The notes: generated by a model from the sequence alone, not told the origin. DNA of 64,000 nucleotides from Chiloscyllium plagiosum (GCF_004010195.1 NC_057718.1:78294935-78358934), one strand, 5' to 3'. Numbered from the stretch's first letter, positions 1 to 64,000 are shown. Made by a program: numbers and translations.

Positions 1-103
1 GTTACAAAATAATAAATGCATAATCACACCTGCAATAACTTAGATAACTACAGGCGTCTCGAGTAGTTAAATAAATGGTACAAATGCAGATTAAATTTTC
101 TCC

Positions 104-436
104 TAGAATCCCAGTGTGGAAACTGGCCCTTTGGCCCCACAAGTCCACACCTACCCTTAGAGTAACCCACCCAGACCCATTTCTCTGCCCTTTTTTATCC
201 TATATTTACCCCTGACTAACATACCTAACCTACACATTCCTGAGCACTTTGGGCAATTTAGTGTGGCCAATTCACCTAACCTGCACATCTTTGTGGATTG
301 TGGGAGAAAACCAGAGCACCTGAAGGAAGCCCACGCAGACATTGAGAATGTGCAAACTCCACAGTTGCACAAGGCTGGAATTCAACACACATCCCTGGCA
401 CTGAGGCAACAGTGCTAACCACTAAGTTGCCGTGTC
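104..436 (-). mobile_element. HE1-type tRNA-derived V-SINE
   Basis: Reverse complement has the tRNA-like head (agtggttagcac...ttgaattcc), central gtgtggagtttgcacattctc core and gggcc...tttccacactg tail seen in the copy at 16108. Confidence 0.85.
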
Positions 437-784
437 ATCCTAATTCTCTTGGTTTTAGTATCAATTTTCACATTTTAAAGAGCCCATATTTCACTGAAGT
501 CTTTGTATACATTTTTTTCTATAATTACCCAAGATTGTAGCTTGATTTTCTCTTCTTGCTTTCAACCCCAAAGTTTTATCTGATTTGTAGATACATTTTA
601 AAAAAAAAAACATTTTCAGGAATAGTACCAATTTAAATGAGATTAACAAATCTGCATGAGGCTAGCGAAGGGAATACATTCCCTGTTGATGTGGTTGTCA
701 CCTTTCCGTGCTTTTAAGGAAGTGTCCATGATTTATGTACATCTTAAGTGAGTGCTGTGATATTAGATGGGCTGTTGATAAAGG

Positions 785-945
785 AAAGGTAAAATCACCA
801 TAGTCCCAGGGTAGCTCAGTCATTAAAGAGAGGGGACTGGTGGTAGATTTTAATGACTTGGGCAAGAGTTGAGACGCCAGTACAGGAAATGAACTTGTGC
901 TGTTGGCATTACTCTCTCATCCAGCAAACTGTGTATACCAGCCCC
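785..945 (-). mobile_element. Degenerate tRNA-derived SINE, different family
   Basis: Reverse complement begins ggggctggtatacacagtttgctggatg...gccaacagcacaagttcatttcctgtactgg (pol III A/B-box-like). Confidence 0.45.
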
Positions 946-3853
946 TTCAAGCTGCTTGTTGATATCTCCATATGCAGATGCTGAAAGAGTAGAATCTGTT
1001 AGGTTTCTTTTCAGAAATTAGATTGGGAGCTCTCCTGGCCTACAATGCACTTCCTTGTGAAAGCTTAGGGAAGCTCCATTTTTGTCTAACTTACTGAAAT
1101 GTCTGTCATTAAGGTAAATTTTCAGTGTACTTCTAAATTGAAACTAGAATGAAGTGACTTTAAAAACTAAATACAAATTGAAAGATCTAGGGACGGTCTG
1201 CATTCTGAGTTCAGTACTTAGGAAAAGTTTTTTTGTGGGATACCTGTTAGCATGACAGGAAAAGGATGCATTTGAGCTGAGTGGGACCATATCTTAATGG
1301 AAAAAGTATATCATGAGGTGACAAAGGCTTTAATAAACCCCTTGAAGGGGTTTGCAGGGGACACCGTGAAACAAGAGGAGAGACCATTGACCATATTAAA
1401 CTAAGGAAGGCTACAAATTAATACTTGTAGAAAACAGAAGCACAAAACATTGGATACAAATAAGGTGAGGAGCAGCTGTTTTAAGAACTGGATTAGATTC
1501 TGTTCAGAGATGTCTCATGTCTCCAAGAAAATAGGTGGACTGGTGAGTAATATCTTGAGAAACCAGGCAATGTCGGGATTGCGGAGGCATGACTCTGGGG
1601 AAAAATCATTTAAGAATTCAATGTTAGACTCTAATCTATTTAGAAAGAGAGAAGATAAAGCAGTTGCATTTAGAGACAGCAAATTAGAAAACGGTAAACA
1701 GTAAAAATAGAATGCAAAAGGACAGGCTTAATAGATTTATTAACAAGTCAGTTGGTTCAACTAGGATTAGTCTGCAAAACACCTAATAAGAAAAGTGGGA
1801 TGAAAAAAAGTGAACAACTGGGGAGATGAATCAAAGCATTGAACAATCATGTGGAGCATGTTCCTGCCTCAGCAAGGAAACTGGGTTCAAGTCCCAAACT
1901 TTAGTTACCTGGAATGATTAACCAAAAGTTGGGGAAAGGAGAGAAGGGAATGATGTTGCCGCAATCTTTGCAGGGCTCTTGCATATTGGGTTTAGTAAGC
2001 TCAGTAAGAAATGCATGGCACTGATTATGGGAAAATGAATTGGAGAAAATGAATAGTAGAAGTAGTGGAATATGGTGATAAGTGACAATGGTAATGTATG
2101 GTTTGGATAATATTTGAGCAAATTTAATTTTTCAGGGTGATAAAGTAAAAGGATAGCTGACTTTAAAGGGCTGGAATTGGAATTCGTATGAAGAAAATGG
2201 ACAACTGTAGTGGCAAACTCTACTAGAATAAAAGTAGAAAATATTAAAATGGTGCTCAATAGAACCCAGAAAATGCAAATTGCTTAAATAAAAACTAAAC
2301 TAATCACTACTGAAGCATGATTAAAATCATAACAGTAAAAATGAGGCTAACGGAAGTACAGAGAAAATGAATATTAATACAAAGACGAAGATTAAAAAAG
2401 ATGAGGCAATATGAAGCTAAATTATCAATGATCATAAAGCATAATGGTAGAATATTCTCCAAGCAAATGAATAAAACACAGCAAAGTATGTTTGTGTATA
2501 GACTAAGGGGTGATCAGGACAATCTCTGGCAGCAATAGTGAATAAATAATACAAAATAATCATTTATCAAGGAGATGGATCACCACCTCTTCAGAAGATG
2601 AGATTCAAAATTATGTAACTGCATGTAAATGGAGAAATATTAAATAAACCCATCAGAGGGTGAAATCCCTGGTCAGATGGAAAGAAGGCTCAACGAACAG
2701 GTCGCATTGATACATTTTAAAATTTTGTTTGCCATTCTACTAGAAACATAAAGAACCAGAAGAAGGCCATTTAGCTCTTTTAAACCTGTTCTACTATCCA
2801 AAAAGATAAGTGATCTGCTCTGGGACTGATTTTTCATTCCAATTCTTGAATCCATGTGAAAGATCATTGAAACTTTATACTGCGCATAATTTGTATTTAA
2901 AAAGGTTCAAACTTCTTCTCTGTATTTGAGGTTTGGTTGAATTGTGCACGTTAAAAGCAGTGCATGGTAGAAGAAACATTAATCTGACTGTTTTAAATAT
3001 AACTTTTACAGTGCTACATTTATATTGAGAATAAAAAGTTTACATAAATTCAAATGATTACAACCCTGCCAAATAGAATAGCTAAACTATTGCAGGATGA
3101 CAGTAGTTAAACCAAAGGAAGCCTATTCAGCTATTTTGTGCACCTGCTTTGAGTAATTCAATGTAAATCCTTCTCACTTTCAGCAAAATCTTGCAAGTTC
3201 TTTTAGTTTTAAATAAGTATTAATTATTTTGCCTCCATTAATTAAACCTGTCTCTTTCATATTGTCAGACAATGCCTTCAAACCCTAATCCTTTCCAACA
3301 TAAAGTTCCTCCTTGTGTTGCTTTTGCCAGTTTTTAAAATCTCTGCCACCTTCAAACCTTTTACAAGTGAGAACTCCATTTAGGACCTTCATGGTTTTCA
3401 AATCTTCTATCACATCCTGTTGGCCTCCTTCAATCTAGCTTTGTAACTGAAGCCCTTATATCAGCAACCATTTTTTGTTAATCCTTTTTGCAATCTCTGC
3501 CTTCTCATTTTTCCTAAACTGGTGCTTAGAATTCTATGCACTGCACCACCTATGGTTGTACACTACTTTGTTCTTCTACACCCCTAATAATAACATCTTG
3601 GATATTGTATGTTTTACTAACCATGCTATCTACCTATCCTTTTAATGATTTATGCATGCTGTGTTCTACATTCTTCTACTCCTTTTAAGTTTACGCTTTA
3701 TTTTGTATTTTCTGTTTTGCTATCAATTAGTCATTTCGTTTATAGCACTGCAACTTTGTGTAAAATAGTTAGACACAAGCAGAAATGGATTTTGAAGTCA
3801 AACTTGATTGCTAATATTGAAACTGATATTACACCTTGAACTGTATTTTTCAC

Positions 3854-4010
3854 GATGTGGACATGCCGATATTGGACTAAGGTGGACAAATTATTTGCCA
3901 GCTTATTTGAAATGACAAGCTTTCAAAGCCCTGTTGAAGGACCAGTGCTCCAAAAGCTTGAATTCCAATAAACCTGCTATACTATAACCTGGTGTCTTGT
4001 GATTTGACTT
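3854..4010. mobile_element. Fold-back Penelope-like terminal remnant (family B), degenerate hammerhead
   Basis: Inverted arms similar to 62585/63497; ctgttgaaggaccagtgctccaaaagct; flanked by tgtatttttcac (3842-3853) / tgtaattttcac (4011-4022). Confidence 0.7.
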
Positions 4011-4379
4011 TGTAATTTTCACAAGGAATAATCATCTCGATATAGCGTATGCTTGATTTTCGATTTCTCAGAAATTTTAATTACTTGAGCCATACTTATG
4101 AAAAGAGCATCAATTGGATTAATTCCTCCAGAGCTTCCAAGCATGCTTCCTTTGACAAGTTACGTTTGGGGAGGAAAAAGACCTTTAGTGGCTTGGTTTG
4201 CTTGCAGTCAACATGACTGCCTTTTGTCGCAAAGTTTGAGACTGTGTTTTATGTAACGTGTGCAAACAAGTTGACAAAGCTGACAATCATTTTGTTTATT
4301 TTAATGGCTTTCATACTGCTTCTGGTTTTAAATGTATTCCTGTTCACCTTTTGTGCTTTAATTTTTTTTTTTTGTCCAG

Positions 4380-4575
4380 CATCTAGTAATCCATATCACG
4401 TCGTCCCCAAGAAGAATGACGACGCCACTGATGAATACTATTATTACCTGAATGTGTGTGGACCGATCAGTGCTGCTGTTTGCCACGATGGTAGAGGTTT
4501 TGTAGCAGCATGTCAAACTAAACCAGATGTTTCTTTCAGTAAGGTTGCAGGACGATATCAAAATCAGACACTCAG
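4380..4575 (+). CDS. IGF2R: IGF2R exon 1 of window (~human exon 9), MRH domain 3
   Basis: Poly-T tract + ccag acceptor, AG|gtatgt donor; encodes SSNPYHVVPKKNDDATDEYYYYLNVCGP...AACQTK...VAGRYQNQTLR, matching CI-MPR YLNVCG...AGRYHNQTLR; phase 1/2. Confidence 0.95.
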
Positions 4576-4821
4576 GTATGTAGTCATTTGGTTGAGATAA
4601 AGGTGTCTGTCAATTCTAAATGGTAACCATGACATCTGGGAAATTGGTATAAGTGACTCTCAGCAAATGTTATTGAAATGGTAATGGATTAATTTTCATG
4701 TTGATTATTCCATTTTGACTCTTCCTACGTTGCAACTGTGATTGCACTTAAAGTATTTTACTGCTTGCAAAGCACTCTGGGTTGCCCTTGGTACTGAATA
4801 AAATACAATAGAAAACAACTG

Positions 4822-5018
4822 TGGATGGTGGAGATTTGAAACAAAAACCTATTTCTGGCAAAACTCAGCATTTCTGGCAAAGAAAGTAAAGTAAACATTT
4901 TGAATCTGTTGACTCTTTATAGCCTCTGATAAAGAATCACCAGACTCGGTGTTAATTCTGCTTTCTTCCCACCCATGCTGCCAGACCTGTTGAGTTTCTG
5001 CAACAATTTGACTTTGTT
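4822..5018. mobile_element. Old fold-back Penelope-like terminal remnant (family D)
   Basis: Arms ...gcaaaactcagcatttctggca / atgctgccagacctgttgagtttctgc; decayed ctgataaagaatcaccagactcg core; related to 42418-42582. Confidence 0.55.
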
Positions 5019-6229
5019 TAATATAAAGAACAAGCTTTGTTCAGTGTTTCTGTCACTCCCTAAGACCACCACCTTCTCGGCTGGAACTATTTTGTCAACA
5101 TTTGGAGCAAATGGCAAGCCTGTCAAATTCCAGTTTATCTCAAAATTGAGAATATTTTAGCTTTGTTGACAGTGCTGAATAATTGGTTCGTGCATGATTC
5201 AAGTGACTTTTTTGTTCATGTGGCATGTTGGTATAATTTGGTACATGTCAATATTGGGAAAACACATTCTCAAATATTGCGTTGTAGTTCAATAGCAGCT
5301 TGTGCTTTATATTATGGCTGTAATGTAACAAATCAGACGGCACTTCACGGGCAGAAATTGTTATGGAGCCGTGAGACCGGTTGACCAACACTTGGCCAAA
5401 AGAAATACATTTGATCTAGGAGAAAGAGGGCACAACTGGAGAAGTAGAAGTTTAGAGACAATTGCAAATATTGTAACTGAGGCTTTGAGGAACGACTGCC
5501 AAAGGAGAAGCAAATTGTATTGGAGATGCACAAAAGTCCAATTTACAGGCAATGCTCAGTATTTTGGAGCTAGTGAGCTCAGATGGAGAGAAGGGGTTTA
5601 ACACTAAGAATGTGAAGTTTTAAAGTCAAGAGCTTGCCAACTAGCTGCGGTGTCTGCTCCCTAAACATGGTGTGATGCGAAACAGAATTGGCACTGGTTG
5701 TTTACACTTCCATGTATCCAAAGCCTTGGGTTAAGATATTTTTGAGGTCATCTATTGATAAAACTTAGCAACACCAATGTAGGCAAACTAGTTGTTTGGC
5801 CCATTGTTATAGAATAAATTACATTTGAGGCCCCTGTAGTAGTGTGCATGTTGACAAAATGATTTGCGAGAAGTGTAAATATTTGGATTCACAGAATTAA
5901 CTAGAAATTCTTTTCAGTTCAGTAATTTTGCTCATTTAGCAAGTAATCCTGTCCCATAATTTGTTCTAGTTGTCCAAAGCTGGTTTGTTACCAGAGTCTT
6001 CAGATTTCAAGGCTATTTGAATTCCATTATTTTGGTCGAGGGAAAAGAAACAATTGTGCAACATTTTGCAAAATACTAAACCTTTTAAATAGTCACCAAA
6101 CAGTTGACACTTGGAGTGACAATCACAGCCAGGGTAAAATGAAGTTAAATATGTTATGATATTCCTTTCTGATTTGAACAGCTTCTCTGAAGTTCCTTTT
6201 ATTTGTTTTTTTTTTCATTGACATTCGTT

Positions 6230-7253
6230 CATGAATGGTTGTGGATAATTAAACAGCTGAGAAGTAGAGACTCCACAAATATATCAAGCTCCATGATGGC
6301 AGGGCCTGTCACATCAGTGCAACAGTTGAGTTTGAAGCATTTGTGACCATCTTTCGCCAGGAGTGCCAAGTAAAAGATCCAGCATGGCCTTTTCTTGAGG
6401 TCCCTAGTATTACAGATTCCAGTCGGCAGCCAATTCACTTCACTTGATTTCAAGTGAAATCAAGAAATGGCTGAAGGCACTGCTCACAATGGGCTCTGAC
6501 AACATTCCAACAATTGTCATTGAACTGGGCTCTTAAGCAGCGTGTGTCATAAAAGCCAATCAGTAATAACTGAGAATCTAGCCATCACTTGATTGATATT
6601 CAGTAGCAGTACCATCACTGAATCTCTTTCAAGAAGAGCTGGGAGGGCTACCCTTTAATAGAAGCTGATCTGGGCCTGTCAACAAAAAATGTTAAACAAC
6701 AGTAACTTAAAGGTTAAGAATTGAGATCTGTCTCCTGACACTCAAATGCCTATCATCTGCAAGGCACAGTCAGGATTGTGATGCTCTCCTTTTTGCTTGG
6801 ATGAGTGCGGCTCCAGCAAAACCTGAAGCTCCATACCATTCAGGGTGAAGTAGCCCAACTAATAACATACTGTCCACTAAATTCAACATTCACTCCTTCC
6901 TCCATTGTATATAGCTTCTATAAGATGCACTGCAGAAACTCATCGAGTTATTTGACAGCCGTTCCCAAAACTGATTTTTGGTACTGAGGAAATATGCAGC
7001 AGATATACGGAGACAATACTATCTGCTTATCTCCCCTCTAATCTATACGTTATCCTGACCTAGAACAATAGTTCCATTCCTTCGTTGTAAGTTAGTCAAA
7101 ATCCTGGAAAACCTTCCTTTATCAGCGCTGTGAACATGAATACTTCACGTGCATTGCAGATGTTCAAGAAGGCAGTTTACCACCACCAGAAGGATAATTT
7201 TGTATAGTCAACTAATACTAGCCTATTAATCACTGCCCATATCTTGTGAATGA
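6230..7253 (+). mobile_element. Decayed LINE of the CR1/L2 group (not the main CR1 families), including its 3' end
   Basis: Similar, in inverse orientation, to 21825-22440, 46725-47440 and 53085-53430; 3' end gttcaagaaggcag...caccacc...gcccatatcttgtgaatga. Confidence 0.55.
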
Positions 7254-7699
7254 AGTAGTAAAGGTCTACTATGCCACCATTGTAAATGGGTAAAACGAGG
7301 TGTTGAAAAAATGGATTTCAGAGATGCCCAACCTGATTAACAGCCACTGTTTTAACTTAAGGAGCTACAGTGATAGTCACAATTTATTTTGATTTCTGAT
7401 GACTTGCCCAACCTGTGCCTAGAAAGCAACTAATGACGTTAGCAGCCAGATTAAGCACAGTTAAAACATGGGAATGAATAATCCAGTTCTGAGGCATAAA
7501 TTGTCAAAATATTGTTCTGAGGATTTGTAATGCACTGATCTATCAAGTTCCTTTTATCATGGCTTTCAAGGAAGAGGTTTTCTCAAGTAGATTTACAATA
7601 CTGATTTTGATGTTAAAGCTCATACTGTCCATCTTTTAATATGCTGACTATATCTAAGTCAATTGTTTGGCAATATATGCAGCCATTTTGTGCAAGCTA

Positions 7700-9900
7700 A
7701 AAGGAACAGGAGTAAACCATATGATCCTTTAAATCTGCTTCACTACTTGTCACCAACATGACTGATTTTTCTACCATAGCATCAATTTCTTGCCCTACAC
7801 GTGCTTAATTTCATTGGTATCCACAAATCTGTCTATTTGATCAGCCACTTGAATATATTGAATAACTAAGCATTCACAGTCCTCTGAGAGTAAAGAGTTC
7901 CAAAAATTCTCATCTAACAGGTTAAGAAATGTCTTTTCACCTTCACTTCAAATGACCAACCCGGAGATTTTGATCCCCTAGTTTTCAACCCTACAACTGG
8001 AGAGGCAACCTTTCTCCACCTACTTTATCAAGCTCTTTAAGAATATTTGTCTCAATAAGATCATCTTTCATTTTTTTCACTTCAGAGAAAAAGGCTCACT
8101 TTACTTCAATATTCTTAGTAGGACAGCTCCTAGGAATCAAGTTAATCAATCTCCAGTGTATGCCTAGGTAGGAGATCAAAGTTGTCTGCCTTACTGTATA
8201 TGCCCAACCCTTTTATGATGAAGGCTGATATAACATTTGCTTTCCTAATTGCTTGCTTGCTAAAGCAAGCAAGCACGCATCCCCTGAATATTAATACTTT
8301 CTAGTCTTTATCCTTTCAGATAAAGGCAATTTGCTATTTTTCTGACCAACTTCACTTTTCTGTCCCTTCCATTATATTCCATCTGTCATCACTATGCTCA
8401 ACCTGTCTACTGTTTTGTAACCTATTTTTCCTTCTTGGTGCTTTACTCATGATAAAGATAATAAAGTTGAAAAGATGTTTGGTTTCCCTTACTCTAATTA
8501 ACATTTATTGTAAATAACCGAGCTTCAAGCACCGGTGCTTATAGTACCCTTTAGCTATTACCTATCAGCTCAAATGTTTGTTTCTTTATTTTTCTGCCTG
8601 TTGACCGATGCTCATTCTGTGGGAAAGTTTTACACCGAGTTTTGAGCTCTAACTTTTTGTGGGGCACTTGATCAAATCTCTATAAAAATTCAAATTTGGT
8701 ACATCCAACTTTTTCTGCAGGCAGTTGAGTGGAAGTGAGATATTAGTGGCTATGATTCTATTGATGGATCTGTGAACCCAACCATAACCTTATACAGTGA
8801 GGACTTCAGCTGTTGGCTGATAGAAGTGATGGAAAACTGTTGACTCAAACAGCTATTTTTTTTAACCTTGTTCAGTTCCCCCTCAGAAATATCTTGTTGA
8901 ATTAGAAGGTCTTAATATCACTTTTTTTGGATGATAGGAATGTACTAGAATATCAAAACTAGTGTATCTTTGTCCTGAGGTTTGAGATAGCTGCATGGTC
9001 CTGGACATTCTTTGCTTTTAATTCCATTAATTTCTCCAATGTTACTTTTCAGATTTCTTTCCTGCTTTAATTAGACCTCTGGTACTCCACCCTGCAGCAT
9101 TTTGTGTTTGCATGTGGAAGAGAAAGTATTGATAAATGTTGTTTCTGGTTTACTCCCAAACCCAAATTTTTCCTGTCTCAAATGGATTCATGTTTGCTTT
9201 TTCCAATCCTTTCTTCCTTCTTAAAGCTTTTGTCTATTATGATATGTATTGTATGAATGCTTATAATATTTCTTTCCGGTTTCCTCATTTTTTTAAAAAA
9301 ACTTGGTCAGTCTGCTGGTCGTCATTTGTTCGTAATCGGACTTGCTCTTTATTCTGGCAATTGTATACTTTTTCTTAATGTAATACTGTGCAGAACTTCT
9401 AATTAGCTGGGGTAATTAGAAGGGCTTCATGTTTTACATCCTTCAAGGGAATGTATAATGTCAGTTATGAATTATTTCTTGAATGTACTCTAGCAAAGAC
9501 AGTTCTTAAGAAATTACTAATTAACTGCCTCATTACAAAGGACTGGTTCAAAACAAATCCTGATACTTTGGGTCCTTGACAGATTCTTGTAAGGAATGGT
9601 CATGATTGTATTTTTTCCCTAACACGTTGTTTTGCTCATGTCTGCCCAGTCTCTGAAGATTTAGAGATTATTGTACAATTATTTGTATTAATCTTGAAAC
9701 TTCTCCAATTTCCTATGTGGTCTGATATGAAGATACCAATCACTATTACAAAACCTTTATTATGCTCCTTCAATATGCTGATTTCACTTTAGATATTGAT
9801 TTTTCAGTATGCTTCTATCCTATCTTATATGATCACGATCTTCATTTTCCATTTGTCTCTTTCCATTTTCTCCATCGTTTGATGCCCAAACCAATGTCTC
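7700..9900 (-). mobile_element. Highly decayed CR1 LINE fragment
   Basis: Starts aggaacaggagtaaaccat, like the CR1 3' end at 25850; patchy collinear similarity to 25838-28036; far boundary uncertain. Confidence 0.55.
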
Positions 9901-10363
9901 AGCAGCTATCAAATCAATTCTATTTGTGCCTTTGATTTATCTAGTATTCCAATATAATAGTTTTTAATGCATTTGGTATGTGATGGAGTTTGCATTCAAT
10001 TAAGGACAGGAGTAGGCCATTCACCCCTTCAAGCCTTTTCTGTCATTTACAAAGGTTATTGTTGATCTGATTGTAATCTTAAATCTGTATTACTACCTAA
10101 CCACGATACCTTCACACCCTCATTTCTGGGTTCTATCTGCATTGGCTTGAAAAATATTTGAAGACTAAGCTTCCCCTGTCATTTCAGGAAGAAGATTTAA
10201 AAGTACTTAATCCTCTTGCCTCATCTGTTTTAAGTGGGCAATCCCTATTTTTATATACAGACTCTCAATTTTAGAATTCTTCTGTCAGCGGACACATTCT
10301 CTCTACATCTGCTCTTTCGATGTCAATCAAAATTGCCTCTTAATTTTTTTTCAATTTTTTTTT

Positions 10364-10458
10364 AAACTGACCTGTTCAGAGATGTTATTACGCAACTCTG
10401 CATCAGATGGGACTTGAACACCAGGGTAGGGACACTACCACTGCACCACAAGAATCCC
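10364..10458 (-). mobile_element. Short tRNA-derived SINE (second copy at 32640-32739)
   Basis: Reverse complement gggattcttgtggtgcagtggtagtgtccctacc...gttcaagtccca (A and B boxes), ending ctgaacagg; sits within an old CR1 3' end. Confidence 0.7.
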
Positions 10459-12112
10459 TCAAATTGCCTTTTGCTCTTTTGTTCCTGCTTCTCAATGCTG
10501 CCTGACCTGCTGTGCTTTTCCAGCACCACTCTAACCTAGACTCTGGCTTCCGGCATCTGCAGACCTTTTAGCTTTTATGTAATTCAATTCAAGCTTATCC
10601 TATTCAGCTTTTCCACATAAGGCAATTTCCCCATTCCAGTTAGTCTAGTAAACCACTCTGGTTTCTTAGTTATTTAATATAACATTTATTAGATGAATAA
10701 ACTCCTTTGCTTAAGAGATTGCACACATTTGAGGGGGAGGGAAGTGAAGTTAAAGCCCAAGATCATTGAGGATAGTCTTGAATGATGGAGCAGACTCAAT
10801 AGACCACATTGTCTACTCTGATTTCTTATATGCTGTTGTCCCATCCTGGCATGCCCCTTGTCTTTACACAAAACCTTAATCTCTGCTGGTTTGATATTTC
10901 TCTTTAGACTTGTAGCGTCATCCTTACCTGAACCCTTCCTTACCTTCCCACTTCAAATATTATATGAAAGCTCTTGTTAACCTTTAGTTAGTTAATTCAC
11001 CAGGGCACTGGGTTTCTCTCTTATCTCCACACTGATGCCAGTGCCCCATGAACTCAAATCTATTCCTCCCAAAGTCATGATTCAGTCACTCATTTAAGCC
11101 TTAAATCTTTTTTCACCCTGTACCAATTTCCTCATGACTCTGATTCTAATCCTGCAGTTATTAACATTTGAGGCTTTAGCCTTTTTAATTTGAACCATAG
11201 CTCATGAAAATTGATCTTATTCAGTGCCAAATCATTTAAGACCCAAGTGAAGGATGCTACCTTTTAAGCTGGACAAGATTTTTTAAATGCTGAGGCAATA
11301 CTTTAAAAAAAAATGTTATTTCTCAGACAGATGATTAATGTTGTTTTGCTGGTTCTTTTGAAAAGACTGTTCTTGGCTCATGCAGGTCCTATATTTGGCA
11401 ATCGCATTTTTGGAAACTCTTTTTAAGCTTTCAGGGATCAAATTTGGGCAATAAAGTTGTGGAATCCTTAATTCAAACAGAGCAAGCCATGTAAATCATT
11501 CCTACATAGCCTTTTATCCAGTGAGTAGTTTTATTAATAAATTCCTTTTTTGAACAAAATTGCTTTCAAAGATGTTCAGGGTTTGGGCATGGAAAATACT
11601 AAGTGATGCAAGGACTTGGATGGGCTCTGGTGTACCTAGCGTATAAAAAGCTGCTGTTTTGACCAAAGTAGTTTTGTGGACCTGATGATTCATGTGATAA
11701 GATCTGTGTTAGGTACATCAATTGACTGCAATAATTGAATAATCCCTTGAAGCTGTCATTAGCATAAGACTGGTCAAAATTCCCGTTTCAGGGCAACTAG
11801 GTTCATACTGTAAATCTGAAATGAAAAGCAGTTGAATTGTGGTCTTGATTTGCTCTCAAACATATAAAAGATGTTGGAGTGTTTGAGAATAAAACTGTTT
11901 TTATTATGTAGCCCTTCTGCCATTAGCGAATATCAGTGTTTCATGGGCCCTTAGGGTGCTCCACAGCTCAGTAGTCAAAATTAGTTCATCTAATTTTGTG
12001 CAATATATTTGTGTTGCTGGAAACTTAGCTGGCCACACAATTTAGCACTGCTATAATTTAGAATAAAATTGAGATAACTTTGTTCTTTTGGTTGTGTATT
12101 CATTTACAATAG

Positions 12113-12216
12113 GTACTCTGATGGTGATCTTACATTGATATATCCTGATGGTAATTCATGCAGTTCTGGATTCCGAAGAATGACAATAATAAACTTTTAT
12201 TGTAATGAATCAGCTG
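12113..12216 (+). CDS. IGF2R: IGF2R exon 2 of window, domain 3
   Basis: atag|G...G|gtaagc; [34 protein letters not shown]; 104 nt; phase 2/1; not in the ORF track. Confidence 0.96.
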
Positions 12217-12921
12217 GTAAGCTTAATACAAAATGTATGGTTTGTGTGCATGTGCCAAGTATGCAATCCATCTAAGAGGACGTGAGAAAAGTATATTGTA
12301 ACATTAGCTTATGCATTATTGAGATTATACTTGAATTAAGTGCTGTGCATTTCAAACTTGTTTGACATTTTCCAATCAGTTAAATTTTCGTTTGGTTTTA
12401 TTTTTCTAAAAGGAGGTGATACTTTTCAGCGTGGTTGGTTGTTTAGAAATCTGAAGTGAAGAAACACTGAAGGCTAATTTTTGTCTTCTAACAAATATTG
12501 TATTGCATAAGTATTTAATAGCCTGATATTACAACAATTGTTTTTGAAAGTATTATCTAGATACAATCTTAACTGTCGATGTCCATTTTATTGTCTGTGT
12601 GCTAGATTAAACTAAAGTGCCATTATTAGGATCGATCATGTTTGTAAAATTGATTGGGGGAAATGAAGGTAAAACTAGATAATCCATAGCATACTAGCTA
12701 TGCGTTCAACATATTCGATCTGTGTTTATGCAAAATACACACTTTCTTTCCTCCCCACTCTAAATACCTCTTCCCTTCCTCCACATACTCCTCTTTTGCC
12801 TTCTCCATAATAAGTGCATAACTATCTGTTTGCATCTTCAGAAGTATGGCTTCAGGTTCCATATTCCCACCAGAGAAAAGCTACTTCCTTGTTTTTAAAG
12901 TGTAATGATTCACCCTCTGAT

Positions 12922-14368
12922 AAATTGGAGGGATTCTGAGGGACAGGAATTGCATGTATTTGGAAAGGCAAGGACTGATTAGGGATAGTCAACATGGCTT
13001 AGTGCAGGGGAAGTAGTGTCTCACTAATTTGGTTGAGTTGTTTGAAGAGGAGATTAAGAGAACTAATGATGTCAGAGCAGTAGATGCTTTTGATATGGAC
13101 TTTAGTAAGGCGTTCAGCAAGGTTCATGTTTGGTAGACTATTATCAAGGTTAGACTTCCTGGGATACAGAGAGAACTAGCCATTTGGATACAAAATTGGC
13201 TAGAAGCTGGGAGGCAGAGGGTGATGGCAGAGAGGTACTTTTTGGACTGGAGGCCTGTGACCCAGCAGTGTGCCGCAGGGATTGATCTGGATCCACTGCA
13301 TTTTGTCATTTACAGAGGCACTTTGATGATCCGGCATTCGATTATCTGAATATTGGATTATCTGGTAAGATTACAAGGTCTTGATCCTTGGCTAAACTGT
13401 TATCTGGCATTCTATTAACCCACAAATACCCACTGCCCAAGTTCTTCGGATAATCGAAGTTCCTCTGAATATAAGTTTGGATTTAAATATAGGAGATTTG
13501 GTTAGTAAATTTGCAGATAACAGCAAAACTGATACTGTAGTTGCCAGCGAAGGAGGTTACTTCAGAGTACAGTAAGACATTGATCAGATGGGCTGAGGAG
13601 CGGAGATTGGAGCTTAACTTAGATAAACATGGTGCTATATTTTGGTAGGGCAAATCAGGGCAGGACTTGTATACTTAAGGTCCTGGAGAACGTTGCTGAA
13701 CAAGAGATCATGGAGTGCAGGTTCATAGTTCCTTGATAGTGAAGTCTCAATTAGTTGGGACCATGAAGAAAGCATTTAGCACACTTTCCTCTATTGGTCA
13801 GTGCATTGAGTATAGGAGTTGGGAGGGCATGTTGCGACTGCACAGGACATTGATTAGGCCATTTTTGGAAAAGGTGTTCAATTCTGGTCTCCTGTCAGAA
13901 AGGTGTGAAACTTAAAAGGGTTCAGAAAGGATTTACAGCAATGTTGGCAGGGTTGGAGGGCTTTAGCTATAAGGTCGGGCTTAATACCTGGGGTTGTTAT
14001 CTCTGGAGTGTTGGGGGCTGAGGGATGACCTCTGATTTTAAAAATAAAAAGTTGAGTATGGATAGCATGAATAGTCAAGGTCTTTTCCCCAGGTTAGGGG
14101 AGTCTAAAATGAGGGCATGGGTTTAAGGTAAGAGGGAAAGATTTAAAAGGGACCAGGGGCAGCCTTTTGATGCAGAAGGTGGTGTGGAGTTGCTAGAGGA
14201 AATGATGGAAGCTGATACAATTAAAACATTTGAAAAGGCATCTGGATGGCTATATAAATAGGATGGGCTTAGAGTCAAATGGACCAAATGCTGACTACGT
14301 TAATTTAGGATATCTGGTTGGCATGGACGAATTGGACTGAAGGGTGTGTTTCCATGCTGTACATCTCT
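12922..14368 (+). mobile_element. 5'-truncated CR1 LINE (RT to 3' UTR), disrupted
   Basis: Decayed SQHG..GK..LTNL, MDFSKAF, KFAD motifs; 3' end ggactgaagggtgtgtttccatgctgtacatctct; frameshifts and stops. Confidence 0.9.
13313..13467. mobile_element. Tc1/mariner-pogo (Tigger-like) MITE inserted into CR1
   Basis: Imperfect 21-bp TIRs cagaggcactttgatgatccg / cggataatcgaagttcctctg; left flank TA; CR1 resumes on both sides. Confidence 0.8.
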
Positions 14369-14474
14369 TTTGTTTTAAGTTGATGAGAAATTGCAATGCT
14401 CTAGAGATGGGATATTGCAGAAACAGTGTGTTCTTGAAAAAGTAACCAGTCTAGCAGGCTTGATACACTCTCTA

Positions 14475-14619
14475 GGAGAAAGTGAGAATTGCAGGTGCTG
14501 GAGATCAGAGCTGAAAATGTATTGCTGGAAAAGTGCAGCAGGTCAGGCGGCAACCAAGGAGCAGGAGAATCGATGTTTCGGGCATGAGCCTGAAGAAGGA
14601 TTCCTGAAGAAGGGCTCAT
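14475..14619. mobile_element. Fold-back Penelope-like terminal remnant (family A)
   Basis: ggagaaagtgag...gctggaaaag...tttcgggcatgagcc then inverted cctgaagaagggctcatg; flanking duplication gcttgatacactctcta (14458-14474) / gcttgatacactgtcta (14620-14636). Confidence 0.8.
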
Positions 14620-15619
14620 GCTTGATACACTGTCTAATCTACTTAGCCATCCTCCTCAACTTTTATATTCGATGCTGTTCAATTTGACACTTAGATTTAT
14701 CAACATTTATTTTGTGAAATGCATTTTATTTTTTGTCACTCATTTAAATTGAATGCTGTGCATCTATATATTCATATAGCAACTAAATGCCTCTGCTAAT
14801 GAGTCCATGTGCATAGGAAAATGTGCAGGAGTGTTTCATTCAGTCTCTGGGCCTGCTTGACCATTCTGAATTATCAGTGCAGAAGGAGGCCATTTGGCTC
14901 ACTGAGCACTTTAACTTGGTGTCAATGTCCTGCCTCTTCTGTTTAATTCTACACGTTCATGCATTTCATACCCAAACTACTCAATGTGGAAAATGATTTT
15001 AGCACTTTATATTTGCTTCTGTTGGAAAGTACTTTTAAAAACTGCTGTTTGAGTGGGAACAGTTTCTCCCTATTTACTTCAACCAGATCCCTCATGATTT
15101 TAAAAGTTTCAGTCAAATTTGTTCTTGGCCTCCTCTCCTATGAAAAGAGGCCTAACTTCTCCAATATGCCTTTGTGACTGAAGTTTCTGATACCTGGAAA
15201 CATTCTCCTAAGCCTCTGCACATACTCTACACCTGGATAACTGTTTTGTTCTAATCAGTGTCAACCCCCTTTCCCCAACCCAGTGTTAATGATCATAGTT
15301 AATACTGAAGCTTTATTAACAATTCTGTACCTGTGCCACCTTTAATGACTTACATATGTATGCACCTCTGTTCCAGTACACCCTTCGGAATAGTATCCTT
15401 TGGAATAGGTATCCTTTGGTTGGTACAGTTTTGCCTTGATCTTTGTAACAAATTGCATTACCTCACTTTTCTGCATTTAGCTTCATCTGCCAACTGGATC
15501 AAGGCTGAATTTTTACTTTGCAACAGTTTTTCTACATTATACCATAACTCGATGTATTTAATATTTGTTTTTCCAGCAGTTTAAGCTCTCATTAATTACT
15601 GTTTCTGTCCTTTCAAAAG

Positions 15620-15784
15620 TTGATGGAGGAAAGGGTAAACCAGAATTCGGTGCTGAAGTTGACTGCACATACATTTTTGACTGGGGTACAAAGTATGCCT
15701 GTGTGAAAGAAAAAGAAAACCTGCTGTGTGGTGCTTCTGATGGAAAGAAACGTTATGATCTTTCACCTTTAACCCGATATGAAG
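15620..15784 (+). CDS. IGF2R: IGF2R exon 3 of window, domain 3/4 junction
   Basis: aaag|TT...G|gtaagc; [54 protein letters not shown]; 165 nt. Confidence 0.96.
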
Positions 15785-16107
15785 GTAAGCTTTTTGCTTT
15801 TAGCCATTTTGAAGTTAATATAAAGTAAGCCATACTAAACTTTAGCATTTTGGCTTGTTAAGTGTTTTTCTATTGGCAACTAGGTTTTGCTGTGAATCAT
15901 TTTTTTTAACACAGTAAATTTAAAATTTTTGATTCCTATGTATTAGGCAGTTTGAACTTAATGTTATAAAGCGCCTGCAGAAAACAAAAGTGAAAATAGA
16001 TTATTTTGACCGAAAGCAGAGTCCAATAAATATTCCAAAGTACACTCTTTAGTTTATGGATACTTCCACATTTCCTATTGATGTGGATTTAGAATTGTAC
16101 AGTAGTT

Positions 16108-16424
16108 GGCACGGTGGCTCAGTGGTTAGCACTGCTGCCGCACAGCGCCAGGGACACAGGTTCAATTCTTGCCTCGCGCAACTGTCTGTGTGGAGTTTGC
16201 ACGTTCTCCCAGTGTCTGCAAGGGTTTGCTCTGGTTTCCTCCCACAGTCCAAAGATGTGCAGGTCAGGTGAATTGGCCATGCTAAATTGCCTGTAGTGTT
16301 AAGTGCATTAGTTGGGGTAAATGTGGGGGAATGGGTCTGGGTGGGTTGCTCTTCGGAGGGTCGGTGTGGACTTGTTGGGCTGAAGGGCTTGTTTCCACAC
16401 TGTAGGGAATCTAATCTAATCTAA
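16108..16424 (+). mobile_element. HE1-type tRNA-derived V-SINE, full length
   Basis: ggcacggtggctcagtggttagc (A box), ggttcaattc (B box), conserved central core, CR1-like tail and (aatct)n end. Confidence 0.92.
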
Positions 16425-16616
16425 AAATTTGGTTCTCTCCTTTCTTGTTTTTTGCAACAGATATGGAGTAGTAGAAAATGTATAACATGAAGGGTGTAAT
16501 TTGACCTATTGTGTCTAAGCTAGGTCATGTTTTTTGAAAAAACAAGCGATTCTGCCAAATATCCCTACCTTAAACTATTTCTGTCGCCTTGCAGGTGATG
16601 GCTTCTTAAGTAGATG

Positions 16617-16855
16617 ATGTGGAGGTGCTGGTGTTGGACTGGGTGGACAAAGTTGAAAATTATAATACCAGGTTATAGTCCAACAGGTTTATTTGGAAGT
16701 ACTAGCCTTCAGAGTGTTGCTCCTTCCTGAGGAAACTAGTGGGGCAGGATCATAAGACACAGAATTTTAGCAAAAGATCAGTGTCATGCAATGAAAGTGA
16801 TATATTGAACAAACCTAGATTGCAATATAACCTGGTGTTATGTGATTTTTAATCA
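16617..16855. mobile_element. Penelope-like terminal remnant (family B) with short inverted arm
   Basis: Matches reverse complement of 63420-63615; inverted tataacctggtgttatgtgattttt; flanks taagtagatg (16607) / taaatagatg (16856). Confidence 0.75.
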
Positions 16856-17294
16856 TAAATAGATGTCAAAGTAAGTTTGAAATGTGGACCCATTATACTT
16901 CCTGCCTGTTACACCTCAGGCAGTGAATTCAGGCTTTCAAGCACAATTTTAAAATGTTACTTGCCTTTCTGTCAATTATTTTAAATCTGTGCCTCCACTA
17001 CATTGTCTCGATGTACTCTCACCCCTATAATTTTACATACCTTAATTTAGTCACTCCTCAACCTTCTTTGCTCCATGGAAAATGACCTCCGTTTGTCCAG
17101 TCTTATTGCTAAAATGGTCCAGTCCTGGCAGCATTCTCCTAAATCTCATCTGCATCCTCTCCAGTGCAATCTAAAAGTTTTTCTGCAATGTGACCAAAGC
17201 TATAGATGCTACCCCCATTGCAAATTTCACGATCTGAAGTCAATATAAATCTGAAATTCAAAACTACTACAAAACAATTGTACAATTGTTTTGA

Positions 17295-17405
17295 TTTGTA
17301 AATGCCTATCTGGTTCACTTTAGGGATGTAAATCTGTCGATCTTATCTGGTCTGACCTAATTGTGGTCCCATACCCACAGCAATGTCGTTGCCTACATCC
17401 TGTTA
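17295..17405 (+). mobile_element. SINE fragment, same family as 40545-40872
   Basis: tctggttcactttagggatgtaaatctgtcgatcttatctggtctgaccta...cccacagcaatgt aligns with 40700-40790. Confidence 0.6.
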
Positions 17406-17924
17406 ACAAATCGGAAAAAACTATTGTTCTTCCAGTTAATTCCAATAATTTGCTTTTGAAGTAAAATTCACTGTGCCAAAACTACTTAGATTATCCTATG
17501 TTCCTTTTTCAAAGTTGTCCAGCAAGTCCTTGTTCTGTAGTCTTTTAATGCCACACTGGTCAAATAGGTTTGAAATATATTGAATAGTCTTTGCAATTTC
17601 CTCCCTTCTTGTAACAGCCTGGGGTCAATTTCATTTAGGCCTATTGATTTTATTTTCAATCGTGCAGTATTTTTCCCATTTAATATTTCTGATGCCACCT
17701 TCATTTCATTTGATAATTTGAAATATTTGAATTTTGACGCTTCACTTGAGGTTTGACCTAATCAGTACCCACCTAAAACCAATGTAAATGAGTTGAGAAC
17801 ATTTTTAGATGGTGAACTGCTGTACATGAAACACTCAATTTAAAGCCAACATGCATTGGTGTTTGTATAAATTACTATAACCAACTCTTATCCTAAAAAT
17901 GTTGAAACTTGTATTAATATACAG

Positions 17925-18083
17925 CAAAAGAAGTTCCTGAATCTGACAACACTCACAACTGGGAGGCACTAGATAGCCTGGTAAAATCTGATCGAAGACA
18001 GATCTATATTAATGTATGCCACAAGGTACTTCAAGATGGTGGAGCTGTAGGATGTCCTGAAGATGCAGCTGTTTGTTCTGTTG
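17925..18083 (+). CDS. IGF2R: IGF2R exon 4 of window, domain 4
   Basis: acag|CA...G|gtaagt; KEVPESDNTHNWEALDSLVKSDRRQIYINVCHKVLQDGGAVGCPEDAAVCSV; exon start ambiguous (17925/17931/17934, all in frame). Confidence 0.9.
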
Positions 18084-18905
18084 GTAAGTTCGTAAGACAC
18101 TTGAATAAAAAAAAAAGTACATTTTATTATATAATTTTTGCTCAATAGTGATTGTGGCTTGCATAGAAATGAGTTTCCTATATCTTAGTGTTTTGCATTA
18201 GTGGCTTCCCAAAATAAAAGTAGATATTGGTGCACTTGCCAGTATTAGCTCCGCCACATCATAAAAATGAGAAAAATATTCCAGAAATGAACAATTTAGT
18301 CTCTCTGTGGAGAGGCCAGATTAACTACATGCTTCCGGTATAATGTTTCATGAAATTTTTGACACCAATTGGGAACCTGTTTCTATGTGGCAGTCTCATA
18401 TTTATTTTTTAAGCATGTTGAAAATAAGTCTGCCATAGTTTACAAGAATAAGGTTAGGACAAAGTTATAAAAGAAAACCAAATGCAGAACAATGCTGCAG
18501 TTCAGTAAAGAGCCTATTGAGTAGTCCCATTTTAGTATTCTAATTGAGGTGAATGTGTACTTAATAAACTGTCTTTTATGCATGCAGGTTCAGACTAATC
18601 TGCTTTTCTATAGCATTTTCTATTTGTATCTTGCAGCTCGAGGGGTTTCTTTTCCTAGCTTGAAGAAAAAAATATCCATATTGTACTCTGGACTGGGGTT
18701 TCAAATCGCATTTGAGAAACCTATAGTGGGAAAGATCTTTTTAAAATCTTGCTTTTACTGATATTGAAAAAACTTAATGACAAGGCTAAAAGTTTAAAGA
18801 AAATTTGCCCCACAAGAAGTGACCTGTTGAATTTTGTAGAAACAGCACTGCTAAGGTTTATTTGTTTGAAGATCAAATTATTCCAAAAATTAATTTATCT
18901 CCTAG

Positions 18906-19049
18906 GTGAAAATAGCAAAAAGAACCTTGGAAAATTTGTTTCACCCCCTACAAAGGAAGGCAATAATATTCAACTAGTGTACTCTGATGGTGAGCCATGC
19001 GGAAGAGATGGTCGAAGCAAAACTATTATCACTTTTATATGTAGACCCG
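18906..19049 (+). CDS. IGF2R: IGF2R exon 5 of window, domain 4
   Basis: ctag|GT...G|gtaagt; ENSKKNLGKFVSPPTKEGNNIQLVYSDGEPCGRDGRSKTIITFICRP; 144 nt. Confidence 0.96.
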
Positions 19050-19231
19050 GTAAGTTTGGGTGCGTCTTGTTTGTCTTCAGAAAATGTTGACACACACTCT
19101 TTGCACAATCCTTACCTCATATTTGACAGTGTTTGTGTACGGCAGAGTTTTCCCAATACTTCATGCAAGAAATTTGGGCAATACATTACTTTTTTGATCA
19201 AAGTGAGCCTGTATATTCTAACACTTAAACA

Positions 19232-19412
19232 AGCTGAAAATGTATTGCTGGAAAAGCGCAGCAGGTCAGGCAGCATCCAAGGAGCAGGAGAATAGACGTT
19301 TCGGGCATGAGCCCTTCATCAGCTCCTGCTCCTTGGATGCTGCCTGACCTGCGCTTTTCCAGCAAAACATTTTCAGCTCTGATTGCCAGCATCTGCAGTC
19401 CTCACTTTCTCC
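19232..19412. mobile_element. Fold-back Penelope-like terminal remnant (family A)
   Basis: Near-perfect inverted arms; exact 17-bp duplication ctaacacttaaacaagc at 19218-19234 and 19412-19428. Confidence 0.88.
19295..19322 (-). ncRNA. Minimal hammerhead ribozyme motif (antisense to IGF2R)
   Basis: Minus strand reads CUGAUGA-A-GGGC-UCAU-GCCC-GAAA-C-GUC; intact core, helix I poorly paired. Confidence 0.7.
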
Positions 19413-21049
19413 TAACACTTAAACAAGCCCAGTCTATTGAAAATAATTAGCTGGTCTTCTGTAACATTTCAACAAGTTGATTTCATGAGCGAGACTATTG
19501 TATCATGCCAAATAGAAGCACTGGTCAGTACAGGGGGCAACAATAAAAACAGGTGCCTGAAGTCGAGCAACACTGAAATATGCAAGGATCCAGCCAGGGT
19601 TCAAGATGCATAGTGGGCTCAGCAAATTTTCCCTGGAAATCTCTTAAATATCCTACAAAAATTCAGTGTTGGGACCAAAAGAAAATTGAAGGATCGTTTT
19701 CCCCCCTCTTGCCTTATTATGCAATAAGCGTAGATGAAATCTTTGAACAACTCCTCCAATCTCAGATTTATTTTTCCCATGTTGCTTCTCCAGATTCTCC
19801 AATCATGGGTCCCTTTGCTCCTATTTTAAAATTTTTTGAGTGTCCTTTTTATTTTGCTGGACTGTTCAGTTTTCAGAGACAGCTGTAAGGTTTAGATGTT
19901 CAGAGCCAGGCCTGAAATGTAGGTAAACCCTTGAGCACCTATTTGCAGATGATCAGCTGCAAGTGGTGTTATCTCAGCTGTTTCTGACCAGCTGCAGCAT
20001 TTCCATGATGGTCATTTAAGCAGGGCTCCAACCTTGACACACACCACAGTAGTCCTCGTGCACTATGCACTGTTTAGTGTGTGCAATTGATGGATAACTG
20101 GGAACAACTGCTGTTTGCCTGAACAAGTACCAGATGCTAGAGCGACTGCGTATCGAGGAGCCACTGTGCTCTGCCAATGGAGGTTTGATAGGCAGAGATT
20201 CTGGCCTGTGATAGGTCCATTCCCATTTTCAACTGGGGTGTTTCCTCCTTGGAGTCACTGGCCCTGTCTTGTATCAGTCCATGGTCTCTTTGTCCCCCTG
20301 TACTCTAGTGGGGGGGGGAGGGGGGGGAGAAAGAGAGAGATGATAGTGTACTAACCTGTGGCCTCGTTATTAATTCTGTTTAGTAACTTGGAAGGAATTT
20401 TGACCTCTGTATCCAGCTGTATTTTAATGGAGTGTTTCTGTAAACATGGGTAGCATTTGATAATTGGGAAAGGGTTCCTTTGGTATTGGATGGAAATCTG
20501 GAGACCTCAGCATTAGGGTGGTTCTGTGATTTAGGAAATTGAGATTTCTATCTGGAGGTTTGGGAATGTATAATGTGCTTTACATTCTTGAGGTGCAAAT
20601 TGTTATTTTGGTTCTGCTTTTCAATGAAGTCAACACATGGAGTTAAGATTTGTTAGATTATGGCTATTGTAGAGAAATTACATTTTCAGAGTTTGTGTGG
20701 AACACGGGCAAGCAGGTGAACTGAACTTTAAACTGCCATATTCCCCAATTCCACATGTTTTTACTAGTTAGCTTCCTTCCATTCTACCAACAACACACTC
20801 TCTTGGTATCCTCACCACCAATTCCTATCATCTGTGAACCTGTTGGTATCAGTATTCTGGCAGATCATCTATCTAGTTTGGTAAAAATTCAAACTAAGTG
20901 GGGGAAAGGCATCAAGTAAGGTGATGTGCTAAAGTAAATAGAAACAAAGAAATAGTGCATGACAACAGTTCAGGTAATGAATATGTGCAGTATTTGTCAA
21001 AAGGAAATGAACTATTGGCACAAATAAGTGTAACCTGGTGTGATTTACT

Positions 21050-23330
21050 GAAACCTGATTGAAAGGCAATCACGATTGGAACCTAAATATTCATAGGTAT
21101 TTGACATTGTGAATGACAGGATACTAGAACAAGATAGTAGGGTAGCTGTGTTAGTTAAGAAAGACATTAGTTGGGGGATAGTGTTTGATAGGTTAAGATG
21201 TGGAATCATAAAGCGAGTGAGGAGTAATTTGTAGCCTCCCACCCCAGCCCATCTGGCCCAATAAGAACAATAGTTAGACTGCGGGACAGGAAGAAGTGAG
21301 ACAAGAAATTAACAGTAATTTTGCATGAGTAACCTACACATTGATTTGGAGAACTAGATTGGCAAAGGAAGCCTGCATACTAAGTATTGAAAAAAAGCAA
21401 CTGTGTGGATATTAGTTGCATTGATTTCAAAATTTTCAAACAATAGACTGGCGTGTCTGACATCGGTGGTGGCCAAGTTGTTGGAAGGACTCCTGAGGAA
21501 CAGGATTTACATATATTTGGAAAGGTGAAGATAGATTAGGGATAGTCATCTTGGCTTTGCATGGGGAATCGTATCTGACTAACTTGATTGTTACTTCAAA
21601 AAACTGAGGATTGAGGACAGAGCAGTGGATGCGATCTATATGGACTTCAGTAAGGCAATCAACATGATAGACTGGTTAGCACAGTTAGATCTCATGGAAT
21701 GCGGGGAGATCTAGCTGCTTGGATACAGGACTGGGTGGTGTTGAAGGGTTACTTTACAAATTGGGGGTCTGTAACCAGTGGTGTGCAACAAGGATTGATG
21801 AGTCCACTGCTTTTTGTTCTAACTACCAGAGAGTTTGCACCCTGATAGCCATTGATTCCAGTTTTGCTAGGGACTCTTGATGTCACATTCAGTTGAATGC
21901 AACCTCTGTTAAGGGCTGTCACTCTCTCCTCACCCTGAATTCGGTTCTTTGTACATGTTTGAACCAAGGATGTAATGAGGTCAGGAGCTGAGTGGCCCTG
22001 GTGGAACACACTTGGGTGTCTCTGAGCAGGTGGTACTTGATAGCACTGATGATGACATCTTCCATCACTTTACTGATGATCAACAGCAGATGGTTGGGGT
22101 GGTAATTAGCTGGGTTGGATTTGTCTTTTTATGAACAGTACATATTTGGGCAGTCTTCCACACTGTTAGGTAGATGCCAGTGTTCTAACAGTACTGAAAT
22201 AGCGAGGGGAGTGACACATTCTGGAGTCTTCAGTATTATTGCTGGAATGTTGTTAGGGTCCATAGCCTTTGCAGTATCCAGTGCATCAACAGTTTTGTGA
22301 TATCACGTTGAATAAATTGAATTGGCTAAAGACTGATGTCTGTAATGCTGGGGACCACTGGAGAAGGCCAAGATAGATGATCCCCTCCACACTTCTGAAG
22401 ATTGCTGCGAAAGCTTCAGCCTTATCTTTTGCACTGCTTCTCGACTACTGGCATCTAAAATAATTATTTGGGTGAAGAAACCAAATGTGTCCTCACTAAA
22501 TTTATCAATGACATCAAGATATGTAGGAAACTTAAGTTTGTGAATCGATATCGACAGGTTTTAAGTTGACAATAAATGTGGCAGATGGAAAATTCAGAGC
22601 CTGTCTGTTTAGATGGGGAGAATAGTGAGCTATATGCTAGATGAAAGGAGAGAGATTTTAGGATAGTGATGCAGAAACCTCTTGGTGTCCCAGTATATGA
22701 TTTGCATAAAGTTACTATGCAAGTACAGCCAGTGAGCAGGAAGACAATGGAATGCTGTTTTGCAAGATGAATGAAATACAAATGGGAAATTCTGCTGTAG
22801 CTATACAAAGTGCTGGTGAGACCATATCTGGAGTACTGCATGCAGTTTTGGTCTTGGTTTTTGATAAAAAGATAGTTGAATTAAAACAGTTCAGAAGATT
22901 TACCTGACCCATTCTTGGGGTGACTGGATTAGCTATGAAGAAAAATTGAACAGATTAAGCCTGTACTAGGAGTTCATTACAGTGTAGAAAAATGAGATCT
23001 TGTTGAGACACTATCTTCAGCAAACTGGGTAAGGGGGTACCCATAGTGTTTTTTTTGTGGAGGAAACCAAAGCTACAGCTCAAATTTAACATTTGTCATT
23101 TTTAAAACACTTTTATTTTCTCTCTCAAAGGATAATGTATATGGGATTCTTCCCAGAAGTTAGAGGAGACTGGTTCTTTAAGGTTGAGTTTTTTTTGATG
23201 GACAAGTAATGGGATGCAGACGGAAATGTGGAACTTGAGCCACAACCAGATCAGCTATGTACTTAATGAATGGTACAACAGTCTTGAAGGGCTGAGAGCC
23301 TACACATGGTCATAAGTGCTATGCTCGTTG
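21050..23330 (+). mobile_element. Cluster of decayed CR1 fragments with nested insertions
   Basis: Old CR1 pieces (21050-21445, 22440-23330) with a younger CR1 RT piece (21450-21822, atggacttcagtaaggc) like 12922-13310. Confidence 0.65.
21825..22440 (-). mobile_element. LINE RT fragment, second CR1/L2-group family
   Basis: Minus strand FHQGHSAPDLITSLVQT...ERVTAL, followed in another frame by a decayed AF..V.HQ..LAKLESMG RT motif. Confidence 0.75.
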
Positions 23331-24376
23331 TACCTTCTCTAAAGCATTTGTGAAAATTTCTGGCTGTAAGTTGATGAATTGAAAGTTACCAAGTGGAAGT
23401 CTACAGTTTCTTATTCATGTCTGTAGATTTTGCCAAACAACCTAACCAGCTTCACTGTTAGTACTTTTACTATTTCCAAGTATTTATACAGTTTCCTAAT
23501 GTTCAAAAATTGCCAACAAGATATTAGTCTTAGTTTCTTTGGCAGCATTTAAAATATGATAGGTGTCTGTATTCACCAGTGTTTTTGTTCATGTGGAATT
23601 CCATAATAGACCTCTATACCTCAGCCAGAAGTAAATGAAGTATTCAATGGCAATTATATGAATTTTGCAGTTTTAATGATGGCAAAGATATCAGCATTCA
23701 CTATCATTACGACTGGGCAGTTGACAGCAAATTCTGATCATTTCGACGCAGTTACACGATGAGCTCGGGAGTCATTGTCAGCAATTCCCTGCTACTCAGG
23801 ATGGGCTGTTGAAATCCTCATAAATGAAGTGCTTAGGAATAACTTGCATTGCTGTGAGATTCTAAATGTTCTTGTGAAAAGTCTTGATTCACTAAATTGA
23901 ATGAGATGTAACTGGCTTTGTGGTACTTTAGAATCTTAATTATTAACAACCTCTCTAGTCCTGAAAAAGTAATTATTTGTTTGTAAAATCAAATTTCTTT
24001 GATAAATTCCAAAGGTTTTTAATTTGAATTTGTGGTATTTCATAGGGCACATTAGAGGTTCAGTATACAGACAGCAAGATAAAATATAGTCTGATAATAA
24101 GGATCATAAAGTCATTTTACTTTCTGGTTTGATGTTAAAGAATTCTTCAACATGACTGACTGCTGAGCATACTTAATAAATGGTGTTGGATGCTAGAAAT
24201 CCCCTATAATTTGTGTCAAATATCAATGATTCAAATTTACATCTGATTACTAGGCCTTTACAGGCAGCTTTTTTTGCAGTTAATGGCAAGCTGCTTGACT
24301 GCACCAAAATCCTAGTGTTTTTTGCTGCCTCGAAGTTTTGATTCTCAAATCTTTAGCTTGGGAGTTTTTTTTTTAC

Positions 24377-24541
24377 AGATTACTTAGTGTGGAAACATGC
24401 CCTTCGGCCCAACAACCTGCCGAAGAGCAACCCACCCAGACCCATTCCCCTACATTTACCCCTTCACCTAAGGTGGGAAATGAACCCAGGTCTCTGGCGC
24501 TTTGAGGCCACAGTGCTCACCACTGTGCCACTGTGTCGCCC
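24377..24541 (-). mobile_element. HE1-type SINE with central deletion
   Basis: tRNA head and 3' tail present and fused at ccttcaccta|aggtgggaaatgaaccc; central core missing. Confidence 0.85.
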
Positions 24542-24936
24542 ACATTGGGGGAACAGCTTCCAACTTGATCAACTGTATTCGGGGAATTCAATAAACTGCA
24601 TGCACGTATTATGTAAAATGGCTGGGAATTTACTCCAAATACTCTGAAAGCTTATTTTAAAATGGTAAATTTGAAACCAGGGTTTTGAAGCTTTTCCAGT
24701 TCATGGTGTCATATTTGTATTAATGAATCAAAGGACTTGAAATTATGTATTTGGAATGCTTGGTGTTGGTGGCATAGTTATAAGTAATTAACCTCAATGT
24801 ATGCTACAGCATTAATTGCATAGTACAAAGCAAGTTATTAGTAAAATGGGCATTTCAAAGCAAATTAATACTTGTATTCAAAATGAAAATAGTCTGAATA
24901 AGGTTGCTGCTTCAATAACACATATTTTATCCTTAG

Positions 24937-25071
24937 GGGATCTGGAGAGCCCTCCTATCCTGAAACCTGGGATCAATGAATGTTTGCATGAACTGGAATG
25001 GCGCACAGCTGCTGCTTGTGCTTTATCCAAAACAAATGGTGATGATTGCAGAGTTTCAGATCCAGAGGCCG
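24937..25071 (+). CDS. IGF2R: IGF2R exon 6 of window, domain 4/5 junction
   Basis: ttag|GG...G|gtaagc; DLESPPILKPGINECLHELEWRTAAACALSKTNGDDCRVSDPEA; 135 nt. Confidence 0.96.
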
Positions 25072-25837
25072 GTAAGCATCTTAAACTAAAGTGCACTTAA
25101 GATTTCTAAATTTATTCTTCCAAATGTATGTAAGCGTTAATAATGAAACCATTTAAAATGGTCATAATTCTTCAATTATGTATGACCAATTGAGGTTTTG
25201 AGTGTGAATGTCCATTGTTGGTACTATTGTAAGCTCTAAAACAAAACAGCGAAAGGGAGCAAGCCTAATGTTACTTGCACCACCCTCATTCCCCAAGTTT
25301 ACCAGACGTGCACAATTTTCCCAAATGATAGTCAGTGTTGTACTATTTTTTTTCTATTGCTATTTTTGCTTTAAAGGAATTTTTTTTTGAAACCCAAGCA
25401 CTAATTCTTTAATACTAGCCATTGTCTCTAATGTTAAACCTGTTGGTGTTTTTCCAGTTCACCACAACAAACATCCTCATACCTCCATAGTTGCTCTCTA
25501 TTAGATATAGATCCTAGTTATGGATTGAACCATGTCATTGTTGAACTTGATGGAAAAGACTATCATACGATGTTCAATATTCCTTTAAAAGTTGTTTTGC
25601 ATCAAGATTATTAGTTCGTTCTCATTGCATGGTACTAGATCTAAAATAGCTTTTGCCCTTGTTGATTCCTCAACATGTTACTCTGGTAAAGTCTTTCAAA
25701 CACATTCCAAGCAATCTTCATTTGCAACATTATTCCTTACTACTTCTATACAGCCTGAATGTAAATTGAAGCTACGCATGATTGCAGCATTCACTGTTAT
25801 ATACCCTTCTATTTTCTTGGTTTATACCATGTCCTAT

Positions 25838-28036
25838 GTCAATAGACAATAGGTGCAGGAGTAGGCGATTCAGCCCTTTGAGCCAGCACCACCATTCATT
25901 ATGTTCATGGCTGATCATTCACAATCAGTATCTTGTTCCTGCCTTATCCCCATAACCCTTGATTTCATTATTTAAGAGCTCTGTCCATCTCTTTCTGTAA
26001 AGTAACCAGAGACTTGGCCTCCACTGCCTTCTGGGACAGAGCATTCCATACATGCACCACTCTCTGGGTGAAGAAGTTTCTCCTCAACTGTGTTCTAAAT
26101 GGCCTATTTTGAAACTGTCTCCTCTGGTTCTGGGCTCACCCATCAGCGGAAACATGCTTCTTGCCTCCAGAGTGTCCAATCCTTTAATAATTTTATACAT
26201 CTCAATCAGATCCCCCTCTCATCCTTCTAAACTCAAGTGTATACAAGTCCAGTCGCTCCAATCTTTCAACATACGATAGTCCCGCCATTCTGGGAATTGA
26301 CCTAGTGAACCTATGCTACACTGCCTCAATAGCCAGAATGTCTTTCCTCAAATTTGGAGACCAAAGCTACACACTATATTCCAGATGCGGTCTCACCAGG
26401 GCCCTATACAGCTGCAGAAGGACCTCTTTGCTCCTATATTTAATTCCTCTTATGAAGGCCAGCATGCCATTAGCTTTCTTCACTGCCTGCTGTGCCTGCA
26501 TGCTTACTTTCATTGACTGATGTATAAGAACACCTAGATCTCGTTGTACTTCTCCTTCACCTAACTTGATTTAGATAATAATCTGCCTTCCTGTTCTTGC
26601 CACCAAAGTGGATAACCACACATTTACTCACATTAAACTGCATCTGCCATGCATCCGTCCACTCACCTAGCCTGTCCAAGTCACCCTGTATTCTCATAAC
26701 ATTCTCCTCCCATTTCACCCTGCCACCAGCTTTGTGTCATCAGCAAATTTGCTAATATTACTTTTAATGCTTTCATCTATATCACTATATATTGTAAACA
26801 GCTGTGGTCCTAGCACTGAATGATGTGGTACCCCACTGGTTACTGCCTGCTGATCCAAAAGGGACCCGTTTATCACTACTCTTTGCTGCTTGTCAGTCAG
26901 CCAATTTTCAATCCAAGTTAGTACCTGGCCCCCAATACCATGTGCCCTAATTTTGCTCACTAATGTCCTATGTGGGACCATATCAAAGGCTTTCTGAAAG
27001 TCCAGGTACACTACATCCACTAGCTCTCCCTTGTCCATCTTCATAGTTACATCCTCAAAATTCCAAAGATTAGTCAAGCAAGATTTCCCCTTTGTAAATC
27101 CATGCTGACTGACCTATCCTGTTAGTGCTATCCAAATGAGTTGCAATTTCATATTTCTAAATGACTCCAGTATCTTTTCCACCACTGACGTCAGTCTTAC
27201 TAGTCTATAATTCTGTTTTTTTTCTCCCTTCCTTCTTGAAAAGTAGGACAACATTAACCACCCTCCAATCCACAGGAACTGATCCTGAATCGATAGAACA
27301 TTGCAAAATGATTATCAATGCGTCCACTATTTCTAGAGCCACCTCCTTAAATACCCTGGGATGCAGACCATCAAGTACTGGGGACTTATCAGCCTTCAGA
27401 CCTAACAGTCTACCCAACACCATTTCTTGCCTAATATAAATTTCCTTCAGTTCATCCATTACCCTAGGTCCTTCAGCCTCAATTACATCTGGGAGATTGG
27501 ATCTGTCTTCCCCAGTGAAGACAGATCCAAAGTACCTATTCAACTCTTCAATTTCCTTGTTCCCATAATAAATTCATCTATTTGTCTTCAAGGGCCCAAT
27601 TTTAGTCTTAACCATTTTTTTCTTTTCAGATACCTAAAAAAGCTTTTACTATTCTCCTTCATATTTTTGGCTGGTTTGTCTTCGTACCTCTCTTTCTCTA
27701 AATATTGCCTTTTTAGTTATCCTCTGCTCTTTAAAGGTTTCCCAGTCCTCCGGCTTCCTGCTGATCTTTGCTACTTCTCTTTTATCTTTATACAGTCATT
27801 AACTTCCCTCGTCAGCCATGGCTATCCCTGCCTCCCCTTAGCATCTATCTTCCTCTTTGGAATGAACTAGTCCTGCACCTTCTGCGTTATATCCAGAAAT
27901 ATCTTCCACTGCTAGGGTATTGAACCATTGACCTTTGACCAGCTCTTCTCTGAGCTCTATAGTTCCCTTTGTTCAACTGCAATACTGACCCTCCCGATTC
28001 TCCCTTCTCCCTCTCAAATTGTAGATTTACACTTAT
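25838..28036 (-). mobile_element. CR1 LINE, 5'-truncated ORF2 relic
   Basis: ORF-track fragments ADKSPVLDGLHPRVFKEVA, VYLDFQKAFD, SGVP..SVLGP, KFADDTKL; tail caatagacaatag. Confidence 0.93.
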
Positions 28037-28387
28037 ATTATATAACGTAGAACAATATAGCGCAGAACAGGCCCTTCGGCCCTCAGATGTTGCGCCGGCC
28101 TGTGAACTATTCTCAGCTCGTCCTCCTACACTATCCCAAAATCATCCATGTGCTTATCTAAGGATTGTTTAAATCTCCCTAATGTGGTTGAGTTGACTAC
28201 ACTAGCAGGTAGGGCATTCCACGCCCTTACCACTCTCTGCATTAAAAACCTGCCTCTGACATCTGTCTTAAATCTATCACTCCTCAATTTGTAGTTATGC
28301 CCCCTCATACACACTGATGTCATCATCCTAGGAAAAAGACTTTCACTGTCTACCCTATCTAATCCTCTGATCATCTTGTATATCTCT

Positions 28388-29089
28388 GGATGTAGGTTTG
28401 CTCGCTGAGCTGAAAGGTTCATTTCCAGATGTTTATTACCTTAGTAGGTAACATCTTCAATGGACCTCATGCGAAGCAATGCTGAAACTTCCTGCTTTCT
28501 ATTTGGTTGGGTTTCTTTGGCGAAGTCACTTCCTGTTCCTTTTCTCAGGGGGTGGTAGATGGGGTCTAACCTGATGTTTGTTGATAGTTCTGGTTGGAAT
28601 GCCATGCTTCTAGGAATTCTCGTGTCTTTTTGTTTGGCTTGTCCTGGGATGGATGTGTTGTCCCAGTCAAAGTGGTGTCCTTCCTCATCCGTACACTCAC
28701 TAGTATCCTCACATACAGATGAAGAAGGACACCACTTCGACTGGGACAATACATCCATCCTAGGACAAGCCAAACAAAGATGCCTGAGAATTCCTGGAAG
28801 CATGGCATTCCAACCGGAGGTCTATCAACAAACACATCGAATTAGACCCCACCTACCATCCCCTGAGAAAAGGAACAGGAAGTGACTTCACCGGAAATAA
28901 CATACCAAAGGAAATGGCATCACCAACCCAAAGGAACCCAAACATAGCAGGAAGTTTCAGTATTGCTTCGCATGAGGTTCACTGAAGATGTTACCTAGTA
29001 AGGTAATGAAACGTCTGGAAATGAACCTTTCATCTCAGCGAGCAAATCTGCATCCAAAACCTCAACCTGAGCTACAAATTTTCTCAAAA
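28388..29089. mobile_element. Fold-back Penelope-like element (family C) with endonuclease C-terminal relic
   Basis: ~300-bp inverted arms, both encoding EEGHHFDWDNTSI.GQAKQ..REFLEAWHSN; duplication cttgtatatctct (28375) / cttgtacgtctct (29090). Confidence 0.88.
28978..29019 (+). ncRNA. Minimal type I hammerhead ribozyme motif (sense to IGF2R)
   Basis: uuca-CUGAAGA-U-GUUACCU-AGUA-AGGUAAU-GAAA-C-GUC-ugga: helix I 4 bp, helix II 7 bp, ACGU palindrome, predicted cut after C29015. Confidence 0.8.
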
Positions 29090-29642
29090 CTTGTACGTCT
29101 CTATCAAATCCCCTCTTAGCTGCTGCCTTGCCAATGAGAACAGGTTCAAGTCTCTCAGCCTTTCCCCATAAGACCTTCCCTGCAGACCAGGCAACATCCT
29201 CGTAAATCTCCTCTGAACCTTTTCCAGTGCTTCCACATTCTTCCTGAAATATGGGGACCAGAACTGTACACAATATTCCAAGTGTGGCAGTACCAGCGTT
29301 TTGTATAATTGCAACATGATATCGTGGCTCCGAAACTCAATCCCTCTACGAATGAAACCTAACATGCCGTATCCCTTAACAGCACTATCCACCTGGGTGG
29401 CAACCTTTAGGAATCTATGTACATGGACTTCAAGATCCCTCTGCACATCCACACTACCAAGAATGGTCACTACCTCCTGATGGCTCCTTTGCTTCACCAA
29501 ATAAAATGGTATATAAACCAAACCATGTTTGCTGCCACTTCCTGTTTCTGCTTGATTCTTCCAATCTGAGATCCTCTCACTGATATTCTGACCCCATCCC
29601 TCATCAGCACTACCCAACTCTGTTTTCCTTTCAATGGTAGCC

Positions 29643-30115
29643 ATGATGTGGAGGTGCCATTGTTGGATTGATGTGGGCAAGGTCAAGTCACAATGCGCCA
29701 GGTTGTAGTCCAACAGGCTTATTTAAAATCACAAGTTTTTGGAGCACTGCCCTTTCATCAGGTGAAGCAAAGGAAAGCATACAGGCACAATTTATTGGCA
29801 GAGAGATCAAGATTGTACAAATAGTGAGAGGAGTGTCGACAGGCTGAATGGTAAGTCTCAGCAGGTGATCGACAATGTCAGATGGTGAATAAAGTGTCAA
29901 AGGCTGAATAGTAAATGAAAGGGATGACCAATGATCCAGCTAATTGAGGCAGAGGTAATTACAAATAAGGTGTGCTGGAGACAAACCTGAAGGCTGGGAA
30001 TAACATGATCGATGTAATGGTTGCCTGCTAAGGATCTGATCAAAGTAACGAGTAGTCCGAAACCCTACAAACTAAGATAGCGATCAGTTTATCAAGGTGA
30101 TGTTGTTAAAACTGG
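29643..30115 (-). mobile_element. Penelope-like 3' terminal region (family B-related), degenerate hammerhead
   Basis: Minus strand cac-ctgatga-aagggcagtgctcc-aaaaact-tgtg (GAAA mutated) followed by the family B terminal sequence. Confidence 0.7.
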
Positions 30116-30116
30116 A

Positions 30117-30329
30117 TGTACTGGGCAATGTACTGATTGTACTGATTGATTAGAGTGGTTAGCCTGGGCTAATCCGGAAAGCTTCGGCTGACCAATATAG
30201 GCAGGAGGTCAGGATCTCCTCCTCCATTCGAGAGCTGACTCCAAACTGGTTGGCCACAGTCAGTGTACTGTCAATTCCTAAATAAAGGGGGAATTGGTGA
30301 CAGGACCCAGCCTCTAGGTAGTTATTTCA
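30117..30329 (+). mobile_element. Probable short solo LTR
   Basis: TG...CA ends, ccaatatagg promoter-like motif, aataaa about 45 nt before the end; no target duplication visible. Confidence 0.5.
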
Positions 30330-30679
30330 TAAAATTATACCCATTTTCTTCTTGTGTCACTGATTTGTCTATCTTGTTAATTGTATGAATGGAAGGGAGC
30401 AGTGTAAAATGTTACAATTGGAAAGAATAGGGTTTCCAATCTACCGAGGTATGTAAGGCTATATGCGATGACTTTGCTTCTTTTTCAACTGCACAACATC
30501 CCTCAGCAATATCACCGCATTAGCTTCCACTTGTGCTTTGACAAGCAGCTGTATCTCAACCAGACTTCTCTGATCCCTCCACTTTCTGAAAATATTAAGC
30601 CATTCATCTTATTTTTGTCAGCAGCAAGTACATTTTAGTTTGAGAATCAATGTAGAAACAAATGAGAAACTTCCTTTGC

Positions 30680-31245
30680 CTCAGCTTATCCGGGTCTATC
30701 TATTCTAATTCCATTTTCCAGCACTTGGCAGATGGCCTTTGTGCTATGGCATTTCAGCTGCTCATCTGAGTACATCTAAGATTGAGGGCTCCTGCTTCTA
30801 TCAACCTTTTTAAAAATGAGTTTTCAGCTACTCATCAACCTCTGGGTGAAATTAATCCTGAAATCTTGCCCCAAGCACCTGCTCCAACTTAACTAATCCA
30901 TTCTTGTTGACTCTCTCTCTACCCTTCAAACTTTGCGTCAATCAGATTTCTCGTGCAGTCAAATCTTGCCTAGTGTGGCAACCAGAACTCTGCACAGTAC
31001 TCCAGCTGTGTCCTATCCAACATTGTAAGCATCACATTGCTCTTAAATTCAATACCATGACTATTAAAGGGAATATTTAATATGCTGCCATAATCTCTCT
31101 TGATCTGTCCTGCTACCTTCAAGGATCTATGGATGTGCACACCAAGTTTGCTCTGATCCTCTGCCTCAGAGGGTCCTACCATTGAACATGTGCTCTGTTA
31201 ATTTTCCCAAAATGCATCTCTCACTTGTCAGAATTGAATTCCCTT
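30680..31245 (-). mobile_element. Decayed CR1 3' fragment
   Basis: Minus ORF LGVHIHRSLKVAGQI...QLEYCAEFWLPH. Confidence 0.75.
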
Positions 31246-31249
31246 TGTC

Positions 31250-31536
31250 GCACAGTGGTTAGTACTGCTGCCTCTCAGCGCCAGAAACCTGGGTTCAATT
31301 CCTGCCTCAAGAAACTGTCTGTGTGGAGTTTGCACGTTCTCCCCGTGACTGCGTGGGTTTCCTCCCAGGGTCCAAAAATGTGCACTTTAGGTGAATTGAC
31401 CATGCCAAATTGCCCGTAGTATTAGGTGAAGGGATAAATGTAGGAGAATGGGTCTGGGTGGGTTGCTCTTTGGAGGGTCGGTGTGGACTTGTTGGGCCGA
31501 AGGGCCTGTTTCCACACTAAGTAATCTAATCTAATC
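31250..31536 (+). mobile_element. HE1-type V-SINE
   Basis: Aligns with 16108-16424; (taatc)n tail; small internal deletion. Confidence 0.9.
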
Positions 31537-31544
31537 ACTTCTAC

Positions 31545-32083
31545 AGAAAATTGTGAGCAATTCTGTTCTCCTTCCTCTTGGAAGGATGTTGCGAAACTTG
31601 AAAGGGTTCAGAAGAGATTTACAAGGATGTTGCCTGGGTTGGAGGATTTGAGCTATAGGGTGAGGTTGAATAGGCTGGGCTGTTTTCCCTGGAGTGTCTT
31701 GAGGCTGAGGGGTGACCTTTTTATAGAGGTTTATAAAATCATGAGGGACAGGTATTAAGGTAAAATAGACCAAGTCTTTTCCTTGGGGTGGGGGTCCAGA
31801 ATTAGAGTGCATAAGTTTAGGTTGAGGAAAGATATAAAAGGGACATAAGGGGCAACTTTTTCACGCAGAGGATGGTGCATGTGTGGAATGAGCTGCCAGA
31901 GGAAGTGGTGGAGGTACATTTGCATTATTTAAAAGGCATTAGTGGATATATGAATAGGAAGGATTTAGAGGAATATGGCCCAAGTGCAGGCAAATGGGAT
32001 TAGATTAGGTTAGGATATCTGGCCGGTATGGACGAGTTGACCCGAAGGGTATGTTTCCGTGCTGTACATCTCTGACTCTATCT
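31545..32083 (+). mobile_element. CR1 LINE 3' end
   Basis: [20 protein letters not shown]; 3' UTR gtttccgtgctgtacatctctgactcta; same subfamily as 12922 and 54486 copies. Confidence 0.9.
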
Positions 32084-32228
32084 GACTAGTCTGTCTATAT
32101 CATCCTGTATTCTGAGGCTTTAATCAGTTTTCCTGCCGTCATAAACTGAGTGTTGTGCCAATAATATTTTCTGTTCCAATTTCCCAACTTCAGGGATTAT
32201 ACTCTGAATTAATTCAACAGAGTTGAAC

Positions 32229-32403
32229 TCTGACACCAGGTTATAGTCCAACAGATCCATTTGAAATCACACGCTTTCGGAGTGTTAGCCCTTCTCCTGT
32301 TGACGGGGCAGTGCTCCGAAAGTCTGATTTCAAATAGACCTGTTAGACTATCATCTGACTTCTGACCTAGTCCACCCCAATCCAACATCACCACCACGTC
32401 GTC
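32229..32403. mobile_element. Fold-back Penelope-like terminal remnant (family B)
   Basis: Inverted arms tatagtccaacag...gctttcggag / ctccgaaag...ctgttagactat; hammerhead-like ctgttga-cggggcagtgctcc-gaaagtc (A6 mutated) at 32297-32324. Confidence 0.75.
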
Positions 32404-32639
32404 ATTCATCAGAGCACAGATTAATTGAAGTGCTCTGCACCTTAATTGCACTTGCCTATCATTTTTGGAGGAAGTGAGGCTAGTCTTGCACCACATCTCC
32501 TTAGATTGGAGGTTTCCAATTTACTAGACTTTGAAGAAAGATGTATTTTGGCTTCTGTGCACGTGCAAGGGTTAATAGCTTATAATTGCCCAATGTATCA
32601 GAGAGGTGGTTGATTTTATTATGAAGTTTTTTTCATCTT

Positions 32640-32739
32640 CCTGTTCAGACATGTTTTGAGACATCTGTGGATTAGTTAGGACTTCAAACCAGACCGACCT
32701 TCCAAAGTGAAGGGTACTACCACTGCACCTCAAGACCCT
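32640..32739 (-). mobile_element. Short tRNA-derived SINE (copy of 10364-10458 family)
   Basis: cctgttcagacatgtt...ggacttcaaacc...actaccactgcacc.caaga.ccc. Confidence 0.65.
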
Positions 32740-33541
32740 GCAGTATTTCTTGAAATGTGCTCCTAAGAGCAAACCAAAGTAGGCAATTTGACCCCTTGAG
32801 GCTGCTTTGTTGGCTCTGATCTGATTTTAACTCAAATCTGCATTCTTGCTTGTGTTTAATTACTGTTCACCCTCTTGCTTAAAACTTCAGACTGCTTACA
32901 TTTCCCTTGGCAGGAAGTGTTCCAAAGACTTTTACATTATATCTTTTAAATGGGTGATCCCGTTTTTAGCTCATGACTCAGTTCTAGACAACAAAACATT
33001 CTCTTCCCATCTAACCTGTTAAGACAACTCCATCTTATGTTTCGTTTAGGTTTCCTCTTACTCTTCTAAATTTCAGTTGATAACAAACCTTGCCTGTCAA
33101 TACTTCCTTGTAAGGCAGTCTGCTCATTTGAGGTGTTATCTCAAAACCTCTGATCTGCTTCCCATGTATTTACATCCTTCCTCAAAGCTTTCTTTTGTCA
33201 TCTACAGTTGAAGATTAGAAACTCTTCTGTTTCAGTATTAATTTGTTCTGAAGCCAGTTGAAGACGTGTGAAATTAGACATGATTTACTTAAATCTAGTT
33301 CATGTACAGAAGGCAACATTGCAAAGATAAGCCTCTTTCCTAATTAATCCTTGTTGCCCTAAAAGTTCTCCATGTCCTCTAGATTCTTATTGTCCTCCAA
33401 CTGTAAAGCATTAACATTAATACAATTAACTTAATTCACCAGTAGATTAATTGCATGTTTTATTGTGCCTACTTTGTAAATTTTAATTAAAACCATTGTT
33501 AGTTGTTGCCTTGTAAAAATTATTGTTCTGTTTATTCCTAG

Positions 33542-33689
33542 GGTTTTTGTATGACCTTTCACCTCTAACCAAAGAAAATGGGCATTACCAAGTTAAATCT
33601 GAGACGTACAATTTCTATATAAATGTATGTGGCAATGTTTTCAAGGATGGCTGTGAGAAAAATTCTGGTGCTTGTCAGGAATCCCTGCT
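33542..33689 (+). CDS. IGF2R: IGF2R exon 7 of window, domain 5
   Basis: ctag|GG...CT|gtaagt; FLYDLSPLTKENGHYQVKSETYNFYINVCGNVFKDGCEKNSGACQESL; 148 nt; phase 1/2. Confidence 0.96.
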
Positions 33690-35094
33690 GTAAGTGACCA
33701 TTGGTTTGGTGCAACCAGTGTGTTTGTATGAATTTGTTCGTGAATTTGGTACACTGAATACATTGACTATGGAGAGCATAGGAATGTATTAATCTGTCGT
33801 TTTTCTAAATGCAACATGCTACTTTTCTATAAAATTATTTGCTGACAGTCTCTTGAGATGCACATTGATGTCGCTCTGATTTTTTTAAGTTATGGATTTA
33901 AGGGTTATTTTGTGTTGATATTTAGTGTCATTCTGGCTTAATTGTGTTATTGCTAAAACTAGTGGCGTGTGTCACCCCTAGGATCATGCTGAAATACAAG
34001 CTAACTTACTGTCTCCTCTACCCCATCTCCAACAGCAAGTAAGCTACACTCTTGAATTGCAGCATTACCAAGATGAAGACCACCTAATCAGCTGTTTCTG
34101 TCACTTCTTTCCTTAGCCCCTCAAATCAAACTTCCTGTAAGGGTCTCCTGAGGGGTGATAATTATCTGTCCATCAGCTCTAAAGTCATGAACTTTTGCAT
34201 TAATGCAAGCTGCTGTCCCATTTCTGACTTCTCATGTGTCTCCAGTCTTGGAGCACATTGTCATCTCCCAAACTGGTGCCCATCTCTCCAGAATTTTGTA
34301 TTTGAATCCTGCTCTTGCTCTCTATATTCTGAAATGTCATTTAGTCAAGTTATAAATCGCATCTTATCTGACCGTGATACCTCCAACAATTTCAATAGCA
34401 TCCATTGACAAAGTTGATCACTCCAACCCTCTGTAATTTCTCTCCATCACCATCCAACTGGGTGAAAAATGCATTCAGCTGATCCCATTCCTTTTTATTG
34501 CAGCCAGAGAATTGCCATCAATTGCATTTATTTTCAGTTAATTCCAGTATACCTTGATCTATGTTTGGATCCCTCCTAATTGTATGTATGTTGCTTGGCA
34601 TTGTCAACTGAAAACAGATCAGCTTTTACATGTACACCCTCTTTTCACGTCTACTGTCAGACAGGCAGCTTTGGGTGAGCAAACATTGCCTTCAATTCAA
34701 TTCTTAGAAGATGGCAGCCTTATTATAAATCCGTGCTCCCTCACTGCGATTCAACACCCGACCTGGTAACACTCCAGCCACCATTTTGGAATTACATTTG
34801 ATCGGAAAATGAGTTTTCTGCATGATTGCTCAGACCGCTCATTTCCTCCTCCTAACATTTTCCAGTTTCTTCTGCTCCATATGTAACTTAGTACCATTTT
34901 GTTCTCCATGGAGTTTTATGTTCAGTAAATAAAAGTTGTTCTATTTCTGCTGTTGAAGAAAGCTACTCCACTCACTTACAAAGATCGGAATGTTGAAATT
35001 ACTACTTGTTGTCCAGTTCGTACCTGCCCTGCATATCTGATGTGACGCTGATCATCTCCTGTTTTTGTGTTCTAATTATGCGTTTAATCCTTAG

Positions 35095-35272
35095 TGATCA
35101 AACCTTTTGGAACCTAGGGGAGTCCAATTCGAGATTGTCATACTATGATGGGATCATTCATCTGGTTTATACAAATGGGACAGCATACAACAATGGGCAG
35201 CACGTCAGACGATCCACACACATAACATTCCTGTGTGATCGAGATGCAGGTGAAGGACATCCAGAATTTGAG
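35095..35272 (+). CDS. IGF2R: IGF2R exon 8 of window, domain 5
   Basis: ttag|T...GAG|gtcagt; [59 protein letters not shown]; 178 nt; phase 2/0. Confidence 0.96.
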
Positions 35273-38042
35273 GTCAGTTATTAGACTTCTGTATGGGCAA
35301 GTTGATACTAAAAAACACCAGTCCTTTCACTGACTTTGTTTGTTTAGTACTGTTGCCTGATAATTTCCAGTTTAGAGTTTTAGTAAGCAGTTAGACGAAA
35401 CCCTATTTTAGGATCTTTGCTTCATTTGTGAGCTGATGAAATTAATTTCTCAACTTGTTAGAACCTATTAACCTGACTGGTGAGCCATTGCAATAAGTCT
35501 GAGGGAATGAAAGCATTTTCAAAATTGTGCATTCACTTACTATTGAAGTTGGTCATTTTTGAATAGGATTTGCTTTAAAAAAAATTCATGTCATGTTTCT
35601 TGGCTCCTTAATAGCTTCCTTCCAAGTTCCAAAGTTTTTCAAATTCTCAAATTGTGATGAAAAGGAAAGCAAATGCAGTGTTAGCAAATTCATGAGGGCT
35701 AGAATACAAGCGCAGAGATACTGCTGAGGCTGTATAATACTCGAGTGAGACCACATTTGGAATATTGAGGGCAGTTTTGGGCCCTGTATCTCGAATAAGA
35801 ACGTAGATCAATACAGCACAGAACAGGCCCTTCGGCTCTTGATGTTGCGGCGACCCGTGAACTATTCTCAGCTAGTCACCCTACACTATTCCAAAATCAT
35901 CCATGTGCTTATCTAAGAATTGTTTAAATCTCCCTAATATGGCTGAGTTGACCACCTTCACAGGTAGGGCATTCCACGCCCTTACCACACTCTGCTTAAA
36001 GAATTTGCCTCTGACATCTGTCTTAAATCTATCACCCCTCAATTTGTAGTTGTGTGCTCTCGTACAAGCTGACATCATCATCCTACGAAAAAGTCTTTGT
36101 CTACCCTATCTAATCCCCTGATCATCTTGTATGTCTTTATCAAATCCCCCCTCTTAGCCGCCTTCTCTCCTATGAGAACAGACCCAAGTCTCTCAGCCTT
36201 TCCTCATAAGACCTTCCCTCCAGACCAGGCAACATCCTGGTAAATTTCCTCTGCACCTTTTCCAATGCTTCCACATCCTTTCTGTAATGGGGTGACCAGA
36301 ACTGTACACAATATTCCAACTGTGGTTGCACCAGTGTTTGTATGCTGGTTCCAGAACTCAATCCCTCTACCAATGAAACCTAATGCACCATGTGCCGCCT
36401 TAACAGCACTATCCACCTGAGTGGCAACTTTTAGGGATCCATGCATATGGACTCCAAGATCCCTCTGCACATCCACACTACCAAGATTCTTTCCATTGAC
36501 AAGTACTCTGCCATCCTGTTATTCTTCCCAAAGTGCATCACCTCACATTTAGTTGCATTGAACTCCATTTGCCACCTCTCAGCCGAATTCTGCAGTTTAT
36601 CCAAGTCCCCCGCAACATTCTTCCAAACTGTCCACTACTCCACCGACTTTAGTGTCGTCTGCAAATTTACTAATCCATCCACCTATGCCTGCGTCTTTGT
36701 CATTTATAAAAATGACCAACAGCAGTGGTCCCAAAACAGATCCCTGTGGCAGACCACTAGTAACTGTACTCCAGACTGGTTTCCATCAACCACCATTTGC
36801 TGCCGCCTTCCAGAAAGCCAGTTTGTAATCCAAACTGCTAAATCACCCTCCATTCCATGGCTCTGCATTTTCTCCATCAGCCTACCATGTGGAATCTTAT
36901 TAAAGGCTTTACTGCAGTCCAAGTATAACACGTCAACTGCCCTAACGTCATCTACATGCTTGGTCACCTTCTCAAAAAACTGAGGTTTGTGAGACACGAC
37001 CTGCCCTTGACGAAACCATGTTGACTATCTGAAATCAAATTGTTGCTTGCTAGATAAATCTTATCTCTTATAATTCTTTCCAAAACCTTTCCTACAACAG
37101 AAGTAAGGCTCACCGGTCTATAATTACCTGGGTCATCTCTGCTGTCCTTGAACAAGGGTACAACATTTGCAATCCTCCAGTCCTCAGGTACTAAACCCAT
37201 AGACAATGACGACTCAAATATCAAAGCCAAAGGCTCTGCTATCTCCTCTCTAGCTTCCCAGAGAATCTTTGGATAAATCCTATCTGGCCCTGGGGACTTG
37301 TCTATTTTTGCTCCTTCTAGAATTAATAACACCTGTGTGTAACTAACCTTGATCCTTTCTCGTCTAGTATCTTGTACGTCTTTCTTCTCTACAATATTTT
37401 CCTTTTCCTGAGTGAACACCAATGAGAAATGTCCATTTAGCACCTTTCCGATCTCTACAGGGTCCACACTCAACTTCCCACTTCTGTCTTTGGCCCTATT
37501 GCTACCCTAATCATCCTTTTATTCCTCACATACCTATAGAAAGCTTTAGGGTTCTCCTTTATTTTATTTGCTAAAGACTGCTTGTGTCCTCTCTTTGCTC
37601 TTCTTAACTTTCTCTTTAAATCCTTCCTAGCTGATCTGTAACTCTCCATTGCCTCATCTGTACCATCTTGCCTCATCAACACACAAGCCTCTTTCTTCTT
37701 AACAAGAGATGCAAGTTCTGTCGTAAACCACGGTTTCCTTACCTTATCACTTCCTCCCTGCCTGACAGACATACCTATCAAGGACATGCAATATCTGTTC
37801 CTTAAATCAGCTCCACGTTTAGATTGTCTGCATCCCCTGCATTTTGCTACCCCATTCTATGCATCTAATTCTTGCCTAATCGCATAATAATTGCCTTTGC
37901 CCCATCGATAACTCTTGACCTGTGGCATGTACCTATCCCTTTCCACTGCTAAACTAAACGTAACTGAATTGTGGTCACTCTCTCAAGTGCTCACCTGAAC
38001 TACATCGAACACCTGGCCTGGTTCATTACCTGGTTCATTACC

Positions 38043-38171
38043 ATTCCTGAAGAAGGGCTAATGCCCGAAACGTCGATTCTCCTGTTCCCTAGATGCTGCC
38101 TGACCTGCTGCGCTTTTCCAGCAACACATTTCCATCTCTGATCTCCAGCATCTGCAGACCTCACTTTCTCC
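38043..38171 (+). mobile_element. Single-arm Penelope-like terminal remnant (family A) inside CR1 APE
   Basis: attcctgaagaagggc...ctcactttctcc flanked by tcattacc (38035-38042, 38172-38179). Confidence 0.88.
38045..38076 (+). ncRNA. Minimal hammerhead ribozyme motif (sense to IGF2R)
   Basis: uc-CUGAAGA-A-GGGC-UAAU-GCCC-GAAA-C-GUC-ga; intact core, ACGU palindrome, only ~2-bp helix I; predicted cut after C38074. Confidence 0.72.
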
Positions 38172-38792
38172 TCATTACCAAGCACCAGATCCAGTGTGGC
38201 CTTCCCTCTTGTCAGCTCTTTGACATGCTGTGTCAGGAAACCCTCCTGATCCATCTGACGTACTAGAGCTATAACATTCCCAATCGATGTTGGGGAAGTT
38301 AAAGTCCCCCATAATGACCACCCTGTTCCTTTCACTCCTCCCCAGAATAATGTAGCTAATCCTCTCTCCCACCTCCCTGGAACTCTGCGGAGACCTATTT
38401 TTTAAAAAAAAATCCAAGAAGTGTGACCCCTCCTCCTGTTTCTAACCTCAGCCCACACTACCTTAGTAGACGAGTCCTCATCAAAAGTTCTCTCGGCCAC
38501 TGTTATACTATCTTTCACTAACAAGGCCATGCCTCCCCCTAAAGGATGAATGTGTTGGCTTTGGAGGGATTCCAGGCAAGATTTACCAGAATGATCTCTG
38601 GGATGAAGGCCTTGTCATATGAATGTGTACTGGGTGTGTACTCAATGGAGTTTAGAAAGATGAGCGAGGGTCTCATTGAAATACTCAAAATATTGAGGCC
38701 TGGATAGAGTGGACATGGAGAAAATCTTTCCACTAACGGGAAAACTATGACCCAAGAGCACCGCCTCAGTGAAGGGACAATCTTTTAGAACT

Positions 38793-39778
38793 GTCATAAT
38801 TGTGCAGCACAGAAACAGATCCTTTGGTCCAACTCGTCCATCTGGATTCGATATCTTAATGAAGCCCCACTTTGTCAGCGTATGGCTCTGTAGACCCTTC
38901 CTATCCATGTACCCATTCAGACACTCCTTTTAAATCTTCTAATTAGATTAGATTCCCTACGGTGTGGAAACAGGCCCTACAGACCAACCAGTCCACACCG
39001 ATCCTCTGAAGAGTAACCCACCCTGACCCATTTCCCTCTGACTAATGTACCTAACACTATGGGCAATTTAACATGGCCATTTTATCTGACCTGCCCATCT
39101 TTGGACTGTTGGAGGAAACTGGAGCATCCGGAGGAAACCCGCGCAGATACGAGAGTGCAAACTCCACAGTCTCCCGAGGCTGGAATCAAACCTGGGGTCC
39201 TGGTGCTGTGAGGCAGCAGTGCTAACCACTGAGCCATTATGCTGCCCCATTGTACCAGCCTCCTCCACTTCCTCTGGCAGCTCATTCCACACACTGAAAA
39301 TGTTGCCCTTCAGGTCCCTTTCAAGTCTTTCCCCTCTCTGATTAAACCTATGCCATCTAGGTTTCTTTCCCCTCTGGGGAAAAAGACCTTGGCTATTCAC
39401 CCTATCCATGCTGCTCATAGAATCATGGACTTATATAGCATGGAAACCCTTCATGATCTTGAATCTCTATAAAGTCACCCCTCCAGAGAAAATAGCCCCA
39501 GCCTATTCAGCCTCTCGGTTAAGCTCAAACCCTCCAATCCTGAAAGCACCCTTTTGTGAACTCTAAAAGTTTGATAACATCCTTCCTATATCAGGGAGAC
39601 CAGAATTGAATGCAGTATTCCAAAAGTGGCCAAACCAATGTCCAGTACAGCTGCCACATGACCCCTCAGCTCCTATACCCGATGGCAAGTGTACCAAATG
39701 TCACATTCGCTACCCTGTCTACCTGTGACTCTACCTTCAGGGAACTGTGAACTTGTACCCCAAAGTCTGTTTGTTCAA
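38793..39778 (-). mobile_element. CR1 LINE 3' portion, interrupted by SINE
   Basis: Aligns with 54486-55200; VWNELPEEV(E)EAGT motif is split by the SINE. Confidence 0.88.
38943..39247 (-). mobile_element. HE1-type V-SINE nested in CR1
   Basis: Reverse complement of 16108-16424; ttagattagatt tail. Confidence 0.9.
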
Positions 39779-40053
39779 GTGAGGAGGAATTTCTTCAGTT
39801 GAGGGTGGGTAATTGCCGCAGCCTCTTAGCCAAGTCATTTGTGTGTCGTCAGAACAGATCTTGATCAGTACGGACATCAAAGGATGCATGAAGAAGGCAG
39901 GAAAATGAGATTGAGAAGCCTATCAGGCATGATCAAATGGTGGATCAAGCTTGGTGGGTCAAAAGACCTAATTCTGTTCCTATATCTTATGTTCTTTTGT
40001 ATTTAATAAAAAGTAGAAAGTTAATGCTGCAATTAGTTGCCTTTTATCATTAG

Positions 40054-40169
40054 GAGGAAGATGAGTACACTTACAATTTCAAGTGGTATACACAATATGT
40101 TTGCCCTGAAGTGCCAATAGACTGTATCGTGACAAATGAGGTTACAAAGCAACAGTATGATCTGTCAAG
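40054..40169 (+). CDS. IGF2R: IGF2R exon 9 of window, domain 5/6 junction
   Basis: ttag|GAG...AG|gtaaga; [38 protein letters not shown]; 116 nt. Confidence 0.96.
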
Positions 40170-40544
40170 GTAAGAATGCAACATTGATGCATTTAATGTC
40201 GGTATATCTTAAGTTCATAAACTACACTTCAATTTTCCATCTTTAAAAAATTGATCCTAGCAAGGTGTTGTAATCTGCAGTTGCAGGATTTAAATAAAGT
40301 TTGCCTTTAACCTTCACTTTGCTCACATTTTATGTCTTAAATTATCATTTGGAGATTGCTTCCTTCTCTTTTAGCTGAAATTGTACCATTTAATAGGTTG
40401 GAATTTTCCAACACTGCTAAAGTCATCTAAACTATGATAGAGTTGGAAAATGTACTGTAGGTAACTTGAGTGCATGAATTTGTGCAGAATATTGTAAGCT
40501 ACTATAATGCTGAAAGTTTTGGATTTAGTGGGTTTATCTACTCG

Positions 40545-40872
40545 CTGTGGACCAGTGGTAATGTCACTGAATTAGTAATGTAGAGCTTCATGTTGATATC
40601 CTGGGGCAATGGTTTCAAAGCTAGCCAATGTTAGTAAATAGCAGATGGTGAAATTTGAGTTCAATAAAAAGCTACTATCAATTGTCGTAAGATCCCATAT
40701 GGTTCACGAATGTCCTTTTTAGAGAAGAAAATCTGGCATCCTTATCTGGTTGGCCTACACGTGACTCCAGTTCTGCAGCCATAGGATTGACTCTTATCTG
40801 CCCTATGAAGTCCCTCTAGCACGCTACTCAATGGGCAGTAAATTGGTGCTCGGTCAGTAACACCTGCATACA
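40545..40872 (+). mobile_element. Old tRNA-derived SINE (unnamed family)
   Basis: Head gtggaccagtggtaatgtcactg...ggtttcaaa; body tggttcacgaatgtcctttt...ggcctacacgtgactccag shared with 17295; tail resembles the LINE 3' end near 7200. Confidence 0.65.
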
Positions 40873-41646
40873 AGTAACGAAAAATAAAACTAGGGTATCT
40901 TATTCTACTTGATGTGGAGTAAGAGGTATTGGGGGTAAAAGTCAAAAACCTAGAAAGATTTAGGGCTTGTTTACCACTCCACGTGCTTTTAGTTAAATTC
41001 TGATAACTGAACAGGTCTTTACCCAAATAATTCCTTGGGGCTATTGTCCTTTTAATGTTCTCCCTCTGAACTGAAGACTGAGAATCTTCACTTAGATAAG
41101 TCTTTTGGTAAATATCAATTCTGAAGTTTGTGTTCAGCATTCAACTGCAGTTTAGCCATGTAAACTGTTATCTCTAGATGACATGTTTATGTGGGCTTTT
41201 CATGTAATTTTCCCAAAAAACTCAATTTGACAGCCTTGCAGATTTCTTCATTATAATTTTAAAATCTGTATTGATTTGGCACCATGCAGGCTGATCTGTT
41301 TTTCCATTTTATTGCTTAGTTGGCCTGGTCTGTAATCAAACTTCTGTTGTGACCAACTAAAGCTCATCAAGTTGGAAGCCAATCCTGCACATCCTCTAAT
41401 CTTCAGTAGACAAACTCAAGTATTGATATTGCTGCCTTTAACCTGGAAATTTGGCACAAAGAGCTATGGTGTGTCATCTGAAGGACAGCAACTTAGATTG
41501 CAGGATGAAGTCCGAAACACTGCTTTACGTAAAGTTTGCAGCACTATGGGGCTTTTGGGAGGGTGAGGGAGGTGGTGAGTAATCACAAGACACATGTTCC
41601 AAATCTTTGAATCTTTTGCACCTTTTGAAAAATCTCTTCCACTTAG

Positions 41647-41809
41647 ATTATCAAAGTCCGAAGACAGTGATGAAAGTAACTGGTTTGCAATGGACACAAC
41701 ATCAAGTAACCACAAGAAGTATTATATCAACGTCTGTAGACCTCTGAATCCAATTCCAGGATGTGATCGCAATGCGGGAGTCTGCCTGATGGAGTATGAA
41801 AGAGATTTT
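41647..41809 (+). CDS. IGF2R: IGF2R exon 10 of window, domain 6
   Basis: ttag|A...TTT|gtaagg; LSKSEDSDESNWFAMDTTSSNHKKYYINVCRPLNPIPGCDRNAGVCLMEYERDF; 163 nt. Confidence 0.95.
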
Positions 41810-42141
41810 GTAAGGGTGCACATAAATATTAATTCAAGTTGCATTTCTAATGTAAACTGTTGGCTTGTTAGTCAAGTGTGAATTTAAGATTAACCTGAGC
41901 TTGTTTAGCATATTGTAACAAAATTAACCAAATGTGGTCCCTTCATTTTCATGTTTAAAATAGTTAAGCAATATACCATTATTTGAAACTACGTTCTCTG
42001 AAACTGCTGTTCTGACAATTTCATTTGCCTTTATAACTTGGCAAACTTGTCAACTCTTGGTTATAGATTTTAACATGGTAGAAAACTTAAACTAGTGTTA
42101 GGAAGATACAATTGGTTATATAAAATTTGTTTTATGTTTAG

Positions 42142-42318
42142 GATGCACTTTATGAAAAAGTATCCATTAGCAATCTGGGTATTGCCAAAAATGGCCCCAA
42201 GCTAGACACAGATGGACGGATTATTTTGGAATACGTAAATGGTTCGGCATGTGTGAATTCCGATGGTAATAAAATCTCTTACATCACCCGTATTCACCTG
42301 AGTTGTTCAAAAGAACTG
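42142..42318 (+). CDS. IGF2R: IGF2R exon 11 of window, domain 6
   Basis: ttag|GAT...CTG|gtaagg; DALYEKVSISNLGIAKNGPKLDTDGRIILEYVNGSACVNSDGNKISYITRIHLSCSKEL; 177 nt. Confidence 0.95.
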
Positions 42319-42417
42319 GTAAGGAAATTTCCCTTTTACCACCTCTTTACTTTACAACTATTTAACAATGCCTAGTTTCCAAAGCAGCGGAATATTTCAT
42401 GGCATGTAGGAACACAT

Positions 42418-42582
42418 TACTGCAGATGTTGGAATCTGTAGAAAACAACAAATTCTGGAGATCACAGGGTCAGGCAGCATCCATGGAGAGAGAACAGCTA
42501 ACATTTTGAGTCCAGATGACTCTTCACAACTGATCAGCAGGATGCTGCCTGACCTGCTGTGATCTCTGGAATTTGTTGCTTT
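42418..42582. mobile_element. Fold-back Penelope-like terminal remnant (family D)
   Basis: Arms aacaaattctggagatcacagggtcaggcagcatcc / ggatgctgcctgacctgctgtgatctctggaatttgtt; minus strand partial core tgaagagtcatctggactcaaaatgtt. Confidence 0.75.
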
Positions 42583-43009
42583 AATGCTTGTCAGCAAACT
42601 TGTCCTGGTTTTCTTTCTAATATCAGATTGCTGTCGTCATCATCTTGTACTGTTTTGCCTTTCTAATCAGATATTTGCTAGTTACTGACTTAACAATTTT
42701 ATATCAATCAAATTTCTAAAGGTTGCTTCAGTGTCAATTTTTAAACGTCTTTTTCCTAACCTTTCGCATATTTACCAGTAACTTGGGGTCATCCTATAAT
42801 TGGATAAGCAATGAAGTAGCATCATGTACCATACAGAGGGAGAAGTACTTTAGAATAAGCTTATGAGAGACTCCATAAACTCAGCACTTGTGATGTGACC
42901 CTATCATTGCTTTCCAGGATATGACAAATCCTAAGGAAAACCTTATTGGAATGTAAGGCTGTGCAAAGATGACTTGCAGTTTTTCAGTGTGCTGTCTTAC
43001 CCCTTGGCA

Positions 43010-43320
43010 TGTCCTAGAGCACTTGACAGTCAAAAAGCTACTTTATGGGAGATTAAGCAAATAAATGCAGCAGTTCATTGGTACACATTGAAGTTCCACA
43101 AATAGGACAGATGACTGCAGATAATGCCTAGAGGAAAAATCTAGGTAGTGCCATGGTTTCTTTTATTCCATTCACATGAGCAGGACCAATGGAGTCTCAT
43201 TTTAACATCCTTCTGCTAGATGTCGCTTTGGCCAGTGTTTTAATCTCCCATTACTGCAAGTTCGCATTGAGGTTGTTCTGCAAAAACCTTTTGATTTGAG
43301 GTAGATTGGCTCAGTTAAAT
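43010..43320 (-). mobile_element. Possible highly decayed Deu-domain SINE
   Basis: gtgccatgg..tctttta...catgagcagg...tttaacatcc resembles the reverse complement of the Deu core as I recall it; related tail at ~4720-4810 (+). Confidence 0.4.
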
Positions 43321-43760
43321 TCTAACTTTTACTCAATATAGTTTTATCAGTGGGGAAACCTGATGGCAAACTTTCAACTGTGGTCTTGCACTTCGCGTCA
43401 ATGTAGGAATAAGTAATATTCATTGTTTTAATTTTCCAAGTAAACTTGTAAATCATGTAATTAGGCCATGCCAACAACATGTGTTGGAATTTGAAGATAA
43501 CAAGTCCACGTCTCTTAACTCGCCACAATTTGCAAGTCCAAGTATACTCCATATTTTGTTTGGGTATAGTGCTTCATTTAAATATTAGTAATAGTAATTA
43601 GTAAGAGTTTAACACACTTAAACATTGTGGAGTTGAAAGCTTTTTGTTTTGCAGTCATTAGATTTGAGACACTGGAAACAGTTGAGCAAAGGGATGTGTA
43701 TAAAGCATGAGAAGAGGATGTTAATTCGTTGGGTCATAATTGGCATGGAAATAAAGCAAG

Positions 43761-44553
43761 GCGAAAGTGAGGACTGCAGATTAGAGTCAAAATGTGCTAG
43801 AAACGCACAGGTCAGGCAGTATCTGAGGAGCAGGAAAATTGATGTTTTGTGCAAAAGCTTTTCAGGATTGAGGCTGGGAGTCTGAGGTGGAGAGAAATGT
43901 GAGGGGGGCGCTGGGGAGGCGGTGGCGGGAGAAGGGTAGCTGAGTGCAATAGGTGGATGGAGGGGGATAATGGTGATAGGTTGGAGGGGATGGTGGTATA
44001 GATAGGTAGGAAGGAAGGTGGACAGGTGAGACAGGTCACGATAGCGGTGCTGAGCTGAAAAGTTGAAACTGAGATGATGTGGGAAGGGGAAATGAGGAAA
44101 CTGGTGAACTGTTCAGATCCAAATTGTGTTGGTCTGAATGTGGTTTGGAGTACACGTGGGAAGAGTTGGTTCCATAGGCATGCACTGAGAAAAGAGATGT
44201 GGCTGTGGTAGTGAGTCTGTTTCACCAGTTTCCTCATTTCTTGTCCTCCCACCTTATCCCAGTTCCAACCTTCCAGCTCAGCACCGCCCTCATGGCCTGT
44301 CTCACCTGTCCATTTTCCTTCCCACTGATCTGCTCCACCCTCCCTCTAACCTGTCACTATTACCCCCACCTCTATTCACCAGTTGTACCCTCAGCTACCT
44401 TCTGCCCCCAGCCCTGCCTTCATCCCTTTTATCTCACCACCCCCAAGGCTCCAGCCTCATTACTGAAGAAGGGCTTTTGCCTGAAACATTTTTTTTTCCT
44501 GCTCCTTGGATGCTGCCTGACCTGCTATGCTTTCCCAGTACCACATTCTCAAC
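43761..44553. mobile_element. Large fold-back Penelope-like remnant (family A-related)
   Basis: Purine-rich arm 43761-44110 inverted against pyrimidine-rich arm 44222-44553; exact tggaaataaagcaag at 43746-43760 and 44554-44568; decayed hammerhead at 44463. Confidence 0.85.
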
Positions 44554-44806
44554 TGGAAATAAAGCAAGACCAATTGTATCAATTCTCAGACCACATGGCC
44601 AATCAGCATGTTCCTCTTTTGCTATATAAAATGGTATCCCTTTGCTCAACTGTTTCTGTTCCCCCAATTCTGAATGCAAGGTGTAATATTCAACTTTGTT
44701 TCCTTTTAACAATGTTTGTTTATATTTAACATGCTTCTTGGAGTTTTTTTTTTGCTTGTGCTAATTGTCAGGTTAGAGATAGAAATGCAGTCAGTAAACT
44801 TAGGGT

Positions 44807-45184
44807 GAAAGTGAGGGCTGCAGATGCTGGAGATCAGAGCTGAAAATGTGTTGCTGGAAAAGCACAGCAGGTCAGGCAGCATCCAAGGAACAGGAGAATC
44901 GACGTTTCGGGCATAAGCCCTTCAGGAATGAGGAAAGTGTGTCCAGCAGGCTAAGATAAAAGGTAGGGAGGAGGGACTAGGGGGAGGGGCTTTGGAAATA
45001 CGATAGGTATTTTCTATTGCATTTCCAAAGCCCCTCCCCTAGTCCCTCCTCCCTACCTTTTATCTTAGCCTGCTGGACACACTTCGCTCATTCCTGAAGA
45101 AGGGCTTATGCCTGAAACATCGATTCTCCTGTTCCTTGGATGCTGCCTGACCTGCTGTGCTTTTCCAGCAACACATTTTCAGCA
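44807..45184. mobile_element. Young fold-back Penelope-like remnant (family A)
   Basis: ~170-bp highly similar inverted arms with ~7-nt spacer near 45010; exact taaacttagggt at 44795-44806 and 45185-45196. Confidence 0.9.
45092..45123 (+). ncRNA. Hammerhead motif, CpG-eroded (sense)
   Basis: CUGAAGA-A-GGGC-UUAU-GCCU-GAAA-C-AUC; helix III palindrome lost (ACGU to ACAU). Confidence 0.55.
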
Positions 45185-45463
45185 TAAACTTAGGGTACGC
45201 AGCATGAGTTCTGATCTTTGTTTCTAATGTTTGGAAATTGCATACAATACATGCTCATATGTTTGGGAAAGAACTTGCTGACTTGGCAGCCCTGCAAATT
45301 ACCCCTTTGATTTTAGTATTCTGTTGGGATAAACAGAAATCACGTGTAGAATTAATGTCAGGCTTGACTTGATTGATAGTATTATGTATTGCTTTGACAG
45401 TATAGCTTTGCATTTCCTTGTGGGATGACCATGCTAATGGTTTTAATTGTGTACTTTCTCTAG

Positions 45464-45565
45464 TCCTCTGGTCCAAGGTTCATTGATCATAAAGATTGTG
45501 TGGTCACATTCCTGTGGGAAACTGGAGCAGCCTGTCCTATAACAACAGCTGAAGCTTCAAATGAG
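45464..45565 (+). CDS. IGF2R: IGF2R exon 12 of window, end of domain 6
   Basis: ctag|TCC...GAG|gtaaag; SSGPRFIDHKDCVVTFLWETGAACPITTAEASNE; 102 nt. Confidence 0.95.
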
Positions 45566-46016
45566 GTAAAGACAATGGTTGTGTTAACCAAGAATGCTAA
45601 ATTTAGTCGTGGATTTGAATGTCAATCCTATTATTGAAATATTCTTTTTGGAACTTATAATTTTTCTATGAATTTAATGTGTTTGCCTTGAAATCTCTCT
45701 CCTGGCTGTAATTCAGCGTAAAACCACTTAAAAGTGCGCATTTGTCCAAGTTTTAACTTCTGGCTTCTTGAATATTCCAGATTTTCTTTATCGCAGTGGT
45801 TGTTCCTTCAGCTGTTTAGGTCCCATAAGGCCTGCAGTTCCCATCCTGAAGCTATCCACAACCTGTCTTTTTAGAGATTCTGGAAAAAGCTTGTTTGATA
45901 AGACCATGCCTTCAGAAAGCACCTTCCAGTGCTTTGCCATATTCAGGTGGTGGCACAACCAGTTTTTGAATATTTGTATTTTAGACTTGTCAGTGATTTT
46001 TTTTAATCATTTGAAG

Positions 46017-46699
46017 TGGTGTGTAGATGTGGGTGTACCTTTGAGAGTTTATGCAGCAGAACTACTGGACACAGCACAAAATGTTCTCAGTAAGGCAACA
46101 ATGTAACATTTGATTAGTTTGTTGCCTGGAGACCAGCAAATTTAAATTTGGCCAATCAGTTCAAATTATACCCTTAAAAAGCCCCACCAATTTCCAATCT
46201 AGTTTGAATTGAGTGTATTGACAATCTTAAAAGCCAATGACACAGTCCGATGCTCAGGGGTATAAGACTGGGAATGTTGAAAGGTTGAGAGGAAAACTAA
46301 GTTCTAGCATTCCAACCAGTCAACAGACTGCTTGAAGAAAAAAAAACCTCTGAGTATCTTTTTGATCAGTAACCTGTGATGCAGAAATTCCTAAGAAGGA
46401 GAAAAAAATGACACAAGAAGATCCAAAAACAGCCTACAGCTGCCTGGTTTTGAGATTTAAAGTGTTATTTTGTAAGTCTTAATTGGTAGTTTTATCGGAC
46501 TAGTATTATAGGATGGAAGGTAAAAGGTTAGAGAAGGAAATTGTAAATAGTGGTTAGTTAATTATTCTGTTATACTTTAAGACATAAAGTTGTCGATTTT
46601 TACTTGGTTCTTGGCCACTTGGATTTTTACAGATTATTGCACAGAGTAAATCTTTTGTGCTGCTACATATGCCAGGAGAGTTTACCATCTGCCATAACA
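46017..46699 (+). mobile_element. Solo LTR with 4-bp target duplication
   Basis: GAAG (46013-46016) | TG...taACA | GAAG (46700-46703); several CCAAT boxes upstream of gggTATAAgac (46261). Confidence 0.75.
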
Positions 46700-46724
46700 G
46701 AAGGGATGTGTTTGTTTCTGGCTA

Positions 46725-47440
46725 GGCTGAAATTATTTACTCATTCCTACTTGCCCTCCAGTTGGAGATGAGCTACCCTTGTATCACGTGATCCACAGGG
46801 TGTAGGCACCCCACTGTTTGAAAGGAGTTCCCAAATTTAGATCCAGTGATAGTGAAGATTTGGAGAGAACTCCTAGTTAGGGTAATCTATGGCTTTGAGA
46901 GGAACTTGCAGGTGGTGATTCCACGCACTTGCTACCCTTGTCTATGGGTAGAAATCTGTTTGGAAGGTGCTGTTGTTGAGGGAGCCATGGTGAGTCATCG
47001 AAGCACATTTTGTAAATGGTACACAATACAGCCATGGTACATCATAATTATTAAAGTTGATGGATGGGATGCGCATCAAGTAGGATGTGCTGAATGGTTT
47101 AAAGTTTGTTTGAACAATGCCCAACCAGGCAAGTGGAGGGTATACCATCATACTTCAATTTTTGGATGATGGACAGTCTCTGGGAAGTCAGGAATCAGTT
47201 ATTCATGGCAGAATTCTTAGCCTCTGACTTGCTGGTAAAGCTATTGATGAACAACACTGGTTAGAAGCTGTCTTGTTGGAAATGACCATTGCACAGTAAT
47301 ATTACTTGATGTTATCCACATCTTAGCATTTTGATATGAACTACTTCAGTATCTGAGGGATCTTAAGTGGTGCCGTGCGATCATCAAGTATCTGCTCTTC
47401 TGATTAATTGAAAATAAATGATGAAACAGTTGAAGATAGT
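46725..47440 (-). mobile_element. Decayed LINE 3' part (family of 6230-7253)
   Basis: Patchy reverse-complement similarity to 6560-7250; further piece at 53085-53430. Confidence 0.55.
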
Positions 47441-48225
47441 CAAAAAAGGACACTACCTCAAATATATGACTGAAAATTGTCAATTTTCAGTCCTGTTTTA
47501 CTTGTTTCACCTTTTTGAAGTGTCCGGAACTAAGGGTCAGAGTTTTAAAAATTCGACCTCTCCCATTTCATATGGAGACAAGAATTTTTTTCCCCTCAAT
47601 TGTTGATCTGAGGGACAGATTTTTGATTGACAACTGAGTCCAGCATTATGATAAATGGACAGGTAAATGGAGTTAGGCCACAGTCAGATTAACCGAGATC
47701 TTATGGAATTGGCCCAAGGGGCCTAGTCCTGTTTCTAATTTTGTGTTCTTGTTACTATGCCATTTTAGTTTACCAAAGGCATACAAATTTTATTTTATTG
47801 TTGCATCCACATAGCTACAAAATTGACTAATTATTCTGGTTTCGGGCATTGACGTGAATTGTTACAGTTGCTTTTGTTCTCGAGTGTATTGAGATTTCAT
47901 TAAAGTTACTTCCCATGTTGTTCTGATATCTGACTTTGGAAAATTAAACACCAGATTTGCTGCTGCTCTTTGAAAGTAACAATAAGTGAATCTTCTCCAG
48001 CAACACAACTCAATGATCAGACAATTCAGATGTTTAGCCTAAATTTGATAGATTTCAATATCTCTGGAATTTTCTGTTAACATATCATTGTTAGTGATTG
48101 CAGGGCCAATGACAACCTCAATGGAACTGATTGATACTTTTTGTGTAATAAATGTGTCTTTATAAAACACTTGTGTTATGGTAGATCAAGTTGCTCGACT
48201 AAAATACCTATGATTTTCTTTCTAG

Positions 48226-48327
48226 AACTGTTCAGTGGAAGATCCCAACTCTGGTTTTGTCTTTAACTTTCTGCCTCTGGCTTCAGACACCGGTTACTCA
48301 GTTACTGGAAACAACATGGTATTTAAG
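48226..48327 (+). CDS. IGF2R: IGF2R exon 13 of window, domain 7
   Basis: ctag|AAC...AAG|gttaga; NCSVEDPNSGFVFNFLPLASDTGYSVTGNNMVFK; 102 nt. Confidence 0.95.
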
Positions 48328-48879
48328 GTTAGAACCCTGGAGATTGACTGACTGCTTTGTTATATTTTAAATTTTAAAAATTAATCTGCAAAATGTGTTC
48401 TTTGAGTTGGAGTAAAGAATGATGGAACACTTCTAGCTAATAAGACTTATTTCCTTCGGTTTGATTTGAGGTCTCGTTTTGTGTTTCTTTCAGATGAATA
48501 AAACAATTGTATGAATTTTGAGAGCTATTTATTATACTTGAATTTTACTTTGTGCTTTTGAATTGGACGTTTCTTTAGGCCAACTATGAGGGGAAAACTT
48601 GCATCAGTCAGTATGATGTATTTGAGGCCTATGGGAAGGAAAGAGCAATAGTACATTTTCTCACCCATCAAATCAAAGAACGAATAATAAACAGAATCTA
48701 AGCTAAGTAATACTGGTTAGAATATTTCATTCCATGCCCAAAGAAGGATAATGACTGGTTAAGGAGTAACAAAATAGGTAAAACTAACATTTTTAAAATT
48801 GTAATTTTGAGCAATAATTAAAATCTGAAGAAATAAACTTTGAATTTAAGCTAATTTTCAGTGCCAGAAGAGGGGTTTG

Positions 48880-50775
48880 GCTGTGATTAAGATAGTTATT
48901 TAAAAACAGTGATTGTAAAAGCTTCTATAGAAATGTGGGAAAGGATTAGGCAGAGACTAATCCTTTATAGGCAGAGACAGGAGAATTTATGTTAAGAGAA
49001 TTGGCAAAGAAGCTAAATAAATCTCTCTGAAATATTAAGGTTCAAGGGTCAGGTGTGTTGAACTGCAATAAATTAGTATTAGCAAAAACAAAGCAGTTTA
49101 AGACAACTTAACAGAACTAAGTTGAAGACCCCAGGACCTGTTTACCCTCATACTTGTGTTGAAAAAGCTGATTACTGACAATGGATGCAATAGTGATGCA
49201 TAAGTGTTTCATCTTTTAAACTTTTAGCAATTGTTCATGCTGCCTGAATTTGAGCTTGAATGTAGCCCCATTGTTTAAGGAAGGTGTGTGTGAAAAGAGA
49301 GCTACAGAGGCAGCACAGTGGCAGTGGTTAGCACTGCTGCCTCACAGCGCCAGAGGCTCCGGTTCAATTCCCGCCTCAGGCGACTGACTGTGTGGAGTTT
49401 GCGCATTCTCCCCGCCTGCTCCGGTTTCCTCCCACATTCCAAAGATGTGCAGATTAGGTGAATTGGCCATGCTAAATTACTTGTAGTGTTAGGTGCATGG
49501 GGTAAATGTAGGGGAATGGGTCTGGGTGGGCCTGGCTGGTCAGTGTGGGATTGTTGGGCCGAAGGGCCTGTTTCCACACTAAGTAATCTTATCATCTAAT
49601 CTGTTGACCTCATGTCAGTAATCAAGAAAATATCAGCATCTATTAGTAAGATGTGGTTAGTAGATGTTTAGAAAGCAACTAGCCAGTTGGACAATGTCAA
49701 TAAGGATTTACGAAGGTGAAATCACATTTCAAAAACCTGATGGAACATTTAAGGATGTTACAAACACAATTTAAGATAAATCAATGGATATGATTTATTT
49801 GGATTTTCAGAAGGTTTTAGCTGAAACTCTCATGAGGTTAGTGTAAACAATTAAATCCCATTGGGATTGGAAATAACATACAGGGGTTGAGGATTGTTTA
49901 ATGGGAAGAAAACAGTAGAAATGGGTCATTGAGCTGTGACCAGTGGGGTACTAAAAATATCGGTCCTTGGGCCATGCTGTTCGTTCTGTCAATGATTAGA
50001 TGCACTAGTCAATTAGAATATTTCAAAGTTTGTCAAGTGATTTGGGGAAATTGAGCATTGAGGAGGATGCAAAGAGCCTTGAAGGGAATTTTGATGGGCT
50101 GAGTGGGTAAGAGCATGGTAGATGGAATATAATGTAAGTGCAAGGGTAACCATTCTAGTCGGGAGAATAAAGGTGCAGTGCATTTCTTAAATTATCAGAC
50201 TGGAAAGTGTTGATGCCCAAAGGGACCTAGGTCTCCTTGTTCATAAGAAAGCACTTTGGAAGGCAAGTAGTGTGTTGTCCATTATTGTAAGAGGATTTGA
50301 GTGCAGAAACAAAGATGTCTTATTTCAATTGTATAGATCACTGAAAGCACAACTGAATTATAGCAAGGATATATTTGATAGAGGGAGCACAGTGCGAACT
50401 CACTAATTTGATTCCTGAGATGATGAAACTGCTCTTCAGGTTTGGGAAAACTGGCCCTGTGTTCTCTGGGGTTCGGAAGAATGAGAGGCTATCTCGTAGA
50501 AATGTGAATTCTTTTAAGGATTAATAGATGCAGAAAGGATGTTTCCTTTAGCTGTGGGGTCTAGAACCAAGGTATGGAGTCTCGGAATAAAAGATATTTA
50601 GCACTGAAGTGAGGATGAAGTTCTTCGATTTCTCAACCCCAGGGGGCTATAGAAACTTAAAGTTTACAGTCAAAACTTTCTAGTTACTATCTAGGGATAG
50701 TGTGAGAATATTATGTTTTAGATGACCATGATCAAGGATAGTGGAGTAGGTTCAAGAGACCTCACCTGCTCATGT
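48880..50775 (+). mobile_element. Highly decayed CR1 LINE with nested SINE
   Basis: atttatttggattttcagaagg (YLDFQK), gtgaccagtggggtac (VTSGV), tcaaagtttg; interrupted at 49309. Confidence 0.7.
49309..49601 (+). mobile_element. HE1-type V-SINE
   Basis: ggcagcacagtggcagtggttagc...ggttcaattcccgcc...gggccgaagggcctgtttccacac...taatc. Confidence 0.9.
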
Positions 50776-51723
50776 GCCTAATTGTCATATCTTAGTATTA
50801 ACAGATAATGCACACTAAACTGTTCAGCAAAGTACAGAAAGTTTATACCATTTTTGGTACTTTCACACTCTAGTTTGAGATGTTGCTTCCATGAAAACAC
50901 TGTAGAGGTCAGAGGGGCCAAAGTGGAGAATTCAAATGACAGAGGATCAGGGTTGCATTTGCTGGTAAAGATTGTTACACAAAGCATCCACCCAATCCAT
51001 GTTTTTGCCCAAAAGACTGGCAATTAAATTGGGCACTGCATAGTGATATAGAACACAGTTCAGTACATCAGGTTTGGCAATATATGTGGCGAGAAAACAT
51101 TTAACATTGAGTCGTGATCTTGCTTTGTTTCAGATCTTCACCTACAGTTTATTTAAATTCAGTAAATAGCTTTTCACCTGAAAAGTGTGTTTGGGCTTTT
51201 GGGTGGTGAGCGTGCAGGAGGAGAAATGCCAGGTTGTTCCATCTCTTGGTGCTTGATGATGTTGTAGGGAGGGGTTAGCAAATGTGTCACAATGTAAATG
51301 GTTACATCCAAAGTCTGGGAGAGGACGGAAAAAGGTGCTTGATAGCAGCACCACAATGGACTTAGAACAGATGTCACGTTCTCCAGCCTTAATGAAAAGC
51401 TGCTACCCTGAAGTGTCCTCTGCTTCAGCAAAAGGTCATTGACTTGACCTAATGAACTGTTGGCTTCTCATACATACGATCAGATTTGTGTACTTGCAGA
51501 AGTTTCTGCTTTTAGGTCACCACTACTGTTGTGTTTCATAGAGCATACTTCCAACCTATTGTCTTTGCTTGTTTATTCCTTGTGTTGGTTGAATAGGGGG
51601 CAGATAGGGCTGAACTGTCACATCAAAAAGCTGGTCAGCAATTGATCCTGCTACTGTTCTAAAACCGTGCACTTTGTGAATGTTCTAGTTTAATAATCCA
51701 AGTTATCTCATTTATTTTTGAAG

Positions 51724-51898
51724 CTGAACATCTGCCGTGGTTTAAATGAATGTGGGAAGATAGGCACCAAGACAGCAACTGGATGTGAGATAGATGGACA
51801 GAAACCAAAACATCCGGTTGGATTGGAAACATCACTCCAAGTTTCCACTGATGGTCTTATAACTCTTATGTACAAAGGTGCATTGGAAGCAGAATCAG
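51724..51898 (+). CDS. IGF2R: IGF2R exon 14 of window, domain 7
   Basis: gaag|CTG...G|gtaggg; LNICRGLNECGKIGTKTATGCEIDGQKPKHPVGLETSLQVSTDGLITLMYKGALEAES; 175 nt; phase 0/1. Confidence 0.94.
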
Positions 51899-52537
51899 GT
51901 AGGGCATGCTTGGACATAGTTGCAGAGCATTGTGTAGAATGTCTTGGAACTGGCCATTTGACTTAAATGATGTATTAATTTGTTTATGCTCTGTCTGAGC
52001 TTTGTTCCACCCATCACTATATAAGTCTCAGCATAACTCTTCCCCTTTGTGTAAGTATTAGTGGATGTGGCTAAAATGGTGTCCACATTGGCCTACTTGT
52101 GACTGATCAGTAATGTCTTTCGAATAAGACTGATTTTGTTATAAATTATCTCACATTTGCTCCAATACATAATTTTCCATCTCCCCAAGTTGATTTTCTA
52201 ATTAGCTAACCTCCTAACGTGTCTAGTGTTCATACTTAAACACTTTGTTCACTCTGATCACCAGATACCCTGGTCCCCACCATATTTTGAATAGACTATT
52301 AACAGGCCAATTATTGAGCATTTAGCCATTAGACTTCAATTATTGTAAGGTCAAATATGACTTTACGGATAATTTTAACCTTTCATCTCTACCAATTAAA
52401 TGTGCTTATTTTTTTCTTTTTATTTTTTCCATTTGAGCAATTATTAGTCTTGTACAAGATAAATAGTTGAAAGCTTTAATATTTCACTGTGTGAATGTTC
52501 TTGTAATGTGAGAAGTTCTTGCTGTTGTAATATGCAG

Positions 52538-52708
52538 GCCTCCGAGATACATTTATCATCTATTTTGTCTGTGACACTACTTCGTATCCTGGAAAGCTCA
52601 AGTTTCTGCGAGAAGAAATTAGCACTACAACAGCTGTTCATGACACCTACTTTGAATTTTATACGGCATTGGCCTGTTTTCCAGCTCCTGTGAACTGCCT
52701 TGTCAGTG
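52538..52708 (+). CDS. IGF2R: IGF2R exon 15 of window, domain 7/8 junction
   Basis: gcag|GC...G|gtaagc; LRDTFIIYFVCDTTSYPGKLKFLREEISTTTAVHDTYFEFYTALACFPAPVNCLVS; 171 nt. Confidence 0.95.
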
Positions 52709-53602
52709 GTAAGCAAGTGATTTGATGATTCATTAACTAGAAGATGGTAAATATTCTTTGAACCACCCACAAAATCAGAAATGCATTTGATTTATTGAGG
52801 TTTTCTCATTACATGAAACTGGACAAATCTGCATTCTAATTTGTATCATGCTGCTTAAATATTATGAATTATGAGATCATAAAGACTAAACTTTTTGCAT
52901 TTCATAATAAACAACAATTTATTGTAATCAGTTAACACATTTTAAGTTACGCCAAGAGTTGCGTCACAATATAATCTAATGAGTAAAGTTTACTGTGAGA
53001 TTTATTTTTATACTCTATCTACTTGGAGTGGGGGGATACACTAAGTCTTGTGATGACACTCTTCTTTCAATCATAGGTTATAAGCATCACTGACTAGTTC
53101 AGAATTTATTGCCCATGCCTAAATATTCTTAAAATTGTGGATGCGAGCTGACTCGTAAACCACTGGAGTCATTAGGGTGTGGGGTTAAATGGAGTTTCAA
53201 GATTTTGATCCAGTGACTGATGCAGCAATGGTTTAAAGTCAGGATGGAATGAGATTTACATGGGAATTTGGAGGTGGTGCTATTCCTATGCATCTGCTGA
53301 CCTTGCCCTTGGTGGTAGTGGTCATTGCTTGGGAAGTGTTGTGAAAAGAGCCTGGGTGTGTTGAAGTGTGCATGTTGGAGGTGGTCTATGCTGCTGCATT
53401 TGTGCTTCAGTAATGGCAGGGATCGTGCCTTGAAGAAACACCTTTATACTTTCGAGCAGGGGCCTGTGTTCTGGCAGTATGCTTCACAATATAAATTATT
53501 AGATAATATATTTAGCATTAGACAAAACAGTACTATTTGGGTCAAATAAATAGTCAGTAAATGGATACGGTATTATTGGCTGGTTTTATTTTTTTGTTTC
53601 AG

Positions 53603-53746
53603 ATATAGCTGGTAATGAATATGATCTGAGTGACCTTGCCAGGGACAAAGAACCTTGGGTTGCAGTAGACACGACGGAAGATAGAAGTAAACGTACATTT
53701 TATCTAAATGTTTGTAAGCCTTTGCCTTCAGTTCAGGGCTGTCCAG
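53603..53746 (+). CDS. IGF2R: IGF2R exon 16 of window, domain 8
   Basis: tcag|AT...G|gtgagt; [47 protein letters not shown]; 144 nt. Confidence 0.96.
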
Positions 53747-54485
53747 GTGAGTGTAAACATATACAGATCATTGTTTTTGTTGATGAATAACTTTTGTTTG
53801 TTGATGCAGCATAGCACACCAACTGTGCAGTAAGAAAATTAGATGGCGATCAGAAAACGTTTTGGAAGGATTTGTTTTTATGAGCATAATAAACATTGTT
53901 TAGACCTAATCTGTATGCTTGGCAGTAGCTCTTAAAGAGTAACGGTTTTAGCTTAAAAGACCATTAAATGATGTGATACAAGTTTAAGAATGTCAATCAG
54001 GCAATAACTCAATGCAAGTCACTAATTCCTTCCATCGTGAAACAGGAAAAGAAAGTTGGCTCCTACTTCGAGGAAGTCAGCTTTCACCCTGGTCAATGAA
54101 GTGTGCAGTTTCTCGAGTTACTGTCACCATAGGTTGCGTTGTATCCTCAACCATGGCTTCTGCTTACATAGTCATAACTACCTCATTTCCTACTGCCTTC
54201 CACCATCATCTCCCCCTCACGTGAAGGGAGCTGTGGGGAAAACTGGAATCGCAATGGGGGGGGAGAAGGAGAGTGAGACAGTGCTGAGGTCATTGAGAAG
54301 AAGCAGGGGAGCTGAACGAGCATTAAAGAGCCTCAGGAAGGATCTGTGGAGGGAGGTGGCAGGAGGATATAAGTGAACCAGTTAATGTTTGTTTATATTA
54401 AATGCTTTCTGTAAATCTATTGTCTCAAAATATTATCGCGCACAACAGGAGCTCATTGTATTGGGTAATAGCACAGATTGAGGAT

Positions 54486-56128
54486 AGAGTCTGTCATAGA
54501 GATGTACAGCATGGAAACAGACTCTTCAATCCAACCTGTCCATGCCAACCAGATATTCCAACCCAATCTAGTCCCACTTGCCAGCACCCCGGCCCATATC
54601 CCTCCAAGCCCTTCCTATTCATTTACCCATCCAGATGCCTTTTACATGTTGCAATTGTACCAGTCTTCACCACTTCCTCTGGCAGCTCATTCCATATACA
54701 TACCACCCTTTGTGGAAAAAAGTTGCCCCTTAAGTCTCTTTTATATCTTTCCCCTCTCACCTTAAGCCTATGCCCTCTAGTTCTGGACTCCCCCCACCCC
54801 AGACTTTTGTCTATTTATCCTATCCACGCCCCTCAATTTTGTAAACTACTTTAAGATTGCCCCTCAGCCTCCGATGCTCCAGGGAAAACAGCCCCAGCCT
54901 GTTCAGCCTCTCCCCATAGCTCAAATCCTCCAACCCTGGCAACATCCTTGCAAATCTTTTCTGAACTCTTTCAAGTTTCACAACATCTTTCTGATAGGAA
55001 GGAGACCAGAATTGCGCGCAATATTCCAACAGTGGCCTAACCATTGTCCTGTACAGCTGCAACATGACCTCCCAACTCCTGTACTCAATACTCTGACCAA
55101 TAAAAGAAAGCATACCAAACACCACCTTCACTATCCTATCTACCTGCAACTCCACTTTCAACCTGCACTCCAAGGTGTCTTTGTTCAGCAACACTCCCTC
55201 GGACCTTACCATTAAGTGTATAAGTCTTACTAAGGTTTGCTTTCCCAAAATGCTGCACCTTGCATTTATCTGAATTAAACTCCATCTGCCACTTCTCAGC
55301 CTATTGGCCTATTTGATCAAGATCCCATTGTAATCTGAGGTTACCTTCTTCACTGACCACTACACCTCCAATTTTGGTGTCATCTGCAAACCTACTAACT
55401 ATACCTCTATGCTCACATTCAAATCGTTTATGTAAATGACAAAATGTAGATGACCCAGCACTGATCCTTGTGGCACTCCACTGGTCGCAGACTTCCAGTC
55501 TGGAAAAACAGCCTTCCATCACCACCCTCTGTCTTCTACCTTTTGAGACAATTCTGTATCCAAATGGCTAGTTCTCCCTTTATTCTGTGAGATCTAACCT
55601 TGTCAACCAGTCTCCCATGGGGAACCTTGTTGAACGCCTTACTGAAGTTCATATAGATCACATGTACCACTCTGCCCTCATCAGTCCTCTTTGTTACTTC
55701 AAAAAAACTCAATCAAGTTTGAGACATGATCTCCCATGGACAAAAAAATGTTGATTATCCCTAATCTGTCCTTGTCTTTCCAAATATATGTACATCCTGT
55801 CCCTCAGGAATCTCTCCAATAACTTGCCCACCGCTGATGTCAGGCTCACTGGTCTATTGTTCCCTGGCTTGTCCTTACTACCCTTGAAGAGTGGCACCAC
55901 GTTAGCCAACCTCCAGTCTTCTGGCACCTCAACTGTGACTATTGATACAAATATCTCAGTAAGAGGCCCAGCAATCACTTCTCTAGCTTCCCACAGAGTT
56001 CTCTGGTACACCTGATCAAATCCTGGGGATTTATCCACCTTTATGCTTTCAGGACATCCAGCACTCCCTCCTCTGTAATATGGATATTTTGCAAGGTGTC
56101 ACCATCTATTTCGCTACTTTTTATATCT
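54486..56128 (-). mobile_element. CR1 LINE, RT to 3' tail
   Basis: DKSPG.DQVY, PGN.RPVSLTS, RFADDTKIGGVV, VRPLLEYCAQFWSP...RVQKRFARMLPGL. Confidence 0.93.
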
Positions 56129-56314
56129 GGTTAACACTGAAAACAATTGGGATTAATGTTATGAGGAAGGGTCATATGACCTGAATGTTAACAGTGCTTT
56201 TTATCCACCTGAGCTTTTCCGCAATTTATATTTTTGTCTGACTTGCAGCATCTGCTGTTCTTTCGGTTTTTATTTGATGTTAATGGGTCTTTTCAGGCTG
56301 GAGTGTAATCAGTG

Positions 56315-56508
56315 AAGTATCTTGCCCACCCCATCATAATCTTTATTTTCAGATCTGATTCTCTGGACTCTGACAATAGGCAGTCACCTTCCCCTCCACA
56401 TAGAACATAGAACAATACAGCAAGTATCTTGCCCACCCCATCATAATCTTTATTTTCAGATCTGATTCTCTGGACTCTGACAATAGGCAGTCACCTTCCC
56501 CTCCACAT
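56315..56508. repeat. Perfect 87-bp direct duplication enclosing a 20-nt CR1 tail
   Basis: 56315-56401 = 56422-56508; spacer agaacatagaacaatacagc. Confidence 0.93.
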
Positions 56509-59500
56509 CATTCAAAATGAATGCTTACATGTCAATGAGGGCCATGCCATTAATACGCTTCCAGTAGATCGTATCATTGTCATATTTGAGAAGGAATGCC
56601 ACCTTTCCCTGTCTGGCTGCACTTGCTGCTACTTGCCTTGCCACTGTGGTGGTGATGCAACCCTTTTAAATCATAGCATCCTGATCTGGCAGCTTCTCCT
56701 TCGAGCATCTTGCTGGTTCCTCCCCTTGTACCTGCCTTCTAAAATCAATGTTCTGTCTCACATCCAATGTTGCTACAAGAATGTTGCAGAAACACCTTTT
56801 TTCTTCTCCCTTTTTCACCAAACAACCTCTCATCTTTCATATTCATAGCGTTGATTGCAGCACTTGTTCTATTTTGAGTTTACTGCCTACCTTTCCACCC
56901 TAAATCTGTCTCCTTCTCAATCCTTGATGGTCACCTGACCTTATTTCATGCAGCTATACTATTCAGTGCTACTGGAGAAAATCTCCAATAACTTTCTTGC
57001 ATCAAATCCTGTCCGTAATTTCTACTCTTTTTCTATTATCCTGAAGTAGCTCTATTAGGTCATTTACACTTTCAAATGCAAATTATTTTAGCCATTTCTG
57101 GTGAGTGACATTTCTGCACCTTCTGAATAGCTTGCTGTCACTGTTATACTCAAACAATTAGACTTTCTCTCCTGGGTTGGTCCTGAGATATGCTTCTCAC
57201 ACCCCTCCCCCCTCCATCTTTTTCTCAAACCATTGATCGTAAATTTGAAAGTCTTTGACAGACATCTAGTATAACCATTCATCACCACATCTGAGTCTGT
57301 AATGAGCATTTTCATTCTCTGTCCGTTAAAATTATTGACAATTTCAAGATTACCTAGGAAGGCAACAGTACCAGTCACTACTATTATTTGCTGTACGGCT
57401 TGTCTACCTCGACTAGCCTCATCTTCTGTAAGTTCACGAACATCTTTGTAACAAAGATTGAGACTGTTAGTTCAGTTTCCACTGAGCTCAACCCATCTTT
57501 TGTCAATGAGACCCATCTTGTTCTCTGGATTCCAACCACCCAACTTGCCTTGCTGGCTGTCATTTCACTTGAGCTTGACAGTTTCCCCTCCTCAGGTGCT
57601 GTCGTCTCTTTCAGATCTGCCTTCCTCTTTCCTCTTAAAAACCAACCCTTGCCCCAACTTCAACCTCCCTTTCCCCTCAAACCTTGCACGCATTAGCATC
57701 CTTAAACATGTTTGAATTCCTTCAGTCAAGTTTCTGCTGCGGTCATAGTTCTAATTAATTCATGAATGCATCCCAGTTGGCTGAAAAAAGTAGACTATCC
57801 CTATCATTCTCTACTGAATTACTGCTTTTGACTCTATTGACATCTGCCCCTCCACTCTATCTGGGTGGTAGTAGTATATTGACCTGGTTCAGTTCTTTCC
57901 AGTCCAGTCAAAGCCAGAGCATAAACAATGGCCTCTTGTTAATCCGACAAGGAACTTGTCATTGCGACCGTAGTTTCTCCTCTGTGCTGTCCCTGATGTC
58001 GTGCAATATTTTAAACCAACACTCAATACAGGATGTTTTCTTTGAACATTAAACAGCCCTTATTTTACATCAATGGAAAGGCAATCTCTCCCAGTAAACC
58101 AGGAGACTACCTCAAGAGTTTCAATTGCAACATGTATTATTAACCACAATTTGAAAGTATGCAGATATTCTTAAATTCTTGAAGCTGCTGGAAAATTTGT
58201 TTATAATTACCTTAAAAGCTGCCTCAGGCAGAATAGGTGAATTCATCCAAACATTGCTGACAATTCAGCACCTTAACATGTTATAATATGGTGGACATTT
58301 TATTAAGAAAACTGAGGTGTGCAGTTCAGTTAAGGTGCCAGCTGAAATAATTCATTCTCTGCCGATTTAATTGGCAAATGTTTTTTGATGCAAGTCGTCC
58401 CTACCCCTTTCTACTTCTGGACAAAAATGCTGTATGTTATAGTTTTCCTCAACCAGGGAAGAGCATGCACCTGCTGTGGGGAATTTGTTTCTACTCTTCA
58501 AACTCCTTTATCAGCTTTCACTAATTTTAGTGCTTGGTCAGAGAAAATTACTCTTCCAATGTTTCAAAATTCCAGTCTCTCTTTCTCAACCATCAATTTG
58601 TACCAATAATCATTTGATGTAAGTGAACAACTTATCCAAAGTTAGAGGTTCACCAGGATGCTAAGATAGAATTTGAAAGTTCACCCTGACTAGAAAATGA
58701 AATTCCAAATGTAACAATTCAATTTGAAAAATTCTGAAGTTAGCCATTTGATTAAAACCGTTCCCCTTAAATATAAAACAGAATGGTACAGCATTTGTAG
58801 GAAAAAAGAAACTACAATTGTTTTGATTTTTACTTCTATTTGTTTAGATGCGATCATAATTTAATAACTGAGGTGAAGTCTCCAGAAAATCTTCAACATT
58901 GTGACTAAATGTTTTAAACTGGTTTAACATCTCAACCATAATATACGTATGAGACACCAAGTAACCAACCAAGGAATAAAACCGCATGCAAGAGCAAACC
59001 ACAACTGAAGTTTAGTTTGGTGACTTGCAGATGCTTAGCAATTGCATTCAAATAGAAAAGATTCATTATGCTTTCTTAGATCCGCAATGTACAAATTTGG
59101 CTATTTTTCCTTTTAATTTCAAAATTGTAAGTTCTCTCAGGGTAACCTCCTGGTGTTTAACTGTTAATGTTTCTTGGTATCTTATCACTGCTATGTGAGC
59201 TTTGCATTTGTTTTGTTACTTGCCATCAGATTTTGCATAATTTGTAGTGCATTTAAAGGCAGTAGCTTTGTGCAGACTGCTCTGTATTGTGGTTGTTGAC
59301 AGTTCTGCACCTAAATCTTAAAATATGACCCTGTCTCTGCGAACTATTTATTGCCTGATCTTTTTGCTGCAATTGTTCGAAGTTCTTTGCATGATGGAAA
59401 AATTCACTCCTTTGTTTACTTGCCTGAATTACTGTGGTCCAAGCACTGACATCAGTTTTACCTACTGTGGCATCTGTCTGAGATGTATATTTCAAATTTT

Positions 59501-59960
59501 TAACGTCTGCATTCTTGGATTATGTTCCATTCATATCTTTACTGCCGTTCACATTAATCAATTAGTTGCTTTGTTTTATTGGGTTTGGATATTACTTTTC
59601 ATTGTAAACATGGCTCATTTTTCTGACTGAGCATCCAAAGGGATGCAAGTTTTTGAGAAGTATTGACACGAGGGGGGAGTATACCTAAAATGGAATCAAT
59701 GTCTTGGTCATTTCTGAAACCCTTGCCATCATTGCAGCATGTTGGCTTAACTGTGGAGAGAACAGAATCCGTGTTATATATAATGCCTATGTTTGTCTGT
59801 TATCAGCAGCAAAGATGGTTCATTACCAATAAATTGGTTGGCTGGGATCTGCAGTTTCTTCCAGTTTATATGAACCAGTATTTTGATGAAAGATCTCAAA
59901 CTTGTGTGAAAATAAGTATGTAAGCAAAAGATTTTCTTCAAATTAAATTATGTTGCACAG

Positions 59961-60136
59961 GTGGTGCTATTGGATCTTGTGTCAAGTATGCTGATAAAAG
60001 CCAGAGTCTGGGCTATATTCAGATGAGTCCAAGGGCTGAGACTGGTTCACTCAGTATTGTCTATTTGAATGGGGATAATTGCAACGACCATCAGAAATAT
60101 TCTACACGAATCCTCTTCCAGTGTGACACAATCTCA
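59961..60136 (+). CDS. IGF2R: IGF2R exon 17 of window, domain 8
   Basis: acag|GT...TCA|gtaagt; GAIGSCVKYADKSQSLGYIQMSPRAETGSLSIVYLNGDNCNDHQKYSTRILFQCDTIS; 176 nt. Confidence 0.96.
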
Positions 60137-61727
60137 GTAAGTTTGTATTTTTTTTAAAACATACACAAACTTATCACTAACACATTTTAATCCTTGCCAA
60201 ACTTTTTCTCGATGTTGACCCCAATTTATTGCCCCAGATATCACATCCCATGTGAAATTTTGGCATACACGTGTAGGAATTGGGTTGCTTTTAGTTGTGA
60301 GGAGGGGCAGGATAGGCTTTAGCTGTCTAGAGTAGAGTTGTTGCCTTTACAGCATTATTTTCCTTCATGCACAAAGGAATATGCTTTATATACAATCCAA
60401 TCGAAAATCCTGACTTTTGGAATTTAAGGGTGCAGCTGCCAGTGTTTTTAGATTGTGGTGTTTTTGGTCATATTTTAGCGCTAATTAAGAACAATGATCC
60501 AGTATGCAGTCACTAAAACTCTGCAACTCGTTATTTGAAATTTAGCCTCAGCGTGTTACCCGCAGATGTAAAAAACTAATTTTACTGAAAAGCTTGCCTT
60601 TCGAGCCCTTTGTAGCAGAATTCTGATCTCAAAGGGATCTATCTGTTGGGCCGTCACCGCAAAGAGAAAATGACAAGTGTTTAATGGGGCCTTGCAGTTG
60701 TTAATATTCAGTCATTGTTGCCCAGGAGTTTTGTCTTACAAAATCTCAGCTCATAGTTTGGAAAGCTCTGCTTTTGATCTTTACAAAAAATACATAATTA
60801 TTACATTTAGTGAATAGTCCAACTTGGAACTGCCATTTAATATTAAGAGGTAGATATCTATACAGACCTAATTTTATTGCAGTCGTTTGAAGCATTAATG
60901 TTTGTGATGTGGATGTCTCTCATTCAGAAGCCCATGAGTCTGCTGGAGCCTTTGAATCAAGCTACTCAGACCTGTATTAATGTGTGCTTGCTGGTCATAG
61001 TGCTTAATTTGCATATGCACAAAGGAACCTGGGGGGGTATGGATTAGTAATAGCTTGGTTTCAGTAATTGCTTACAATTATAAGACTAAAGCTAAATTGG
61101 TTAAAACTTTTTCAGATTGTCAATGCAGTTAATTTGTCTAAACATGTATTTCTTGTTAATATCTCTAACAGCCCTTTCAATGCTGTTGTGTGCTCAACTG
61201 TAGCCAGGCAAATGGAAGCACAGGCATTTTGTTCATCTGACAGGACATATCTTCCCTGTTTTGCTAATTGGATTTTACTACTAAGTAGCAGAAACCTAAT
61301 TAAAAAACTGAAATATTTGTCACTCTTTATTTTCAACTAAATGATCCAAACTTTTGTTTTTGAGAGCCATCACATCGAAGTTAGTTTGTTACTCTGCATA
61401 TAAAGATTACCTTTTAGATCGCCCCCTGTTGCGTTTCTGTTTTGAGGAAGGAAAATTCAGCTACCCTCATCAACTTCATAAAATCACACAGGACAGAAGT
61501 AGTATCTGGGCCTGTTATATCAATCCCCACTGCTTGAAGTGGTATCCAATCAATCCTGCATGCTAGCTATTTCTCTAACTTTGCAAAACGTTCCTTTTTC
61601 AAGTCTGTTCAGGATTCTTTTTTGTATTGATTCTTCTTCCTTTCCTCTTATCTGTAACCATTGCATCAAGTACATCTGAGAGAGTATGTGAAATTTAGGA
61701 TAATAATTGTATTGTTTTTCCCCATAG

Positions 61728-61815
61728 GGTTCTCCAATATTTCAGGAAATGGATGAGTGTGAATTTCTTTTTGTGTGGAGAACTCCAGCTGCTTGTCCAA
61801 TTCGCAGAACTGAAG
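61728..61815 (+). CDS. IGF2R: IGF2R exon 18 of window (~human exon 26), end of domain 8
   Basis: atag|GGT...G|gtaaaa; GSPIFQEMDECEFLFVWRTPAACPIRRTE; 88 nt; gene continues beyond the window. Confidence 0.96.
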
Positions 61816-62636
61816 GTAAAATTTGATAATATAGTTTAGTCATGAAAAGCATATGGCAAAAATTTAGAGTTTTTGAATTGCTTGTCCATCATGAATCAAC
61901 TCCAAAGATAATCTTGAGAGTTCAGAGTATCAAGAGGTCAATGTCAGTGCTGGCTATTCTTTGATCTTTCTCGTCAGCATTCAATCCAGTCTTACCAATC
62001 TTTGATATTCTGATTTAAACAATAAACAGATGAAATATGGGTAGACTTGTATAAGTGGGGCATTATGTTAGGTTCTGTTAATACTGGAAATAAAACACCG
62101 GTTTTAAAGTGGCTTTGGGAGGTTGGAAGAGTGCCAGAAAATGAAATTCAAAGCATAGATCCCTTTTTAATGTTTATAAAACAAAATTGCTTTAGGCATT
62201 TGATATTGAATTATGCCTGTATGTTGGTTATTTGGCCTTGAGAAGATGGGCATAGCAACCTAGAAAATGGTTTTTCTGGGGTTCACCATTTTCCTGCAGT
62301 ACAGAAGCTAAGGTTAATTATTTGCTACTCCTACCATGCACCCAACTCAACCCATTTAACACCACCATCTATTTTACTGTCTTACTTAAATAAGGAACTG
62401 AGTTTGTGTTCTAGGTTTGTAACTAAGTGGATGGTGTATTTACGTAGACACAGGAGATTGCTAAGGTTCTAACACATTCCTCCCATGACTGAACTTTGAC
62501 TCTGCCACCATCCCTTCATGCATCTTTCTCCAGAATGTCTGTTCACTTAGGGGCAAGGTCTTTTCTAACAGAGAACAAGTAATGAAGTTAGAAATCACAG
62601 AACACCAGGTTATAGTCCAACAGGTTTATTTGAAAG

Positions 62637-62671
62637 CACTAGCTTTCGGAATGCTGCTCCTTCATCAGGTG
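62637..62671 (-). ncRNA. Minimal hammerhead ribozyme motif (antisense)
   Basis: Minus strand cac-CUGAUGA-A-GGAG-cagca-UUCC-GAAA-G-CUA-gug; AGCU palindrome. Confidence 0.72.
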
Positions 62672-63493
62672 ATTGTGAAGAATAAGATTGTTAGACACAA
62701 TTTATAGCAAAAGTTTCCAGTGTGATGTAACTGAAATTATACAGCGAAAAAGACCCGAATTGGTGAGACCAAATAGACTATGGCAACGGATGAATGGGCA
62801 CCGCAGAACAATCAACAGGCAGGAGTGTTCTGAATCGGACAACACTTCAGTGGTCCAGGACATTCGACCTCTGACCTTCAGATGACCTCCGAGACTGACT
62901 TCGGGACAGGCAACAATAAAAAGTGGCCGAGCAGAAGCTGATAGCCAAGTTCGGTACCCATTCGGATGGCCTCAACCGGGAGCTATGGTTCATGTCACAC
63001 TACAGGTGACCCCATTGCACTATACACACAAATGGACAGACTGACCCTGCACCCCACCCCCCACAGACTTCAATCCCTTTACACACACTCCCTCTCATAC
63101 GCACTCATAATCCATGTGCACACATTTGTGGGGTGAATTTGTACTTGCAGAATTTTACTTTGCTCAAAAACTGCATGAGCTCATGTAAGATTTTGAAAAT
63201 CCGTTTTTAAGATTAGGTTCAATCTGACCATTGGCACAGACAGCCTCACGGAGTTAACACCTTGAATACCTTATCTGGACTGACTTGACACCAATTGTTA
63301 AAGTGCCCTTGAAAATGTAACTTCTTAAAAAAGTTTTGTGATTTACATATGAAAGAACTGATACCAACATAGTCATTCTAAGAGATGAGAGACTTAACAA
63401 ACAATTTGGTCTTTTATCAATATATAATTTCAGTTATATCACACTGGAAACTTTTGATATAAATTTGTATCTTACAATCTTACTCTCCACAAC

Positions 63494-63528
63494 CACCTGA
63501 TGAAGGAACAGTGCTCCGAAAGCTAGTG
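63494..63528 (+). ncRNA. Minimal hammerhead ribozyme motif (sense)
   Basis: cac-CUGAUGA-A-GGAaC-AGU-GcUCC-GAAA-G-CUA-gug; 3-bp helix I, AGCU palindrome, predicted cut after A63525. Confidence 0.75.
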
Positions 63529-64000
63529 CTTTCAAATAAACCTGTTGGGCTATAACCTGGTGTTGAGACTTCTAACTTTGTACACCCCAGTCCAACACCA
63601 GCGTCTCCAAATCATTCATGTTATGAGTGGCATTAACAAAAACCTGACTGGATGATGACTCATTCCCTCATGAAGCCTCATATCTTCCATCTGCTGCCCC
63701 ATCAAGACTGATATGATCAGTGTGGGTTTATCACTAGAACATACCTTGGCCTGGCCCCCTATTCCTCTGGCACGACTTGCTTGAGAATCTTTACTTGTTT
63801 TGCCTTCACACTCATTTTATAAAATTCAGCTTTCTCTGTTGCCTTTTCAAGTACATTGAGACTTTTATTTTCACAGTTCCCCTTTTAACTGTGCCAAATG
63901 ATTTCTATGGTTTTAACTTTATCCTAACACCTCTTTCCCCAGTGTTGTTTTGTCCTTCCTCAATCTTTGTCCACAGAAACTCCCCAATCCAAATTCACAG

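Follow-up and report, generated by a model that had tools for sequence, protein, structure and literature searches.

Penelope-like minimal hammerhead motifs of three families in the IGF2R introns of Chiloscyllium plagiosum

What are the hammerhead-like motifs that recur across the introns of an IGF2R gene of shark type, what brought them there, and how common are they in the genome around it? The window analysed here is a stretch of 64,000 nt from Chiloscyllium plagiosum (GCF_004010195.1 NC_057718.1:78294935-78358934), in which nine plus-strand open frames have a match to the CIMR repeat of Pfam, a weak one in a single case. The IGF2R intron setting put forward in a preliminary description is borne out by these frames, which flank the hammerhead copies, all copies lying between frames.

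15562..60154, plus strand: span of the exons of IGF2R (cation-independent mannose-6-phosphate receptor), from Pfam CIMR matches
15562-15825, 17918-18145, 18716-19087, 24816-25097 and 34997-35281, plus strand: CIMR matches
41579-41878, 42142-42372 (weak), 53554-53787 and 59924-60154, plus strand: CIMR matches, continued

Direct reading recovered all six motifs that the preliminary description had listed, at their positions. The family A copy at 19322-19295 (minus strand) reads CUGAUGA-A-GGGC/GCCC-GAAA-CGUC, and the copy at 38047 (plus) has the same sequence with N7 = A, so that the proposed helix II, GGGC/GCCC, stands at these two places; it fails at 45094 (plus), where GGGC/GCCU and ACAU leave a G.U as the first helix II pair and a broken palindrome. 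For family B, the proposed GGAGC/GCUCC is the family form, as judged by its 16,625 exact genome matches, but both window copies deviate from it: the copy at 62668-62640 (minus) has GGAGC/AUUCC with one pair gone, and that at 63497 (plus) has GGAAC/GCUCC with an A.C mismatch. Family C at 28982 (plus) reads as stated, GUUACCU/AGGUAAU, its first pair being G.U.

Helix II thus has 4 bp in family A, 5 in B and 7 in C, is preceded by an unpaired base (A, A and U, respectively), and runs outward from the core as G-C/G-C/G-C/C-G in A, G-C/G-C/A-U/G-C/C-G in B and G.U/U-A/U-A/A-U/C-G/C-G/U-A in C. Both sides of pairs 2-4 therefore vary between families, in agreement with the claim that helix II changes in sequence while its pairing stays. 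The palindrome switches, again as described, between ACGU in families A and C and AGCU in family B; helix III is absent in all three, and this 4-nt palindrome could pair two copies instead. Helix I, read directly, amounts to ~2 bp in A (UC/GA), 3 bp in B (CAC/GUG) and 4 bp in C (UCCA/UGGA), with pairing retained in the window copy of family C (UUCA/UGGA). The predicted cleavage site is GUC for the A-type CGUC and CUA for family B. Counting against a ribozyme reading are the shortness of helix I in all three families and, in the window copy of family C, a G.U at the normally G-C pair 10.1-11.1. The families are distinct, as had been proposed: their reference units have only an 11-mer and an 8-mer of the core in common, with no similarity outside it, and the identities of their linked open reading frames (ORFs) differ.

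Descriptor searches of the window gave 8 loose and 5 strict matches, against means of 0.68 (maximum 3) and 0.035 (maximum 1) in 200 first-order (Markov-1) shuffles that approximately kept dinucleotide content, and against 1 loose and 0 strict matches in the reversed window, which agrees with the earlier judgement that chance is unlikely. One loose match, at 21493, lies outside every family and is probably a chance occurrence. An Rfam search of the window returned 0 matches at the gathering threshold, and its hammerhead models score 0 window copies even at E up to 10. The canonical type I hammerheads of Rfam (Hammerhead_1, HH9 and HH10) have the same core letters at the catalytic centre as the shark motifs and the same succession of helices I, II and III, but differ in having a closed helix III. 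The suggestion that the motifs are probably unannotated thus applies to Rfam-based annotation only; Penelope-like elements (PLEs) are already listed among shark-genome repeats in the accessible text of earlier literature.

The window holds about 15 insertions, about 7 of them fold-backs, amounting to 21 arms. Hammerhead sequence is present in 17 arms, 6 of which keep all core letters (CUGANGA ... GAAA and the U-H cleavage dinucleotide), and 3-4 arms look intact.

19232..19413: family A fold-back of two 91-nt arms, tail solely on the right arm; 16-bp target-site duplication TAACACTTAAACAAGC, overlapping both ends
19295..19322, minus strand: minimal hammerhead of family A without damage to core, helix II (GGGC/GCCC) or ACGU palindrome
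38042..38177, plus strand: family A single unit with tail, inserted within a minus-strand LINE; 9-bp direct repeat TCATTACCA at its ends; hammerhead 38047-38074 intact, N7 = A
44804..45185: family A fold-back with palindromic centre 44959-45060, tail on the left arm and none on the right; 12-bp target-site duplication TAAACTTAGGGT; right-arm hammerhead 45094-45121 damaged, left-arm copy near 44930 lacking 3 nt of CUGANGA
44455..44554, plus strand: family A unit with the short 3' end and a decayed hammerhead at 44463
43759..43873, minus strand: family A unit with tail, 74% identical to the reference unit; hammerhead decayed
14474..14619: family A insertion; minus arm (14474-14590) that has the tail and extends into helix II, followed by a plus-sense stub of 20 nt; 12-bp target-site duplication GCTTGATACACT, where the stub at ~14600 ends
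10483..10566, plus strand: family A 3' fragment, ending short of the hammerhead
42455..42570: old A-related fold-back; decayed hammerhead-like centre, different helix II
62585..62743, minus strand: family B unit, short 3' end; hammerhead 62668-62640 with intact core, 4 of 5 helix II pairs, AGCU palindrome and CUA site
63424..63614, plus strand: family B unit with tail, in host-gene sense; hammerhead 63497-63525 with intact core and A.C mismatch in helix II, AAUAAA downstream of it
16615..16852: family B fold-back, arms 16615-16796 (minus) and 16820-16852 (plus); hammerhead decayed
29644..29765, minus strand: family B unit whose decayed hammerhead lacks G12
32233..32387: family B fold-back with two decayed hammerheads
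3859..4014: family B fold-back with a decayed hammerhead at 3930 (CUGUUGA)
28387..29091: family C fold-back, ~705 nt, hairpin centre 28658-28749, tail on the right arm and none on the left; 12-bp flanking repeat matching at 10 of 12 positions; hammerhead 28982-29015 (plus) intact, mate near 28428-28460 (minus) dead, with C3 changed to U and G12 missing

Five of the six decayed copies named in the preliminary description are genuine family copies, at 3930 (family B, plus), 29765 (B, minus), 32293 (B, plus), 44463 (A, plus) and 14600 (A, a plus-sense stub), and the sixth, at ~42500, is an older relative. Copies that it had not included belong to family A (10483-10566, plus; 14474-14590, 43759-43873 and 44804-44933, minus), family B (3859-3890, 16615-16796 and 32233-32282, minus; 16820-16852, plus) and family C (28387-28621, minus). 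The hammerheads of the window are mostly dead fragments within introns of a shark-type IGF2R gene.

The carriers of families A, B and C are 3'-terminal modules of PLEs. In all three families the 3' ends are bimodal, with a spacing of about 35-40 nt: 16 of 30 family B loci end at +83 to +100 and 12 at +120 to +140 (2 end earlier), family C loci end at +75 to +84 (8 of 30) or at +108 or beyond (21 of 30, with 1 earlier), and family A likewise has two alternative 3' ends. The motifs start ~75-100 nt before the nearer of an element's two ends. This bimodality matches the PLE 'tail' of 30-40 bp given in the accessible text of Craig 2021 and Frangieh et al. 2024 (PMC11167929). Truncation at the 5' end is variable, homology reaching 1-531 nt upstream in family B and 16-728 nt in family C; the tail is confined to one arm in 3 of 3 window fold-backs in which both arms reach the 3' end (19232-19413, 44804-45185 and 28387-29091); the window's target-site duplications are 16, 12, 12 and 9 bp long, and a further 12-bp one matches at 10 of 12 positions; and paired genome copies are in opposite orientation, their 3' ends facing outward. 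A 5' end just upstream of the motif also recurs, within 1-19 nt at 5 of 30 family B loci, which random truncation does not explain; the family A copies at 38042 and 44455 likewise begin ~5 to 8 nt before CUGANGA.

In genome copies, PLE-type ORFs precede the hammerhead on its own strand, a link that is strong for families A and B and weak for C. One family A locus (L012) has a decayed reverse-transcriptase (RT) ORF followed by a CxxC...LLYIGET endonuclease piece, with the hammerhead ~440 nt past the ORF and an inverted arm just 5' of it. The RT piece of this locus shares 79% identity with a shark protein and 49% with P0136, to residues 365-501 of which the endonuclease piece aligns (E = 3e-21); P0136, above cut-off, and P0141, another relative of the L012 pieces, both carry RVT_1 plus GIY-YIG. 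A family B locus (L075) has PLE ORF pieces at 526-1223, a hammerhead at 1569 and an inverted mate at 412. For family C, an open piece with ...VIYKIPCKDCNKQYIGQTGRKL... lies ~330 nt upstream of the hammerhead (L073), its tblastn match being weak (E = 1.4e-4 across 31 residues). Identity to one shark protein is 65-84% for family A ORFs and 46-49% for those of family B. A Pfam search of the short decayed endonuclease pieces gave no GIY-YIG match, and a genome scan for GIY-YIG gave one weak match among 150 scored of 14,403 candidates. No PLE ORF was found in the window, where the three reverse-transcriptase remnants are LINE-type, one shown to be CR1-like. Among 68 loci chosen by hammerhead pattern, 6 had a PLE protein match, 3 of these being on the opposite strand or part of another element. 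With motif layout, insertion marks and upstream PLE-type ORFs in genome copies all supporting the Penelope-like assignment made at the outset, the window motifs are very probably minimal type I hammerheads (min-HHR) in the terminal repeats of endonuclease-bearing PLEs.

Across the genome, the A-type pattern has 87,506 exact matches, the family B pattern 16,625, and the family C pattern 1,530 at up to 2 mismatches (67 exact), with 0 matches for each reversed control. Among 100 plus-strand copies whose flank 20-mer is perfect, 38 are preceded by a perfect A hammerhead at a distance of 44-67 nt, and in 37 of these the distance is 44-45 nt. The preliminary description had spoken of a very large repertoire and, given these counts, understated it. 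The min-HHR class is already described and the C. plagiosum motifs are further members of it; their unusually large number is the notable part.

The closest relatives are the min-HHRs of Cervera and de la Peña (2014, PMC4209133), which, in the accessible text of that paper, likewise have a CUGANGA core with an unpaired base 5' of helix II, a helix II of 4-7 bp, a short helix I (2-5 bp in published cases), a palindrome in place of helix III that could allow a dimer, and a CGUC-type site, which the alignment shows for lamprey and cichlid; they occur as mostly solitary copies or opposite-strand pairs 100-700 bp apart, with several families in each genome. The shark set differs in its family B, with an AGCU palindrome and CUA site, and in its host, cartilaginous fish being absent from the main text and searched supplementary material (file 1 apart) of PMC4209133. 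Its ~10^5 pattern-perfect motifs compare with ~4,000 in coelacanth and ~9,000 in Xenopus in the same text, a rough comparison given that the descriptors differ. In PAc, a Poseidon-type PLE of Anolis carolinensis, the accessible text of Frangieh et al. (2024, PMC11167929) places the hammerhead near two adjacent reverse-transcription start sites, which would account for an optional tail; it also reports that both DNA strands are cut and extended, as is predicted for the shark elements, and that the presumptive cleavage site collects no RNA-seq read ends, another likeness. The PAc ORF begins within the hammerhead, whereas the shark motif lies ~100-440 nt past the ORF.

As possible counterparts of the pseudo-LTR that partial tandems form in PLEs, tandem junctions and dimers of family A occur elsewhere in the shark genome (L002, L003, L010 and L011), none of them in the window; the dimers are a likeness to non-LTR retrozymes. 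Animal non-LTR retrozymes were reportedly described by Cervera and de la Peña in 2020. Those in the accessible text of a 2026 preprint (Li, Clavereau and Pollet) resemble the shark motifs in that short non-coding units, akin to PLE terminal repeats, carry type I hammerheads; they differ in that tandem arrays and circular RNAs define them, the window copies being solitary or inverted.

On the biochemistry of Frangieh et al. (2024), an RT/GIY-YIG protein would cut both DNA strands and prime reverse transcription from both, presumably at two neighbouring internal sites of the RNA. Reverse transcription would mostly abort within a few hundred bases, and nearly every stub longer than ~100 nt would then include the hammerhead, which may be why an intron-rich 64-kb window has 17 hammerhead-bearing arms. 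The predicted ribozyme, lacking helix III, would cut only when two copies pair through ACGU or AGCU, as on multimeric PLE transcripts, and solitary intronic copies, mostly mutated, would be inert passengers with no IGF2R role.

Alternatively, the short units, which run from the hammerhead as far as the 3' end (~95-135 nt, sometimes tandem), could be non-autonomous retrozyme-like mini-elements mobilised by PLE proteins, with a 5' end defined just upstream of the hammerhead, and not merely aborted copies of autonomous PLEs. The boundary that recurs a few bases before CUGANGA (5 of 30 family B loci; family A at 38042 and 44455) fits this, as do two family A tandem dimers with 100% identical units and periods of 172 and 153 nt, the presence of a nearby ORF in just ~9% of pattern-chosen loci, and the accessible text of the 2026 preprint, which derives animal non-LTR retrozymes from PLE terminal repeats and reports them from its one cartilaginous fish. 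We nevertheless regard it as unlikely, as other 5' ends spread smoothly out to 531-728 nt, ORF-linked copies also have this 3' module and the window is without tandem copies. A reading of the palindromic units as MITEs of DNA transposons or as fold-back elements, or of the motif as a product of chance, has next to no probability: target-site duplications do exist, and long inverted repeats give microRNA-like sub-threshold Rfam matches at 44959-45060, 28658-28749 and 19263-19350, but the arms are unequal, 3'-anchored and truncated at the centre with a tail on a single side, single-arm and ORF-linked copies exist, the duplications vary from 9 to 16 bp, and shuffles and reversed controls exclude chance, so that this reading is already contradicted.

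RNA data bear on whether sense-strand copies might be working host elements that cut or terminate IGF2R pre-mRNA through the ribozyme or a poly(A) signal. In run X21, family B RNAs are polyadenylated 12-15 nt past AUUAAA, ~30 nt beyond the predicted cleavage site, which would suit such a role, together with the gene-sense orientation of the copies at 38047, 28982 and 63497 and the AAUAAA retained by the last. Yet read depth over family B units is continuous across the site (1084 to 1173), 751 poly(A)-tailed reads pass uncut over the site and the whole motif (median aligned part ~80 nt), and nothing links the poly(A) reads to the IGF2R locus; a pile-up of read ends is seen at no position, the family B site included, in a library unable to capture cut products. 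Helix III is moreover impossible in a monomer, and the copies, on both strands, are generic and mostly mutated members of multi-thousand-copy families, leaving this reading very improbable beside that of PLE terminal modules.

Taken jointly, it is a rather slim prospect that this is the largest vertebrate hammerhead repertoire counted so far, that its motifs are not passengers, ending host transcripts and cutting in trans, and that the short units form a retrozyme-like lineage. If true, one shark-type genome would hold >100,000 sequence-perfect minimal motifs. Family B would combine a hammerhead with a functional poly(A) signal ~30 nt downstream, and sense intronic copies could therefore end host transcripts early, as the copy at 63424-63614 may do for IGF2R. 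Copies meeting in trans through the ACGU or AGCU palindrome may cut RNA in vivo, and short units with a fixed 5' end may form a self-standing retrozyme-like lineage.

The six hammerhead motifs named in the preliminary description agree in position and sequence on re-reading, which confirms the observation of such motifs in the window. A loose descriptor (CTGANGA, then a helix II with three or more pairs, which one unpaired base may precede, and GAAA) matches the window eight times, and a strict form that adds a 4-nt palindrome followed by H matches five times, versus means of 0.68 and 0.035, respectively, in 200 first-order (Markov-1) shuffles that approximately keep the dinucleotide content, and versus one and zero matches in the reversed window. 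Seven of the eight loose matches are members of three families of Penelope-like element (PLE) units, A, B and C, each with its own hammerhead helix II; the remaining match, at 21493, lies outside all three families and is probably due to chance. All core letters are kept in 6 of the window's 17 hammerhead-bearing arms, and these are the same six motifs.

The copies at 19322 (-), 38047 (+) and 28982 (+) appear wholly intact, while the family A copy at 45094 has a G.U as its first helix II pair and a broken palindrome (ACAU). Family B had been characterised by the helix II GGAGC/GCUCC; neither of the two copies noted for it has this form on both sides, the one at 62668 (-) being one pair down and the one at 63497 carrying an A.C mismatch. 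Two copies previously listed as decayed are better described otherwise: sequence at 14604 is a 20-nt stub ending at a target-site duplication, and that at ~42500 is an old fold-back (a head-to-head, two-armed insertion) whose family is related to A but has another helix II. In this fold-back (42455–42570), A-like arms surround a central hammerhead-like remnant with a different helix II, which hints at replacement of helix II within one superfamily. The assignment of the host sequence to IGF2R introns holds, as the CIMR repeat, found in the cation-independent mannose-6-phosphate receptor (IGF2R), is matched by nine plus-strand open frames, one of them weakly, and every copy is located between such frames.

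Reference units, each a single intact genomic copy, were compared with the window by BLAST, revealing 21 arms and two scraps in about 15 insertions (eight of A or A relatives, six of B and one of C), with hammerhead sequence present in 17 of the 21 arms. The units share just a core 11-mer (A/B) and an 8-mer (A/C), in line with three distinct families. For end mapping, we used loci picked by hammerhead pattern (8 A, 30 B and 30 C). Family B copies end at +83 to +100 in 16 of 30 loci, at +120 to +140 in 12 and earlier in 2; family C copies end at +75 to +84 in 8 of 30, at +108 or beyond in 21 and earlier in 1; and family A likewise has two 3' ends, spaced by about 35 nt. Upstream, homology extends over 1–531 nt in B and 16–728 nt in C. 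The longer of the two 3' ends, the tail, is found on a single arm in all three window fold-backs in which both arms reach the 3' end (19232–19413, 44804–45185 and 28387–29091); in a fourth (14474–14619), the long arm is tailed, opposite a stub of 20 nt. The direct repeats at the flanks measure 16, 12 and 12 bp; one further 12-bp repeat agrees at 10 of its 12 positions, and the single unit 38042 has one of 9 bp.

These insertion marks agree with those that Craig et al. 2021 give for endonuclease-bearing PLEs, namely copies heavily shortened on the 5' side, a neighbouring inverted copy that is itself 5'-truncated, and a 30–40 bp tail that is often one-sided. For the anole PLE, PAc, Frangieh et al. 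2024 (PMC11167929) place the tail between two neighbouring start sites of reverse transcription and report cutting and extension on both DNA strands. One-sided tails in the shark would be explained if one arm of each fold-back were primed at each site.

Additionally, 5' ends 1–19 nt upstream of CUGANGA recur (in 5 of 30 B loci and in the A units at window 38042 and 44455); they lie upstream of, and not at, the predicted ribozyme cut site, and their recurrence is not accounted for by random truncation. Two family A loci from elsewhere in the genome contain head-to-tail dimers (L010:2314–2639, period 172 nt, and L011:2183–2488, period 153 nt; about two copies each), which consist of 100% identical units and are the only tandem, retrozyme-like arrangements among the loci seen. 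In other such loci, the 3' end of a B unit is abutted by an inverted family A arm (L017), tRNA-like SINE sequence splits a B unit about 50 nt past the hammerhead start (L019), and a C unit interrupts the ORF of another PLE (L070).

The window contains no PLE ORF, and its three reverse-transcriptase (RT) remnants are LINE-type. One of them, which adjoins family C (26718–27113), was considered as a PLE ORF and ruled out, being CR1-like.

LINE-type reverse-transcriptase remnants in the window
36707–38441, minus strand: LINE remnant with RVT_1 and an Exo_endo_phos endonuclease; contains the family A unit 38042–38177
26718–27113, minus strand: LINE remnant with a CR1-like RT; its nearest relatives are CR1 proteins from bird, turtle and shark
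55712–56098, minus strand: LINE remnant with a weak RT match

Outside the window, PLE coding sequence was found next to units of families A and B, with a weak candidate for C. At locus L012, a family A hammerhead is preceded, some 440 nt upstream on the same strand, by a decayed ORF that comprises a YIDD-type RT and a CxxC...LLYIGET endonuclease piece, and an inverted arm with a tail lies directly 5' of the ORF. The RT piece shares 79% identity with a shark protein and 49% with P0136, in which RVT_1 and GIY-YIG both score above the Pfam cut-offs, and the endonuclease piece matches the GIY-YIG end of P0136 with E = 3e-21. At L075, PLE ORF pieces (526–1223) run into a family B unit with its hammerhead at 1569 and an inverted mate at 412, and at L073 a family C hammerhead has, about 330 nt upstream, an open piece that includes a GIY-YIG-like stretch and gives a weak tblastn match (E = 1.4e-4). 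Pfam made no GIY-YIG call on the short, decayed endonuclease pieces of L012 and L073 and matched nothing else there; a genome search with Pfam GIY-YIG gave one weak match from the 150 candidates scored of 14,403, at the end of a decayed PLE ORF (L009). Any PLE protein match is seen in only 6 of the 68 pattern-chosen loci, three of these six being on the other strand or in another element. Such rarity is predicted by heavy 5' truncation, and it also leaves room for non-autonomous lineages among the hammerhead units. Overall, the identification of the motifs as minimal hammerheads of PLEs is supported.

The repertoire in this genome had been expected to be very large, and the pattern counts, with zero matches for the reversed controls of all three families, show this to be correct. 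Exact genome matches number 87,506 for the A-type motif with loop and N7 (the variable core base) free and 16,625 for the B motif with its loop free; allowing up to 2 mismatches, the window's C 34-mer has 1,530, including 67 exact ones. A family A flank 20-mer matches the genome 165,276 times; in the first 100 plus-strand matches, a perfect A hammerhead lies upstream in 38, at 44–45 nt in 37 and at 67 nt in one.

Dimer cleavage by PLE hammerheads is reportedly the subject of a 2016 paper by Lünse, Weinberg and Breaker. All three shark families resemble the minimal hammerheads of PLEs: helix II is long and preceded by an unpaired base, helix I is short and helix III is missing, and the palindrome, judged from its sequence, would allow two copies to build helix III jointly. 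On reading the motifs side by side, pairs 2–4 of helix II change on both sides among families, with pairing kept despite differing sequence, as first proposed. Neither monomers nor dimers gave the hammerhead fold in thermodynamic folding, which was uninformative. In vitro, Cervera and de la Peña 2014 (PMC4209133) report poor cutting by such hammerheads, only as dimers or trimers.

Raw reads from X21, a poly(A) single-cell RNA run of an organism that shares its species label with some of the DNA sets, were mapped to one family B unit, yielding 2,407 reads, mostly from RNA in the hammerhead's sense; the contig sets X1 and X5 indicate presence only. Depth over the predicted cleavage site is continuous (1084 to 1173), and at no position of the unit do X21 read ends gather. 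Untemplated poly(A) occurs in 751 of the 2,407 reads, after positions 1626 or 1629, i.e. 29–32 nt past the predicted site and 12–15 nt past AUUAAA. The aligned part of these 751 reads (median about 80 nt) spans the predicted site and the whole motif, showing that the captured family B RNAs are uncut; this is no proof against cleavage, since the library is unable to capture cut products. Cut ends were likewise absent for the anole PLE, according to Frangieh et al. 2024 (PMC11167929).

Family B units carry AUUAAA or AAUAAA 11–16 nt past the hammerhead site (L075:1598–1660; compare window 63526–63560). The shorter of the element's genomic 3' ends lies about 25 nt beyond the poly(A) site, and these RNAs therefore do not include the region where copies end. 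A poly(A) site within family B units is a possible route for debris to affect host genes.

A search of the whole window with Rfam, both at its gathering threshold and with E allowed up to 10, matched no hammerhead family, and the sole matches are microRNA-like scores on fold-back hairpins. The fold-back centres at 44959–45060, 28658–28749 and 19263–19350 score as sub-threshold microRNA precursors (up to 52 bits versus cut-offs of 60–97), and PLE fold-back centres probably give rise to false microRNA calls in genomes of this kind.

Shark repeat listings already include PLEs, and Cervera and de la Peña 2014 (PMC4209133) places minimal hammerheads of PLEs in lamprey, teleosts, coelacanth, frogs and reptiles; sharks are unmentioned in its main text and searchable supplement. 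A search for shark hammerhead ribozymes returned nothing relevant among the matches listed. A 2026 preprint (Li, Clavereau and Pollet) counts non-LTR retrozymes in one cartilaginous fish, and its supplements may name the species and the families. No description of shark minimal hammerhead families was found in the searched literature. The class is known, knowledge of it is unchanged, and the only striking point is the copy number. Annotation with Rfam overlooks some 10^5 ribozyme-like motifs in a cartilaginous-fish genome. With our data, the published picture of minimal PLE hammerheads comes to include a lineage absent from the searchable literature, and the one-sided tails and two-armed intronic insertions would be records, left in nature, of the priming at two sites and on two strands that the anole PLE shows in vitro.
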